64,000 nucleotides of DNA from assembly GCA_965197905.1 (NCBI GenBank), contig CBDAOB010000004.1, positions 960,001 to 1,024,000 on the forward strand, given 5' to 3'. This DNA is from Candidatus Latescibacterota bacterium. Lineage in GTDB: Bacteria; Latescibacterota; UBA2968; UBA8231. Below, one piece after another: positions 1 to 64,000 of the stretch (position 1 is the stretch's first letter; every line of letters begins with the position of its first letter). The notes below the pieces were generated by a model. That model saw only the letters and a list, made by a program, of their open reading frames with translations, did no database searches and was not told the origin of the DNA. The translations under genes and the position numbers were made by a program.

Positions 1-227
1 GGGGGGCAGGGTCAGACGTCCACCTATCGCCGCTCCTGGGCCACCCTACTGGCACGGGTTTTTGCATCGATGTGACGCGCTGTCCGGACTGTGGTGGTCG
101 TATGAAGATCATCGCCGCCCTCACCGACCCACGTTCGATCCGCCGCTATCTGCACGGTATGGGCTTGCCGGCGCGGGCGCCGCCCATCGCATCCGCGCGA
201 CCCCAACCGCAATTCGACTACGCCTGA
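1..227 (+). pseudogene. IS91/ISCR-family (HUH rolling-circle) transposase, C-terminal fragment with frameshift
   Basis: Manual translation: RRSWATLLARVF, then a -1 frameshift near 62-65, then IDVTRCPDCGGRMKIIAALTDPRSIRRYLHGMGLPARAPPIASARPQPQFDYA*. The W..LL.RVF.ID...CPxCGG.M.IIA pattern is typical of the IS91-family C-terminus. Cut by the window edge. Confidence 0.85.
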
Positions 228-432
228 TTGGCTGAGGGCGAGGTATGTCTACCCGTTTTGAGCGGTTGCTCAAAAGCGGCGTTCAGGTGCCCGAAATAGA
301 TCCGCACTAGCGATTCGCGGCCGTTTCCCATGGCCAGCCGACCATACGTTGCAAATGTCCCGAAAAACGCCGCACTAGACCGGCACGGACCCTCGGCGCA
401 ACTGTCGATAACGGTGTTTATTCGTCCTGTAC
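203..432 (+). mobile_element. oriIS-like end of IS91/ISCR element, copy 1
   Basis: Lies downstream of the transposase stop, contains a perfect hairpin TTTTGAGC-ggtt-GCTCAAAA (256-275) and ends GGTGTTTATTCGTCCTGTAC. Near-identical blocks occur at 3262-3493 and 9824-10063. Confidence 0.8.
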
Positions 433-438
433 TTTGAT

Positions 439-522
439 GTGAAAACCGTTGCATTCGTCGACGATGACGAAAGAGAGTTGAGACGTTTTGAAAAAGCTCT
501 TAGCCAGTACTTTCACGTGTAA
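439..522 (+). pseudogene. Response-regulator receiver domain N-terminal scrap
   Basis: VKTVAFVDDDERELRRFEKALSQYFHV* resembles beta1 plus the acidic pocket of a receiver domain; only 27 codons. Confidence 0.4.
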
Positions 523-702
523 CTGGATTGGGTTACAGCCAATGTGCAGATATACTCGTGAAGAGTGGCAAAGCGAGGCCAGATCTTTGGGTGCTTGACC
601 TATACTTCCCAGGGGACGGCGTAGTCAATAGTTCGGCGCAACGAGATGAAATGAATGTCAAATATCAACAATTGGAAAGCCATACGCGCGGGGGATGATA
701 GC

Positions 703-1473
703 ATGTCATCTATTGAGTTGGCTTCGGGGTGTGCCATACCGCTCGTGGGGCTGGGCACCTGGAATTTGAGGGGTGGCGAGTGTACAGAGGCGGTGAAACG
801 GGCGCTGGACATGGGCTACAGGCATATCGATACCGCGCATATGTACCGAAATCACGATGCTGTCGGTAAGGGCCTCAAGCAGAGCGGTATCGGTCGAGAG
901 GACGTATTTGTCACCACAAAAATTTGGCATGATGCCCTCCGGTACGATCAGGTGATGGAACAATTCCAAAACTGCCTGGACGAGCTGAAGACCGAATTCG
1001 TAGACCTGTTGCTCATTCACTGGCCCAACGAGGCGGTGCCCTTAGAGGAGACGCTCAGGGCTTTCGACGAGATTCAAGTATCGGGTCGGACTCGCCATAT
1101 AGGCGTGAGTAACTTCTCTAACGAACAGGTGGACCAGGCCATCCAACTGGCCGAGGCGTCTATCTGCACTAACCAGGTTGAATGCCACGTCGGCCATTTC
1201 CAAGGATCTGTCTGGCGGCACTGCAGCGAAAACGGAGTTGTTGTCACCGCTCACCGGCCGCTGGCTGTAGGCGCCGCAGCGAACGACCCCACACTGGCCG
1301 AGATCGGAGCGGCACGTAACAAATCCGCTGCGCAGGTTGCCTTGCGGTGGCTGGCGCAGCGCCAGATTGTGGCCATTCCTAAGGCCAGCTCCGAAGCCCA
1401 TCTGCGAGAGAACATAGACATCTTCTCGTGGACCCTGGAGGAACAGGAAATGCAGCGAATTGACCAATTATAA
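703..1473 (+). CDS. Aldo/keto reductase (2,5-diketo-D-gluconate reductase-like)
   Basis: GLGTW, GYRHIDTAHMY, VFVTTK, DLLLIHWP, IGVSNF and IPKAS motifs. Start placed at ATG 703 after a GGGGA RBS (ORF is open from 655). Confidence 0.9.
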   Translation: MSSIELASGCAIPLVGLGTWNLRGGECTEAVKRALDMGYRHIDTAHMYRNHDAVGKGLKQSGIGREDVFVTTKIWHDALRYDQVMEQFQNCLDELKTEFVDLLLIHWPNEAVPLEETLRAFDEIQVSGRTRHIGVSNFSNEQVDQAIQLAEASICTNQVECHVGHFQGSVWRHCSENGVVVTAHRPLAVGAAANDPTLAEIGAARNKSAAQVALRWLAQRQIVAIPKASSEAHLRENIDIFSWTLEEQEMQRIDQL

Positions 1474-1553
1474 GAAGCGCAGAATGGCCCTGGTTCAAAA
1501 CGGGATCAGGGAACTCGAAGGTCGTCAGTGAGCATCCCAGGAATATCACAACC

Positions 1554-1973
1554 ATGCAATCATGCATCTTCTGCCAAATCGCTCGGCGCGAAGCGCCCGC
1601 AAGTATTGTCTATGCCGACGAGTTGGTTACCGGACTGATGGCACTGCATGCCCAAGGTCCGGGGCATATGCTCGTTATTCCGAATGAGCACGTCGCGATA
1701 ATAAGCAATCTGCCAGAGCTGTCTGCGCATGTGTTCTTCATCAGTATGCGGCTGGCTCACACGCTTTCTAGCGTACTGTCAAGCAGTGGTTGTACGTATC
1801 TTATGCATGAAGGCTTCGAAACGTTGCATGTTCATCTGCACATTATCCCAAGGCACATTGATGACCACGTGCAACTTGACCAACGGGCTCGCGAGACGCC
1901 ACGTGAGGAACTAGACCACATAGGCGCCCAGCTACGAAGGATGTACGAACTCTCCTGGCCAACTCACGATTGA
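1554..1973 (+). CDS. HIT family protein
   Basis: N-terminal CIFC, GHMLVIP and histidine triad HVHLHII. Confidence 0.9.
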   Translation: MQSCIFCQIARREAPASIVYADELVTGLMALHAQGPGHMLVIPNEHVAIISNLPELSAHVFFISMRLAHTLSSVLSSSGCTYLMHEGFETLHVHLHIIPRHIDDHVQLDQRARETPREELDHIGAQLRRMYELSWPTHD

Positions 1974-1998
1974 GGGAAAGATTACTTGATCCTTTGCC

Positions 1999-2657
1999 AT
2001 GACCAATTCTAACGCCGACGTCGACGCACTGGCGCAGCTAATTTGGGACTACCATCATGTTGAACACACATTGGATGAGTCGGACTGTATTATCGTCCTT
2101 GGTAGTAACGATCCTAGGGTAGCGAGCAAAGGCGCCGAGTTGTATCGAAACGGCTCGCTCCGCTTATGGTGTGCACGGGTAACGTGGGCAAACAGACTCG
2201 CGGCATGTACGAGAAATCGGAGGGTGCTTATTTCGCGGAGATTGCGATACGTGACGGTGTGCCTTCGAGCGACGTTCTTGTGGAGGACAGGGCCGGCAAC
2301 ACAGGCGAGAATTTTCGTTTTACTCGCGAATTACTGGGGGGACACGGAAGATATATTAGTGACGCGATCGTTGTTACGAAACCGTATATGGAGAGACGAG
2401 CATTGGCCACCGCAGGGGCTGAATGGCCCGAATTACTTGCGCGCGTCACCTCCCCTAGCATCGATTTTCCGGAGTATTTCACGGAGGATCTTGGCAAAGA
2501 CAAGATCATTAACCTGATTGTGGGGGATCTTCAACGAATTAGAGTATATCCGGGGCTAGGGTTTCAGATAAAGCAGGACATTCCGGCGAATGTATGGTCG
2601 GCGTTCGAGCGTCTGGTTGAATTGGGATACGATAGACACCTGGTGGCCACAGCATAA
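1999..2657 (+). pseudogene. YdcF/DUF218 family protein, frameshifted
   Basis: N-part LIWDYHH...IIVLGSNDPRVA (frame of 1999) joins APLMVCTG...NTGEN...VTKPYMERRA (frame of 2166) if one base is restored near 2154. Confidence 0.8.
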
Positions 2658-2802
2658 CAACTGTTTCGAGGAGATTTAGAACCAGGGCTAAATTTCTGAG
2701 GATGGGACTGTATTTTCTGCGCGGAGTGAAGGGAGACCTCGACGGACGCCACACAATTTCCTAGTTTGCGTCCACCGAATCCGGTAGTCAGAACTAACGG
2801 CC

Positions 2803-2890
2803 ATGCCAGATCACCAATTCGAAGACCCCGAGTTAGCTGCTCTCTACGATTTGTTCGCGCCGCCGGCTGCAAGGGGAGATTTCGGATTCT
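2803..2890 (+). pseudogene. Probable class I SAM methyltransferase N-terminal scrap
   Basis: MPDHQFEDPELAALYDLFAPPAARGDFGF resembles the F.DP.LA.LYD start of many methyltransferases; the rest of the gene is missing. Confidence 0.45.
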
Positions 2891-3100
2891 CCCGGTCACA
2901 CGCCTGGTCATACGCTTTACCATTGGCGCGATAGGCGCAGGGAATTTCTGTTCTCTGGGCATGTTATGAAATTGGTCTTCGGCAAATGGGAGCTATTTTT
3001 CAACCCCACAAAAGCGCCAAGAGCTACTCAGTTCGATCATCTTTCCGGGGCAGATTATCTTTTGCCGACTTCATCCCGCTATCGGGCACTCAGACAAAGG
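2891..3100 (+). pseudogene. Metallo-beta-lactamase-fold fragment
   Basis: PGHTPGHTLYHW...FLFSGH motif, open in the same frame as ORF 2966-3304. Confidence 0.55.
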
Positions 3101-3109
3101 GATCTCACG

Positions 3110-3290
3110 CCGTCGTGGTCGGACGGCACCACCCACCTGATCCTTTCTCCCCTCGAACTCATCGAGAAGCTCGCCACTTTGGTACCGCCGCCGCGGCTGA
3201 ATCTGATTCGCTATCACGGGGTGTTGGCACCCAACGCCGCCGATCGCATCGGCGCGACTAGATCCCCAACCGCAATTCGACTACGCCTGA
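3110..3290 (+). pseudogene. IS91-family transposase internal fragment with deletion
   Basis: WSDGTTHLILSPLELIEKLATLVPPPRLNLIRYHGVLAPN (the IS91 RYHG..APN motif) is joined directly to the terminal PQPQFDYA* segment seen in copy 1. Confidence 0.85.
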
Positions 3291-3493
3291 TCCTCTTCGG
3301 GTGAAGTGTGTCTATCCTCTTGAGCGGCTGCTTAAAAGCGGCGTTCAAGTGCCCAAAATAGATCCGCAATAGCGCTTCGCGGCCGTTTCCCATGGCCCGC
3401 CACCCCTACGTTGCAAATGTCCCGAAAAAACCCCACCAGAGCGGCACGGACCCTCGGCGCAACTATCGATAGCGGTGTTTATTCTTCCTATAC
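3262..3493 (+). mobile_element. oriIS-like end, copy 2
   Basis: Colinear with 203-432; ends GGTGTTTATTCTTCCTATAC. Confidence 0.85.
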
Positions 3494-4648
3494 TTTTTCG
3501 GTGCGTCTGACCGCCAGCATAAAGCCCAAACAGGCCAACGGCGCCAGCGCCAGTAAAGCCATCGCCGTCTCCAGTCCGAAGGCATCGGCGACAATGCCGA
3601 TGCAAAGGGGGCCGGCGAAAGCACCGACCACGGCCACCATCGTCAAGACCGCAAACATGGTAGCACCGCTGTCGGGAAAGCGATTGGCAGCGTAGCTGAC
3701 CATCGTGGGAAAGAAGCAGGAGACGCCGAGGGCGAGGGCGTTTAGACAGGCGATCGTGAAAAGCGTACTGGTGGGCATGGCGGCCAGCGCCAGGCTGACG
3801 GCGCAGAACGGGGCGGCGGCTAGGAAGAACGAGTGGATGCCCATGCGCTCGACCAAGCGGACGCCGAAGATGCGACCAAACGACATCGTAACGCCCAGGG
3901 CCAGGAGCGCGACGATACCCGCGGTCTTGGTTCCCCCAGCGACCTGCTCGATGAAATAGGGGGCCCAGGTAAGTGGTCCCACCTCGGTGGCACCGGAGAA
4001 AAACATGGCCGCACACAGGAGCAGGAAGGCAGGATGGCGCAAAGCCTTTCGCAGCGGCGGCCGTACCCCCCGATCCACCGCCGCCGTGGCCGGCGGTACG
4101 GGAACGAAAAGAGCGGCGACGCCGTAGGACAACACGACAACCGCGAGCAGCCGGAAGGTTTCGCGCCAACTCCAGGCCAGTTCGTGAAGGGTTAACAAAA
4201 GAAGGACAAGGACGATCATGCCGAGGTAGAAATTGGCGTGAAGAATGGCCGTAACTTTGACACGTGCGCGGGGGTAGATCGCACACAGGACCGCGTTCAT
4301 GGGGGCGGGCGTCAAACCCCGACCGCTACCGGCCAAAAAGCTGGCTGCGGTGGCCTCGGTGAGATTCTGGGCGCCGGCTACGAGCCAGAGCCCGCAGAAC
4401 TGCACAAGACCGCTGAGTAGTAACAGATAACGCAGGCCGATGCGCTCCCCCAGCCAGCCGGAAAAGAGCATGACCAACGCAAGCCCCCAGTAACCGGCGG
4501 ACAGGAAAACCCCCATCCCGGCAGCGGATACCATGCCAAGATCGGCAGCTATGGAACCGACGGAGATGGCCGGGGTGACAGTGAAGCCACTGCCCGTAGC
4601 CATGCAATAACAGCACAGCATCAGGGTTGCCCGGCGGGAATAGTTCAA
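3488..4648 (-). CDS. MFS transporter
   Basis: About 12 hydrophobic segments; motif A-like GWLGERIGLR. The stop codon lies inside the oriIS terminus. Confidence 0.85.
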   Translation of the reverse strand: MNYSRRATLMLCCYCMATGSGFTVTPAISVGSIAADLGMVSAAGMGVFLSAGYWGLALVMLFSGWLGERIGLRYLLLLSGLVQFCGLWLVAGAQNLTEATAASFLAGSGRGLTPAPMNAVLCAIYPRARVKVTAILHANFYLGMIVLVLLLLTLHELAWSWRETFRLLAVVVLSYGVAALFVPVPPATAAVDRGVRPPLRKALRHPAFLLLCAAMFFSGATEVGPLTWAPYFIEQVAGGTKTAGIVALLALGVTMSFGRIFGVRLVERMGIHSFFLAAAPFCAVSLALAAMPTSTLFTIACLNALALGVSCFFPTMVSYAANRFPDSGATMFAVLTMVAVVGAFAGPLCIGIVADAFGLETAMALLALAPLACLGFMLAVRRTEKV

Positions 4649-5076
4649 GGTGGCGGAATTTCGCTATGCCGCGGCGACGGCGGCGCGACGGCGGGCGGGC
4701 ATTTTGGTTTCAACAGTGGTATGTCGTCTTTTTCCAACGGGAGCCAGATTGCGTTCCTGGGAGTGAATGATGGCCGAACTCGCCGTGAGTGGGCGCGCCC
4801 GGCGAAGCGGAGAGGAAACAGTACATGGAGCGAGGCTACGTCAAGAATCTGCCCGGTCTCGATCAGGAAGGGGTAGCCGAACTGCAGCGCCGGATGCTAA
4901 CTACTGGCCATAGGAAGCAATGCCACGACCTGGTTAGCCCATGAGGTGAAGTGCGCTCTTCACAGCCAGGTGTTGCCCGCTTTTCTCGAGGGAGAGCCTG
5001 TATTAAATTCCACCCCTGCAAGCGACTGAGATGTCGAGCGGAGGGCATCGTTTTCCGACTCGGCGGAGGATACGAA

Positions 5077-5280
5077 ATGGCGAAGGACCTCGGTGTGGGC
5101 ATTCTGGGGGCAGGCCGTGTCTCATGCGATCACGCCTACGCCTCGATGGGGATGCTACGATGAGTACAAGAAGCGCCACGACGATCTCTGGCCCGAGCTA
5201 TCGGAGGTGATGAGCCAGAAGGGCATCGACATGGTGATCTACCGGCACGAGGACCTGCTTTTCGTGTACGGTACCGCCCC
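5077..5280 (+). pseudogene. Chimera: Gfo/Idh/MocA oxidoreductase N-terminus fused to an L-rhamnose mutarotase-like fragment
   Basis: GGAGGA RBS then MAKDLGVGILGAGRVSCDHAYA, followed out of frame by GCYDEYKKRHDDLWPELSEVMSQKGIDMVIYRHEDLLFVYG (EY..RH...WPE mutarotase motif). Confidence 0.65.
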
Positions 5281-5520
5281 TCGCAGGGGGCCGCCGCAAT
5301 CCGGACAGCGCGTCACATCGATGCGAGAAACAGTTGTCCTGGGGTTGTCCCACGGAACCCGTTGCCAGCTGCAAGCGGATCGCCGACGACTCCCGCTACG
5401 ACTCCCCCTTCGTTCAGCCTAAGCCCAGCATAGCCCGATGAGTCACGGCCGCCTTCCTCTACTTCTAGAGGCTCTCACAGCGAGGGGTCCGCCGAGACGC
5501 ATGACTCGTGAGGGAGTCTT

Positions 5521-5551
5521 CAACTAGTCTCCAACTAGACCTCAACTAGAC
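5521..5551. repeat. Three tandem CAACTAG units with an 11-bp period
   Basis: CAACTAGtctc CAACTAGacct CAACTAGac. Confidence 0.75.
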
Positions 5552-5606
5552 GGCGTCACGCGGGATCTGCCCCGTGTTCGAACAGCGCGCGCGCCTCGGA
5601 AGCGAC

Positions 5607-7395
5607 CTACGGCCGATAGTGGATCGGCGATGTATATGCGCGCTCTTGAATCGACAGCGCTCGGATCGAAATCCGGATCGGTCCACACCGCCGACAATGT
5701 CGCGCTGCCGTGTTCGTTCGTGTACATCGCGGTGGCGGGATCGACCGTATCGGGTACGCGCGGCACACGGCCCTGCGCATCGGGCTTGCGCTTGCCTTCA
5801 GCTTGCCCAGCCCAGGCCACATCGTAGACACGCTCGCGCAGAGTACCACCCTCGATCCAGCCCTTCACCACTTGAATGCGATCGAGGTGCGCGCTCATCG
5901 CGTCCTTGGCCGCGTGGATCAAGAAGCCGGGCGCCCTCGTGAGTGCGCGGAGTTCGCCTCCCATTGGCACGCCGCCTGCCTTGCCGATGCCGGCGATGTC
6001 CGTGGCTCGCTCGTCGCCCGCCTTGATTCCCGCGCCGCCGTAGACCCGAACCCGGATCCGCGACCCGGTTGTCGCATACACCTCGCGCCGTTTGAACGCA
6101 GCCAGGATCGCATCGCGCGTATTTTCTTCCGCCCACACCGCGGCCAGCCCCGAAGCCGACATCGTCCAGCCATTCAGGCCACTCGTGCGACCATCATTCA
6201 GGCCTTGCTTGCTCTCGGGCGTCGAGTCCATCGCGAACTTGCCCCAGAAATTCGGCTCCTAGGCGCTGGAAACGCCGCCGTGCGAATCCGTCGAACCGAT
6301 CAAACCAAAGCGATACGGATTGAAGCCAATGCGCTCCTCGATCGCGAGCCCGGTGAGCAGCCCCGAACGCACGTAGTCCGCCGGTTTTGGGTCGTAGGGG
6401 GGAGGATCGGGTTGTGAGTAGAAGGGAAACTCTTCGAAGTCGGCGAAGGGGTCATCCGGTGACAGTGTGGGGTGAGTCTCCGAATCGCCCTTGATCTGGG
6501 TCGCCTCCACGACGGTCTCCCACTTGGCACGGTGCTTTACCCAGGCCGCATCGATCGGCGTTCCCCGCAGCCGCTCCTCCGCCGGAAACATGTAGCCCTT
6601 CGAGAGGTTCGAGTTATGGGGGATCGCAACGAAGTCCGCACCTGTCGCCGCAGCCGTTTCGTCGAGCCAGGTCCACAGGTCTTCGGGATAGTTGCTTTGG
6701 TCCGAGCCAAAGGGCATGAAGTTCTTTGCCACACTGGCGTCCGCACTCGTAAAGACGACGCGATGCAGGCTCGCGCCAGCGGGCCTCGAACTCCACTCCC
6801 ACCCGATCAGCGCGGTGAACTGGCCTGGCGCGTTGTGCCGATCGGCGAGCAGGATCGCTTCGTCCCAGATCGTTCGCGCCATGGCGGCGCCACCCGGGAG
6901 CGTGGAGCCACCACGCGGCATCGCGGCATCGGTCCGGACATCCTCTTCTGCCGTCAAGACATGCCTCATGATGTCGATCCCCTCGCCCTTCTCGAGCTTC
7001 CCCCGCACCCACCACATAAGGACGGGTGCCGCCAGACTTTCGAAGAATCCGAGCTCTTCCTGTGGCACACCGCGTTCCATCGCATAACGCAGGACGCCCA
7101 GGCCCTCGGCGTGGTCGGCGATCACCAGGAAATCGAGGGGCGTATCGATCTGCACCCGGGCGCGGTTGCCGGGATGGACGACTGGCAGGCCCTTGGCAAA
7201 GCGATAGGCGGTTTCGGGGTCGGCCGTCATGTTGCCGAAGAGGTAGGCATCGGTGGAGTTAGAGGAGTGGAGGTGCGTATCGCCCCAGAGCAGCTGATCC
7301 TGCGCCGTCGCGGTACCAGCGAGTGCCGCAAGAGAGGCCAGTGCGATGATGGATACGCTGTACAGTTTCGCGACCTCGCGATGGTTGAGCTTCAT
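5607..7395 (-). pseudogene. DUF3604 (PHP-like) secreted protein, interrupted
   Basis: Signal peptide, WGDTHLHS, LDFLVIADHAE, IGWEWSS, IPHNSN and GSTDSH. In-frame TAG at 6259-6261, then EPNFWGK...AVWAEENTR...REVYATTG...DPDFDP. The terminal IQERAYTSPIHY lies in another frame after an apparent deletion near 5655. Confidence 0.85.
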
Positions 7396-7466
7396 GACTC
7401 GGGATCCGTCCTCCGCGATGGGAATGGGGGCTCGCGGTGCTCCTCGGCTTGGATGGCGTTCCGCAA

Positions 7467-8188
7467 CTAGGCTCGCGCGTTGTGGCGTAGCTGCGCGGTC
7501 AGTCCCAGCAGAGTGAAGACCATGGCCAGCAAGAAGCGAGGGTCACCCGCTTGCTGCCAGGGGTCGAGGGGAAACGCGATCGTCTTCTTGAGTGCGGCCA
7601 CCTTGAACGAGTGAATCTCCGAGCCGGATGTCGACATCTCTTCGATCATCTCCATGATGTCACGTCGGCTGCGGTAACGAACCAAGAGACCCATGTCCCA
7701 GTCTTCGCCGCCTTCGATTCCCCAGATATCGAGGGCCGTGTTGGCAGCGGTTCCCCCCATGACGGGATGAGCAGCGCGCCTCAACGCCTTGGCAAAAAAC
7801 GGTTCCGAGTAGCGATTGACGACTTCTTCCGAGGTATCACCGGGTTCGACGCCCTCCACGAGTTTGGGCGTATCGAAGAGGTCAACCGCATTCCACATGG
7901 CAAAGTCGTCGCCCGTATCGCTCTTCATGAAGCTGATCCAGCGCTCACGGTCGTCATTCATGTCCGGGGCGCTGGCGAGTACCTGGGAGTAGTGTTCGAT
8001 TTCTTCGTCGCTGAGCGGCCCGCCGAAGGAGCTGTACCAGTAGAAGAAGACCGCGTAGACGATCCCGAGGACTGCCCAGCTCCGTGAGAGTCCCTTGCTG
8101 CTCGCTTGATCGTCTTTGGCCACGCGCTGCTCCCGGTCGAGAATCCGATTCGATGAAGAGTGCTCTCCGAGGAGTCTGATCTTTGACA
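7467..8188 (-). CDS. Hypothetical membrane protein (N- and C-terminal TM helices)
   Basis: Open frame with hydrophobic WAVLGIVYAVFFYWY and FLLAMVFTLLGL segments and an LVRYRSRRD core; start uncertain. Confidence 0.6.
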
Positions 8189-8500
8189 TGGTTACAGTCA
8201 ATAGTTCGCGATGCGAGGGGTGCGACGTGCGACTTACTGTTGAAATAAGGAAAAATTTCGGTAGGTACCGGACGGATACCAGGAGATTCACAACAGATGG
8301 GATGATCCTATCGGGTGCCTCTTCAATCACTCAAATGGGCCGGCCGAACTCGGTGAACCCGATCTCGTATCCCCGACGATCCGAGCGCAGAAACGGGTGT
8401 TCCGTTACAACCTCCTTCAACCACCCCTCGCTCGCACTCGCAGCGGAGGATATGGAGAGCGCAGAGGCAATGGCCACAACGGTCACGAACCTGGAAAAAT

Positions 8501-8905
8501 TCAATTCGGCCGCTCCAGATATTCGCAGAACGCGTTGGCCAACCGCATCCTCGGGCTCTTGCAGTCCGGCTCGAACAACCGCGGACTCGCAAGCAGGATG
8601 CAGACGCACCGGGCTCTCGAAGTAGCGACGTTTAAGCGATTGAGACTGTAGAGAAACTCCATGCCCCGCGGGGCTTCTTCGGCAGAGGAGGTGGTCATAG
8701 AGTAGATCACAACGGCCGCCTCCTGCCCTTGGAATTTGTCCACTCGGGCATGCGGCAAACGGGCTTGCAGATCCGCAACCTGCACGTTGTACGGCGCCAC
8801 GATCAAGATGTCATCGTTGGTCAACGGTTTCTCCACGCCCTCGCCTGTCGTCCACGTCACGCCGCCCCGCAATAGCTCCCGCATCACCTCCTCGACGCAG
8901 TCAAA
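8501..8905 (-). pseudogene. SF1 helicase C-terminal (AAA_12) fragment, TM0106-type nuclease/helicase
   Basis: DILIVAPYNVQV, VDKFQGQEA and NRLNVATSRAR motifs; the 5' part is replaced by oriIS copy 3. Confidence 0.85.
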
Positions 8906-8990
8906 GTATAGGACAAGCAAAGACCGTTATCGATAGTTGCGCCGAGGGTCCATGCCGCTCTGGTGGGGGTTTTTTCGGGACATTTGCAAG
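8906..8990 (-). mobile_element. oriIS-like end, copy 3 (short)
   Basis: Reverse complement reads TTGCAAATGTCCCGAAAAAA...GGACCCTCGGCGCAACTATCGATAACGGTCTTTGCTTGTCCTATAC. Confidence 0.85.
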
Positions 8991-9009
8991 CGCGGTAAAC
9001 CGGTTACCC

Positions 9010-9528
9010 CTACTTGAACTGCGCCGCGTCTTTGAACCTGCGGCCGCGGTCCGCGACCCGGCGTTCCCTCACGAACGACATGATTGGTACTCCGTAACCG
9101 CAGCTCGTCTGGGTTTGCTCCACGTCGACCTCGATCACCTGCCGCGGCGGCAGCTTGAGCTCCTCGGCCGGAGATTCGAACAACCGCTCCGAAAGCGGGG
9201 ATTCCTCGAACGGTACAGCCCGGGCGGTGCCATAGAGCCGTACGATAGCCACATCCGCTTCGCCAAAGGAGCAAACCATCACCGTCACCGGCCCACCGGC
9301 TTCGGCGTGACGGGCGGTCTCGTTGCCGCTGCCGGCGTAGTCGAGATAGGCGACCCGATTGGGCGTGATGATGTGCAGAGGGGTTGCCCCCTTCGGCGAG
9401 AGGTTGATCGGTCCGACATTCTTCTGGCCGCTGCGCAACTCCGGATCCGCGGTAGCGATGAAGAAAACCGCCGAGCTGCGAATCAGATCTGCCTGCTCAT
9501 CGGTTATCTGTTTAAAGTATCCTCCCAT
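9010..9528 (-). CDS. Pyridoxamine 5'-phosphate oxidase-family FMN-binding protein
   Basis: FFIATA, INLSPKG, YLDYAGSGNETARH, IVRLYG and QTSCGYGVP motifs. Confidence 0.85.
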   Translation of the reverse strand: MGGYFKQITDEQADLIRSSAVFFIATADPELRSGQKNVGPINLSPKGATPLHIITPNRVAYLDYAGSGNETARHAEAGGPVTVMVCSFGEADVAIVRLYGTARAVPFEESPLSERLFESPAEELKLPPRQVIEVDVEQTQTSCGYGVPIMSFVRERRVADRGRRFKDAAQFK

Positions 9529-9823
9529 TTCGTCCGTCCTTTTTCGGTTCGTGGGTTGTCGAGCGCTGGTATCAATTTGGCGCGCCGAGCTCCAGATCGG
9601 ATTCCCGCTTGCGAAAACAGACCTGGACGGGCAGCTCGTGCATGCGTTCGGCGCATGAGATGTTGAAAATGACCGCGCCGATCGAAGCCACGTCCAAGCC
9701 GCGGGAGACGTACTCCCCGGTCCATCCCTCGTAGACAGGATCCTTCCACTTCTCTATGCTCGCCTTGAAGGTGAAACGTTCGAACCAGTTCGCGGGGACC
9801 TGGGCGGTGTCCAGTATGCGTAA

Positions 9824-10063
9824 GTATAGGACAAATAAACACCGTTATCGATAGTTGCGCCGAGGGTCCGTGCCGCTCTGGTGGGGGTTTCGGGACATTT
9901 GCAAGGTATGGTCGGCTGGCCATGGGAAACGGCCGCGAAGCGCTATCGCGGATCTATTTCGGCCACCTGAACGCAGCTTTTGAGCAACCGCTCAAAACGG
10001 GTAGACATACCTCGCCCGCAGAGGATCAGGCGTAGTCGAATTGCGGTGGGATCTGGTCGCGCG
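9824..10063 (-). mobile_element. oriIS-like end, copy 4 (includes transposase stop region)
   Basis: Reverse complement is colinear with copies 1 and 2 from CCGCAATTCGACTACGCCTGA to GGTGTTTATTTGTCCTATAC, including the TTTTGAGC/GCTCAAAA hairpin. Confidence 0.85.
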
Positions 10064-10075
10064 GGAGCGAACGCC

Positions 10076-10101
10076 GGCGTCCACTCCGCCCCTCGTCACC
10101 A
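10076..10101 (+). other. Degenerate tRNA 3'-end fragment (possible att site)
   Basis: GGCG-TCCACT-CCGCC-CCTCGTC-A-CCA has the T-stem, 7-nt acceptor strand, discriminator and CCA layout; no 5' half is present. Confidence 0.4.
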
Positions 10102-10197
10102 GTAAAATCAAAAAGTTACAAGACTTGATGCCCGATCTTGTATTAGTACTCTCTGCTGCGTTGACCATTCACGACATCCAGCCAGTTAGCTGACATC

Positions 10198-11685
10198 ATG
10201 AAATATCTCTTCATCGATGACCATCACATAGAAGATACAGACAATCTGGCGCGGGTTTTACACCAACCCCGGAAATTCGGGGCCGTCCTGCGGCCGGAGC
10301 ATGGTTGGGAGAATATCGGCACCTGGATGAGGTCGGCGCCCATGTGGGATCCGACCGAGAAGGTCTACAAGCTGGTGTATCAGGCTATGTCCGAACCGGT
10401 GGGCTTGTCTGCGTCTGATCTCCTGATGGAATCCGCTTCTGCGCCAAAGAGATGGCAGAGCCACTACTGCTACGCCGTATCCACCAATGGGGTAGACTGG
10501 GAGAAGCCGTTCTTAGATCTGCATGAATACGACGGAGTGTCATGGGATGGGAAGCCGATTTCGGGTAAGAACAATATCATTCCCGGCGGATCAGACGGGG
10601 TTCGCGATCCCAACGACCCGGATCCCACCCGCAGGTACAAAGGCCAGCAACATTCGGATGACACCCGCTCGAAGAAGAAAAAGTTTGCCGTGTCTCCAGA
10701 CCTCTTCAACTGGACCTGGCTCGACGTGCCGTCCATTCCAAAGGGTGGGCACTCGACCCTGGTGTACGATGAGGAAAAGAAACTTTTCATAATCACCGTG
10801 AAGCGCAGGGGCCCTTACGGAAGGTCGGTCTGTCTTACGACGAGCACGGACTTCGTGAATTGGTCCGAAGCCGAGTTGATCTTTCATGCGGATCAGGTGG
10901 ACCAGGAGAACGGGAGGGAGAGGTTGGCGAGGTTCTTTGATGATTCCAACCACCTTCCCCCCGTATCGAACAGGACCGAGGAGTACAAGACCGATATCTA
11001 CCAGCTTTCCGTATTCCCGTACGAGAGCATTTATATAGGAATGCCGACAATGTTCCATCACTCGGGGAAAGAGCCACCCTTATATGAAAACGTGGATGGC
11101 CGTAAGACAGTCGAACTGGTCTGCAGCAGAAACCTGCACGACTGGGAAAGGGTAGCCGGCAGGAAACCCTTTATGGAACTGTCTCCGATCGGGGACGGCA
11201 GCGCCTATGATACAGGGCAGTTGCGGCCGGCGAACCGTCCTCTAGTCCGCAACAACGAGATTTGGTTTTACTACGGGGCTGCCAAACACCGCGGTATCAC
11301 GCAGGCTTCTGCGTTAGCGCGCGAGTACCTCGACTGAAGTGCGATCTGCATGGCGAAACTGCGGCTGGACGGGTTCTGCTCGCTGAAGGGTGGGATCGAA
11401 CCCGGAAGCGTCTTGACCGCCCCCGTCGAAGTGAGTCAAAACGAACTGCACATCAACGTGGATTCCTGGCGCGGACGCGTCAGGGCCGAAGTGCTCGATG
11501 CCTCCGACGGTCGGCCTGTACCGAGCTATTCGATGGAAGAGAGCATGCCGGTCGTGGCTGATCAGGTCGATGAGTCGATGCGCTGGAAACACAAGAGCGA
11601 TCTGTCCCAACTCGTGGGAAAGGTGGTCCGGATCCGTTTCTCGCTTTTGAGAGCGGAGCTGTATGCATTCTGGTTTGGCGGTTAA
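10198..11685 (+). pseudogene. Beta-propeller glycoside hydrolase-like protein (GH32/43/130-like fold) with one in-frame TGA
   Basis: LFIDD start, YAVSTNGVDWEKP, DPDPTRRYK, EIWFYYG. EYLD*SAICMAKLRLDGF continues in frame (TGA 11335-11337) into a C-terminal beta-sandwich ending LYAFWF. Confidence 0.75.
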
Positions 11686-11723
11686 GCGCGATCTGCGCGC
11701 CATGAAAAAAAGGAGTTTAGAAC

Positions 11724-12611
11724 ATGCTGGAGATGACCGAACGCGAGAAATTCCTCTTCGATCTGGAAGGGTATCTCATCGTTAAGGACTTTCTCACTCC
11801 CGACGAGGTCAAGGCTTTGAACGAAGCGGTGGACGCCAACGTCGTGCCAATGGAGGAGTACGAGTGGACGGGCCCCAATCGGTACGCCGGCGGCATGGAT
11901 GGGGAGTACGAAGTTCGCCATGCAACCGGAATGGTTACCTGGGACCAACCATGGTGTCAGCCGTTTCGCGATCTCATCGCCCATGCGAAGCTGATCCCAT
12001 ATGCAAACTCGCTCTTCGGCCGCGGCTGGAGGCTAGATTCGGAGCCTTTCATCATAATGGCTCGCAAGGGATGCGGTGGACATGGCCTCCACGGCTACAC
12101 CAGTCGCCACCACGACGGAGCCCAGTGCTACGCTTTTGCCAACGGCCAGTTCCGAACTGGATTGACGCAATTCCAATTCCAACTGCGGGATATCGAGGAG
12201 GGCAGTGGAGGAGTGACAGTCATGCCCGGCAGCCACAAGGCAAACTTCAAATGCCCGGAGGGTATCATGCTCTACAACACCGACCGGGAAGTCGTGCGCA
12301 ATGTAGGGTGCAAGGCCGGAGACCTAGTTATCTTCATGGAGGCCACGATTCACGGATCCCTGCCCTGGAAAGCGGATTACGAACGTCGGTCGCTCATCTA
12401 CCGATACAGTCCCAAATTCTGCAACTTCTCCCCGGGTATCTACGAGACGGAAATGCCCGAATGGTTCGACGAACTCACCGAGGTTCAGAAAGCGGTTCTG
12501 GAATCACCTTATGTCCATAGCAGACCCTTGATCGAAGACGACGTTGAAACACTGGTCCGTCCCAGTGCGGAGCCCAAGAATCACATTCCCCCCAAGCGCC
12601 ACGAATTCTAG
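11724..12611 (+). CDS. Phytanoyl-CoA dioxygenase family (PhyH-like) protein
   Basis: EKFLFDLEGYL, MPGSHK, AGDLVIF, HGSLPW and ERRSL. The first metal motif reads LHGY rather than HxD. Confidence 0.85.
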   Translation: MLEMTEREKFLFDLEGYLIVKDFLTPDEVKALNEAVDANVVPMEEYEWTGPNRYAGGMDGEYEVRHATGMVTWDQPWCQPFRDLIAHAKLIPYANSLFGRGWRLDSEPFIIMARKGCGGHGLHGYTSRHHDGAQCYAFANGQFRTGLTQFQFQLRDIEEGSGGVTVMPGSHKANFKCPEGIMLYNTDREVVRNVGCKAGDLVIFMEATIHGSLPWKADYERRSLIYRYSPKFCNFSPGIYETEMPEWFDELTEVQKAVLESPYVHSRPLIEDDVETLVRPSAEPKNHIPPKRHEF

Positions 12612-12694
12612 GTCAATAGCGGTCCACCACATGACAGTCGCGCCATCCATCACGACCCGTTGTTCCTGTCCTACATCCTGGACGCAGGGTGTCT

Positions 12695-13669
12695 TCAGTA
12701 TCCGGCCCGCTTGTCGCAAACGTATAGAAACGGCTCGCCGGCGAGGTACCGCCGCAGATTCTCCTTAAAGACCTCCCGCCGTCCGATATAGAGGCTCGGC
12801 GTGAGCGCCGACGCATGCGGCGTCAGGACAATGTTGGGGGTGTCCCACAACGGACTGTCGGGCGCGGGCGGCTCAGGATCGGTGGCGTCGAGGCCGGCTC
12901 CTGCGAGTTTTCCGGAGCGAACGGCCTCGGCCAACGCCTGCTCGTCGACGATGCCGCCGCGGGAGATGACGATCAGATGGGCGCTAGGTTTCATGATACC
13001 GATCCGTCGCCGGTCGATCATGTTCCGCGTCTCCGAGGTGACCGGAGCGGTGATCACGAACCAGTCCGACATCGCCAGGAGCTCGTCGAGCCGCTTGAGG
13101 CCCCAGACCTCCTTGGCGTACGGCGAGGAACGTGGGAACTTGTCAACGGCATACACCTCCATGTCGAAGCCCTGCGCCCGCTTGGCGACTCGTTCTCCGA
13201 TGTTGCCGAAGGCGAGGATACCCAGGGTCTGGCCTTCGAGGTCGATCTGACGCCAGGCGTAGTCGAGGCTCCGCCACTCCCTTCGCTGCTGGTCGTCGAC
13301 CATCTCATGGAGTCTCTGCCCGAGGGTGGTGATGAAGCCGAACACGTGGGTGGCCATCGGACTGACATGTGGCTCACGGGCGTTGGTTATCGGGATGTTG
13401 CTCTCGACCGCCTCCGGGATGGCAAGGACCCTGTCAATGCCGGTGCCCGGACAGTGAATCCATTTGAGGTTGGAGGCTGCCAGGTAGACGTCGCGGCTCG
13501 GCCAGCCGCAGTACACCTCGGCCTCCGGCACGGCGGCCATCTTCTCTTCTTCGGTTTCGCACCAGACGAAATCGACATCCGGAAAGGTCGCTTCCAGATC
13601 CAGGATGACGGCGTCGTCGGGCTCGTCGGGCCCAATGCCTCCAGCCATACGGGTTACTACGACTTTCAT
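12695..13669 (-). CDS. D-isomer-specific 2-hydroxyacid dehydrogenase
   Basis: LKWIHCPGTG, GILAFGNIG, ISRGGIVDE, GAGLD and LTPHAS motifs; start MKVVV after a GAAGGA RBS. Confidence 0.9.
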   Translation of the reverse strand: MKVVVTRMAGGIGPDEPDDAVILDLEATFPDVDFVWCETEEEKMAAVPEAEVYCGWPSRDVYLAASNLKWIHCPGTGIDRVLAIPEAVESNIPITNAREPHVSPMATHVFGFITTLGQRLHEMVDDQQRREWRSLDYAWRQIDLEGQTLGILAFGNIGERVAKRAQGFDMEVYAVDKFPRSSPYAKEVWGLKRLDELLAMSDWFVITAPVTSETRNMIDRRRIGIMKPSAHLIVISRGGIVDEQALAEAVRSGKLAGAGLDATDPEPPAPDSPLWDTPNIVLTPHASALTPSLYIGRREVFKENLRRYLAGEPFLYVCDKRAGY

Positions 13670-14248
13670 ACGTGTTCCTTCTATGAAGTTTTCGCCAATT
13701 TCGTCGCCAGCAATCGCCACCCGTTCCATGGCGCGAATTGAGGCATAGAGAGGTCGACAATCGCTTGCCCACCGGGGGGACGAGTTCACCCATAGAGGTC
13801 GAGGCGCCAGAGGCGATAGAGATCAGTGCTGCCCGCCGAAGCTCCGGGGAGTTTCCACCTGGTGAACTATCCCACGCCCTTGCTGCCCTGGCACATCGAC
13901 GAGAATCGGAGGGCCGGCCAGGACATGACGAGCTTTTTCGCTCTCCATGAAGTGAACCCGATTTACAAGATCTCCATCCGTTTCAACGACTTCAAGGTGA
14001 AGTGGACGGCTGCCATTGCAGGACAGTTCTCTGGAAGTGACTGGAGAGCCAGCAACCGTTGTAGTCCCGCAGGTGGAGCTTCACGAGGTGCTTCTCGTGG
14101 AGGTTTCAGAATGAAAGAAAGATCGACGGAATTTCACGTCGCCGCGGGCACGTCTCTCACTTCGCCCGAAAAGGACCTTTACGGTACCGTTACTCAGAGC
14201 GGTCCGATCATACTGACTCGATCCAAATCCTGACTGCTGGGGGCCGGT

Positions 14249-16522
14249 ATGGAGACGAACAACCCAGATGCAATCCTCCTGACTCCGAACGCGGATGCGT
14301 ATATCAGTGAGTTCAGCCTCACGCGAACTAGCTTGGATCTCAGTGTCGCCACATGGGTCGATCGCATAGAGGAAGATGCAACCCTCTGCTGGCGCACGAT
14401 CGGACCGGATGACATCGGTCCAACTCATAAATTTAAACCTGTCCGTTCTGCTCCCGGTTCCCCCAAGGTTGTCGGCAATCAGATGTTCTGGCTCGAACTT
14501 CACGAAATGAGGGGCCAGCTGCTGTTCAGAGATCTGGACTTGGAAACAGGAGAGGCGAGTCCCGTATCAGAAGTAGGTGCCCTCTCTGGGCAGAACTGCG
14601 GTGAGTTTACGGCCATAGTTGATCCGTCCGGCACCTCCTGGCTGCTTTGTGAGATATGGTGTGATCGGTTTGTGGAACTTCAACTGTTGAAGAATCGCGG
14701 CGGTGAATGGGAACTTGAACGAGTAATCGAGGGTGCCGAGAAGTTCTGTGCCCGTCCGCAATTGGCTGTCGATGGGGACAGACTTGCCTTGAGCTGGGAT
14801 GAATACCGTGACAACGCATACAGGGTCTCGACTCTCATCGTGTCGGCAGAAGGTGACTCCCTGCGATCCCTGCCCGCACCTGCTGGACATTCTGAAAGCC
14901 TTTCGGCGCTCGCCTTCTCCCGGGACAATGCATTATACGCGGCACGATGCCAAGAGAAGTTCGTAGATATCGGAGACGGGATCGCTAATTACCATTCCAA
15001 CCTGGTTGTTGCCAGACTCGATACGGAATCAGGAGACTGGGAGGACTTGGCCTCGGTAGATATCGATCACGCAATGAATCCGTGGATGGCCGCATACTGT
15101 GGTCTGCGACGGTTTCCAAGTCTCGCTGGTTCTGAACAGGGGTGCTGGCTTCTCTGGGAAGAGAAGGAAGATGTAAAAGAGATGAACCCTCCCTGGGGGC
15201 GGCTGTGCGCGATGCCAGTAGATCAACCTTCTGCGGACTCCGCCTCTCGGGTGATACTGGACAAGGAATCATTGCTCGTGATCGAGAGCGGTGCGCAGGG
15301 AGATCAATTCCTGGTGGCAGACCGGACCCGGCGACGGGCCTGGCAAAATCGGATCCCTTATTCCCTGCATCAGGTGGACCTCTCCAAAACTTTTGAGCTT
15401 CGACCTGCTGATCTTGAGAGCAATAAGTCGTGTATCGAATTCTCTTTCAGAAGTCCGGCTGAGACCGAACGGCCAAGAATGGAAAACGGACACCGACTGT
15501 TCTTTGGTGACCCGCATATTCACTCAAGATGGTCCCAAGATCTCGAAGGGGAACAGGATGAGCTGTATCATCTCGCCAGGGACATAGCCGAGATCGATTT
15601 CATTGCGTTTACGGAAAATGATATCCACTGGTATGCGGCAGAAACTTTCTCGGAAGCACAGTGGCAGCGGAACCGCAGGAACGCTGAATTCTTTAATCGA
15701 CCGGGCAAGTTTACCGCTATCCTTGGCTGGGAGTACACCAAGTGCGGGAACCCGGAGACAGGGGATAAACACACCTCCCACCGATGTGTCCTGCTTCCCG
15801 GCGATGACGGTCAGATTCATTGCTGGTATGAGGGAGATGTACCAAATCCTCCGGACCTGGCCAGGAAGCTGCACGGGGAGAAGATCCTGCTTCATCATCA
15901 CCACCCGAATGGATATGACATCACCGATGATACTCTGGAACGAAACATCGAAATCTGCAGCGGCTGGTGGAACTGTATGGACCGGCCCGAGTTCGCAGAC
16001 AAACTCCATGAACTTCTTGACCAGGGGTTTCAGCTGGGGTTCTTTGGCGGCAGTGATAATCATGAACGGACGCCCGGCATCGGAGGCGCGTTGACCGGTG
16101 TCTGGGCGGAAGAGAACACCCGGGAAGCAATCTTCGACGCGTTTTGGAACCGGAGAGTTTTTGCCACGACAGGGCTGAGGCCAGATTTACGATTCAAGGT
16201 ATCTGGCTGCTTCATGGGAGGCAGGACAGAGACAGATCAATCCCCATCGGTGGAGCTGAACGTCAGATGTGACGTGCCGCTCCGGGAAGCAAGAATCGTG
16301 CGAGACGGGTCAGTCATTCAGACCTTGGATGTCGACGAGCTCCGGCTGGATTGGAAGTGGGGAGACGAGGATTGTTAGCCCGGCAGTCATTACTATTACG
16401 CTCATGTCCTGTTTGAAGGCAGCGAATCGAACCCATATTGGAACGTTGCCAGCGTATACGGCGTCAACGCTTGGTCCAGCCCGGTATGGGTGGAACGTAA
16501 TGCGCAATTGGGTATTGCGTGA
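14249..16522 (+). pseudogene. DUF3604/PHP-domain metallohydrolase-like protein with one in-frame TAG
   Basis: FFGDPHIHS, GWEYT, GGSDNH and GVWAEENTREAIFDA...RRVFATTG. After the TAG at 16376-16378 the frame continues PGSHYYYAHV...AWSSPVWV to TGA 16522. Confidence 0.8.
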
Positions 16523-16572
16523 TTACGTAATACTTGGCCCTTTAGTGCGCTACCCTTTGCCGACACAGCCCC

Positions 16573-16620
16573 CAAATGCCCCGAAAAACGCCCGCACCAG
16601 AGCGACACGGACCCTCGGCA
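16573..16620 (+). mobile_element. Partial oriIS-like repeat, copy 5 (terminus missing)
   Basis: CAAATGCCCCGAAAAACGCCCGCACCAGAGCGACACGGACCCTCGGC matches the internal block of copies 1-4. Confidence 0.7.
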
Positions 16621-16784
16621 TAGGGGGCTCTCGGACATCCCGTCGTTTTGCGACAGAGCGGAGTCGGTCCGGTCAGGCCGAAGACTGCCATGCACCGGCG
16701 TCGGCGATTGACAGTCATAGCACGACTGGTTAACGTGCCTTTGCGCGAGCGACCGTCTTGGCAGGTTTAAAAAAGGAGGCTCTC

Positions 16785-17474
16785 TTGAATCGCGATTTTA
16801 CGATGTTTTCGATTCTCATTGGACTTTGCGCTCTAGTTGCCGTTCCGGCCACCGCACACGGGGACGAACACGAAGCTATGAGCACTACGCTCGCGGTTAT
16901 GGATCAGCGCATTGAGGAGTCAGTGGGTCAGTGGGGTCGTGGGTATCAACTCTACGTGCTGTGGCCGGATTCGAAAAAGGGTGCCAGCGCTAAAAAGTTG
17001 CCCAAGCCAGAAGGGTGGCTAAAAGCCGCAAACGGCAGTCTGAAACAGAAAGTCAAGCTGACTGGAAAAACGGTGCATACTGCTCGGCTTAGCCTTGGGT
17101 TCCTCCTTCTCACCAAGACCAAGAAGGATGCGGTCAAAGGAGACAAGGATACCATCCGCAGATACGCCGTTTTGGAACATGACCCGATCTTTACGCCTGG
17201 AGATCCGCAGGTGGCGACTTGGCTGGAAAGGGTTGGTGCGGAGTACGAGGACAAGTACACGTTTTACGTACTCTACCCGCGAGCGCTGCCAGTTCCCCCT
17301 GGTTGGCGGGACGCGTATTATGTGGGTGGAAGTCTGATCCCGGCCAATCTGTATGAAGACCTCGCGAATATGGATGGCAAAGGCGCATTGACTTTCAAGG
17401 GTCACTCCAAGAAGAAGTGGAAGCGGAAATATTTGATTATTGAAGCTGAGGAACAGACTGAATCGAGCGAGTAA
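16785..17474 (+). CDS. Hypothetical exported protein
   Basis: AAGGAGG RBS before a TTG start, signal-peptide-like N-terminus (A-T-A|H), Lys-rich; no family recognised. Confidence 0.6.
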   Translation: MNRDFTMFSILIGLCALVAVPATAHGDEHEAMSTTLAVMDQRIEESVGQWGRGYQLYVLWPDSKKGASAKKLPKPEGWLKAANGSLKQKVKLTGKTVHTARLSLGFLLLTKTKKDAVKGDKDTIRRYAVLEHDPIFTPGDPQVATWLERVGAEYEDKYTFYVLYPRALPVPPGWRDAYYVGGSLIPANLYEDLANMDGKGALTFKGHSKKKWKRKYLIIEAEEQTESSE

Positions 17475-17496
17475 ACACCTTTTGCGCACGACTTGT

Positions 17497-17532
17497 AAAA
17501 CCGGCTCGGTGAGCAATCGGCCGGTTTTTTTC
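17497..17532 (+). terminator. Rho-independent terminator
   Basis: AAAACCGGC...GCCGGTTTTTTT hairpin with a U-tract just after the stop at 17474. Confidence 0.75.
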
Positions 17533-17614
17533 GTGCGCTCAGATTGTCGTATGTCACCGAATACGTAGAACACGCGCGCTGAGTCTACAGGGACACCGAT
17601 CGCGCTCGATTGCG

Positions 17615-17656
17615 CGCTATTGTATGTGAGACAGTCGCTATTGTATGTGAGACAGT
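17615..17656. repeat. Perfect 21-bp tandem duplication
   Basis: CGCTATTGTATGTGAGACAGT twice, directly before ATG 17658. Confidence 0.95.
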
Positions 17657-17657
17657 A

Positions 17658-18670
17658 ATGGAATTCGACCTCCGTAATTCTCAACTATTCCTTGATGATG
17701 CTATAATCGAACAATCGGTTCGGTTGCAGCGGGTGATGCATCAGCCCCACAAGTATTTCGACAATCCCGTATATACCGTTGGGGCTCCATGGGAAGGCAA
17801 TGGGATCGTTTATCTTGGCGGCGTGTATATCGATCCGGCCGATGGGCTATGGAAAGCGTGGTACGTAACGCTCTCGCCGCCGGAATATCCGGAAATACAG
17901 TTCGCCATTTGTATGATCGTGTCCGACGATGGCATCCACTGGCGTCGGCCCGAACTGGACGTGTATCGCGGTCGTAACGGCGAGATGACGAATATCGTCC
18001 TGGACCTCGGCCCGGCAGGGCGCACAACAGCGCCGACCATCCTTCACGAGCCGGACGCTGACGAGCCGTGGACCATGTTTATCAGCCTGTGCTGGCCGCC
18101 CGACAGCAAACACTACCTGGGGTATTTCCTGAAATCTCCTGATGGCGTCCACTGGCGCTGGGTTCAGGAGCGCCCAAACGGATTCGAACACGGACTCCAC
18201 GACCGTACAACGGCAACCTTCAGCGGCAATCCCGACTACCCCTATCTCCTCATCGGACGGGGCAAAGAGGATATCGCACGCTGGAACCTACCGCGAACCG
18301 CCCACAGACTCGCGTGCAGCCTTACGGAGGCCGAACCTGGCGAGCCGACGAGGGTGCTCGTTCCGGACCTTGAAGACGATCCGGCGGGCTACCTATCGAG
18401 TGGCCGGGAGGCGAACTGAGTATCAACGCGGCGGTTCTCGGCGGCAGCGGCGCGGGTGAGCTCCGCTGTGAGGTATTGACGGAAGCGCTCGATCCGATAT
18501 CGGGTCTGTCCCTCGCGGACGCCGATCCTGTAACGAGTGATAGTACGGCTCTACGGCAGACGTGGAACGGCGACGCGAAGAAGATCGACTCGTTGCGAGG
18601 GCAGCAGATCCGACTGCGCTTCCACCTGGACAATATGGACCTGTTCAGCTTCAAAGCGGATTCATCATAG
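17658..18670 (+). pseudogene. Beta-propeller hydrolase-like protein, internally deleted
   Basis: QLFLDD, SDDGIHWRRPEL and SPDGVHW. After DLEDDPAG (near 18390) it jumps out of frame to C-terminal PIEWPGGELSINA...IRLRFHL...LFSF. Confidence 0.75.
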
Positions 18671-18711
18671 ATACATTCGGGTTGGGGAATTCTGGTAAGA
18701 GGAGTAGCCGA

Positions 18712-20319
18712 GTGGAGAAAGAGAGGAACGCTGCACGCTGGCGGAAACGACGCCTAATCTACAATAATGATGGAAGTGATGTGTACGAGGCGAAAGGTCG
18801 GCATGACGCCAAGATGCAATTCACCTCGCGCAGCGGCGGCCAGTTGAAGGATGACTTTCTGAACGCGCGCAGCACGCGACTGGTTGGAACGCAGGTAGAC
18901 AGCATCTGCTATTGCAGTTGCCTGGGTGGCGTAATGTTCTCACACCACACAAAATTGGGTGGATTCCTCAGAAAAGAGCTTCCACAGGAACTCGTGGACA
19001 AGTACGGGTGCGACAATCTCCAGATCCAGCTTGACTTCTGTCGCGCACGCGATATGGAGGCGTTGTGGTCCATGCGCATGAACGATACTCACGATGCCTA
19101 TCCTGTGGGCCCGTGGCGATACGGTCTGGCCCCCTTCAAGCGGGAGCATCCCGAATACATGATGGGCGAGCCGGATGACTGGGAGAGATATCCAGAGGGA
19201 CCAAGACACGAGTGGTCTTCTCTTGATTTCAACTTTCCAGAGGTCCGGGAGCACGTGTTCTCGTTGATTCGGGAAGTATGCCAGGGATACGCGGTTGACG
19301 GCGTGGAGCTGGACTTTCTCCGGCACCCCAAGTACTTCGCACCCACGGTAGATGGACTTCCAGCCGAGGAGCAGCACCTGGAGATGATGACCGACCTGTT
19401 GCGGCGCATACGGGGTATGGCCGGGGAAGTGGGCCGGCAAAGAGGGCTTCCGCTGCTGCTGGCAGCGCGCACGCCGTTTTCTGTCGAGGATTCGAGATTT
19501 GTCGGACTGGATGTCGAAAAGTGGCTACAGGAAGATCTCATCGACATTCTGATCGCTGGCGGTCTTCACGAGTCGACAATGACGGAGTCGTTCCAAGAGA
19601 TCGTCGACTTGGGGCACCGTTACGATGTGCCGGTGTATCCCGCTATCAGCTGGGGTTTCTGGCAGTGGTGGGCCTTCCTCGACCTGGGAGCCGGAAAACA
19701 CAGGACACTCGAATCCTGGCACAAAGACCTGCGCCAGGAGAACACGCCCAGTTTCGTGGCGCTCAGTTCGTGGGAAGGAACAATGGCGGCCTGGCGCGGC
19801 GCAGCGATGAATCTGTGGAATGCCACTCCAGACGGGATCTATATCTTCAATGGTTTTCACGCAACGAACATCGACATATTTCGGGAACTCGGAGATCCCG
19901 AAACGATGGCAAACAAGGACAAGATATTCGGCGTGGACCGGTTCGAGGGAGACTCTAGTTTCAAAAAAGCGCGCGAAACGGAGCTGGAGCCGGGAGAACC
20001 CCTGAGCACCCACTTCCAGGTGGGCGAGGATTGCACTTCGGAAAACATCTCGACGTTGCGATTCCGCCTGCACTTCTGGGACTTAGCTGACAATGACCAC
20101 CTAGCCGTGAAACTCAACCACCAACCCCTTCGTGATCTCAGGCCGGCTGACCCCATCCGGCCGCCTTCAGGGGCGCAATGGCTGGAATGCCAGCTAGATC
20201 CCGCACAGGTAAGGAGGGGAGAGAACAGGGTTGAATTGACGGTGAGGAAGCGAGATGACTCTATGCAGACACCCCTCGTCTTGGACGCGGTGCAACTGCA
20301 TGTTCGCTACGAGTCCTAG
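18712..20319 (+). CDS. Putative TIM-barrel glycoside hydrolase-like protein (GHL10/DUF187-like) with C-terminal beta domain
   Basis: RRLIYNNDG, SMRMNDTH, LDFNFPEVR, DGVELDFLRH and DGIYIFN; GTG start after AGAGGAG. Confidence 0.7.
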   Translation: MEKERNAARWRKRRLIYNNDGSDVYEAKGRHDAKMQFTSRSGGQLKDDFLNARSTRLVGTQVDSICYCSCLGGVMFSHHTKLGGFLRKELPQELVDKYGCDNLQIQLDFCRARDMEALWSMRMNDTHDAYPVGPWRYGLAPFKREHPEYMMGEPDDWERYPEGPRHEWSSLDFNFPEVREHVFSLIREVCQGYAVDGVELDFLRHPKYFAPTVDGLPAEEQHLEMMTDLLRRIRGMAGEVGRQRGLPLLLAARTPFSVEDSRFVGLDVEKWLQEDLIDILIAGGLHESTMTESFQEIVDLGHRYDVPVYPAISWGFWQWWAFLDLGAGKHRTLESWHKDLRQENTPSFVALSSWEGTMAAWRGAAMNLWNATPDGIYIFNGFHATNIDIFRELGDPETMANKDKIFGVDRFEGDSSFKKARETELEPGEPLSTHFQVGEDCTSENISTLRFRLHFWDLADNDHLAVKLNHQPLRDLRPADPIRPPSGAQWLECQLDPAQVRRGENRVELTVRKRDDSMQTPLVLDAVQLHVRYES

Positions 20320-20736
20320 GCAGCCCGTGGTGAAGGGCGCTTTGTTGGGAGGCCTAAAGGGATGAAAGTGCCGGTGACGGCTCGAAAAGAACCGAAAGAC
20401 GCGACACCGAACTATCGATGCCGCGATTTCGTATTCTATTTTCTGCGCTAGCTGGGAGCGCTGACTAGTAAAGTCACCGTGACTTCTCGAGCGCCTCCAG
20501 CGTCTCCTCCGTCTCGCCCTACGCTTCCACGGGCAACGCGATCGGCGGGGTTCTAGTCTTACCACCGCGTTATGCTTGCCGGCCACCTGGATGCGTCGTG
20601 GTCGGCTTCGTCTGGGTCGCGTTTCGAGAGGTGGAGGGCTACGGCGTGAGCATTGCTGAGATCAACGACATCGCCCGCCGCTTGATCTGAGATTATTATC
20701 GCTGTACTGAATAACGTACTGACAAAGGGGTAGGTT

Positions 20737-21621
20737 GTGATCGATCGGCACGTGGAACCGGAAGTTGCAGTCGACATGCCAGCGATTGTCGGCGAAGGCC
20801 CAATCTGGGACGCGGATGAGCAGGTACTCTACTGGGTAGACATTCTGAGTGCGCTCGTATGCATTTACAATCCACAAAGCGGGAAGAATCGCACGATCGA
20901 CGTGGGCCAAGCGGTGGGCACTGTCGTGCCCCGGTCAAGCGGCGGCCTCATGCTGGCCCTGCACAACGGCTTCTCGGCTCTCGACTTGGAAACCGAAAAG
21001 CTAACCCCCATCGCCGATCCGGAGCGGGAGATTTCCGCCAACCGATTCAATGACGGAAAGTGCGATCCGGCTGGCCGCTTCTGGGCTGGTACCATGGAGT
21101 TCGAGGGCAAGCCTGACCAGGGGGCGCTTTACTGTCTCGAACTAGATCATTCCATGTCGCAAAAGTTATCTCCCGTGACCATCTCAAACGGCATCGTCTG
21201 GAGTCACGATGCGCGCACCATGTATTATATCGATTCGGGAAGCAACAATGTCCGGGCGTGGGACTACGACCTAGACACCGGGGATATCAGGAACGAGCGT
21301 GTTGTCATCGACAACAAGGCCGGCGGTGTCTTCGATGGCATGACCATCGACGAAGAGGGCAAGCTGTGGATCGCGGTGCCCTTCGATTCCTCTGTGCGTC
21401 GCTACGATCCCAACAACGGGGCCCTGCTGGAAAGTCTGCGGCTGCCAGTCTCCCTGCCATCGGCATGCGCCTTCGGCGGCCCCGATCTGGATGACCTCTA
21501 CGTCACCTCGATCCGGCCGGGGCAAGGCAAAGAACCGTGGGATCACGAACCCCTCGCCGGTTCCCTGCTGCGCGTGACGATGGACGCTCGTGGTGTGCCC
21601 GCGTTCAAATACGGGGGGTAA
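20737..21621 (+). CDS. SMP-30/gluconolactonase/LRE family protein
   Basis: GEGPIWD, RFNDGKCDPAGRFWAG, ISNGIVWS, DGMTID and CAFGG. Confidence 0.92.
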   Translation: MIDRHVEPEVAVDMPAIVGEGPIWDADEQVLYWVDILSALVCIYNPQSGKNRTIDVGQAVGTVVPRSSGGLMLALHNGFSALDLETEKLTPIADPEREISANRFNDGKCDPAGRFWAGTMEFEGKPDQGALYCLELDHSMSQKLSPVTISNGIVWSHDARTMYYIDSGSNNVRAWDYDLDTGDIRNERVVIDNKAGGVFDGMTIDEEGKLWIAVPFDSSVRRYDPNNGALLESLRLPVSLPSACAFGGPDLDDLYVTSIRPGQGKEPWDHEPLAGSLLRVTMDARGVPAFKYGG

Positions 21622-21624
21622 CAC

Positions 21625-22386
21625 TTATTGGGCCACGTAACCACCGTCGATGACCATGGTGTGTCCAGTGACAAACGATGCCGCATCTGAGCACAGCCAT
21701 ACCACTGACTCAGCGATCTCCGTGGACTTTCCGATACGACCGATTGGGTGAGATGAATTCAGATGTGCTTCGACTTGGGAACCGCTAGCTATTGCAGACT
21801 CCGTCAGCGGCGTGTCGATGAAACCTGGACAGACGGCGTTGATGTTGATTCCCTCTTTCGAATATGACAGTGCAGCCGATTTGGTTAACCCAACCACGCC
21901 ATGCTTGCTGGCAGTATACCCCGCGTTTGCCGTGCCAACCAAACCCATCACCGACGCCACATTGACGATGGCACCACCGTCTTGCTGTAACATTTGACGA
22001 ATTTCATACTTCATGCACAGCCAAACGCCCGTCAAGTTGACACTGATCACCTCGTGCCACGCATCCTCCGAGTAATCCGCCGCGGGCGTCCCGAACGCCC
22101 CCGCGATGCCCGCATTGTTGACCGCACAGTCCAGCCTGCCATAGGACTCGACTGCCCTACTCACCATCGCCTGCACCTCCGCTGCCTGAGATACATCAGC
22201 TTTGATAGAGATAGCCTCGCCTCCGGCTTGTTTGATCATCTCTACTGTTTCTTCGCCATCTTCAACGTTCACATCGGCAACGACGACCTTTGCTCCTTCC
22301 CTGAGAAAGGCAAGTGCCGACGCCCTGCCGATTCCCGAACCGCCTCCAGTCACCAGCGCGGCTTTATTTTTTAACTGTCCTGTCAT
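21625..22386 (-). CDS. Short-chain dehydrogenase/reductase
   Basis: TGGGSGIG, NNAG and YTASK. Confidence 0.95.
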   Translation of the reverse strand: MTGQLKNKAALVTGGGSGIGRASALAFLREGAKVVVADVNVEDGEETVEMIKQAGGEAISIKADVSQAAEVQAMVSRAVESYGRLDCAVNNAGIAGAFGTPAADYSEDAWHEVISVNLTGVWLCMKYEIRQMLQQDGGAIVNVASVMGLVGTANAGYTASKHGVVGLTKSAALSYSKEGININAVCPGFIDTPLTESAIASGSQVEAHLNSSHPIGRIGKSTEIAESVVWLCSDAASFVTGHTMVIDGGYVAQ

Positions 22387-22406
22387 TTCTTACCTCCTCG
22401 GCCGCG

Positions 22407-22730
22407 TTACTCTTCCAGGTCAATCTCCAGCGAGAGGATGAGAAAGCTCCACGATTTGCCGTGCGCATCTAGATTGAGCGAACTGTTGACTCCTCCCTCT
22501 AAAGCTTCGGTCATGACGAAGTTCAGCGCATGCAAGTGGTCGATTGCAAAGCGACGAATTTCGCCCTTGAGCAATCGGCCGAACTTCGCTTTCAACACTT
22601 CAGGTGTGACCTGAGCCTTGACCGCCTCGTAATAGCGAGGGTCGAAGACGAACAAGCCCACATTGGAGATATCGCCTTTATCACCAGCGCGGGCATGGGC
22701 AATTTCCCGCAGTTGAACCTGGCGCTTCAT
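22407..22730 (-). CDS. AtuA-related small ferredoxin-fold protein
   Basis: LREIAHARAGDKGD...NFV...ALEGG.NSSL.LD.HGKS; overlaps the stop of the AtuA-like gene. Confidence 0.8.
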   Translation of the reverse strand: MKRQVQLREIAHARAGDKGDISNVGLFVFDPRYYEAVKAQVTPEVLKAKFGRLLKGEIRRFAIDHLHALNFVMTEALEGGVNSSLNLDAHGKSWSFLILSLEIDLEE

Positions 22731-24066
22731 GCTTCCAATACCTCCACGCGAGGTTTGATCGATTCTCTGGGGACAAAAGCTGAGTAGGTGACGACGCAGG
22801 GGTCGATTGTTCCCCGGTAGCCGCCGCCTCCGGCCGAACCGCACGTGAGCAATGAGCAAACCTCCCACAACAGCAGTTCAGTCCGGTCCCGGTCCGGTGT
22901 TCGCAACGTCGCTCGAAGCCGGACATCCTCGGCGGTGCTGGAACGGTCCACCGCCGAACTGTGCAATGCGTTGACTCCAATCAGGTCGATACGCAAATCT
23001 CGGTCGAACTGGTGCACATGTCTCATTCGTTCGGCCACGATCTCACCTGCCAACCTGGCTCGCTCCTGAGCTCCAGGACCGGCATAACTGATCTCGGCTT
23101 CGGCCGCGTAGCCCCCATCAAATGCCACCGTGACTTTCAGCTGATCGGGGCGCGGGTGTCCCCCGGTGCCGCGCACTTCGATTCGATCCGGACCTATCTC
23201 TTGCAACTGCGTGGTGGAGAAATCGGCTACCACATCCGGCGAGATGTAGGCCGCGGGGTCGTGAACCTCGTAGAGTAACTGCTCCTTTGCCGTCTGCAGC
23301 GTCACGCAGCCGCCGGCCTCGGGCACCTTGGTGATTACGGCACTCCCGTCCGGCGAAACCTCCGCCAGCGGAAAACCAACATAGGCCAGGTCTGTTACGC
23401 GTTTCACGCCCGGATCGGCAAAATAGCCTCCAGTGACCTGGGCAGCGCACTCCAGCAGGTGTCCTACCACGGTAGCGCTCCCCAGGCGTGGCCAGTCGTC
23501 CAGACGCCAACCAAAGGTGTGGACCATTGGCGCCACGAAGAGGGAGGGATCGGCGACGCGTCCGGTGATGATTACGGGCACATCCAGATCGAGGCTCGGC
23601 AGTATGGCGTCCACGCCGAGATAGGCATTGGCAGCGATCATGGGAAGGCCCACATCCCCTACAGTGCATCCCAGTTCGGGTAACTCGGTCTCAGAGCTGA
23701 TTAGATGGGAAACGTCGTCTCCTTCAACATAGGCCACGCGAAAAGGAGTCAGACGGAGTTTTTTGGCTATTTCCAGGGTGCGTCGGGCTGCCGCGGGCGA
23801 GTTGGCAACCCCCATATTGGTGATTACGCGCGTGCCGTTTTCGGCGCACAGCGGCAGGACGGCTTCAAAACGCCGTTCCAACCAGGGTGTGTAGCCCTTA
23901 TCCGGATTGCTCTTTCGTTCCTGATGCCCAGTGCCAGAGTGCGTTCGGCAATGCACTCGAAAATGATATAGTCCAGGGCACCTTTTTCTACGAGTTGACG
24001 GGCCGCGTCTACGCGGTCCGCCGAAAATCCGGCGCCGCCACCCAATCGCAACGTCTCGCTTTTCAT
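22727..24066 (-). pseudogene. Acyclic terpene utilization AtuA family protein (DUF1446), frameshifted
   Basis: RLGGGAGFSADR, FECIAERTLA, ITGRVADPSL, GHLLECAAQVTGG and EQLLYEVHDP. One missing base near 23927-23929 splits the ORF. Confidence 0.85.
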
Positions 24067-24393
24067 TGGGCCTGCTTCCCGCGTTGCTTTGCGCCAATGC
24101 CCGGCGACTCTGATCGCCCTTGTGGATGACCGATTCTCATCTGCCAGCAACGATCGTTATTATTAGGTCCCCGTCAACACGATGGCCCTCTTGAGACGGA
24201 GCTTGGTACCGTTGTTCACGATTGACATGCAACCAGTAATAGGTGAGCGTCAACACCTGGCGAACCATTCGTTAGACGAGCAATGTTGGATGGTCGCAGC
24301 CGAGAGACGGGTAGACGGCGGATTCCAGATTAGCTGGAGGATGCCCGGCCGCACACTCGCACCGTAGACTGTTTCGGGAAAGGGGTGAATTCC

Positions 24394-25248
24394 ATGCCAG
24401 GTCAGACTCTCACCATCGACGTGCAAGTCCACGCTTACGAACGGGATCGCCCCGAGCGTCCCTGGAGCGGATCCCTCGCTGGTCCGGAGGAAGTCACCGG
24501 CGACGACATGGTCGCGGTAATGGACGCGGTCGGCGTCGATGGGGCCATTCTGGTGTCGCCGTTCAGCATGTACAGGTACGACGCCAGCTACGCACTCGAG
24601 TTCTACGCGAAACACCCGGGCCGTTTTGGCTTGGTCAAACCCTTCGATCCCGACGCGGAAACGGTCGTCGACGAGGTCGCAGAATGGGCTGAGAGGTCCG
24701 GTGTCGTCGGAGCCCGCCTCATGCTGACAGCTGGATCGTTCGAAGCGGACGATCCCGGTGTTCATCGAATTCTCACTGCCTGTGCGACCGCCGGTATTCC
24801 GTTGAACGTCCTCGGTGCGGGGAAGCTGCCGCTGCTCTTGGAGCTGGCTCGCCGCCATCCCGACACGCGGATCGTGGTCGATCATCTGGGTCTCCACCAG
24901 CCATTCGACCCGCCGGTACCTCCCGACCCGTTTTCCGATCTGGCCAACGTGTTGGCGCTCGCCGAATGCGACAACGTGGCCATCAAGGTCTCCGGCGCCT
25001 GCACTCTGTCGCACGACCCCTTCCCCTACGCCGACATCTGGGATCCCCTGCAGAGGATATTCGAGGCGTTCGGGTTCGACCGCTGCATGTGGGGCACGGA
25101 CTGGACCCGGGCGGTGAACCTGTTGACCTATGAGCAGGGCGTCGAGGCGTTTCGGGTGACCGGGCACCTGTCTGAGTCGGAGCGGTCCGCCCTCATGGGC
25201 GAAAGCCTGGCGAGGATCTACAACTGGTCCCCCGAGACAGGAGGATAG
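24394..25248 (+). CDS. Amidohydrolase_2 family protein
   Basis: IDVQVH, VVDHLG, AIKVSG and RCMWGTDW. Confidence 0.85.
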   Translation: MPGQTLTIDVQVHAYERDRPERPWSGSLAGPEEVTGDDMVAVMDAVGVDGAILVSPFSMYRYDASYALEFYAKHPGRFGLVKPFDPDAETVVDEVAEWAERSGVVGARLMLTAGSFEADDPGVHRILTACATAGIPLNVLGAGKLPLLLELARRHPDTRIVVDHLGLHQPFDPPVPPDPFSDLANVLALAECDNVAIKVSGACTLSHDPFPYADIWDPLQRIFEAFGFDRCMWGTDWTRAVNLLTYEQGVEAFRVTGHLSESERSALMGESLARIYNWSPETGG

Positions 25249-25264
25249 ACTGACCGAAAGTACT

Positions 25265-25782
25265 ATGGCTGAAACAGGAAACGCACGACTACCGGGCGCA
25301 CCATTTGGCATTGATATATCGCGCTACCGGCGGCACCGCGTACCGCTACAGCAAGGATGGCCAGTGGACGGGACCGGAGATCGGCCGGATCGAATTCAAC
25401 GGCTCGACGGCCAACAACCTGGTGTGCGATCAATGCGTCGGCCCCGTCATGCGCGCCTTACAGGTGCGGCATCGAAGCGGACAACGAAGGTCGTTTCACC
25501 CTGCCGACTCAAAAACGTCGACGCACGAATTGCGCCTTAATTACCGATGCGACAACGGCGGCTGGATAAAGGTGGAGTTGCGCAACAAGGTGCCATCCCG
25601 CAAGTATCCCGACGGCGAAGGAACTCCCGGATTGACGTTCGAGGATTGCGACTGGATCTACGGCGACGAGGGTGACAGGCTGGTGACCTGGAATGGCAAG
25701 AGCGATATTTCAGCGGTCGGAGAGACGGTGGTGATCCGCATCCGAATGTTTCGCGCCAAGGGTTTTTGCCTACAAGATTTAG
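25265..25782 (+). pseudogene. Heavily deleted paralog of the 61653-63242 beta-propeller protein
   Basis: SKDGQW..PEIGRIEFNGSTANNLV, CGIEADNEGRFTLPT and ELRLNYRC..GGWIKVEL...VTWNGKSDI...IRIRMF correspond to N- and C-terminal parts of 61653; several frameshifts. Confidence 0.8.
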
Positions 25783-25813
25783 ACTTTCGCCACCTACGCG
25801 AGGAGAGCCTGCC

Positions 25814-26671
25814 ATGAATCCGACCCCACAGGAATTGAAACGGGGCAAGCTGACAAAAAAGAAACTCGCGCAGGCGGTGGCAAGGATCGACGAAGAGGGC
25901 TACGTCGTGCTGGAGAAGGCGGTGCCAACGACGCTCTTGAAGGAGATTCGCGATGCCATGGATTCCGTACACAGGCAACATTTCAAGGCGCATCCCGGCG
26001 CCACGAAGAACGCAAATTCGTTGGGCAAGAGTCGGGGGATCTTCAACGTCCGGCCCCCGAAAGAGATGCCGTTCATGGAACCGCTGGTGGTGGCGAATCC
26101 GTTCGTCGTGCAGATCTTGGGGCAGGTGCTTGGACCTGATATGTTCTGCGCTTCGTACAATACCAACAACTCGTGGCCCGGTTCGAGGGTGCAGCACGTG
26201 CATCGCGACCAGGATCCTCTGTTCGAGAATCTACCCCATCCGCTGCCTCCGTCGGCGGTGACGGCCAGTATTCCCCTGGTCCCCTTCACCGAGCAGACAG
26301 GCGCCACCGAGATCTGGCCGGGAACGCACCTCTACACGGGACCGTATCCTGGGGCCGTACCGAGCTTTGATCCGGTAGCGGGGGACAGAACCTCTTGCAG
26401 AATGCTGGCTTCGTGGGGGAGCATCGTACTGCGGGATGGGCGGATGTGGCATCGCGGCATGCCCAACAAGACCAAGAAAGTGCGCACCATGCTGTCGCTG
26501 GTGTACCGCCGCCCTTTCCACACCCGCGACCAATCTATGGGTATTCGCCACGAGGTCTGGAATCACATCCCCGAAAGGCCGGCAGCTCTTTCGGTTCAGC
26601 CCGGTAAACGACTAGCAGGCTCGTGTAGGACCCCATTCCACACTGACAGCATGAACATTTGTAGGTCTTGA
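25814..26671 (+). CDS. PhyH-family dioxygenase (probable C-terminal frameshift)
   Basis: EGYVVL, QHVHRD, IWPGTH and MWHRGMPN...RTML. The natural end is probably QLFRFSPVND* at 26615 in another frame. Confidence 0.85.
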   Translation: MNPTPQELKRGKLTKKKLAQAVARIDEEGYVVLEKAVPTTLLKEIRDAMDSVHRQHFKAHPGATKNANSLGKSRGIFNVRPPKEMPFMEPLVVANPFVVQILGQVLGPDMFCASYNTNNSWPGSRVQHVHRDQDPLFENLPHPLPPSAVTASIPLVPFTEQTGATEIWPGTHLYTGPYPGAVPSFDPVAGDRTSCRMLASWGSIVLRDGRMWHRGMPNKTKKVRTMLSLVYRRPFHTRDQSMGIRHEVWNHIPERPAALSVQPGKRLAGSCRTPFHTDSMNICRS

Positions 26672-26709
26672 CGCGTCGAACGGGGTTCAGAAGTAGGTCA
26701 GGAAAGAAG

Positions 26710-27546
26710 ATGTTCATCGTTGACGCGCATCCGCACATCTATTCACCAGACAGGGTGAAGTACCCGACGATTCCCGAGCCGTGGGAGCCCGGAGAGCCGG
26801 CCGCGGTCCAGGACCTGAAACGCCGGATGGACGACGCCGGCGTTGCGCGGGCCGTGTTTATCCAGACCGGCACCTTCTACGGCCACGACAACCGCTACGT
26901 CATGGACTCGGCACACGCCCATAGAGAATGGGCCACTGGTGTCGTCACCCTGCGTCCCGATGACCCTTCACACCTGGACGTTTTGGAAGACGCCGTTGCC
27001 AACTACGGCGTTCGCGGCCTGCGCGGAAGCGCAGATGCGATCGGCCGCATTTCCTCTCCGGGTGTCTATCGGCTGTGGACCAAGGCGCGCGATCTGGGAA
27101 TTGTCGTCAACTGCATGGTCCTGGACGATCTCGACCGTGTGCCTGAGATCGAGAAGATTGCTGCGGATCTGGACGACCTGCGCATCGTCATCGACCACTG
27201 CTTCATGCTGAACACGCGGCACAACACCGAGCCGACCCTCGCCGCGTTGAAACGCCTGTCCGGCCGGCCGAACATCTACGCCAAGCTGACGCCCGGCACT
27301 CACGGCTCGTATCGCGTCTATCCACATCCGGACATGCACGAGCCGTTGAAGCGCGTCATCGAACACTTCGGTCCTGATAGATGCGTGTGGGGCTCCAATT
27401 TTCCCAACGCCCTGTGGTCCAAAGGCACCAGTTACAAACAGAACCTGACCTTGTTCACCGAGGAGCTGGGCCTCTCGAAGGAAGAGCAGAACGCCATCCT
27501 TAGCGCCACCGCGTTGCGACTGTGGTTTCCGGAAGAGTCAGCGTAG
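26710..27546 (+). CDS. Amidohydrolase_2 family protein
   Basis: IVDAHPH, VIDHC, NIYAK and RCVWGSNFP. Confidence 0.85.
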   Translation: MFIVDAHPHIYSPDRVKYPTIPEPWEPGEPAAVQDLKRRMDDAGVARAVFIQTGTFYGHDNRYVMDSAHAHREWATGVVTLRPDDPSHLDVLEDAVANYGVRGLRGSADAIGRISSPGVYRLWTKARDLGIVVNCMVLDDLDRVPEIEKIAADLDDLRIVIDHCFMLNTRHNTEPTLAALKRLSGRPNIYAKLTPGTHGSYRVYPHPDMHEPLKRVIEHFGPDRCVWGSNFPNALWSKGTSYKQNLTLFTEELGLSKEEQNAILSATALRLWFPEESA

Positions 27547-27708
27547 CCACACGGCAATCGAGATCCTCGCCTCGGGGCCGGCTCCACACCAAGGCCGGCT
27601 TCGCGCGGCAGCAGATGGATCTGGACGTTTAGCATGGATGGACCTCACCTGACGCTCGTGGATGCAACCAGCCCCGTTTAATTGTCGCGAAAGGAGAGCT
27701 CAATTAGA

Positions 27709-28482
27709 ATGAAGCTTGACACACAACCGCAGCCCCAAGAAGTGTGGTCTCGCAACCGGATTCCCATCAGGATCAGGTCAGCAGCCCTGACCATGATAGA
27801 TAATCAGAATATGTTTTGTACGCCTGAAGGCGCTATGATACGATCGCATCTGAAAATAGGAAGTAGCGAACGCAGAGAGGCGATTTTGGCGTATCTAGAT
27901 CGGGTTGCCCGGATACAGTTACCTAACACCCAGCGGTTGCTTGCCTTCTACCGCAAACACAGCTTGCCTATCATTCACGTGATGACCGGCTGTTGGGGGC
28001 CCGACTATCGCGAATTTCCTCCCAATTTCAGAGCCTGCATCCTGGACATCGAACACCGAGCCGGCATGAGTCTCAACTACTATTTTGGCACCTGGGATAC
28101 GCAAATCGTCGATGAGCTTACCCCGCGGGTGGGTGAGGCGATCGTCCGCAAGCGAGGATCGTCGGCCTTTGCCACTTCGGATATTGACTGGGTGTTGCAC
28201 AGCTGGGGGATAAAAGCTATGGTGATGACCGGCAATGGTACCGGGGGGTGCGTTTGGGCAACGGCTTTCGAGGCTTCGGAACGGGGATACGGTATTGTTG
28301 CCCTAGCGGATGTCGTTGATTCCCCCGCACCACTCGACAAGCAAAAGCCTGCCTGGGAGCGCCTTCATAGCATAGGTCAGGTTTGTACCACCGAGGAGCT
28401 CATTGCTGACTTCACCCGCCAGCTTGATGAGAACCAGCCCGGACCGACACCGTCGATGCAGGAACGAGAACATGAATCTTGA
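27709..28482 (+). CDS. Isochorismatase/cysteine hydrolase family protein
   Basis: ALTMIDNQN (Asp), VRKRGSSAF (Lys) and TGGCVWAT (Cys) catalytic triad. Confidence 0.85.
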   Translation: MKLDTQPQPQEVWSRNRIPIRIRSAALTMIDNQNMFCTPEGAMIRSHLKIGSSERREAILAYLDRVARIQLPNTQRLLAFYRKHSLPIIHVMTGCWGPDYREFPPNFRACILDIEHRAGMSLNYYFGTWDTQIVDELTPRVGEAIVRKRGSSAFATSDIDWVLHSWGIKAMVMTGNGTGGCVWATAFEASERGYGIVALADVVDSPAPLDKQKPAWERLHSIGQVCTTEELIADFTRQLDENQPGPTPSMQEREHES

Positions 28483-29602
28483 CTGGATTCGTGCATACAT
28501 GGGGGATGAGGGATTGGATGCTGTCATCCCAGTAAATCTGCAGACGGCCGCCTATGCCAGCGGTGCCCATAATCCATTATCGATGCATTGGCAGGATCAG
28601 GAATTACCCAGCTTTACCGTGTTCCCCCGGGTCGGGGATCCGTTTGCCGTAATGGGTAATGCTAAATGGTTAGAGGGCTCACGCCGTCCGTGGTGGATCA
28701 ATGAAGTCTATCAAGGAGGTTGGCGAACCTCTGAAGCGGTGGAAAGGCTGGCCGTGATTCTTAGAGAACGCGGGTTGGACCAGGCTACTCTGGGACTTGA
28801 TTTGGAATCAGCGCCGGTGTCGCTGGTGAACGAGCTGCACCGGCATTTACCTGCCATTCAAGTGCGCGACGCCAGTCTGTTGTTTCATCAATTGCGCGCG
28901 GTAAAGACAGAAAAGGAAGTTGGGTTTCACCAGAAGGCCCTGGCAGCCCTGGAAACTGCCGTTGAGGAAATGCGGAGCAATTTGAAGGCCGGTCGACTGG
29001 TCAGTGACTTGATGCGAAGGTTCCGCGAATTGGTGACCGTCGAAGGGGGTGCCGAGTTTGACGGGGCGGATCTCAATCCGGTCCTGCCGGATGGGAGCAA
29101 AGGAGAAGCTATTCATGCTCATACCTTGTCTACCGAGTGGTTCGATCCGCCGACCGTTTCCGAGCAAACCATTGAACCCGGTCGCGTCCTGACCATGGAC
29201 CTTATTTCTTCGTATCAGGGATACCACGCTGATGTGAGGGCAAACCTCTGTCTCGGCGAGCCAGAGAATGGCATGGCCCAATGTTGTGATCTGGATGCGG
29301 CGGTGTACCACATCCTGTGTTCTAACGTTAGACCCGGGGTATCTACCAGTGAGTGCCACGCCCTTTGTCGGGAGGAGATAGAGAAGGCAGGTTACACGAG
29401 GTATTGGTCCATTCACGGGATTGGTCTAACTGTTCATGAAGAACCGATGCTTGGCAACCGCCAGACACCGCGTCCGGAGATGCAATTTGAAGTTGGTAAC
29501 GTGTTGTCCATTGAATCTCAGTTTCATGAAAGTATGTATGTCCTCCGTGAGGACGGCCTACAACGACTAGGCTCATTACCCCCTGGCGTTATGAGTGCCT
29601 GA
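28472..29602 (+). CDS. M24 family (Xaa-Pro/creatinase-like) metallopeptidase
   Basis: LRAVKTEKE, MDL...GYHADV, HGIGLTVHEEP and LSIE. Confidence 0.85.
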   Translation: MNLDWIRAYMGDEGLDAVIPVNLQTAAYASGAHNPLSMHWQDQELPSFTVFPRVGDPFAVMGNAKWLEGSRRPWWINEVYQGGWRTSEAVERLAVILRERGLDQATLGLDLESAPVSLVNELHRHLPAIQVRDASLLFHQLRAVKTEKEVGFHQKALAALETAVEEMRSNLKAGRLVSDLMRRFRELVTVEGGAEFDGADLNPVLPDGSKGEAIHAHTLSTEWFDPPTVSEQTIEPGRVLTMDLISSYQGYHADVRANLCLGEPENGMAQCCDLDAAVYHILCSNVRPGVSTSECHALCREEIEKAGYTRYWSIHGIGLTVHEEPMLGNRQTPRPEMQFEVGNVLSIESQFHESMYVLREDGLQRLGSLPPGVMSA

Positions 29603-29615
29603 GATGGAGGTGCTG

Positions 29616-30467
29616 ATGTACCTGACCGAACAACAGAAAAGGTTCTTCGAAACTTTCGGCTATTTGAGTTTCCCCGGTCTGTTTGCTTCCGAAGCCGAGG
29701 CCATCACTCAAGCTTTCGAGGAGGTGTGGGCGGAGTACGGCGGGGGCCACTATCAACGTCCCCACGACCATCAACAGCGCTCATCGCTGCTGCCTTTCAT
29801 CGACCAGCACCCCTACCTGTGCGCCCTGCTCGACGACGAGCGCATCGAAGGCGTCGCCGCCGATCTGTTGGGCGAAGACTTCAACTATATGTCCAGCGAC
29901 GGGAATTTCTACGTCGGCAATACTAACTGGCATTCCGACGGCTACGACCGCTCCCCAGGCTACCGCTCCATCAAGATAGCGTTCTACCTCGACCCCGTGG
30001 GGCGCCACAGTGGCTGCCTCCGCGTCATTCCGGGCAGTCACAATATGGGCGACGCTTTCGCCGATGCGGTCCACGAGGTGATGCCCACCGGGAGAGTGGA
30101 CTGCACTGAGGAAATCTGGGACGTCGGCGGCAACGACGTACCGGCTCAGGCGCTGGAGACCGAGCCCGGCGACATGGTGGTTTTCAACCACCGGCTGAAG
30201 CACGCCTCCTACGGCGGCAGCACGAGCCGGCGCATGTTCACGATCAATCTGCAACAGCGTTTCAGCGGAGAAGACGAGGAAATGCTGCGCGCCAGCGTCG
30301 GCGCCCTGGCTCGCCATTGGGCCGACAGCGCTTACGGTCCCAAGATGCTGGAGACTGCCGGCCCGGGCCGCATGCGCCACCTGGAACAGCGCCTGGCCCA
30401 CGACGACCACCTGCCCGCGCTGGTCGCCGAGGCGCGGCGGGACACGAGCGAACCCAGCCGTCACTAA
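29616..30467 (+). CDS. PhyH-family dioxygenase
   Basis: FFETFGYL, WHSD, VIPGSH, PGDMVVF and KHAS..RRMF; GGAGG RBS. Confidence 0.9.
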   Translation: MYLTEQQKRFFETFGYLSFPGLFASEAEAITQAFEEVWAEYGGGHYQRPHDHQQRSSLLPFIDQHPYLCALLDDERIEGVAADLLGEDFNYMSSDGNFYVGNTNWHSDGYDRSPGYRSIKIAFYLDPVGRHSGCLRVIPGSHNMGDAFADAVHEVMPTGRVDCTEEIWDVGGNDVPAQALETEPGDMVVFNHRLKHASYGGSTSRRMFTINLQQRFSGEDEEMLRASVGALARHWADSAYGPKMLETAGPGRMRHLEQRLAHDDHLPALVAEARRDTSEPSRH

Positions 30468-30564
30468 GCTGTTCGATCACAGCCAGATACCCAACCGCAG
30501 CGCTTGATCGGTCCGCGGGTCCGCGGGTGAAGCATACTTGTGCCGCGTGACCGCAGCGTCTAGA

Positions 30565-30684
30565 GCCCCTTCAGGAACCGAAATCGACGCCCTTTCCCCG
30601 TCGCGCACCGCCAAACGACCCAACCTGTTCACAAAACCGCTGGCTTGTTGCTACTACCGATAATACCGTTTATTCGCCCTATCC
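30565..30684 (+). mobile_element. Diverged oriIS-like end, copy 7
   Basis: TTCAGGAACCGAAATCGAC and terminal GATAATACCGTTTATTCGCCCTATCC resemble the matching blocks of copy 1. Confidence 0.5.
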
Positions 30685-30793
30685 TTCCTATCCTCTGCAT
30701 CATCACCGTTGATGTAGATGATCCCTGGCGACAACATCGAGTGGCGCTGCTGGGCATACTGCTGCGTCATTAAAACGCAGGAGGTTTCAACAT

Positions 30794-31906
30794 ATGAGAA
30801 ATGCAAGATGGACGAATCATGTAATCTGCAGCCTCATCGTCGCGGGTACGGCGCTTCCCGCAACCGGACTGAAAGAACCGCAGCTCGTTCTACAGGGAAA
30901 AGCTGCGAGGCTGACGGTCGAAGCGAACGGAGGTGCGTTCACGGAGTTCCGGTTATCGGGAAGCGAAGTCAATCCCCTCGCCGTCGATTGGTCGGAGGTT
31001 GCCACGACCCTCTTCGGGTTCGAGCTCACCTACCCCTGGCGCGGACACTTTCTGTGCCTCGATCGCTTCGGTTTTCCATCGCAGCGAGAACTGGAAAACG
31101 GGATGCCGTTTCACGGCGAAGCGTCGCAGGTGAAGTGGGAGGTGGTGTCGGAGCCGTCGGCAGCAGAAGGGGCGATCAGCGCGCGGATGCGTTGCGCGCT
31201 GCCGATGGCAGGCCTGAAGGTGCACCGGACGATGCGTCTGAGTGAAGAGACTGCCGTGTTGAGCGTCGAGGAGTCGATCGAGAACACGAATTCGCTAGGG
31301 AGGATCTACAACTTCGTCCAGCACGCGAATATTCAGAGACCTTTCCTCGACGAGACGGTGCTGCTGGACTGCAATGCCACGTCGGGATTCTTGTATCAGG
31401 AACCTCTTCCGGAAGATCTTGACATTTTTCAGTGGCCTGCGTTTGCCCACAACGGCAAGACCATCGACCTGCGACAGCAGACGGCCAACGCCGACACCTT
31501 CGGCGTCTTCCTGGCGATGGACGACGAAGCCGACTACGGCTGGGTGACGGCCTCCAATCCGGGACAGGGAGTGATGCTCGGGTATTTGTGGAAGACGGAG
31601 GAGTTCCCGTGGCTGCTCGTATTCCGGATGCCGAAGAATGGCAATCCTGAGTGGCTGACCTTCGAGCCCACAACCGGTTACCTTGGGCCCAACAAGCATC
31701 TCGTGGCCAGGGGACCGGTACTCGATCGACCGCTCCTCTCCTTCATCGACGCGGGCGAAACGATCAGTACGTCGTACACGGCATTCCTGGCAGAAATACC
31801 TGCGGACTACAAAGGCGTTGAAGCGGTGAGCTTTGCGGATGGGGAAATCGCGATCAGGGAGCGCCAATCAGATGCGACGAGGGACATCCGGCTTTCCGCA
31901 CCATGA
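30794..31906 (+). CDS. Exported galactose-mutarotase-fold (aldose 1-epimerase-like) hypothetical protein
   Basis: AGGAGG RBS, signal-like N-terminus, GHFLCLDRFG, GMPFHGEA and NFVQH. Confidence 0.55.
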   Translation: MRNARWTNHVICSLIVAGTALPATGLKEPQLVLQGKAARLTVEANGGAFTEFRLSGSEVNPLAVDWSEVATTLFGFELTYPWRGHFLCLDRFGFPSQRELENGMPFHGEASQVKWEVVSEPSAAEGAISARMRCALPMAGLKVHRTMRLSEETAVLSVEESIENTNSLGRIYNFVQHANIQRPFLDETVLLDCNATSGFLYQEPLPEDLDIFQWPAFAHNGKTIDLRQQTANADTFGVFLAMDDEADYGWVTASNPGQGVMLGYLWKTEEFPWLLVFRMPKNGNPEWLTFEPTTGYLGPNKHLVARGPVLDRPLLSFIDAGETISTSYTAFLAEIPADYKGVEAVSFADGEIAIRERQSDATRDIRLSAP

Positions 31907-31925
31907 GGAGAGCTCAGTAGGGAAG

Positions 31926-32081
31926 TCATGAGTCATCATCTTCCGTCGCAGCCGGCTCGGTCTGCCGCCACACGGGTTTGCCATCAGGCTCGTTGAAGGC
32001 TAGGAAGATCTGCTCATCTGCGCCCTTGACGTACACGAAGACCTTACCCCCTTCAACGAGCGGCGAGCCCGTACAACCGAA
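31926..32081 (-). pseudogene. PQQ-like beta-propeller repeat scrap
   Basis: FGCTGSPLVEGGKVFV...FLAFNEPDGKPVW, preceded by an in-frame TGA. Confidence 0.45.
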
Positions 32082-32213
32082 TCAATATCTGCCTAAGAAG
32101 CAGGCGCGGTGCCCGTCAGAATGGCAGCGTTAGATTCAGTTGGTGTCAAGCCACGACAGGGGACGAAAGAGTTTCGTCGACGCGAACGGGCATGGTAAAT
32201 ACAAAGGAGAGTC

Positions 32214-33209
32214 ATGGATATTCTCGAACGATTTGTGGCTATCGATAACAAATGTGCTTGGCCCAATCTTACGCTCATGCCGGACGGCAGCATCCTTGCA
32301 GCCGTCTTCGGCGAGCCCTGTCATCTGTTGTGGGAAGGGGCAGGAGAATGCTGGCGCAGCCAAGACGGTGGCAGAACCTGGTCGTTCGTGAGCGTGCCCG
32401 TCCCCAATCAACCGCTCACAAACCGCGGCAATATGGCCGCAGGGCTGACACCGAGCGGCGCGTATGTAGTACTGTGCGGTGGCTGGAGCAACGTCTGTCC
32501 AAAGGGAGAGCGGCCGTCGTCGCCAGTAGCCCCGGGAGTCCGCGGCATAATGCCACCCATCGTCGCCCGATCCGAGGACGGCGGCAACAGCTGGACCCAC
32601 GAAAGCCTCGAGTTTGCCCCGGAAACCAAAAATCTCTTCGCCTACGGCGATATCGTGACGCTACCCGGAAATCGTCTCGCCGCCGCATGTTACGTACAAG
32701 GTGAAAACGGCAGCACTGCGTGGATCTACTTCAGCGACGATGACGGGCGAACATGGGAAGATGCCCGTGTGATCGGCAACGACAGGTACAATGAGACGGC
32801 GCTGCTATCCCTTGGCGAAGGCAGGCTTCTTGCTGCCAGTCGTACCGAGATTACGGCAGAAACCGAGATCTTTGCTTCCGATGACGGCGGTCAATCGTGG
32901 ACCTGTCGCGGTGCGGTAACACCCTCGCGGCACATGCCGGCACATCTCACCCAGTTGCGGGACGAGTCGATCCTGCTCACCTATGGGGTGCGCCTGCGCG
33001 GCATGCTTGGAGTTTACGCCAGCATCAGTCGCGACGGCGGCCAAACCTGGGATGATCCGCGGGTGCTGTTCAATACTGCCGCTTACCAGTCCGACTCGAG
33101 CTCTAAGGGGACGGACGGCGGTTATCCGTCCAGCGTGCAGTTGGCAGACGGCAGCATCCTCACCGCCTACTATTGCCAACGGATCCCCATGCTACTCTGG
33201 CGAGATTGA
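32214..33209 (+). CDS. Sialidase-like BNR/Asp-box beta-propeller protein
   Basis: Five S.D.G..W Asp boxes and DGGYPSSVQL; the C-terminus may be slightly deleted. Confidence 0.85.
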   Translation: MDILERFVAIDNKCAWPNLTLMPDGSILAAVFGEPCHLLWEGAGECWRSQDGGRTWSFVSVPVPNQPLTNRGNMAAGLTPSGAYVVLCGGWSNVCPKGERPSSPVAPGVRGIMPPIVARSEDGGNSWTHESLEFAPETKNLFAYGDIVTLPGNRLAAACYVQGENGSTAWIYFSDDDGRTWEDARVIGNDRYNETALLSLGEGRLLAASRTEITAETEIFASDDGGQSWTCRGAVTPSRHMPAHLTQLRDESILLTYGVRLRGMLGVYASISRDGGQTWDDPRVLFNTAAYQSDSSSKGTDGGYPSSVQLADGSILTAYYCQRIPMLLWRD

Positions 33210-33303
33210 GATCGCTGCTCGCCCGCGAGGACATTCGGGCAGTGGTCATCGCCGTGGAAACCTCAGGGGGCCCCTCGGCCGCGGCACGGTCCAGCTCGCC
33301 GTT

Positions 33304-34851
33304 TCAGCTGGCCGCGCAACGCCTCTCCCACTCGTAGTACATCACCGCCATTTCCCTGACGCGGTCCGGGTACTGATCGGCGAGGTTATTCTCTTCGGTC
33401 CGGTCGGCATCCATATCGTACAACTCCCACAACCCATCCGGGTCCGGCGGCCAATTCGCTGGCGGCCTGTTCGCCTCATCCCGGCGCCAGGGATTGTACG
33501 GCACCCAGTAGTCGGGGGATACGAGTTTCCACTTGCCCGCTCTGACGGCGCGCCAGAGGCCATCCTGGTTCCAGAAGAGCGCCTCGTGACCGTCGCGCTG
33601 CTCACCCCGAAAGACCGGCAGCAGGCTTTTTCCCTCCAGAGGCGTGACCTCACGACCGTCGTGGGTGGATGGGTAATCAGCCCCGGTGACATCCGCGCAC
33701 GTGGCCATCACATCGATGAGGTGACCCATCTGGTGCGTGATCGCACCCCCCTGAGGAATCACCTTCGGCCAGTAGGCGATCAGCGGCGTGGCGATACCGC
33801 CTTCGTGGTTCCAGCGCTTGAATTTGCGAAACGGCGTGTTGCTGAGATTGCCCCAGGGCAGGTTTGCCGAATGGTACGAGTCCATCGTTCCGGGCGGGAT
33901 ATCGGGCGTGCTCGTCCTGTCCTCATCGCTGGCGCCGTTGTCTGACAAGACCAGCACGAGCGTGTTCTCTTCTTCTCCAAGCTCGCGGATCTTGGCCATG
34001 AGCCGGCCGATGTTCTGATCGAGGCTATCCACCATGGCCGCGTAGACGGCCATTTTCAGATCCCAGGCATCCTTGTCCCCGATCTCATCCCACGGCAGCG
34101 CGTCGGGATCGCGCGCCGACAGCGCCCAGCGCTCCTCGATCAAACCCATTTCGACCATTCGCTTCATGCGCCGCTCGCGGAGACGATCCCAGCCGACTTT
34201 ATACTTGCCCTGGTATTTGGCGATGTCCCGCGGCCGGGCATGGAGCGGCCAGTGAGGAGCCGTGTATGCCATATAGAGGAAAAAGGGATCCTCCCTCGGG
34301 CCGTATTCGTCCAGGTATTCGAGGGCGCGATCGGTAAAAGCGTCGGTCGTGTAGTAGTCTGGGTCTTCGGGTGTGTACGGCTGGATGAGCTGGTCGTCAT
34401 CGGCGAACACCTCGTAGCCGTGTGCGGGCGTTTTTCTCGCGGGTTCCGGTTCGCCGGGCCGTCGCACGCCCGGGTTGAAGTAATTGCAGCCTCCTCCGGT
34501 GGGTCCGTAGTTGTGATCGAAACCGCGTTCGAAAGGCAAACCCGCGAGCTCCTCCTGTAAGTGCCACTTCCCCGTCATCAGGGTGTGGTAGCCGGCCGTC
34601 TTAAGCATCTCGGCCATGGTGACGTGGCCCATGGACCTCTGTGCACCACCGACCTGCTGGGAATACAACCCGGTCAGCAGCGAAGCTCTCGTAGCGACGC
34701 AAATGGCGTTGTTGTAGAAGTTGGTGAAGCGCAGGCCGTTCGCGGCCAGCCGATCCACGTTCGGGGTGACGATCTCGCCGCCGTAGCAACCCAGATCGGA
34801 ATAACCCATGTCATCGGCGACGATGAGGACGATATTCGGTCTCGAGTCCAT
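33304..34851 (-). CDS. Arylsulfatase (Cys-type)
   Basis: PNIVLIVADDMGYSD, CVATRASLLTG, GKWH, YTAPHWP and SDNG. Confidence 0.95.
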   Translation of the reverse strand: MDSRPNIVLIVADDMGYSDLGCYGGEIVTPNVDRLAANGLRFTNFYNNAICVATRASLLTGLYSQQVGGAQRSMGHVTMAEMLKTAGYHTLMTGKWHLQEELAGLPFERGFDHNYGPTGGGCNYFNPGVRRPGEPEPARKTPAHGYEVFADDDQLIQPYTPEDPDYYTTDAFTDRALEYLDEYGPREDPFFLYMAYTAPHWPLHARPRDIAKYQGKYKVGWDRLRERRMKRMVEMGLIEERWALSARDPDALPWDEIGDKDAWDLKMAVYAAMVDSLDQNIGRLMAKIRELGEEENTLVLVLSDNGASDEDRTSTPDIPPGTMDSYHSANLPWGNLSNTPFRKFKRWNHEGGIATPLIAYWPKVIPQGGAITHQMGHLIDVMATCADVTGADYPSTHDGREVTPLEGKSLLPVFRGEQRDGHEALFWNQDGLWRAVRAGKWKLVSPDYWVPYNPWRRDEANRPPANWPPDPDGLWELYDMDADRTEENNLADQYPDRVREMAVMYYEWERRCAAS

Positions 34852-34862
34852 TGCCCTCAATA

Positions 34863-35258
34863 TCAGTCCTCGGACACGTCAACTGTTTCACGGTTGGCGG
34901 ACGAGAAAGCGATCAGCAGAACCGCGTCCTCGGCGGACACGTTGCGCGCCTGGTGCGGCAAGTGGGCGGGAAGGCTGATGCAGTCGCCGGGGTGCAGCCG
35001 CACCACACGACCGTCGTCGACCACATGATCGATGATCCCCTGCAAGACCACCAGCACTTCTGAGCAATTGGGATGCTTGTGAAGGGGATTCTCCGCGCCG
35101 GGCTCGAGCACACACTTACCGACTGTCATGTCTGTCGAGTTCCCTACCTCCGCGCTCGCGAACCAGGTCAGACTTCCCCATTCGAAAGGGAGCGTCTGCG
35201 CCTCGCTCGCACGACGTAGCTTTGCATTCTCCATACTCGTCATTCCTTTATCTTGCAT
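34863..35258 (-). CDS. Cupin domain protein
   Basis: PGAENPLHKHPNCSE...PGD.I.LP...PHQARN. Confidence 0.9.
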   Translation of the reverse strand: MQDKGMTSMENAKLRRASEAQTLPFEWGSLTWFASAEVGNSTDMTVGKCVLEPGAENPLHKHPNCSEVLVVLQGIIDHVVDDGRVVRLHPGDCISLPAHLPHQARNVSAEDAVLLIAFSSANRETVDVSED

Positions 35259-35356
35259 CGAACTAGTGCTTGTACCGCTTAGCTCCTAGAATATTCCTGT
35301 CGGGGCCGAGAAGCAAATTCCGCCATGCCTCGCTCCATTTGCAGCTGGCGTTAAGA

Positions 35357-35515
35357 CTCAGGGACACGTGTGCGACCACGCTGTTAGATTCTGGTGTGCC
35401 CTTGGATCGCGTTCAAGTGATCCTGGGTCATCGTGATATCGGGATGACGCGCCGATGCGCCGAGACTCGTCCGGAGGCACTCCGAGAAGCTATCGCTCAA
35501 ACTTTTGACCGGTAG
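35357..35515 (+). pseudogene. Tyrosine recombinase/integrase C-terminal remnant
   Basis: LRDTCATTLLDSGVPLDRVQVILGHRDIGMTRRCA; the catalytic Tyr position reads TGC (Cys) at 35456-35458. Confidence 0.8.
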
Positions 35516-35606
35516 GCGTCCGCCGGACTCTCCAACGTGTCCCCAGAATCTCCCGGTGCTGGCTATCCAAGTAAATCTCCAGATTTCAACCATGCCTCCT
35601 GATTTT

Positions 35607-37904
35607 CTAGATCGGCCGTCCGAACTCGGTAAACCCCAAGAGCACCCTCACGAAGAACGTTCGCAAGTGGAAGTCGCGGTCGTCCAGAAACGGGGAGTCA
35701 TACTCGATCCTGTCGGCGTTGAACCCCATTGTGGTTACGAGGTCGTAGCCAAAATAACGCGAGCTGTTGGTGATGGAAACGAAAACGGTGCGCCGCTCAA
35801 AGCTGTTGCGTTTTGAGGTGTCGTCCCGGCGCCGGTACGGTATGGGTCCAAAGCCCTGGAATCCAACCCGCAGGTTTGTCCTGGTAAGGAGCGGATATTC
35901 GACGCGTAGAATCGGGATAGAGCGCAGCTCCGACTGCAGCCGCACCTCGCGCTCCCGATCCACCAGGCGCAACAGCAGGAGCTTGTATTTGGGGGTAACC
36001 GTCAGTTTGCCCCAGCGCCCCTCGTACTGGATGCGACTGGTCGAGGTCCAGAAATCGACCCGGCGCTGCCGCTGGAAGAGGCCGTGCACCTTGCCGCCTT
36101 GCTGCCAGTTGAAACGTCCCCGCAGTTTCTGCACGATCTCCAAGGACGGCCAGGGCACAACGCGGCCTTGCACATAGCTGTCGCTGACGATGCTATCGCG
36201 GTAGAACGGCTGATCGGGCAGGATCTCCACCACCATGTGCACCGGCAGGCCGAAACCCTCTTGAACGGGCCGGAGGTAGGCAATTCCACGGCTTCCAAAG
36301 CGCACATCGCGCGGTCCCGCGTCATCGTCGAACACCATGATCTCATCGGCGATGTCGTCCTGAATCTTGCGCAGGCCGCTCTCGAAGAACAGGCTTTTGA
36401 GTCCTCCCTCTCCCTGCCATCGGTAGGTCAACAAACCATAGGTCGAATGGTTGTTCCCGCTGCCCGCAATCTCCTCGATGTCGTAGCGGCCGGCGGCGGC
36501 GGACCAGCCTGGCGTCAGATCCCACTGGCCGAACAGGTGGTAGCCGCGCTCGTCGTGCTCGTAAGGGTAGTCCACTTCGGCGTCGTCTTCGCGCTGGTCC
36601 GGCTCGTCATTGTTGTTGCGGTCCAAGCCGTACACGTAGCTGTTGGGCTCCACATCGAACATCAAAAACGGCTCTTCAAAGTCGGGCAACCGGTTGAAAT
36701 TGCGATTGGTGTCGGGGGCGCCGTCGTTGTCCGTATCCTGGTTGACAAAGACGCCGTTGAGGTCGGTGCCGACGCGGTCTCGGGGTATGCCTGGGGCGTT
36801 GCCGTATTTGATGTCGGGATAGCGATCGCCGTCGTCGTTGTCATCGACCGTCTGCCAGTACATGGAGCTGTTGAGCAGACCGTCCAGATGGCTCATCCAA
36901 AAGCTGGATTCACTGTGCAGAAAAGTGCGCATCTCGGTCTGGAAATCTGGATTGATAGAAAACATCTCGGCGCCGATCCGTCCGCGGCCAAAACGTCGGA
37001 CGGCGTTGAGGAAGTAGGCCCCGCCGCGATCGGCAAAACGCGGCGCTTTATCGAAGGCGGCTTGTCCATCGATGCGGGCGGGATAGCGGGAATACACACT
37101 CGAGCGTGCGTATTCGGCCGAGATCTCGAGACCCGCAAGCGTGAGACTGGCGTCGGCGCTGTAGACGAAGTGACCGGTGTTTTCCCCGACATTGAAACGT
37201 ACCCGGCGCAGATTTGAAAGATCCTGAACATTGCCCTTGGAACGCCGCACTATGTGGTAGTAGGTGCTGGAGTAGCGGTCCGCGTAGTTGGCCGATTGGG
37301 ATTTGGTGTACAACATGGCCACGTCCACCAGGTAGTCGTTCCCCAACAAGCCTTCCACGGCCACTGACCGGACGTCAGGTTCGCCCGAAACGTCGAACAG
37401 AAATACGACCTGTTTCTCGCCATCTGCTTGCAGCATCCGCTGCGGTGATTCCACTGTGTAGAGGGACTCTAGGCCGGGGATATTGGCCTGTTTGCCGACA
37501 TCGATGCCCGCCTCGTGATCCAGGCGTGCGAGATAGTCCGCAAACAGCGGGAAATCGCGATTGCGGTAGTAGAATTCGTTGAAGTAGGGGGCGGCGGCGG
37601 AAGCAGAGAATAGGTCGTAGCCCAAGGGGGTGAAACTGCCGTCGAGCGCCGAAACAAGTCCCACCTGAATCGGGGGTTTGCCGACATGGCTGATCACCTG
37701 GGGCACCAGGTCGGGCCGCGCCTGGTCATTGATCACCAGCTGAAGATCCTGCACCGCCGCGCCGCCGCCGCCGTCAGCGGGCGAATCGTCCCGGAAGCGC
37801 ACGATGATCCAGTCCATCATCGGCTGATCCGGCTTCAGTCTGCCCTTGAGACTGTTCCCGGTGGTCCGCGTGCTCTGGTAGACGTGCTGGTTCACCCAGT
37901 TCAA
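35607..37904 (-). CDS. Large outer-membrane/surface protein, 5'-truncated
   Basis: 765-codon ORF with Asp-rich DDNDDGDRYPD, DTDNDGAPD and DRNNNDEPD motifs and amphipathic C-terminal strands. It has no signal peptide or RBS and begins about 30 nt from the stop of the neighbouring gene. Confidence 0.6.
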   Translation of the reverse strand: MNWVNQHVYQSTRTTGNSLKGRLKPDQPMMDWIIVRFRDDSPADGGGGAAVQDLQLVINDQARPDLVPQVISHVGKPPIQVGLVSALDGSFTPLGYDLFSASAAAPYFNEFYYRNRDFPLFADYLARLDHEAGIDVGKQANIPGLESLYTVESPQRMLQADGEKQVVFLFDVSGEPDVRSVAVEGLLGNDYLVDVAMLYTKSQSANYADRYSSTYYHIVRRSKGNVQDLSNLRRVRFNVGENTGHFVYSADASLTLAGLEISAEYARSSVYSRYPARIDGQAAFDKAPRFADRGGAYFLNAVRRFGRGRIGAEMFSINPDFQTEMRTFLHSESSFWMSHLDGLLNSSMYWQTVDDNDDGDRYPDIKYGNAPGIPRDRVGTDLNGVFVNQDTDNDGAPDTNRNFNRLPDFEEPFLMFDVEPNSYVYGLDRNNNDEPDQREDDAEVDYPYEHDERGYHLFGQWDLTPGWSAAAGRYDIEEIAGSGNNHSTYGLLTYRWQGEGGLKSLFFESGLRKIQDDIADEIMVFDDDAGPRDVRFGSRGIAYLRPVQEGFGLPVHMVVEILPDQPFYRDSIVSDSYVQGRVVPWPSLEIVQKLRGRFNWQQGGKVHGLFQRQRRVDFWTSTSRIQYEGRWGKLTVTPKYKLLLLRLVDREREVRLQSELRSIPILRVEYPLLTRTNLRVGFQGFGPIPYRRRDDTSKRNSFERRTVFVSITNSSRYFGYDLVTTMGFNADRIEYDSPFLDDRDFHLRTFFVRVLLGFTEFGRPI

Positions 37905-37932
37905 GCCCAGATGCTGTCACTCCCCACCAAAT

Positions 37933-39402
37933 CTACTCATTCGCCACGTACAGGGCGTACACCTTCGCATCCTCCGGCCGGAGCCCGTCGCCGTAATTCA
38001 CCTGCAAACGGAACGACTCCCCCGCCGGCAGCTCGTCGCGCTCCTTCCAGCGCACCGGCAGACGGAAGCCGTCCTCCGCCAGCGGCACACAGGCATCTCC
38101 GGAGTATCCGGGCAGCGGATGGAAACCCTCGTCGAGCACCTCCACCGTCACCGGAGAGTGCTCGTTCAGATCGGCGTTGGCGAACACCTTCTGCGGACCG
38201 TCACCGGCGCGCAGGGGGCAGCTGATGAAGTGGGGCCGCGGTCGCGTGATCGGGAAAAACTCCCCCTCGCCGAAGATGATCTCGTCGAAGGTCTCGAAAC
38301 AGCCGAGCCGGTCCAGGTGCCAGCTGGCGCAACGGACGTCGGTGCCGAAGAACATGCCATACCACATCAGGGTCCTGTCGCCGCGGTTGACCATCGCCGG
38401 TCCGTGGGCATGGGTGAGCGCGCGGCCGCGGTCGTCCGGTTGCTCGGGCTCGACGGCGGCGGGGATGAACTTGAAATCGGGAATCGGCTCGCGATAGTGC
38501 AGGGCATCGTTCGAAACCACCAGGCCCAGGTCCATGTCGATCCGGTTCTGCTCACCCATCGGGTTGCCGTGCCACATGTCGTAGCACCCGATGATCACAT
38601 TGCCGCGGCTCTGCAACATCGCGCCCTGATGGGCTTCCTCCGCCATGTTGTGGTGCGGCTCCATGCGCCGCGGCGGCACGTCGTCGCGGCGGAAACTGAG
38701 ACAGGAAGCCTGGGTCCAGGTCTCGAAATCGTAGGAGGCGAAGGTGACCATCTTGCGGGTGATGCCGAAGTGGGAGCCGTGGTAGCCCAGCTCGTCCTGG
38801 GAGGTGACGTAATAACAGCCGTTGTGTTTGACCACGCTGCCGGTCTCCTGGGCCGGACCCACCGGGTTGTTGGGCGATTCCGTCCAGCGCAAGCCGTCGG
38901 GGCTGTAGGCCACCGCCAGGCTGTTGACGAACTGATTGGCCTCGATGCACATCTTGAAGCGACGGTTGGGATCGGGATCGTCCGGATCGAAGATGACGGG
39001 CGCGCTGGTCAGACAGGGCTGGCCGTCGAACAGGTCGATGATGTTGTTGTTTTTGTTGCCGTTGAACTCGATCAAACCCAGGTTCGGTCGCTCCCAGTTG
39101 TAACCGTCTTGACTAACCGCATAACCCAAGCGCCGGGACTTGTCCAGACTACTCTTGGCCTGGTACCACATGCGCAGCTCGCCGTCGAAATCGATGACCG
39201 TGCCGTAGAAGTGGACCTTCTCGTCATCGACCGAGCCCGGTTCGCCGCGGCGCAGGACGATGGGGGGTTTGTTGTAGGGGGTCTTTCCCGGAACCAGCTG
39301 CAACCGCAGTCCGGTGCTGAACGGGATGCTGTGGGTGTCGAAGGGAAACAGGACGGCTTCGTCGACTTTGTTGATGGGAACTGCGTTATGCACTTCCAAC
39401 AT
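37933..39402 (-). CDS. Beta-propeller glycoside hydrolase-like protein
   Basis: LFPFD, LRMWY, YAVSQDGYNWERPNLG, DPDPNRRFK and YSPDGLRW; C-terminal PGYS...VRW...KVYALY; AGGAG RBS. Confidence 0.75.
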   Translation of the reverse strand: MLEVHNAVPINKVDEAVLFPFDTHSIPFSTGLRLQLVPGKTPYNKPPIVLRRGEPGSVDDEKVHFYGTVIDFDGELRMWYQAKSSLDKSRRLGYAVSQDGYNWERPNLGLIEFNGNKNNNIIDLFDGQPCLTSAPVIFDPDDPDPNRRFKMCIEANQFVNSLAVAYSPDGLRWTESPNNPVGPAQETGSVVKHNGCYYVTSQDELGYHGSHFGITRKMVTFASYDFETWTQASCLSFRRDDVPPRRMEPHHNMAEEAHQGAMLQSRGNVIIGCYDMWHGNPMGEQNRIDMDLGLVVSNDALHYREPIPDFKFIPAAVEPEQPDDRGRALTHAHGPAMVNRGDRTLMWYGMFFGTDVRCASWHLDRLGCFETFDEIIFGEGEFFPITRPRPHFISCPLRAGDGPQKVFANADLNEHSPVTVEVLDEGFHPLPGYSGDACVPLAEDGFRLPVRWKERDELPAGESFRLQVNYGDGLRPEDAKVYALYVANE

Positions 39403-39504
39403 GGTTTCAATCTCCTGTGGGGTTCATGAGCTGCTTCGGGGTCATAGTTATAAGGAATATGGCCGGCGGGCGCACGAGAGGTCAGAGCTGGTTGGTGAAG
39501 GATC

Positions 39505-39572
39505 AGAAACTCCATGCCGATCAGGTCGACGTCGTAATTCTGCGCCACCTCTTCGATGAGGCCGAAGAATAG
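39505..39572 (-). pseudogene. About 70-bp scrap of a third TIM-barrel hydrolase paralog
   Basis: LFFGLIEEVAQNYDVDLIGMEFL matches HIFAVIEEVAENYDVDLIGMEFF in 45756-47396. Confidence 0.8.
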
Positions 39573-39865
39573 CCCGTCCTTTGGAAATCCGGACGTCATA
39601 ATTCTGGCACAGATGCACGAATCTGGAATGAATATTTATCTTGATGCACTCCTCGTTCCGTATATATTTTCCCAGTTAAAGCTACTCACCGGGTTTGTCT
39701 GCACCTTAATCTGTATTCGCCCTCGCCGGAGGGGGTTAAGAGAAGTTGCTAAACTCCGGAGAAAGGAGTAGAGCCACAACACAATCTAGTTTACGTAAAT
39801 ACCAGTTGATTCACGTCTTTAGGTGAATCTCGGTTTCCCTCACTTCTCTCAAGGAGAATTCAAAG

Positions 39866-41824
39866 ATGCAGAAGTTACGCAGCTTGTTTCTTGGCATGGC
39901 AATAGTCATGCTGGCTATCGGCGCCGCAAGCGGCGAAACCTTTCCGTCCTCAGCCCCGGTACCCGAGGATTTCCATGATATAGTCCGCAAGCCGGATCGC
40001 TCCGGCGACCCGAATCCGTTGCGCCTCACGACCAGCGACGTGTCGTGGGACGGCAGCGGGCCCGTGGACATCAGTTGGAATATGAACCAGCGCGCCCGCG
40101 TCTGGATCGCGATCTACGAAGTGGGCAGCAATGAGACCGGTCCTTCCGGTCCCAACGGCGCTGTCAAGCGCCTCGTTCCCCAGGACAAGTTCGTGAACGT
40201 GGTGCCCCCGGGTGGAGCCGATTTCGAAGGCGGCAGCAGTACCTACAACTGGGATGGTAACGACTGGGAAGGCAATGCGGCTGGCGCTGGCAGCTATTCG
40301 TTCGACGTCATCGCCTTCAACAACCTCGATCCCGCGACGTTGATGTTCGGTCGCAACAGAGACCAGTTCAGCGACCACGAAATCGACATGCGCGACCAGA
40401 CCATGTGGACGCATCGGAGGGGCCGGTACCGCGAGGCCAATGGCGATGGGCCCCACTTCGTGCACGTCTTCACTTTGGGCACCGACTACATCGCCAATCC
40501 CACCGCCTATGAGACTTGGGATGCCTCCGCTGTCTGGGAGGTCGTGGAAGAGTCCGGCAGCCGCGGCGGCCCGAAACCCGATCCCGATGATCCCGACATC
40601 ATCTACCTGGTCAACTCCAACTGGAACAACGAATTCTCCGGTATCTTCAAGTCGAAGAAGAACCATGCTTCCAAGAGCCTGGAGCGGGTGACGGAATGGG
40701 GCGCCAACGGTTTTGCCGACGTGCCCGGGCCGACCACCGAGAACGCCATGCAGATATTGGTCTACAACGACCAGATCATCTCGCCCAACTGGTCTCAGGC
40801 CGATCCGCCGGCCAGTGGCCTGAATTTCTGGGACAAGGGCTCCGGTGAGTTCCTCAAGGCGTTCGATGTCCGCGAATTCTTCCTGCGCTGGCGCGTCGAT
40901 GACAATGGCAACCAGACCTTCAGTGGCGGCGGACCGTCTTCTGTTTCCGCCGATGACACCGGTCTGTGGCTTTGCGGTTGGAGGTCGACCTCGATCATCA
41001 AGCTGGACTGGGACGGCAATCTAATCTGGTTCAATGGTCCCGGCGATCTCTACTCCGACCAGTTCTCCGAAGAGCGCGCTGCGGCTCTCGGCCTTACCGG
41101 TCCGGCCGCGGGGGGCTCGTTTCAGCTGACCATCCGCGTAACCAACGACCGCACCGGACACATTGCCATGTACACGCCGGCCGCCAATCAGTTTGGCAAC
41201 CAGTACGAGGCGATGGGTCGCGACGGCTCGGGTATCTTGCGACTGTTCCTGTCGACCCAGATTGGTCCGTTCAGGCCCGGTGACACTAACCACATCTCCT
41301 GGGTCGACGAGAATCAGGGTCGGGTGAACGGCCATTGGATTGGTCCGGATCGGCGGCCCGGCCCGTTCGACGGCATCTACCTGGACGGCAACTGGGATCT
41401 GGGGGTCAATGGTCCGGCACCGGAGCGCGAAGCCAGCGAGATCGTCGATTTCCTGCAGGCGTTTCACGTTCCGTTCGATCTGGCCGTAGGTCGTCTGGGT
41501 GCTGGCGTAACCGCAGTGGAAGCCGACGCCAGCGCGGGTACACCCGACAGCTATGCGTTGGGTGAAGCGTATCCCAACCCCTTCAATCCCGAGACCACCA
41601 TCGACTTCAGCGTGCCGGTGGATGGCCAGGTTTCGATCAACCTATACAACACGGCTGGTCAGCTAGTGGCCACTCTGGTCGACAACCAGTTCAGGACAGG
41701 TGCGTACAAGGCGACTTGGGATGCCCGCGACAAACAGGGTGAACCGGTGTCGAGTGGCGTTTACTTCTACCGCATGGAGGCGGGCGATTTCTCCGCCACG
41801 CATTCGATGACACTGCTGAAGTAA
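39866..41824 (+). CDS. Secreted protein with C-terminal FlgD-Ig/T9SS type A-like sorting domain
   Basis: AAGGAG RBS, signal peptide, and C-terminal YPNPFNPETTIDF...WDARD..G..VSSGVYFYRM...MTLLK. Confidence 0.85.
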   Translation: MQKLRSLFLGMAIVMLAIGAASGETFPSSAPVPEDFHDIVRKPDRSGDPNPLRLTTSDVSWDGSGPVDISWNMNQRARVWIAIYEVGSNETGPSGPNGAVKRLVPQDKFVNVVPPGGADFEGGSSTYNWDGNDWEGNAAGAGSYSFDVIAFNNLDPATLMFGRNRDQFSDHEIDMRDQTMWTHRRGRYREANGDGPHFVHVFTLGTDYIANPTAYETWDASAVWEVVEESGSRGGPKPDPDDPDIIYLVNSNWNNEFSGIFKSKKNHASKSLERVTEWGANGFADVPGPTTENAMQILVYNDQIISPNWSQADPPASGLNFWDKGSGEFLKAFDVREFFLRWRVDDNGNQTFSGGGPSSVSADDTGLWLCGWRSTSIIKLDWDGNLIWFNGPGDLYSDQFSEERAAALGLTGPAAGGSFQLTIRVTNDRTGHIAMYTPAANQFGNQYEAMGRDGSGILRLFLSTQIGPFRPGDTNHISWVDENQGRVNGHWIGPDRRPGPFDGIYLDGNWDLGVNGPAPEREASEIVDFLQAFHVPFDLAVGRLGAGVTAVEADASAGTPDSYALGEAYPNPFNPETTIDFSVPVDGQVSINLYNTAGQLVATLVDNQFRTGAYKATWDARDKQGEPVSSGVYFYRMEAGDFSATHSMTLLK

Positions 41825-41852
41825 ACACGGCTTTACGTTCGGTATGGTCGGT

Positions 41853-41888
41853 ACAGGGGCGGATCACGCGATCTGCCCCTGTTTCTTT
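41853..41888 (+). terminator. Rho-independent terminator
   Basis: ACAGGGGCGGATC-acgc-GATCTGCCCCTGT followed by TTCTTT. Confidence 0.8.
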
Positions 41889-42053
41889 GCCCTGCGATTA
41901 ATGCCGTGGATTCGATGAACTCGGAATCTGGCCTTATGCCCCTGCTGCTCGCGAATTATGAAATCGTTGAGGCTAGATGTTAATTTGCTTGGACGTGCGC
42001 GTTAAAACTCAAGTATGTTGATGGTCTTGTAGAACCAAGAGGAGGTAATCGGC

Positions 42054-42530
42054 ATGCCAAATCCAGGAGTCGTGCTGGAAAGAGTCGGATCGACAGCAGA
42101 ACGGCTGCGCCAGCTGCCGTACGAGAAGCGGGTGTGCAAGACGGAAGCCTACCCCGCGGTCTCCCGGCCGGACAAAGAGTACACCGGACTGTCCGTCGCT
42201 GAGTTCGCCGAATGGGCCGCGGATGTGGGCCTGGAGGCCACGGTTCTGAAGGGAGGAATCGATCGCGGCACCCCTCGCTACCGCCCTTATCTGACCAGCC
42301 TGCACCTGAAGGATACGCGCACCATAGACGGCCCGTCGTGCAGGTTCGAGTGGTGCGAGCTGGGCACCGGCGACCCCGATTACGCGGCGCTCTTCCGCGC
42401 CTTTGTGCGCGATCGACTGGATGTGGTCATCGCCGTGGCCTCTCACTACGAGCCGCCCGGCGGCACCCCGGCCGATGGCGTGCGGCTCAACCACCGGACG
42501 GCCCTGGAGCTGGCGGAGTCGGCGCAATGA
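42054..42530 (+). pseudogene. Sugar phosphate isomerase/epimerase (xylose-isomerase-like TIM barrel), internally deleted
   Basis: LSVAEFAEWAADVGLE and LHLKD...LGTGDPDY motifs, but only 158 codons, too short for a full barrel. Confidence 0.6.
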
Positions 42531-43748
42531 GGCTTCCCATCTCCTTTGAGCTGGATCGCTACACCGATCTTCCCACCATCTATCAGGCGGACGACTACCG
42601 CGCGCCGGGCGTGAAGAGCCTCTTTTTTCAAAACGAAGACCACTTCGATAAAGAGACCCGCGTATTCGGATGGATCGGCATGCCGTATCTGCGCGACGGG
42701 GACAGTTGTCCTGCCATGGTTCTCATACACGGCGGCCGCGGTACCGCCTTCGACGAATGGGTCCGGTTGTGGAACGCCAGAGGGTACGCCGCAATCACGG
42801 TCGATCTGTGCGGCTGCGTGCCGCGGATACCCCTTCCCGAAACCGGCGTGAAATACCAACGGCACGAGTTCGCCGGCCCCGAAGGTTGGGATGCGTCGTT
42901 CGAGCAGATGGAGTGGAAGACGGAGGATCAGTGGCAGTACCATGCCGCCACCGCCCTGCTGCGGGCGCACACCATCATCGCCAACACGGAGGGGGTCGAT
43001 CCAGATCGAATTGGCGTCACCGGCATCTCCTGGGGTGGGTATCTCACCTGCCTGATGATGGGGATCGATCCCAGGTACAAAGTGGCGATACCGGTATACG
43101 GATGCAGCCGTATGACCGACGGAACCTGCCGGGAGCTTCGGTACCAAGATGAGCGCCGGCAGGAGGAGGTTGCAGCGTGGGGCAAACGCTGGGATGCGAT
43201 CCACTACATACCGAACGGACGGATGCCGTCACTCTGGGTCAGCGGCACCAACGAGGACCCTTACACGTTCGATTGTTTCGCCAACTCGTTTGCATCGACG
43301 GTGGATCCGACCGTCTCCATCCGGGTTGAAATGCCCCATGGCCACACCCACGGATGGGCACCTAGCGAGATTCATCACTTCACCGATGCTTTGTTCAAAG
43401 GGGGGGCGCCCCTGCCAAGACATGTCGAGACCCGGGTACGCGACGGGCGGATAATTTCCAAGTTCGAGTCAGCGCGTCCGCTGATGAAAGCGACACTCTG
43501 TTACACGCGGGCTACAGGCTTGTGGCCAGACCGAAAATGGAACCAGATCGATTGGAGACCACCGCAGCCTTCATCAACGTCACCGACGACCGAGATCTGC
43601 TCGTATCGTCAACGCATATCGAACCTTGCCGCACTAGATGAAGTGGGGCAAGGGTATGTAGCGTCCGCCGAGCTCCCGCTGGAGACCACCGCAGCCTTCA
43701 TCAACGTCAACGCATCTGCTCGTATCGTCAACGCATATCGAACCTTGA
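42527..43748 (+). CDS. Alpha/beta hydrolase (acetylxylan-esterase-like), rearranged 3' end
   Basis: PAMVLIHGG, RIGVTGISWGG nucleophile elbow and MPHGH; ATG overlaps the previous stop. Confidence 0.8.
43553..43747 (+). repeat. Imperfect direct repeat (43553-43628 and 43680-43747)
   Basis: TGGAGACCACCGCAGCCTTCATCAACGTCA...ATCTGCTCGTATCGTCAACGCATATCGAACCTTG occurs twice; the second copy has a small internal deletion. Confidence 0.95.
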
Positions 43749-43898
43749 TTCGAGCAGAACTGCACTTAAGAAGCCCGACTGGCCAACTCACCGCTCTGAC
43801 GTTTGGGATCAGCATGTCCCACATTTCGCGAGCCGTTTGAGTTACATAAGCCGATAGGTCGTATAACAGAGAATTGAGTATTTTTTAGGGGTAATTCG

Positions 43899-44852
43899 AT
43901 GTCCAGATTTGATGTGTCTGTCATTGATGACTGGATGACAGAGGTTCGGCCTGGACCATGCACCTCTATCGCGATCAGGGTTAGGGGATGGGGGGGAAAC
44001 GAGTTTCGCCTGTGGTTTCCGGAGGGTGTCACCCCATTGGGTCTCACCCCATTATGGAAGAATCGCGATGGCTTGCAACAGTTTCAGAGGGACAGGGAAG
44101 GTAACCTCTACTGGGAGTTGGAGACCAACCGGGGACAGGCTCGGTTCTCGTTCCAGCCACGGGAACAGGACATCCACATGGAGGCTGTGGTTCGAAACAC
44201 CTCGGTTGCACCTTATGACGTGAGCACCGGTGTCTGCTTCCAGATGTGGAACGCTCCAGACTTTTATAGCTACGACTGCTCCCGTATCTTTGCCTGCTTG
44301 GACGGCGAATGGAAAAGCCTAAGGGAAACCGACTCTTTTCCTCTCCGTTTATACGAAAACCACGCCAGTTATAGCAAGGAGGGGCGCAGCGAACCGGCGT
44401 ACCCCGAAAAGGATACGATTAGCAAGGTTATAAAGAGGTTAAGCAAGGAAGAGCTAACGGAATTTAGGAGGCATGCTGTTGAGAAAGTTGCCTCGGATCC
44501 CAGGTACAACAAGATCGTGGACAAGGACCTGTACGATTTCGTCGTCCGGTGCAAAACCCGCGTAGAGATCAGGCCTAAATTCAGCCTAAATGAGTCAACG
44601 GAGGCACCGGAGCGAGCCAGCCACCCCCTCATCTGTGTGGTGGCCAAGGACGGAAAGCGGGCGGTGGGTATCGCCTGGCACGACTTCACCCGCCTCTCTC
44701 ACAATAACGACCCGTGGATCGGCTGCATCCACAGTGCACCCCGCCCAAAAGTGGCTTCGGGACAGGAAGTCACATTCCAAGGATGGCTGTTCTTCTCAGA
44801 AAGCGGACTTCAAGGCCTTATTGAAGCCTACAAAAAGGGCGTGGTGACCTGA
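43899..44852 (+). CDS. Hypothetical protein
   Basis: 317-codon ORF (FRLWFPE, CIHSAP); no family recognised. Confidence 0.6.
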   Translation: MSRFDVSVIDDWMTEVRPGPCTSIAIRVRGWGGNEFRLWFPEGVTPLGLTPLWKNRDGLQQFQRDREGNLYWELETNRGQARFSFQPREQDIHMEAVVRNTSVAPYDVSTGVCFQMWNAPDFYSYDCSRIFACLDGEWKSLRETDSFPLRLYENHASYSKEGRSEPAYPEKDTISKVIKRLSKEELTEFRRHAVEKVASDPRYNKIVDKDLYDFVVRCKTRVEIRPKFSLNESTEAPERASHPLICVVAKDGKRAVGIAWHDFTRLSHNNDPWIGCIHSAPRPKVASGQEVTFQGWLFFSESGLQGLIEAYKKGVVT

Positions 44853-44923
44853 GCCGGCCGAACATGCTATTTATCATTTCTGATGGACACAAAACCAAGT
44901 GCCTCGACGTGGTGGGGCATCCT

Positions 44924-45096
44924 GGGCTGCCTCAAAAGGGACGTTGAAGGCGCAAAATCGACCCACTTCTAACGCTTCGGGGCGGTTTTCCCTAGCCGGC
45001 CCCTACATACTCAGCAAACGCCCCCGAAAAACGCCGCGCAAGAGCGCCACGGACCCTTGGCGTGATTGGCGATAATGGTCTTCATTCGTCCTATAT
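44924..45096 (+). mobile_element. Diverged oriIS-like end, copy 6
   Basis: CTCAAAAGGGACGTTGAAGG...CCCCGAAAAACGCCGCGCAAGAGCGCCACGGACCCTTGGCG...GATAATGGTCTTCATTCGTCCTATAT is colinear with copy 1. Confidence 0.75.
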
Positions 45097-45281
45097 TCTT
45101 GGTCCTCGCCAACTTCGTTGAATTCTTCCACCGTGGCCGTCGCAGCGGCCACATGCCCACCCGCCGATCCCCCTCCTGCCGCCAGCTTGTCGGCGGCGAT
45201 GCCCAGTTCATCCGCATGCGCTCGAATCCATCGGATGGCTGACTTGCCGTCTGTCACACACTCGCGTGGCGAAGTCCCGTG
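45097..45281 (-). pseudogene. Alpha/beta hydrolase (esterase) internal fragment
   Basis: ECVTDGKSAIRWIRAHADELGI..DKLAAGGGSAGGH; cut at the oriIS copy 6 terminus. Confidence 0.8.
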
Positions 45282-45372
45282 TCATCTCCCTCTTTCCCCT
45301 ACGCAAGAGTCTCGTCAGGGTGTATTATCTTGCGGTTAACACCGGGAGCAGACTTCACAGGGAGAGCCACCC

Positions 45373-45759
45373 ATGCTGAAACGCATCAACCACATCGAAT
45401 TGATCGTTCTGGACCTGGAGCGCCAGGTCGAGCTTTTCAAACAGCTCGGTTTCGAGGAGCTACGCCGCACGGAGCACCACCAGGTGTCGGTCGAGATGAA
45501 ACTGCCCGACCAGGAGATTATCTGGGAGCTGCACGAGCTCGAAAAGAACGAGGTCATCGGGGTCAACCACATTGGCTTCGAAGTGGATGACGCGCCGGCT
45601 GCTTATGAAGCGCTCAAGGACAAGGGTGTGAAGTTTCAGGATACACCCTCTCACTACAATGTGCCGGATATCGACGGCAAGACCTGGACCGTCGCCAACT
45701 TCCGCGATACCAGCGGCTTCCGCTACCACATTCTCGATACGAAGGGATCGCCATCGTGA
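45373..45759 (+). CDS. VOC/glyoxalase family protein
   Basis: RINHIELIV.DLE, GVNHIGFEVDD and FRDTSG. Confidence 0.85.
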   Translation: MLKRINHIELIVLDLERQVELFKQLGFEELRRTEHHQVSVEMKLPDQEIIWELHELEKNEVIGVNHIGFEVDDAPAAYEALKDKGVKFQDTPSHYNVPDIDGKTWTVANFRDTSGFRYHILDTKGSPS

Positions 45760-47396
45760 TCAGCCCCGAACGAGCGCGCGCGCGCTGGCGGAAGCGCCGG
45801 CTCATCTACAATAACGACGGCGACGACGTCATCGAAGCGCGTCCCGATGGCGTGGAGCACGAACACGACGTCGCCGAGTCGCTTATGGTGCGCCGCACCG
45901 GAGACACGGTGCAGGACTTTCTCGACGCCCGCAGCACGCCCCTGATCGGCTCGCAGGTGGACAGCAACTGGTTCTGTAGCTGCATGGCCGGCCTCACCTT
46001 CTCCCACAACACCAAGCTGGGCGGATTCCACGGCAAAGGGGTTCCCCTGGAGCTGATCGAGAAGTACGGGCGCGATTCGCTGCAGGTGCAGCTGGATTTC
46101 AGCCGCGAGCATGGCATGGAAGCAGGCTGGGACCTGCGCATGAACGATCCCCATGATTCCTTCCCCATGGGCACGCGCCGGTATAACTACGGTCTGGCCA
46201 AGTTCAAGCGCGAAAATCGGCAACATCTGATGGGCACGGAGAGCGATTGGGAGAAATACCCCAGGGGACACCCGCGGGCCGACTGGTCGCGAGTGGATTA
46301 CGCCATTCCCCACGTGCGCGACCACATCTTCGCCGTCATCGAGGAGGTGGCAGAGAACTACGACGTCGACCTCATCGGTATGGAGTTCTTCAAATACTGG
46401 CCCTTCTTCCGCGAGTCGTTGGGCGGAGACCCGGTGAAGCCCGAAAACCTGGAGATCATGAACGATCTGCTGCGCCGCCTTCGCCGCATGGCCGACGACG
46501 TCGAAGACCGCCGCGGCCGGCCGCTGCTGTTGGCCGCCCACACGCCGTTCAGCCTGGCGGATTGTGTGCACATTGGCGTCGACCTGGAAACCTGGCTCAA
46601 GGAAGGACTGATCGACCTCTTGTGCCCCGGCGGGTCTAAGGAGTCGATCTTCAGCGATTCCTACACCGACATCATCGGCTTGGGGCACAAGTACGAAACC
46701 CCGGTCTATCCATGCATGTCGTGGGGGTATTTTATTGAGCGTTGGGTCTTTCACGGGCTGAGCGATGGCAGATTCCGGCAACTCGACGACTGGATCTCGA
46801 CGCTTTATGGGGGCCAGCCCGAGCGTATCGGCTGTCCGGAGTGGGTCACGCTGTTCAACGGCTGGGAAGGCGCTTTCCCAGCCTGGCGCGGGGCGGCCTT
46901 GAACCTGTTCAACGCCGGCGCCGATGGACTCTACCTCTTCAATCCCGCGCTAGGCGAACCGCGGGTGTGGCGGGAGATCGGCGAGGTCGCTACGATGGCA
47001 GGAAAAGACCGGCTCTATGGCATCAACCGCTTCGCCGGCCCTGATAGCTTCACCGAAACCCCGGAGGTACCCCTCCCCTTGTCCGTGGGCTTTCAGGTGG
47101 GCGAGGACGTGGGTTCTCTCGATGCGCGGAGCCTCGATTTCGGCCTGCACCTGTGGGACTGGGTTCCCGGTGACGACTTATCCGTGCGACTCAACGGGGC
47201 AGCGGTCGAAGGATTGGCGCCGGCCGACCCGGACCGCAACCCAGCAGAGGGTCAGTGGTTGCAGGGAACTCTCGGTGCCGAGCAGGTCAATCGCGGTGAC
47301 AATCAGCTGGAAGTGGTGGTGAAGAGCCGGGGTGACTCCGCCGCATCGCCGGTTGTTCTGGACACGGTGCAGCTGCGCGTCCGGCTTGAATCCTGA
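45756..47396 (+). CDS. Putative TIM-barrel glycoside hydrolase-like protein, paralog of 18712-20319
   Basis: RWRKRRLIYNNDG, DFLDARST, LRMNDPHD and ADGLYLFN are shared with 18712. Confidence 0.7.
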   Translation: MISPERARARWRKRRLIYNNDGDDVIEARPDGVEHEHDVAESLMVRRTGDTVQDFLDARSTPLIGSQVDSNWFCSCMAGLTFSHNTKLGGFHGKGVPLELIEKYGRDSLQVQLDFSREHGMEAGWDLRMNDPHDSFPMGTRRYNYGLAKFKRENRQHLMGTESDWEKYPRGHPRADWSRVDYAIPHVRDHIFAVIEEVAENYDVDLIGMEFFKYWPFFRESLGGDPVKPENLEIMNDLLRRLRRMADDVEDRRGRPLLLAAHTPFSLADCVHIGVDLETWLKEGLIDLLCPGGSKESIFSDSYTDIIGLGHKYETPVYPCMSWGYFIERWVFHGLSDGRFRQLDDWISTLYGGQPERIGCPEWVTLFNGWEGAFPAWRGAALNLFNAGADGLYLFNPALGEPRVWREIGEVATMAGKDRLYGINRFAGPDSFTETPEVPLPLSVGFQVGEDVGSLDARSLDFGLHLWDWVPGDDLSVRLNGAAVEGLAPADPDRNPAEGQWLQGTLGAEQVNRGDNQLEVVVKSRGDSAASPVVLDTVQLRVRLES

Positions 47397-47496
47397 GCCA
47401 GAAGGCTTGGACCGCGTTTTCTGGGCCTCGACGCCGACAGGTCCGACGCGCACGCCGGCTTCGAACCGATCCGCATACCAGATCTCCGCTCTACCG

Positions 47497-48309
47497 TCAC
47501 TCAAACGGGCTTCTTTTCAATCCGCGGTTGTGCGGGTCCTCGCCGCGGACAAGATAGTACTCACGATCGAATCTGCTCTTGTCCTGATAGCTGGTGTAGT
47601 GGCGCGGCTCCATCCCATCCGCTTCGGCGCGCATGAAGTGTATGGTCATGGCACGCCGTCATGTGTCGGACGAATTCGGGGTCGACCGGTGCGGTGAATA
47701 GGAATTGTGTGCCGCCGCCTGTCCGGCCTTGAACCGGTACTGAACCTCCCGAGCATCGGCATCCGGCGGCAGCGCCTCTGCGTCGATGGCGAGCCCGAAG
47801 AAATCTCCCATATCCGTATGCGGCAGGAGACCCCGCGTGTGTTCTCCCGGCAGGACGGACATGGCGCCATTCATCTCGTCGACGTCGTCGAAAGCGATCC
47901 ACATGTTGGCGACGGGGGCAAAGACCTTTTGCTGATCCCAGTACACCTGGTCCTGGTGCCACGGGATATGGCGACCGGTCTTGGGCTCCTTGATCAGCAA
48001 ATCGGCATGCCAGAGGATGAGATTCGGCCCCAGTCGGCGTTCTGCATAGTCCAGTACCTTCGGATCGCTGACGATCTCCCACATCCATTCTTCTCCGAGC
48101 TGATGCGGCGACATCATCTCCGTTCCACCCAGTCCTTTCGCAAGCTCGGAAAACATGCGGTCGGCGTGGGATCGTGCTTCCGCTGCGGCCTCGTCGGTGA
48201 GGAAACGGTCGAAGATGAAGTAGCCTTCGCGTTCGAAGAACTCGTGCTCTTCCGCGCCGTATCGGAAATCGTCGTGAATGATCTTCGCTGCTTTCATTCT
48301 GTGTGTCAT
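47497..48309 (-). pseudogene. PhyH-family dioxygenase with one in-frame TGA
   Basis: FFEREGY, PWHQD, LPGEH and PHRSTPN. After the TGA at 47659-47661 the frame continues RRAMTIHFM...YYLVRGED to the stop at 47497. Confidence 0.8.
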
Positions 48310-48394
48310 GAGATCGCTTTCGGTTTGTTGGCCAACGCGGCTATGATCTGCTCGCGTGGATCCCGCAGATTGGAATAAGCCGTCACACCCAAAA

Positions 48395-48949
48395 TCAGTA
48401 GCCCCCACCATTGAGGTCGATCCGCCCCACAGGCCACGGGAAATCCGCCGAGTATATCATCACCGCTTCCCACCACGGGTTTGCCTGGGGATCCTCCTCA
48501 TTCTTTGAGTTCACGAATTCGTTATTGACGATTCTCCCGCCCAGTTTTTCATAAAAACCTGCTACCGGTGTTTGAAACACGGAAACCGGCCACACCCTGT
48601 TGTCGACCTGTTCGAAAGCCTTTCGCGTCACCCGGGCGCCCAGCCCCTCGCCGCGACGACTCTCAGCGACGCAAACGGCAGCAAGCGCCATCTGTTTCAA
48701 CGAGCCTCCAGTCGTGAAGATCTCACGTTCGAAGGTGAGCGCGTGGGCGACGGCCTGGTCATCCTCCCACAGGACAAAACGTTTGCTATTCGAATCCGCG
48801 GCTTCGTCTACCCGGGCGCGGTCCATGCACTCGGCTGCGATTTCATCTACGGTCTTGTCCTTGCTTGGCCAGACGCTCTCGGTGAGACTGACGATGGACC
48901 GGACCTGACTTGCGGTCAGCTCCTTTTCCGTGTGCTCCAATAGTATCAT
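48395..48949 (-). CDS. GNAT family N-acetyltransferase
   Basis: AAVCV.ESRRGEGLG and FYEKLG. Confidence 0.85.
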   Translation of the reverse strand: MILLEHTEKELTASQVRSIVSLTESVWPSKDKTVDEIAAECMDRARVDEAADSNSKRFVLWEDDQAVAHALTFEREIFTTGGSLKQMALAAVCVAESRRGEGLGARVTRKAFEQVDNRVWPVSVFQTPVAGFYEKLGGRIVNNEFVNSKNEEDPQANPWWEAVMIYSADFPWPVGRIDLNGGGY

Positions 48950-48953
48950 GAGA

Positions 48954-49856
48954 TCAGTCGTTGGGACGGCCCGTGGCGTCGATGCAAGTCAGCTCGTCGT
49001 CGGTGAAGGTGACGTCCAGGGCGCCCAGCTGCTCTTCGACCTGCTCCGGCGTCTTGGGACCCATCAGAGCGCAGGCGACAGCCGGCGACCGCAGGACCCA
49101 GGCGATGGCCAGTTGCACGAGGGTCAGACCCTTGTCACCGGCAATCTCTTTCAGTTGCTCGGCCGCGGCCAGATAGCGCGCAAAGCTTTCTCCCTGAAAG
49201 CGCGGGAAACCGGACCGTTCGTCACTCGCATCAAACAGGTGATCGGGTGTGTACTTGCCGCCGAGCAGCCCCTTGGCCAGGACGCTGTGCGCCAGGATAC
49301 CGATGCCATTCCGCTCGCAGAAGTCGATCTCTCCCGACTCGATCTCGCGGTCGAAGAGATTGTACTGCAGCTGGTTGGTCTGGATCGGCGCCGTGCCCAT
49401 AGCCTCCTGCATCTGCCCGACATCGAAGTTGGAGACCCCGATGAAGCGGGTCTTGCCCTCTTCCTGCAGGCGGAACATGGTTTCCATGGCGGCTGCCATC
49501 GGCTCATCTGTATGCCAGAAGTGTATCTGGTAGAGATCGACATGGTCGACTTTCAACGCTTGCAGGCTGTTCTCCATGGCGGCGGTGATGGCCTCGGGTT
49601 TGTAGTTGCCCGACACCTTGGTGGCGAGGAAACAGCGCTCCCGATAGCCGCCCTGGAGCGCCTTGCCCAGAATCCTTTCGCTGGAGCGGTAACCCTGGGC
49701 CGTGTCGATCAAGGCGATGCCCCGTTCGAGGGCGGTATGTACCGCGCGGATGGCAGTATCCTCGCCGACCTCGCCCATGCCACTGGCTATGGGCCACGCC
49801 CCGAAGCCCAGCGCCGATACCTTGGGGCCGTTCTTACACAGCTGCCGCTGCTGCAT
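48954..49856 (-). CDS. Aldo/keto reductase
   Basis: LGFGAW, IDTAQGY, FLATK, DLYQIH, IGVSNF and LAKGLLGG. Confidence 0.92.
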   Translation of the reverse strand: MQQRQLCKNGPKVSALGFGAWPIASGMGEVGEDTAIRAVHTALERGIALIDTAQGYRSSERILGKALQGGYRERCFLATKVSGNYKPEAITAAMENSLQALKVDHVDLYQIHFWHTDEPMAAAMETMFRLQEEGKTRFIGVSNFDVGQMQEAMGTAPIQTNQLQYNLFDREIESGEIDFCERNGIGILAHSVLAKGLLGGKYTPDHLFDASDERSGFPRFQGESFARYLAAAEQLKEIAGDKGLTLVQLAIAWVLRSPAVACALMGPKTPEQVEEQLGALDVTFTDDELTCIDATGRPND

Positions 49857-49868
49857 GTGGAGGCTGTC

Positions 49869-50252
49869 CTAATCGGCGAAGGTCCCGTCTTTACGCCGGT
49901 GCAGCCAGACCGTGTTGCCGTCCGGATCTGAGACACAGGCGAAGTGGCAGACGGGCGATTCGTTGAGCGGCGCAACCACCGGAACCCCCTTGGCCTCGAG
50001 CTCTTTGATCGCCGCTTCCAGGTCGTCCACGGCGAAGGCCACGGCAGCGCCGCCGGATTGGGCTTTGAGATTCGGGTCGAAAATGGTGGGATCATTGATC
50101 GCGAAGGTGGCGTTGCCGGCGTTGAACTCGGCCCACTTCACCTCCTCGAAGTAGCCGTGCATCTCCAGACCCAGGATGTCCCGGTAGAACTCGATCGATT
50201 TTTCGATATCGCTGGTCTGGTAGTAGACAAAGTCGGTTCCGCGGATTTTCAT
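49869..50252 (-). CDS. VOC/glyoxalase family protein
   Basis: FYRDILGL, VAFAVDDL and DPDGN. Confidence 0.9.
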   Translation of the reverse strand: MKIRGTDFVYYQTSDIEKSIEFYRDILGLEMHGYFEEVKWAEFNAGNATFAINDPTIFDPNLKAQSGGAAVAFAVDDLEAAIKELEAKGVPVVAPLNESPVCHFACVSDPDGNTVWLHRRKDGTFAD

Positions 50253-50376
50253 GGCTCTCCTCCGGTCGGTGGGATCAGGTTCATTTCATGAGGTGATAGA
50301 TGAGTATGGGCCTGAAACTTCACCCAGTAAACAGCCGCTATCTCAGAGCCGGGTCATCGATCATTGCCAGCTACTC

Positions 50377-50943
50377 CTACCAGGAAATCGCCACCATGAC
50401 CCCATCTCCATCGTAGGAGGGATTCCTAGGATGGCCGAACCCCTTTCCGTTGGAAAAATGGACATGGCGATAGGCGACGACGAGGTTGAGCCGCGCCGAG
50501 ATCTGCACATCGACCCCGAACCCGTGCCTCGGGCTGAAGTTCCAAACTGTTCCTCTCGGCGGAAACTGCTCCGTGGTGAAAAGCATTCCCAACCCTCCTT
50601 CAACAAAAGGTCCGATCCCACCTGACCTCATGGGAAGCCAACGCACGAAACCCCCAACTCCAAGACCTACGCCATCTGCCTCGAGGCCGACACTTTGGGG
50701 ACCTTCATCGGGGAGGAGTTCACCTTCGGTAAAACCTACACCCACAGCACCGCGCAGCCACAAGCCCCGGACCAGGTATCTTTCTGCCTCCGCCGACAGC
50801 GTCGCAACCCGAATGTCTCGGTTGTCTACATCCTCGGGAAAGAAGAACTCGGCGGAAATGGCGTGGCGTTTCGGAACCTGCTCGGCGGCTCTGGAGGGAG
50901 ACGTGAGTAGAAGGAGCCCCAGAGCGATCAGCGTCAGCTGCAT
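50377..50943 (-). CDS. Acyloxyacyl hydrolase / PagL-like outer-membrane beta-barrel protein
   Basis: Signal peptide, PFVEGGLG, WNF, YRHVHFSNG (His-x-Ser) and terminal Trp. Confidence 0.7.
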   Translation of the reverse strand: MQLTLIALGLLLLTSPSRAAEQVPKRHAISAEFFFPEDVDNRDIRVATLSAEAERYLVRGLWLRGAVGVGFTEGELLPDEGPQSVGLEADGVGLGVGGFVRWLPMRSGGIGPFVEGGLGMLFTTEQFPPRGTVWNFSPRHGFGVDVQISARLNLVVAYRHVHFSNGKGFGHPRNPSYDGDGVMVAISW

Positions 50944-50962
50944 CCGCTTGCTCCTCGGCTTG

Positions 50963-51457
50963 TCACAACCACCGTCGTACGCCGGCACAAAACTCTTCGT
51001 ATTCACTCCCAAAGGCCGCTGAGAGGTAGCGCTCCTCGCGGCGAATTACGAGGAAGTATAGCAACGCTATCACTACGGGGAAGAAGACCACGGGCCAAAT
51101 GGTGTTGACCAGAACGGAGACGCCGAGATAGAGTGCGGACAGGGCAAGATACATCGGGTTTCGGCATATGCGGTACGGACCCCAGGTGACAAGACGCGTT
51201 GCCGGACGGTTGGGGATGATGGCCGTACGTTGTCGCCTGAAGGTCGCGATCGCCCAACCGGAGAGACCGCCCCAGACTCCGATCAGAAGCCACCCAGCGA
51301 TGACGCCGAAAACCCTCCACTGAGCATCAACCAGGTGCAGCGGTAACCACCGGTGAAGCAGGATCCCTGCACCCAAGGGGAGGACAAAGAGCAGAGGCGG
51401 TGGAAAGCGTACTCCGGGGCCACGCGGCGAGCCATTTTCAGTCGGCAGCTCATTCAT
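50963..51457 (-). CDS. Isoprenylcysteine carboxyl methyltransferase/PEMT family protein
   Basis: LVTWGPYRICRNPMY and REERYL..FG.EY..F...VRRWL. Confidence 0.9.
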   Translation of the reverse strand: MNELPTENGSPRGPGVRFPPPLLFVLPLGAGILLHRWLPLHLVDAQWRVFGVIAGWLLIGVWGGLSGWAIATFRRQRTAIIPNRPATRLVTWGPYRICRNPMYLALSALYLGVSVLVNTIWPVVFFPVVIALLYFLVIRREERYLSAAFGSEYEEFCAGVRRWL

Positions 51458-51506
51458 GCACACCGCCTCTCACCAGGATGCAGCATCCACATCGCGCTCC
51501 AGCCTT

Positions 51507-51866
51507 CTACCTCCACTTCTCGAGAATGAAATCCCAGCCGAATCCGTAGGTGCGCTTCTCGTCGAGGAGCAGAGCCATCTCCGGAAACTTGATGATCCGC
51601 CAGCCGTCCGCCATCGCGTCCGCCACCGACTTGTACGGCCAGTCCTCTTCACCGGGAGGATCGTGAAACTCGCCATCCTGGAACAGGCTCATGCCGATCA
51701 CGTCACTGGTGAGCGACGCGCGCCGGACCTGCAGGTAGAGGATGCTCTGGCGTTTTGAGGCATCGTCGGCGAGCTCGTCGATCCGCCGCAGGTGTTCATC
51801 GGTCAGCGAACCCTCTTTCAACGCTTCGATACAGATCTCGACCTGCTGTTGAATCGGATTCGCCAT
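51507..51866 (-). CDS. Hypothetical protein coupled to the upstream PhyH gene
   Basis: Start overlaps the PhyH stop by one base (TGATG); contains WPYKSVADAMADGWRIIKFP. Confidence 0.7.
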   Translation of the reverse strand: MANPIQQQVEICIEALKEGSLTDEHLRRIDELADDASKRQSILYLQVRRASLTSDVIGMSLFQDGEFHDPPGEEDWPYKSVADAMADGWRIIKFPEMALLLDEKRTYGFGWDFILEKWR

Positions 51867-52714
51867 CAGCGCCGAACCTTCCTTCCGGGCAAGGCCACCA
51901 AGTCTTCGCAGTGCGAGCAGGTCTCACCCGATTCGAAATAATAGACCGGCAGGTTGTTGCTCCAGGCACGACAGTTCTCGTGTTCGCCGCATAGCCAGTA
52001 GAACATCTCCGCCGAGTCATCCATGGCGCGATGGGCGTCCCGCTGGTCGATGTTGAAATCGGTGCGGTGGTAGGCGTGGGCGAGCTCGAGTCCAGGCTCT
52101 TCGATCCAGTCCCGTTGTGGTGCGACCGTGCGTGTGTACCAGTACTTGAGCAGATTGCGTCGTCCTCTCTCCGTCGACTTGCCGCGTCGATGCCAGACCG
52201 GGTATGCCGTAACGAAAATCGACCCCGCCGGCGCCGCGGTAGAGACGACCCCCTTGAAGTTGCGGTAATGTTCCATGGCCGAGAATCCGGCATAGAGAAA
52301 GTGCGAGCCCGGAAGGATTTCCGTGGGGCCCAACTCTTTGGGCGTGTCCTGCGGATAGTAGAACACCTGGAGCGAGTCGAGCTCGGGACCGTAGTGTGAG
52401 GAGCCGTCTCGGTGCCACCCTTGTGCTTCGGAGGGTTCCTCACCCAGATGATTGAAGATGAACGGCATCGTCAGCTTGAAATTGCTTCCCAGGAGCGAGC
52501 GCACGGCGCCGGCCACGGGAGGATTGAGTAGCACGTTGTCGACGAACCAGTCCTCTTCGAGGAGCTTTTCCGTCACGTCGTCGTGGAGCAAAAACTCGCA
52601 GGTGGGTTTGTTGATCTCGTCCGGCACTACCGCCTCGAAGACGAGATAGCCCTGGCGGCAGAAGTTCATGACCTCGGTATCGGTGAGCGTCGCTTCGCAA
52701 TCGTGTGTTCTCAT
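51866..52714 (-). CDS. PhyH-family dioxygenase
   Basis: QGYLVF, GWHRD, GPTEILPGSH and VWHRR...RNLLK. Confidence 0.88.
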   Translation of the reverse strand: MRTHDCEATLTDTEVMNFCRQGYLVFEAVVPDEINKPTCEFLLHDDVTEKLLEEDWFVDNVLLNPPVAGAVRSLLGSNFKLTMPFIFNHLGEEPSEAQGWHRDGSSHYGPELDSLQVFYYPQDTPKELGPTEILPGSHFLYAGFSAMEHYRNFKGVVSTAAPAGSIFVTAYPVWHRRGKSTERGRRNLLKYWYTRTVAPQRDWIEEPGLELAHAYHRTDFNIDQRDAHRAMDDSAEMFYWLCGEHENCRAWSNNLPVYYFESGETCSHCEDLVALPGRKVRR

Positions 52715-52764
52715 CTTCTCTTGCCCTATCTAAAGGGAGTGGGTCAGCTCGGCCATCGTCGAAA

Positions 52765-54291
52765 TCAGCTTTCCGCGCAGTGTTTCTCCCAGGCGTTATA
52801 CATCCGGATCATTTCCCGCACCCGGTCGGGGTACTGGTCGGCCACGTTGTGCTCCTCGGTGCGGTCGGCTTCCATGTCGTACAACTCCCAATGGGCGTCC
52901 ACATCGATCGGCGGTCTCGGTGTTTCCGCATCCCGGCGCCACGGTTTGTAGGCCACCGTATAGTCGGGAGAAACCAGTTTCCACTTGCGGGCGCGTACGG
53001 CGCGCCAGTCACCATCCTGGTTCCAGCAGATCGCCTCGTGACCGTCGCGCTGCTCGCCGCGGAAGATCGGCAACAAGCTTTTGCCTTCCAGCGGGATGGT
53101 CGGACGACCTCCGTTGCTGGAGGGGTATCCGGCTCCGGCGACGTCGGCGCAGGTCGCCATCACGTCGATCAGGTGTCCCGTCTGGAAGGTGATCTCGCCA
53201 CCCTGAATTACCCGCGGCCAATAGGCAATCAGCGGCGTGGAGATGCCCCCTTCGTGGTTCCAGCGTTTGAACTTGCGGAACGGCGTGTTGCTGAGATTCG
53301 CCCACGGCAGGTCCACCGTGTGGTAGGAGTCCACCGGCCCCGGGGGGATGTCGGGCGTGCTCGTGCGCTCCTCATCGCTGGCGCCGTTGTCCGACAGAAA
53401 GAGCACCAGGGTGTTCTCCTCTTCACCGAGCTCACGGATTTTCGCGAGCAGCCGGCCGATGTTCTGATCCAGACGGTCGATCATGGCGGCATAGACCGCC
53501 ATCTTCAGGTCCCAGGCGTCTCTGTCTTCGATCTCCGCCCACGGCAACGAGTTCGGATCCCTCGCTGACAGGCCCCAACGTTGGTCGATCAACCCCAGGT
53601 CGAGCATGCGCGCCATGCGCTGCTCGCGGAGGATGTCCCAACCAACCTTGTACTTCCCGCGGTATTTGGCGATGTCATCCGGCCAGGCCTGGATCGGGAA
53701 GTGCGGCGCCGTGAACGGCATGTAAAGGAAGAACGGATCCTCTCGGCCGCTCTGCTCGTCCAGATAGTCCAGGGCGTAGTCGGTGAAGGCGTCGGTGGCG
53801 TAGAACCCTTTGTCGGGGGTGTAGGGTTTAATGACCTGGTTGTCGATGGCGAACGGTTGGAAGTCGTGTCGCGGAGTTTTCTTCGAAGGGACGGGTTCGC
53901 CGGGGCGTTGCTCACCTGGATTGAAGTAGTTGCAGCCCACGAGCACCCCGTAGTAGCGGTCGAAGCCGTTGTCCACCGGCAATCCCGCACGATACGGTTG
54001 CAGATGCCATTTGCCGCTCATGAAGGTGCGGTAGCCAACCGTCTTGAGCAGTTCGGAGATGGTGACGTTGCCCTTTGGTCCTTCCAGATCGACCTGTTGC
54101 GGGTAGAGACCGGTGAGCAGGGATGCCCTGGTCGGGCTGCAGAGGGCGTTGTTGTAGAACTGGGTGAAACGCAGGCCATTTGCGGCGAGCCCATCCAGGT
54201 TGGGGGTGGCGATCTCACCGCCGTAGCAGCCGAGATCGGAGTAGCCCATGTCGTCTGCTACTATGAGGACGATGTTTGGTTTCGAGGTCAT
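52765..54291 (-). CDS. Arylsulfatase (Cys-type), paralog of 33304-34851
   Basis: PNIVLIVADDMGYSD, CSPTRASLLTG, GKWH and FTAPHFP. Confidence 0.95.
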   Translation of the reverse strand: MTSKPNIVLIVADDMGYSDLGCYGGEIATPNLDGLAANGLRFTQFYNNALCSPTRASLLTGLYPQQVDLEGPKGNVTISELLKTVGYRTFMSGKWHLQPYRAGLPVDNGFDRYYGVLVGCNYFNPGEQRPGEPVPSKKTPRHDFQPFAIDNQVIKPYTPDKGFYATDAFTDYALDYLDEQSGREDPFFLYMPFTAPHFPIQAWPDDIAKYRGKYKVGWDILREQRMARMLDLGLIDQRWGLSARDPNSLPWAEIEDRDAWDLKMAVYAAMIDRLDQNIGRLLAKIRELGEEENTLVLFLSDNGASDEERTSTPDIPPGPVDSYHTVDLPWANLSNTPFRKFKRWNHEGGISTPLIAYWPRVIQGGEITFQTGHLIDVMATCADVAGAGYPSSNGGRPTIPLEGKSLLPIFRGEQRDGHEAICWNQDGDWRAVRARKWKLVSPDYTVAYKPWRRDAETPRPPIDVDAHWELYDMEADRTEEHNVADQYPDRVREMIRMYNAWEKHCAES

Positions 54292-54301
54292 TCTGCTTTC
54301 G

Positions 54302-55198
54302 TTACCGCTTCGATTCCTGCGCTTCGATCTGCTTGATGATTCCCGCGTAGTCCAGCTCGGCGTTGCCAGCCTCGACGAAATCGCCATAGAGCTCGGCCGC
54401 TCTCGCCCCCATAGGCGTACAGGCTCCGAAATGTTCGGCCGCATTTTGACTGAGCAGCAAATCCTTGAGCATCAGCGAGCTGCTGAAGCCGGGGCGGTAG
54501 TCGTTATTGGCAGCGGAAGTCGGGGACATGTCGGGCACCGGATGGTTGGTGTTGAGCACCCAGCAGTTGCCGGAGGAGTTGGCGACGATCTCGTTAAAGG
54601 TGTTGGCGTCGAGCCCCAGCTTGTCGGCAAGTCGAAACGCCTCGGCCACGGCGATCGTCGAGATTCCGAGGATCATGTTGTTGCAGATTTTGGCCGCCTG
54701 ACCGGCTCCGGCCGCTCCCACGTGCACGATGGAACGGCCCATCGCTTCGAGGATCGGGGTTGCCCTGGTCACATCAGCCGTCTCACCGCCCACCATGAAG
54801 GTGAGTGTCGCCGCTTCGGCTCCCGGTACGCCGCCGGAAACCGGGGCGTCAACCATCGTCATGCCGGCTGTCGCCGCTTCAGTGGACAGGGTTCGCGCAG
54901 TATTGACGTCGATGGTCGAGGACTCGATGAAGAGGGTGTCTTTTTCGGCCTGCGCCAGCAGGCCCGCATCGCCGGATAACACCTCGTTGACGACGTCGCC
55001 GGTGCGCAACATAGTGATGACGGTCTCAACGTGAAGAGCAACGCTGTCTTGCGTGGCGGGTTGGGCGCCGGCTGCAACAAGGGCGTCGACAGCCGCCTGG
55101 GTTTTATCGTGCACCTTCAGGCGGTGTCCGGCCTTCAGCAGATTGCGGGCCATGGGGCCGCCCATGGCGCCAAGCCCCACCATGCCGATGGTTGCCAT
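54302..55198 (-). CDS. mmsB: 3-hydroxyisobutyrate dehydrogenase
   Basis: GLGAMG, DAPVSGG, GAGQAAKICNN, SSGNCW..PVP...AANNDY.PGF and LMLKDL. Confidence 0.85.
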   Translation of the reverse strand: MATIGMVGLGAMGGPMARNLLKAGHRLKVHDKTQAAVDALVAAGAQPATQDSVALHVETVITMLRTGDVVNEVLSGDAGLLAQAEKDTLFIESSTIDVNTARTLSTEAATAGMTMVDAPVSGGVPGAEAATLTFMVGGETADVTRATPILEAMGRSIVHVGAAGAGQAAKICNNMILGISTIAVAEAFRLADKLGLDANTFNEIVANSSGNCWVLNTNHPVPDMSPTSAANNDYRPGFSSSLMLKDLLLSQNAAEHFGACTPMGARAAELYGDFVEAGNAELDYAGIIKQIEAQESKR

Positions 55199-55230
55199 CT
55201 TCGACTCCTTCCCTTCGCGGTTCGACCGGT

Positions 55231-56112
55231 TCATGAAACTGAGGTGGGACCCTCAGCGAACCGATCATCCTGGGCGAGCATGTTGGAAAACCCCGCCATC
55301 TCGAAACATTCCATCAGGCCGACCATGTCCCCTGTCAGTTCGGCGGTCGTACCCTTTTCTTGCAACTGCCGCATCAGATCGCCAACGGTTTTCGCGACCG
55401 TCAGCAGCGCGCTGACCGGAAATATCACCAACTTGAAACCGAGCCGCTCCAGCTCGGACGCCGGAATTAAGGGAGACTTGCCCATCTCCACGAAGTTGTA
55501 GAGAAGAGGCAGGTCGAAGGCGCGGGTTACTCGCTCCGCTTCCTCTGCCGAGCGCAGCGCTTCCACAAAGAGGACATCCGCGCCTGCCTTTATATAGGCT
55601 TCGCAACGGCGCATGGTGTCGTCCCAGCCGGTTACCGCCAGCGCGTCTGTCCGCACGATGAGGGTGAAGTCATCATCGGTGCGGGCTTCGGTGGCAGCGT
55701 GGATCTTCTGCACCATCTCTTCCTGCGAAACCACCCGTTTGTCATCGAGGTGGCCGCAGCGCTTGGGGGCCTCCTGATCTTCGATGTGGACCGCCGCCAC
55801 TCCGGCGTGCTGGTACTCGCGGATAGTACGCTGCACATTGAGGATGCTACCGTAACCGGTGTCGGCATCGGCGATTACCGGAACATCAACCGCGCCCACC
55901 AGGGCGGTTGCACTGGCGACCATCTCGCTCATGGTGGCCAAACCCAGGTCGGGGTAACCCAGGCGCGCAACCGAAGTGCCGGCGCCGGTCATGTAGACCG
56001 CCGGGAACCTGGCTTGCTCGATGATCTTTGCGGTGAGGCAATCGTACGCGCCCGGTGCCACAATGATGCCCGGCTCGCTCAACATCTGGCGGAATCTGGT
56101 GGTCGCTTTCAT
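55231..56112 (-). CDS. Isocitrate lyase/PEP mutase family protein (methylisocitrate lyase-like)
   Basis: PGAYD, DADTGYG, HIEDQ..PKRCGH and VRTDA. Confidence 0.9.
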   Translation of the reverse strand: MKATTRFRQMLSEPGIIVAPGAYDCLTAKIIEQARFPAVYMTGAGTSVARLGYPDLGLATMSEMVASATALVGAVDVPVIADADTGYGSILNVQRTIREYQHAGVAAVHIEDQEAPKRCGHLDDKRVVSQEEMVQKIHAATEARTDDDFTLIVRTDALAVTGWDDTMRRCEAYIKAGADVLFVEALRSAEEAERVTRAFDLPLLYNFVEMGKSPLIPASELERLGFKLVIFPVSALLTVAKTVGDLMRQLQEKGTTAELTGDMVGLMECFEMAGFSNMLAQDDRFAEGPTSVS

Positions 56113-56251
56113 AGTGGATTTGGGACCAATATAGAATGATGCCGAAAGGGCTCCAACCGCACATGGCGGAAGTTTACCGACCTCTTCTCCGGGCGTATCT
56201 TCGTCCGGTTCCGTAATTCCGGCAACATGAAGACCTTCCGAAAGGGCATGG

Positions 56252-56689
56252 GTGATGGAAAGCGAAACGCAAACCAAAGCCAACGTAAAAGAGGCGGTGC
56301 CGTTTTTCGCAGTTGCGAACATGGAAGAATCGCTGCGGTTTTATGTCGACGGTCTCGGCTTCGAAATGACGGGCAAATGGGTGGACGACGGCAAGATCCG
56401 GTGGTGCAAGATAGAGCATGGAGGAGCGGGTCTGATGCTGCAGGAGTTCCGCACGGAAGGGCACGATTCGTGGGTCCCTGAAGGCAAGGTGGGTGAGGGC
56501 GTCTCGATCTACTTCATGTGCGAAGATGCCCTGGAGATCTACCGCGACATCAAATCCCGCGGCATCGAAACCTCGAAACCGATTGTCAGCAATGGGTGTT
56601 GGCACACGTGTCTCTCCGATCCCGACGGATATCGCATCCATTTCGAGACCAACACCGATGAACCTGAGGATTCGGAATACACGGACTAG
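56252..56689 (+). CDS. VOC/glyoxalase (bleomycin-resistance-like) protein
   Basis: FYVDGLGF and DPDGYRI. Confidence 0.85.
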   Translation: MMESETQTKANVKEAVPFFAVANMEESLRFYVDGLGFEMTGKWVDDGKIRWCKIEHGGAGLMLQEFRTEGHDSWVPEGKVGEGVSIYFMCEDALEIYRDIKSRGIETSKPIVSNGCWHTCLSDPDGYRIHFETNTDEPEDSEYTD

Positions 56690-56731
56690 GAAGCGCCGGC
56701 ACCTCTACTACCCATCGAAGGCATGACCGCG

Positions 56732-57604
56732 TTAGTCCCATCGCTTGGGATCGATGGCCGGCGCATCCGTTTTCATGCCCATGGGTTTGTGGGACTGTTC
56801 CCATTGGAGGCCGGTCGTATTCGGACTCTGCAGAAAACGCTTGGCTTCCGGCGCGACGGCGGCCACTAGGTCCGGGTCCCACTCCTCCATCGGATTGATC
56901 GGGCCGGCCCACGCCGGACGGTATCCGAACTGCACGAGGGTACGCTGCGAGGTTGCCCGGTTCGGATGGCTGCCGTGGAACAGGTTGATCGGAACGATCA
57001 CTGCCGTCCCGGCCCTTGCACAAACGGTGATCTCACCTGGATGCCACTTGTAGCGCACGTACGGATTGGCCTCGGCGTGAAACGAGAGATGCGATCGAGG
57101 CACCAGACGAAAGGGAGCTCGTTCAGGCGTGAGGTCATCGAGATAATAGAGGACGCGAAGCAGGCGAGGCGAGCTACCCTCGTAACCAAAGATGGAAGAG
57201 CCGAACGGCTGGCCGTCCGTATGCAGTGAGATCGGTGGCGAGCCGGACAAGGTGCGGGTGAAAAGCCCTTTGGTGAACACGATGTCCGTCCCCAAAAGAG
57301 CTTCCAGAAACTCGATTACGGGAGGGTGTGCGATCAGCTTCGCCACGCTCGGACTGTGCCACTGGGGTTCCTGAAAGAAGGTCTGTGCGTCGCTGTAATC
57401 CTTGGTCTTCATCGGTGCATCGGCCATCTCCGCTTTGATCTGCTCCATCAACTCCGCATCGAGCACGTCCGGCAATACCGCGAACCCCTCGACTTCGAGA
57501 TGGCGGACTAGCTGTCTCGTGGTGAATTTGCTGAAATCGGTTTCGTCGACATTCATGAAATCGATCTCGTGCTCCGGATCGATGTTTACGTTGGTTGCTT
57601 CCAT
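56732..57604 (-). CDS. PhyH-family dioxygenase, paralog of 59481-60359
   Basis: EVEGFAVLPD, SLHTD, LYYLDD, PRSHLS and LFHGS.PN..RT. Confidence 0.88.
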   Translation of the reverse strand: MEATNVNIDPEHEIDFMNVDETDFSKFTTRQLVRHLEVEGFAVLPDVLDAELMEQIKAEMADAPMKTKDYSDAQTFFQEPQWHSPSVAKLIAHPPVIEFLEALLGTDIVFTKGLFTRTLSGSPPISLHTDGQPFGSSIFGYEGSSPRLLRVLYYLDDLTPERAPFRLVPRSHLSFHAEANPYVRYKWHPGEITVCARAGTAVIVPINLFHGSHPNRATSQRTLVQFGYRPAWAGPINPMEEWDPDLVAAVAPEAKRFLQSPNTTGLQWEQSHKPMGMKTDAPAIDPKRWD

Positions 57605-57667
57605 GACCTTCTCCATGTATTGTAGGCGCACCTGAGCAATGCCGTGGTGCTGTCAAAGGGTACAACC

Positions 57668-59304
57668 ATGTCGTCACCCCATCAAATAACCTACCCCGCC
57701 TTCCGCCAGAACGTTATGGGATTGAATGGCGCCGTGACCTCCGGCCATCCGCTCGCTTCGCAGGCCGGCATCCGCATTCTGCAAGCCGGCGGCAATGCGG
57801 TAGACGCCGCCATCGCCACGGCGGCGGCGTTGGGCGTGGTTGAGCTGCCCAGCTCCGGTGTCGGCGGCGATGGCTTTATCATGCTCTACGACCGGCAATC
57901 CAGAAAGGTCCACGGAATCAACGGGACCGGACCGGCGCCGGCAGCGGCTACCCGCGACATCTATGTCGAACGCGGCGGCATTCCTATGAAGGGCGCCCTG
58001 AGCGTCTCGGTGCCAGGGCTGGTCGATGGTTGGACGATGGCGCACCGGCCCTTTGGCAAGCTCGGCTTGCTCGAGGTGTTGACGCCGGCGATCGAACTCT
58101 GCGAGCAGGGGTTCCCTATCAGTCACAAACTCTCCGCCACGCTGCATGCCGAACACCAGCAGTTCTCCAGCGATCCGTACACCAGCGCCATCTTTGAGCC
58201 CGATGGCAGACCGCTCGATCCAGGTGAGCTGCTTTTTCAACGCGACCTTGGGCAAACCCTCAGAACCATCGCCGCTGGCGGCCGTGATGTTTTCTACCAG
58301 GGTGAGATCGCTCGCGAAGTCGTTCGTTTCATGGAAGGGTACGACGGCCTGCTCACCTACGACGACCTGGCCGGCTTCAACGCGCGGTGGGATGAGCCGA
58401 TCTACGTCGACTATTGCGGTCATCGGGTCTACGAGATGCCACCCAACTCCAGCGGTCACATCCTGCTGCAGGAGCTGAATCTCATCGAGCAGTTCGACAT
58501 CCTCTCCATGGGCTGCCTGACCGCGGAGAGCGTGCACATCATGGTGGAGGCGAAGAAGCTCGCTTTCGCCGACCGCGAAGCCCACATGGCCGACCCGGAT
58601 TTCCGCGATGTGCCCATCGAGCGCTTGCTGTCTAAGGAGTACGCCGCCGAACGCGCCGCCTTGATCGATCCGACTCGTGCCAGCACCGAGGTGACCACCG
58701 GCATACCCGAGGCAAAAGAGGACACCACCTGCTTTACCGTCGCCGACGGCGAGGGAAACGTGGTCTGTGTGCTGCAGAGCATTCAATCCAGCCTGGGGTC
58801 AAGCATGATCGCCGGCAATACCGGCATCTTGTTGAACAACCGCATGACCTACTGGCACCTGGATGAAGGACATCCAATTGTCTCGTTCCGGGAAGGCGGG
58901 TGCGTCATACCATGAACCCGGTCATCGCCATGAAGTTGGGCAAGCCGGTCATCATCTGTGGCACGCCCGGTGCCGACACGCAGGTGCAAACCAACCTGCA
59001 GCTGTTGACCCACGCGATCCACTTCGGCATGACGCCACAAGAGGCCGTGGAAGCGCCGCGCTGGCGCAACCAGCAAAACCCGATGGAGTCAACGGTGCCC
59101 CACACATGCGAGGATCTGCTGCAGCTGGAGGCACGCTTCGGCAACGAGGTGCGCAAAGGTCTGGAGAAACGAGGACACGCGCTGCAGATCCTGGCTGACT
59201 GGGGCGGCCCCGGCAACGCACAGTTCATCCGCCGCGAACCGGAGAGCGGCGCTCTGCTCGCCGGCGTCGATCCGCGGCAGGATGGTTACGCGATCGCGTA
59301 CTAG
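57668..59304 (+). pseudogene. ggt: Gamma-glutamyltransferase family protein, frameshifted
   Basis: GGNAVDAAIA, SVPG, PPNSSG, KLAFADR, catalytic DTT and LLNNR. One missing base near 58874 joins HP to NCLVPGRRVRHTMNP...GTPG...DPRQDG. Confidence 0.85.
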
Positions 59305-59480
59305 TGGAGCAGGTGTAGGAGGTAAGCGTGATTCGCGTTGAGATCCTTCCCAGCGGGACGGGTCCGGAGGATATCCTTTTTTATGCTGCCTATTTTGGAA
59401 ACCGGCAAGATGTAGCTTATTAGGTATGACAAATACGGCCGGCGCTTGACGCAGCCGCATAACAGGACAAATTCTGAGCT

Positions 59481-60359
59481 ATGGATACCGCCTTCACCAA
59501 CAGCAAAGAGCAGATCGCCATCGCTCCCCGGGACGAGACGGACTGGTCGAGCCTGACACGGGCGGAGCAGATCCGAAACATCGAGCTGGAGGGGTATGTC
59601 GTCCTGCCCGATCTGCTCTCCCCGGAGACGTTGGAGACGATCCGGGAGGAGCTGCGCCGGCTGCCCATGCGGAGCACCGACTACAGCCCGCACCAGCAGG
59701 GCTCCCAGAATGTCCAATGGACCGATTCGCCGACCGCCACCGACGTCATCGCCCACGCACCCATGATCCAGTTCTTAAAGGACCTCTTCGGTGATGAGGT
59801 GATCTGCACCTCCTGCGGCTACGGCTGCTCGGAGCCGGGTCACCCAGGTATTGCCATACACACCGACGCACAGCCGTACGGCTCGAAGATCTTCGGCTTG
59901 CAGTCGAGCTCGCCGGTGTTGGCGCGCGCCCTGTATTACCTCGACGACCAGACCCCGGACTGCTCGCCGTTCAAGGTGATACCCCGCTCCCATCTGTCGA
60001 TGCATATTCACGGCAATCCGTACAACCGCTTTCTGAGCCATACCGAAGAAATGATGGTGTGTTGCAAGGCGGGCTCGGCGGTGGTGATCAACCAGAATGT
60101 GTTCCATGGCAATTTTCCGAATCACAGCGACCGCGACCGGCGCATGCTGGCCATCGCGTACCGTCCAAACTGGGCCGGTCCTATCGGTGACGTTGAAGAA
60201 GACTGGGAGCCGGAGAAGGTGGCTACGCTTCCGGAGCACATAAAACCGTTCTTCCGCAGCCTCAATACGCGTAGTATCGACTTCGATGTGCCGAACCGTC
60301 CGGATGGCATGGCTCGGGATGCCGGCGGCATCGGCCCCAGCCGCTGGGGACCCTCCTAG
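59481..60359 (+). CDS. PhyH-family dioxygenase
   Basis: EGYVVLPD, AIHTD, LYYLDD, PRSHLS and VFHGNFPN...RRML. Confidence 0.88.
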   Translation: MDTAFTNSKEQIAIAPRDETDWSSLTRAEQIRNIELEGYVVLPDLLSPETLETIREELRRLPMRSTDYSPHQQGSQNVQWTDSPTATDVIAHAPMIQFLKDLFGDEVICTSCGYGCSEPGHPGIAIHTDAQPYGSKIFGLQSSSPVLARALYYLDDQTPDCSPFKVIPRSHLSMHIHGNPYNRFLSHTEEMMVCCKAGSAVVINQNVFHGNFPNHSDRDRRMLAIAYRPNWAGPIGDVEEDWEPEKVATLPEHIKPFFRSLNTRSIDFDVPNRPDGMARDAGGIGPSRWGPS

Positions 60360-60386
60360 CGTCAGCCTGAGACCTAACTGCCGCCC

Positions 60387-61526
60387 GTGGGATACGACGT
60401 CATTGTCATAGGTGGCGGCATTGTTGGTAGCGCCGCAGCCTATCATCTCACATCCAGTGGGGCGCAAACCCTGCTGCTCGATCGCAAGGACGTCGGTCGG
60501 GCAACGGACGCTGGCGCCGGTATACTCTCCGCGGCAACTGCCACCAGAGAATCGGATCGTTTCGACTTCGGGATTCGCGCCTTCGATTATTTTCCAGGAT
60601 TGGTCGCGCGCTTGAACGCCGAACAGGACGGCGACACGGGATACGCGGTCTGTGGCAAACTAATCGTCGCCATCAGCGAGGATGAAGAAGCGGCCTACCA
60701 ACACGCCAGGTCGCAGATATTCGATCGCCAGCAAAAAACAGGTCGTCCGGATGCTGCCCAGCTGCGCGAGGTTTCTGCAGCCGAAGCGAGTGTCTTGTTC
60801 CCGCCGCTGGCGCCTGCACGCGGCGCCATCCATTACACCGAGGGAAGACGCGTCGACGGCCGCCTGCTACATCGAGCACTGCAGCAAGCGGCGCTGTCTC
60901 ATGGACTCGAAGTGGAGGAAGCCTCCGTTGACGAGCTCGTCCGCGAGGGGAACCGAGTCACCGGCGTCATGATCGGTACGCGAAAGCTCGAGGCGAAGAA
61001 CGTGATCATCGCCGGCGGCGCCTGGTCCAGCCAGTTCGGTCATCAGCTCGGGATCCAGATTCCAGTGAATCCACAGCGCGGGCAGATCATCCACCTTGGA
61101 CTGCCCGGCGTCGACACCTCCAACTGGGCGATCGTGAGCGCCTTTCGGGGTCACTACATGGTCCCCTGGGATGACAGCCGCGTCGTGGTCGGCGCCACCC
61201 GGGAAACTGGATCGGGCTTCGAGCCACGGACGACGGCTGCCGGCGTCGAGGAGATCTTGGACGAAGCCTGCCGCGTGGCGCCGGGACTCGAGGATGCGGA
61301 GATTCGCGAGATCCGCGTTGGGCTGAGACCCCTGGTGCCCGACGGCGTTCCCGTCCTCGGTCCCGTTCCTGGAATCGAGGGTATCCTCCTGGCCACCGGG
61401 CATGGACCGTCGGGATTGCAGCTGGGGCCGTACAGTGGCAAGCTCGTTGGCGACCTCGCCATGGGGCTCGACCTGGAAACGGACCTCGAGCCCTTCAGCA
61501 TCTCACGGTTCAACGGCATCACCTAG
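60387..61526 (+). CDS. FAD-dependent oxidoreductase (D-amino acid/glycine oxidase family)
   Basis: VIGGGIVG, ATDAGAG, AGGAW, PQRGQ, GLRP..PDG.P and ATGHG..GL. Confidence 0.9.
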   Translation: MGYDVIVIGGGIVGSAAAYHLTSSGAQTLLLDRKDVGRATDAGAGILSAATATRESDRFDFGIRAFDYFPGLVARLNAEQDGDTGYAVCGKLIVAISEDEEAAYQHARSQIFDRQQKTGRPDAAQLREVSAAEASVLFPPLAPARGAIHYTEGRRVDGRLLHRALQQAALSHGLEVEEASVDELVREGNRVTGVMIGTRKLEAKNVIIAGGAWSSQFGHQLGIQIPVNPQRGQIIHLGLPGVDTSNWAIVSAFRGHYMVPWDDSRVVVGATRETGSGFEPRTTAAGVEEILDEACRVAPGLEDAEIREIRVGLRPLVPDGVPVLGPVPGIEGILLATGHGPSGLQLGPYSGKLVGDLAMGLDLETDLEPFSISRFNGIT

Positions 61527-61652
61527 CGCTAAGCCGATACGGCCTGGACCCGAACCGGTTGTTTCCCCTCGATGGTTTGGTTTTAATCTGGCGGGTCGAG
61601 AGCGACTCACCGGATTACACTGAATCAACATCCCTGACTAACGGAGATCGAA

Positions 61653-63242
61653 ATGGCTGACCAACGGCAGGAAATCCTCGAACGCGGCAGTTACTTTCCC
61701 GGCGACTGGGTGCGGCCACGGTACAACCCCGGCACCTGGATGGCGATGGTGGACGTGGCGGAGATCTTTACCGGCCACCGCAGCCTTACGCGCGATGGTC
61801 GCTATGAGATGTTCGACGGACCGCTCGGTGTGCAATTGCGGGTGGAGAAGGCGAACAAATCGGAGCCGTTTCTGATCCCGGAAAAGGAATGGGAAACCGG
61901 TCACTTTGGCCCCTCATATATCTGGAACGAGGACGGACGCCTCCACATGTTTTACAGCGCCGGAGATAACAGCTGCTATGCCGTCAGCGATGACGGCTAC
62001 AACTGGGAACGGCCGGTTCTGGGCCAGACCGAGTTCAAAGGATCAACGGAGAACAACCTTCTCAAGACACCGGTGCCTGGCAGCATCTTCGAAGATCCCT
62101 CGGCGCCGGCGGCAGAACGCTACAAAGCGCTGGAGGCACAGGGCTATTGGAAAGATCGCGACTCCGGTGTGGAGGTTGACGGCGACGAGGCGGACAAATG
62201 CTGGCGTGCCGAACATTACGAAGGGACAGCTTATTCCGGTCGCAAGGTCGTTCTGAAAGGCCGCATGATGGGTTGGACCTCGCCCGACCGCTTCACCTGG
62301 ACCAAGATCGACGAACCGCTCGCCAATTATTCGGTGAATGGCGGCATCTGTCCCGGGTACGACGAGCACAACGAGGACTACTTCGCCTTCATTCAGCCAC
62401 AAGGCTGCGCCCCCGTTGAACCGCGAAGCATGGGGACCAGCATCCCCGAGACCGAGGTAGTGCGGCGCGCGGTGGGGTTAACGCGCACCAAGGACTTCAG
62501 TAAATGGCCCGCGGCCAAATTATTGATCCATCCCGATGCCCAGGACCCATTGGACATTTCCTATTACGGCGCGTGTTATTTTGCCTATCCGGGCCGCCAG
62601 GATCTTCACGCCATGTTTCTTTCGGTGTTCCACCAGATCACCGACACCGTGGATATGCAGCTCGCCTTCAGCCGCGATGGCATCGTCTGGACGCGGCCGG
62701 AACGCCGGGCCATAACGAATTTGGGTGCGCAAGGAAGCGGCGAAGAGGCTCAGCTCCACATATGGCGCCACGGTCTGGTAGAGCTACCCGATGGAAATTG
62801 GGCCGTGCCCTACCAGGGCCACTCGATCCTGCATACGGTGGACAATGAGGACATCCGCAAGGCTCTTTTCCCGGACGCGCAACCGATACAAAACCGTTGG
62901 GCGCGCTGGCGCCGCCACCGCCTGTGCGGAGTAGAGGCGGAAAACGAAGGATCCTTCACCATACCCACCGTGTTTCGCCGCAAAAAGGAACTGCGCCTCA
63001 ACTATCGCTGCGCCCCGGGGGGTTGGATCAAGATCGAGCTGCTGCCGTATATCCCGACGATGTTGCTCCCGGACGCTAACCCGCTGAAAGGCTACTCCTT
63101 CGAGGAGTGCGACCGCCTGGTGGGAGACGAAGAAGACCAGGTCGTCACCTGGAAAGGCAGTAGCGATATCACCGGGGTCGGTGAGATGGCGGCCATTCGG
63201 GTGCAGATGTTTCAGTCGAAGCTGTTCGCATACCGGCTCTAG
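61653..63242 (+). CDS. Beta-propeller glycoside hydrolase-like protein
   Basis: YAVSDDGYNWERP, EDP.AP..ERYK and FSRDGIVWTR; C-terminal ELRLNY...GYS...VTW...KLFAY. Confidence 0.75.
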   Translation: MADQRQEILERGSYFPGDWVRPRYNPGTWMAMVDVAEIFTGHRSLTRDGRYEMFDGPLGVQLRVEKANKSEPFLIPEKEWETGHFGPSYIWNEDGRLHMFYSAGDNSCYAVSDDGYNWERPVLGQTEFKGSTENNLLKTPVPGSIFEDPSAPAAERYKALEAQGYWKDRDSGVEVDGDEADKCWRAEHYEGTAYSGRKVVLKGRMMGWTSPDRFTWTKIDEPLANYSVNGGICPGYDEHNEDYFAFIQPQGCAPVEPRSMGTSIPETEVVRRAVGLTRTKDFSKWPAAKLLIHPDAQDPLDISYYGACYFAYPGRQDLHAMFLSVFHQITDTVDMQLAFSRDGIVWTRPERRAITNLGAQGSGEEAQLHIWRHGLVELPDGNWAVPYQGHSILHTVDNEDIRKALFPDAQPIQNRWARWRRHRLCGVEAENEGSFTIPTVFRRKKELRLNYRCAPGGWIKIELLPYIPTMLLPDANPLKGYSFEECDRLVGDEEDQVVTWKGSSDITGVGEMAAIRVQMFQSKLFAYRL

Positions 63243-63350
63243 CAGTCCGCGCGGGACGTGAACCGCATTCTAAGAACTCGGACTCCTTGCTTTTTGCGCT
63301 GGGTTGTCAAATCGTGTGGAACCGCGGTGCCTCCCACTCTGCAGGATGGA

Positions 63351-64000
63351 TCAAGACATCGGGAGTCCCTCGGGCAGATCCTGATTCTCGCCGAGAATCC
63401 ACAGTGGCTGAGAGAAAGCCCACTGAGCCAGCTCCGGTTGCTCGGCCGGCCAGCGGAGCTCGTCGCTCTCGCATTCGACGCGGACGTACCCCTCATCACC
63501 CGCGACGCGATACTCCGCCGACGATGATTCTGCTTCCAACAAGGTTCGTCCGCCGCGTCCGACGAACCGAACGCGCGACGCGTTTTCCGTTGCGACGCAG
63601 ATGTTGCCATCCTTCAGGGTAAGCGACGACACCGAAACGCCGGTTGTAGCGTAGAAGCCTCCGGTCCGCAGCGCCCGCAGTACCTCCTCCACAGTGAGCG
63701 AATCAGCCCAGACCTCGGCCCAGGCGGAGAACGGCTCGGCGCCGCCTTCGCGACCGACCGTATGCATATCGTCGTTGCCGTACCCCCAACAGCTGACCCC
63801 GGCGCTGAGGATGCCGTCCCAAAGCCGGCGGGCAAATCCGCTTTCGCCGGTGGGATTCTCCCGCCTCCCGTGCCGCATGACGTATCCGTTGACTACTTCG
63901 ATGCCGTCGAAGCCGCGGCGTTCGGGATGATCCAGGAAAAACTCCGGCTCGTCTTCCCACTCGTTGGGATGGGGCAGGAAGACCACGCCACCCGCTTCCT
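63351..64000 (-). CDS. PHP-domain (CehA/McbA-like) metallohydrolase, partial at window edge
   Basis: HPN, GIEVVNG, LWD..L, GYGNDDMH, ALRTGGFYATTG and AFSQP. Confidence 0.75.
   Translation of the reverse strand, partial: EAGGVVFLPHPNEWEDEPEFFLDHPERRGFDGIEVVNGYVMRHGRRENPTGESGFARRLWDGILSAGVSCWGYGNDDMHTVGREGGAEPFSAWAEVWADSLTVEEVLRALRTGGFYATTGVSVSSLTLKDGNICVATENASRVRFVGRGGRTLLEAESSSAEYRVAGDEGYVRVECESDELRWPAEQPELAQWAFSQPLWILGENQDLPEGLPMS

Follow-up and report, generated by a model that had tools for sequence, protein, structure and literature searches.

Origin-side remnants of IS91/ISCR-type elements as likely recombination points in a Candidatus Latescibacterota genome

A 64,000-nucleotide stretch of a Candidatus Latescibacterota genome (hereafter, the window) carries seven related non-coding blocks among its genes, raising the question of whether they form a gene-capture system or are relics of mobile elements. 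The original prediction held that they are orphan IS91/ISCR origin ends that persist as miniature elements mobilised in trans, and that repeated one-ended transposition built the surrounding patchwork of catabolic genes. We analyzed the host assembly (G000, a metagenome-assembled genome (MAG), 91% complete, in five contigs) and its relatives, including the sister genome G002 and, in all, three genomes of the host genus. All seven blocks exist in the window. Copies were counted by running two profiles against G000 and merging the matches, with the reversed genome as a control; remnants shorter than ~40 nt escape detection, and related copies are not independent in these counts. This yielded 42 origin-side loci in G000 versus none in the reversed genome. 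The window holds 7 remnants versus 0.40 expected, and the C4 region at 800-1010 kb holds 17 versus 1.3 expected.

We examined which transposase the blocks derive from. PF04986 scored above its cut-off at three places in G000, one of them within copy 2, and the remnant proteins matched Y2_Tnp. Matches to the NCBIfam ISCR clade Ia and IS91 models fell below cut-off; the ISCR clade Ia score of 378 bits against a cut-off of 925 indicates a separate lineage. The N-terminal half of the transposase, also sought by tblastn, was found nowhere in the assembly, G000 retaining only residues from ~252 on, and PF14319 had no match in G000 although it matched in four of five relatives. Since G000 lacks this half of the HUH transposase, the blocks are remnants and not complete elements. 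The search for an intact IS91 transposase with the same end, suggested by the original prediction, found none in the assembly or in any of the three genomes of the genus, and no cognate intact transposase appeared in 41 family genomes or in the best 79 of 442 species-collection loci. Homologous intact genes occur in other genera (G015, G020 and G043) and belong to other subfamilies. Among the 150 family matches listed, 26 reach the N-terminus and 73 the C-terminus. Random deletion does not give such strong loss of the far half, which counts against the explanation favored below and calls for either selection or a process driven by a transposase.

The family transposase has one tyrosine, in an LCRYV stretch, and a single tyrosine is an ISCR trait. 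The motif matches that of a plasmid ISCR-type element, L171, annotated as "IS91 family transposase", which aligns with 93% of the transposase of a relative at 41% identity and shares the ERLCRY single-tyrosine stretch; the terminus of this element, GGTGCTTTATACTTCCTATACTC, lies 230 nt beyond its stop and is near-identical to the present ends. The tetranucleotide target CTTG/GTTC and the two catalytic tyrosines four residues apart that excerpts of PMC13181058 and PMC5714925 give for IS91 sensu stricto (IS91, IS801, IS1294) were not found here. The blocks are IS91/ISCR-type origin-side ends; of the transposase, as proposed, only fragments survive, and the junctions with the DNA to the right are exact to the base.

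The terminus reads ...CCTATACTT (type A) or ...CCCTATCCTC/T (type B) and lies ~170-300 nt beyond the stop codon of the transposase. The shared terminus originally described is present in the copies, but it is 2 nt longer than proposed and missing from copy 5; likewise, the blocks were found at their positions, but copies 1, 2 and 4 run further 5' into transposase codons (~466, 381 and 266 nt). These three are 88-93% alike, while copy 6 represents a second subfamily, 71-75% identical to them. In order, the copies are oriented +, +, -, -, +, +, +.

Copy 1 (1..434, +) begins ~35 nt before the window and comprises the final 74 codons of the transposase, whose stop is at 225-227, and a type A origin end with terminus ...TCCTGTACTT at 434, bridged by an X2 contig. 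Behind it stands the stump of a gene that reads as response-regulator-like (435..690, +), frameshifted and cut at 690, with an intact allele in G002 (94.6%); the origin end took the place of its ribosome-binding site. Relative to its G002 counterpart, copy 1 has a 97-100% identical passenger, 80-88% identity over the last 400 nt and different downstream DNA, and represents a crossover inside the remnant. Copy 2 (3114..3495, +) retains transposase residues ~338-385 and an origin end with TCGATA-17-TATACT at 3466-3494, and has lost an internal stretch at a short repeat near 3235-3247; both its ends are bridged. The neighboring MFS transporter gene (3488..4648, -) was likely clipped at its 3' end, and an X8 contig matches from 3496 and continues in different letters. 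The stop codon of this gene lies within the copy 2 terminus, a detail overlooked in the original prediction. A weak internal transposase scrap (5281..5361, -; residues ~410-436; 44 nt at 84%; E 0.22) adjoins an L-rhamnose mutarotase stump (5162-5290).

Copy 3 (8904..8989, -) is an 85-nt type A origin stub with the promoter-like TCGATA-17-TATACT. Directly behind it lies a C-terminal helicase (AAA_12) fragment (8501..8903, -), the last 128 aa of a frame exceeding 1,100 aa, whose full-length paralogue on C3 has 1,005 extra codons upstream; at this site G002 has a gene that reads as enolase-like. Run X8 shows at least 210 nt of element at the same junction, so copy 3 was likely shortened later. 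Copy 4 (9822..10088, -), bridged at both ends in X1, consists of the last transposase codons and a type A origin end with the promoter-like TCGATA-17-TATACT. Its neighbor is a frame of 82 aa that stays open up to the junction; a search of 40 relatives gave a single homolog, at 47%. Copy 5 (16564..16619, +) is an internal 56-nt piece, bridged in X5. Copy 6 (30483..30686, +) is a subfamily B origin end with a doubled terminus, the second CCTATCCTC extending to 30695. A PhyH block, matching a distant G002 locus at 94% identity, ends 12 nt ahead of it. Of the truncated genes proposed to abut copies 1, 3, 4 and 6, the first two were confirmed and the third is likely, but none was found behind copy 6. 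Copy 7 (44925..45098, +) is an origin end whose terminus, ...CCTATATTC, is a variant; the copy shares 92% identity with one in C5 and lies close to the right-hand boundary of a 10.5-kb block that the syntenic G002 site lacks. The idea that it marks where a clean insertion of this block stops was rejected, as the DNA just behind it differs from the G002 site. We make no case for a structured RNA at the ends, since the consensus fold was weak (33 pairs, of which 7 were compensatory) and its covariation term unfavourable; Rfam gave no match in the window. An X1 joint between 211 and 3274, most simply another repeat copy, was left out of the analysis.

The two sides of the remnants differ sharply in precision. 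After TATA, the bases are C in 36/39, T in 38/39 and T in 34/39, and variable beyond. The comparison with relatives, proposed as a search for empty sites, produced 14 empty alleles, in which homology begins +2 to +6 after TATA/TATC (mode +4, right after CTT/CTC); this base precision indicates that a transposase made the 3' junctions. A near-same terminus stands behind intact genes from many taxa among the matches listed. The 5' ends, by contrast, range from 42 to ~1,000 nt. No motif was in excess at 46 scored ends of 42-712 nt (YGAY 8 versus 7.1 expected), no common 5' end (terIS) was found among 52 scored copies, and the conserved 105-130-nt leader of relatives' intact elements, which are of other subfamilies, had no match in G000. 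The left flank was found within 6 kb upstream in 0/14 empty alleles, and no copy in the target-site duplication comparison kept both original flanks. The 54 targets comprised 46 different tetramers, with a pyrimidine at +1 (40/54) as the sole preference. Because the 5' ends are scattered and motif-less and the left flank is never kept, the remnants are not the discrete miniature elements originally envisaged; the retention of both ends, uniform length and clean insertions of MITE-like elements were not seen.

Genes downstream of the ends face away from them in 41 of 52 cases (p 3.6e-5), and in 18 of 23 within G000 alone (p 0.011), while upstream neighbours are co-oriented in 25 of 51, compared with 46-49% at random points. 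In other genera the bias (31/43) is barely above the local gene-strand bias (120/186). A sigma70-like promoter match, agreeing with the consensus at 9 of 12 positions, fills the tip (7 sites versus 4.1 in shuffles); copy 1 has a weaker -10. Remnant tips are thus predicted, from their sequence, to act as outward promoters. ISCR1, with its outward promoters PCR1-1 and PCR1-2, likewise has a ~230-bp origin region behind the transposase with a promoter at the tip, and its downstream genes are co-oriented in 84% of cases versus 79% here; however, ISCR1 is intact, integron-linked and has proven promoters, whereas here the promoters are predicted, the genes catabolic and the transposase gone (PMC6218425).

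Could the stubs nevertheless have been mobilised in trans, each transposing with upstream passengers and thereby building the patchwork? Two stub-plus-passenger pairs in G002 (87+136 nt at 99.6% and 53+~715 nt at 95.5%) suggest such events. The members of a pair diverge exactly at the terminus and share stub variants private to that pair; one of them extends further into the passenger gene, and the second begins at CGAT or (C/T)GAT, as do some targets. In three other genera, 59 of 59 transposase C-ends, spread over 11 stretches, are co-directional within their stretch. Published work adds that the final 82 bp of IS91 are sufficient in trans (PMC13181058) and that IS801 behaves this way in vivo (PMC3189936, PMC6354349). 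However, G000 contains no stub-plus-passenger pair, the one shared-passenger case in the window (copy 1) is a crossover, and an intact transposase is absent throughout the genus. Copies in the window occur in both orientations, and most seams lack one; as only ~6 of ~40 block boundaries lie at a remnant edge, most of the patchwork was not assembled by these ends. Where the window's history can be read, it is one of recombination within a remnant (copy 1) or later shortening (copy 3). The G002 pairs could also stem from a crossover within the final ~35 nt, and the GAT start amounts to two cases picked after the fact. We therefore regard the trans model as rather unlikely as an account of the locus.

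The remaining alternatives appear weaker still. The remnants could be neutral debris whose orientation reflects strand-specific targeting (of the coding or replication strand) and not promoter use, and three observations point in this direction: 7 empty sites fall within genes, and in 6 of them gene and element run the same way; the element strand is the G-rich one in 25-28 of 42 (p 0.04-0.28); and arrays in relatives are unidirectional. Yet C4 800-1010 kb uses both strands about equally, upstream neighbours show no bias and the equivalent promoters of ISCR1 are proven (PMC6218425), making this explanation improbable. Less probable again is that each remnant was born short, as a premature-termination product of an intact element inserting only its origin-side part. 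The strong origin-side polarity and four G002 copies that are 98-99% alike with staggered 5' ends would fit, and such fragments made up 26% of IS801 events (PMC3189936), but this reading predicts clean insertions and target-like 5' ends, which were seen in 0/14 cases and without excess, respectively (later deletions could have hidden both signs), and X8 retains a longer remnant at the copy 3 junction. An assembly artefact or collapsed repeat is very hard to credit. The host is a MAG, and among the pieces listed bridging contigs were seen for the ends of copies 1, 2, 4 and 5, but these come from two studies, one possibly the source sample; the window lies inside a 2.15-Mb contig with no N, the copies are just 71-93% alike, and the 3' junction of copy 3 is present in X8.

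The best explanation, and in our judgment probably the correct one, is that origin-side ends were inserted, shortened and kept both as homology blocks and as predicted promoters. Intact ISCR-like (IS91-family) rolling-circle elements would have inserted in several past bursts, and deletion and recombination would then have shortened them from the far side. The short remnants likely persist as homology blocks that swap neighbours and as predicted outward promoters, perhaps under selection. A passing transposase probably mobilises a stub with upstream DNA in trans now and then, a minor contribution in the window.

Each mechanism has precedent in IS801, ISCR1 or ISCR28. According to PMC3189936 and PMC6354349, most genomic IS801 fragments in Pseudomonas syringae arose by reorganisation and serve as recombination regions, and one-ended events can be initiated in trans from any ori. 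The right-end "miniature" fragments of IS801 in these sources are, like ours, origin-side pieces of an IS91-family element, several per replicon, but they end at a target-like tetranucleotide beside intact copies, whereas here ~40 remnants of several subfamilies share one genome with no 5' motif, strict target or intact copy. The ISCR28 "sandwich", as presented in PMC12772301, similarly has an extra remnant oriIS and origin ends flanking passenger genes, and IS91-like elements at the catabolic clusters of Sphingobium herbicidovorans MH are tied to catabolic gene shuffling (PMC5737581); in both, an intact transposase adjoins the passenger, and in strain MH a circle was observed, unlike here. 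Because the element kind and each mechanism are already described, the gain lies in scale and a test set, not in a new system.

A self-running gene-capture system goes beyond the present evidence, and the remnants are leftovers of an element type that is already known. They sit at seams between shuffled metabolic genes, where they likely still act as recombination points. Our literature search found no description of this family in Latescibacterota. A bolder reading, which we hold only tentatively and think unlikely, is that Latescibacterota stubs down to 50-90 nt in length form an integrase-free gene-accretion platform, in which a portable promoter, recombination handle and trans-usable origin would stack catabolic genes in one-directional arrays traded between species at 94-99% identity. 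To our knowledge, ISCR elements have been studied almost exclusively beside resistance genes, and their far end is often missing. The host genome and its relatives supply dozens of natural junctions with empty alleles, a set that displays the precise origin end, loose target, recombination through dead remnants and downstream-only orientation bias. Two old proposals, that origin ends are retained for promoter function and that stubs are active in trans, thereby become testable outside clinical plasmids.

All seven related blocks of the original prediction were recovered in the window, as oriIS-side remnants at 1-434 (+), 3114-3495 (+), 8904-8989 (-), 9822-10088 (-), 16564-16619 (+), 30483-30686 (+) and 44925-45098 (+), copies 1 to 7. 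One profile each for subfamilies A and B of the origin ends together detected 42 merged remnant loci in the source assembly G000 (6.69 Mb, 5 contigs, 91% complete) and 0 in the reversed genome; a preceding single profile gave 35 and 0. The window holds 7 of these loci against 0.40 expected, and positions 800-1010 kb of contig C4 hold 17 against 1.3. Searched with a model, the three genomes of the genus returned 35, 32 and 7 matches. The copies are not confined to contig joins: the window is mid-contig and free of N bases, and contigs from two studies span copy 5, copies 2 and 4 at both ends, and copy 1 at its terminus; one of the runs is possibly the source sample itself. The remnant array is real, dense and well resolved, yet of a known kind. 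Genes in the window encode PhyH dioxygenases, sulfatases, oxidoreductases, hydrolases and DUF3604 proteins; one DUF3604 gene (5542-7395, -) is split over two frames, covering profile positions 2-338 and 366-541.

The blocks are remnants of an ISCR-like member of the IS91/ISCR family (ISCR as defined in PMC13393415), neither IS91 in the strict sense nor a MITE. The longer copies contain the last transposase codons, and PF04986 exceeded its cut-off at three places, one of them in copy 2. Intact homologues of 476-483 aa occur in the related genomes G020 and G015; their top NCBIfam model is ISCR clade Ia, under cut-off (378 vs 925 bits), and the IS91 model scored 106 against a cut-off of 125. Their LCRYV stretch has one tyrosine, whereas IS91 is described with two at the equivalent stretch (PMC5714925). 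An annotated element on a plasmid (41% identity) terminates in GGTGCTTTATACTTCCTATACTC 230 nt past its stop, and similar termini lie behind intact genes in many taxa. At L024 of G020, a short end of the window's remnant family lies within ~70 nt behind the intact element's own end, and G004 carries the same stack of two ends. As predicted, only transposase fragments are left: in G000, the best match to residues 1-250 had an E value of 0.24 (0.42 in the control), and PF14319 was not found. The search for an intact transposase gene found none in any of the three genomes of the genus. Transposase matches occur in 28 of 41 genomes of the family; among 150 of 412 matches listed, 26 extend to the N-terminus, 73 to the C-terminus and 6 to both, counts in which frameshifts break single genes into separate matches.

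Of 95 loci in G000 and the retrieved portions of related genomes, 61 keep the terminus. A search of related genomes for empty sites was productive: for 15 loci a homologue of the downstream flank turned up; one proved to be a further copy of the element, and the other 14 are empty alleles (7 intragenic, 7 intergenic). Their homology starts at +2 (3 alleles), +3 (2), +4 (5), +5 (3) or +6 (1) after TATA/TATC; the element end is therefore CCTATACTT or CCTATCCTC. The precision of these joints argues that a transposase made them. The target is loose, with 46 different tetramers among 54, a pyrimidine at +1 in 40/54 and YG in 21/54 (background 16%), in contrast to the CTTG/GTTC described for IS91 (PMC13181058). 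At window 30678-30695, G000 C3:305700-305730 and loci L099, L121 and L123, unrelated taxa included, the terminus is doubled in tandem over its last 7-9 nt (e.g. CCTATCCTT CCTATCCTC), possibly through insertion beside a pre-existing end.

The 5' sides are scattered. Remnants measure 42 to about 1,000 nt and have no common 5' end, no motif was enriched at 46 breakpoints, and the 6 kb preceding the filled site contained the left flank of the empty allele in 0 of 14 cases (that of copy 1 is on a different contig). The stubs are therefore not the discrete miniature elements originally proposed. Copy 1 and one copy in the sister genome G002 have 1.7 kb of upstream DNA in common; because identity is 97-100% over the passenger gene and the first 100 nt of the remnant, just 80-88% over the last 400 nt, and the downstream DNA differs, the alignment fits a crossover between two remnants. 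Copy 2 has lost an inner segment at a short repeat. Copy 3 spans 85 nt in the window; in a contig from run X8, the same helicase junction carries 210 nt or more of copy 2-like element sequence, and G002 has other genes at this site. Four direct copies in G002, 98-99% alike with staggered ends, are a recent burst; G000 copies are 97% alike at most. The four (L043:4190-14854) are spaced 2-5 kb apart; the intervening blocks match scattered G000 loci at 97-99% identity, and two of these loci adjoin remnants as well.

Mobilisation of the stubs in trans, also part of the prediction, is matched by two stub-plus-passenger pairs in G002 (87+136 nt at 99.6% identity; 53+about 715 nt at 95.5%), while G000 has no such pair. 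Both diverge exactly at the terminus, their stub variants are absent from all other copies compared, and one member continues into the passenger gene as the other begins at CGAT or (C/T)GAT. The pairs fit one-ended transposition started in trans at a stub, the alternative being a crossover within the final 35 nt. In copies 2, 3 and 4 the tip is taken up by the promoter-like sequence TCGATA-17-TATACT; the region has 7 promoter-like sites, against 4.1 when shuffled. The first downstream gene faces away from the end in 41/52 cases (p 3.6e-5; 18/23 in G000 alone, p 0.011), with eight duplicate or poor rows left out and genes called by our own hexamer model; upstream neighbours gave 25/51 and random points 138/299, 141/299 and 96/196. 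Other genera gave 31/43, a weak replication because in those genera 120/186 long ORFs share the element's strand regardless. For ISCR1, outward promoters are reported as proven, with 84% co-orientation (PMC6218425), whereas the promoter here is predicted. Strand-specific targeting remains a rival source of the bias, as 6 of 7 intragenic empty sites are co-oriented. In a strand-skew test, the element strand coincided with the G-rich one in 25-28 of 42 cases (p 0.04-0.28).

Two 20-kb controls without remnants align collinearly with G002 (85-90%), and so does window 45.1-64 kb. Matches of window 1-20 kb are spread over many loci, several at 94-99%, which exceeds the core value and suggests recent exchange. 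Remnant edges are enriched at block boundaries, yet they are a minority: about 6 of roughly 40 boundaries, by our own count, lie within 60 nt of one. Window segments 17568-18659, 35543-37914 and 37933-39498 have second copies elsewhere in G000 (90-98%), with edges free of remnants. A 256-267-nt piece at 42018-42284 (99.6% to G002, 95-98% to two C5 sites) had no Pfam match and looks like a scrap of another IS family, probably IS1380-like. The ~170-nt repeat at L169:7435-7617 recurs in G002 at least 6 more times (84-97%) and forms a separate small family. A G001 stretch and a locus recorded under another phylum (L157/L074) share 3.7 kb at 100% identity, a naming or binning conflict.

The window blocks behave like IS801/ISCR remnants. 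Right-end IS801 fragments of 229-679 nt were seen transposing, and most genomic ones are described as reorganisation products serving recombination (Bardaji 2011, PMC3189936). As many as eight ori801 on one plasmid, together with ori801-bounded deletions, are reported (Bardaji 2019, PMC6354349), as are ISCR28 sandwiches with remnant oriIS (PMC12772301) and an IS91 circle with a catabolic gene (PMC5737581). We consider the following order of events rather probable. Intact ISCR-like elements would have inserted in bursts, with an exact joint between the origin end and a loosely defined target; the far side and its flank would then have been lost through deletion and recombination among copies. 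The tips would be retained as homology blocks and probably, under selection, as putative promoters for genes deprived of their former upstream DNA, with stubs occasionally reused in trans. An integrase-free accretion platform run by the stubs seems unlikely. The copies in the window lie in both orientations; in favour of the original prediction, in 11 stretches of G020, G043 and G017, picked for density, 59/59 transposase C-ends are same-facing within each stretch. These arrays (L162-L165, L174-L187) hold up to 15 one-directional transposase 3' remnants per 80 kb, interspersed with intact elements, and are a better test site for serial gene accretion than the window.
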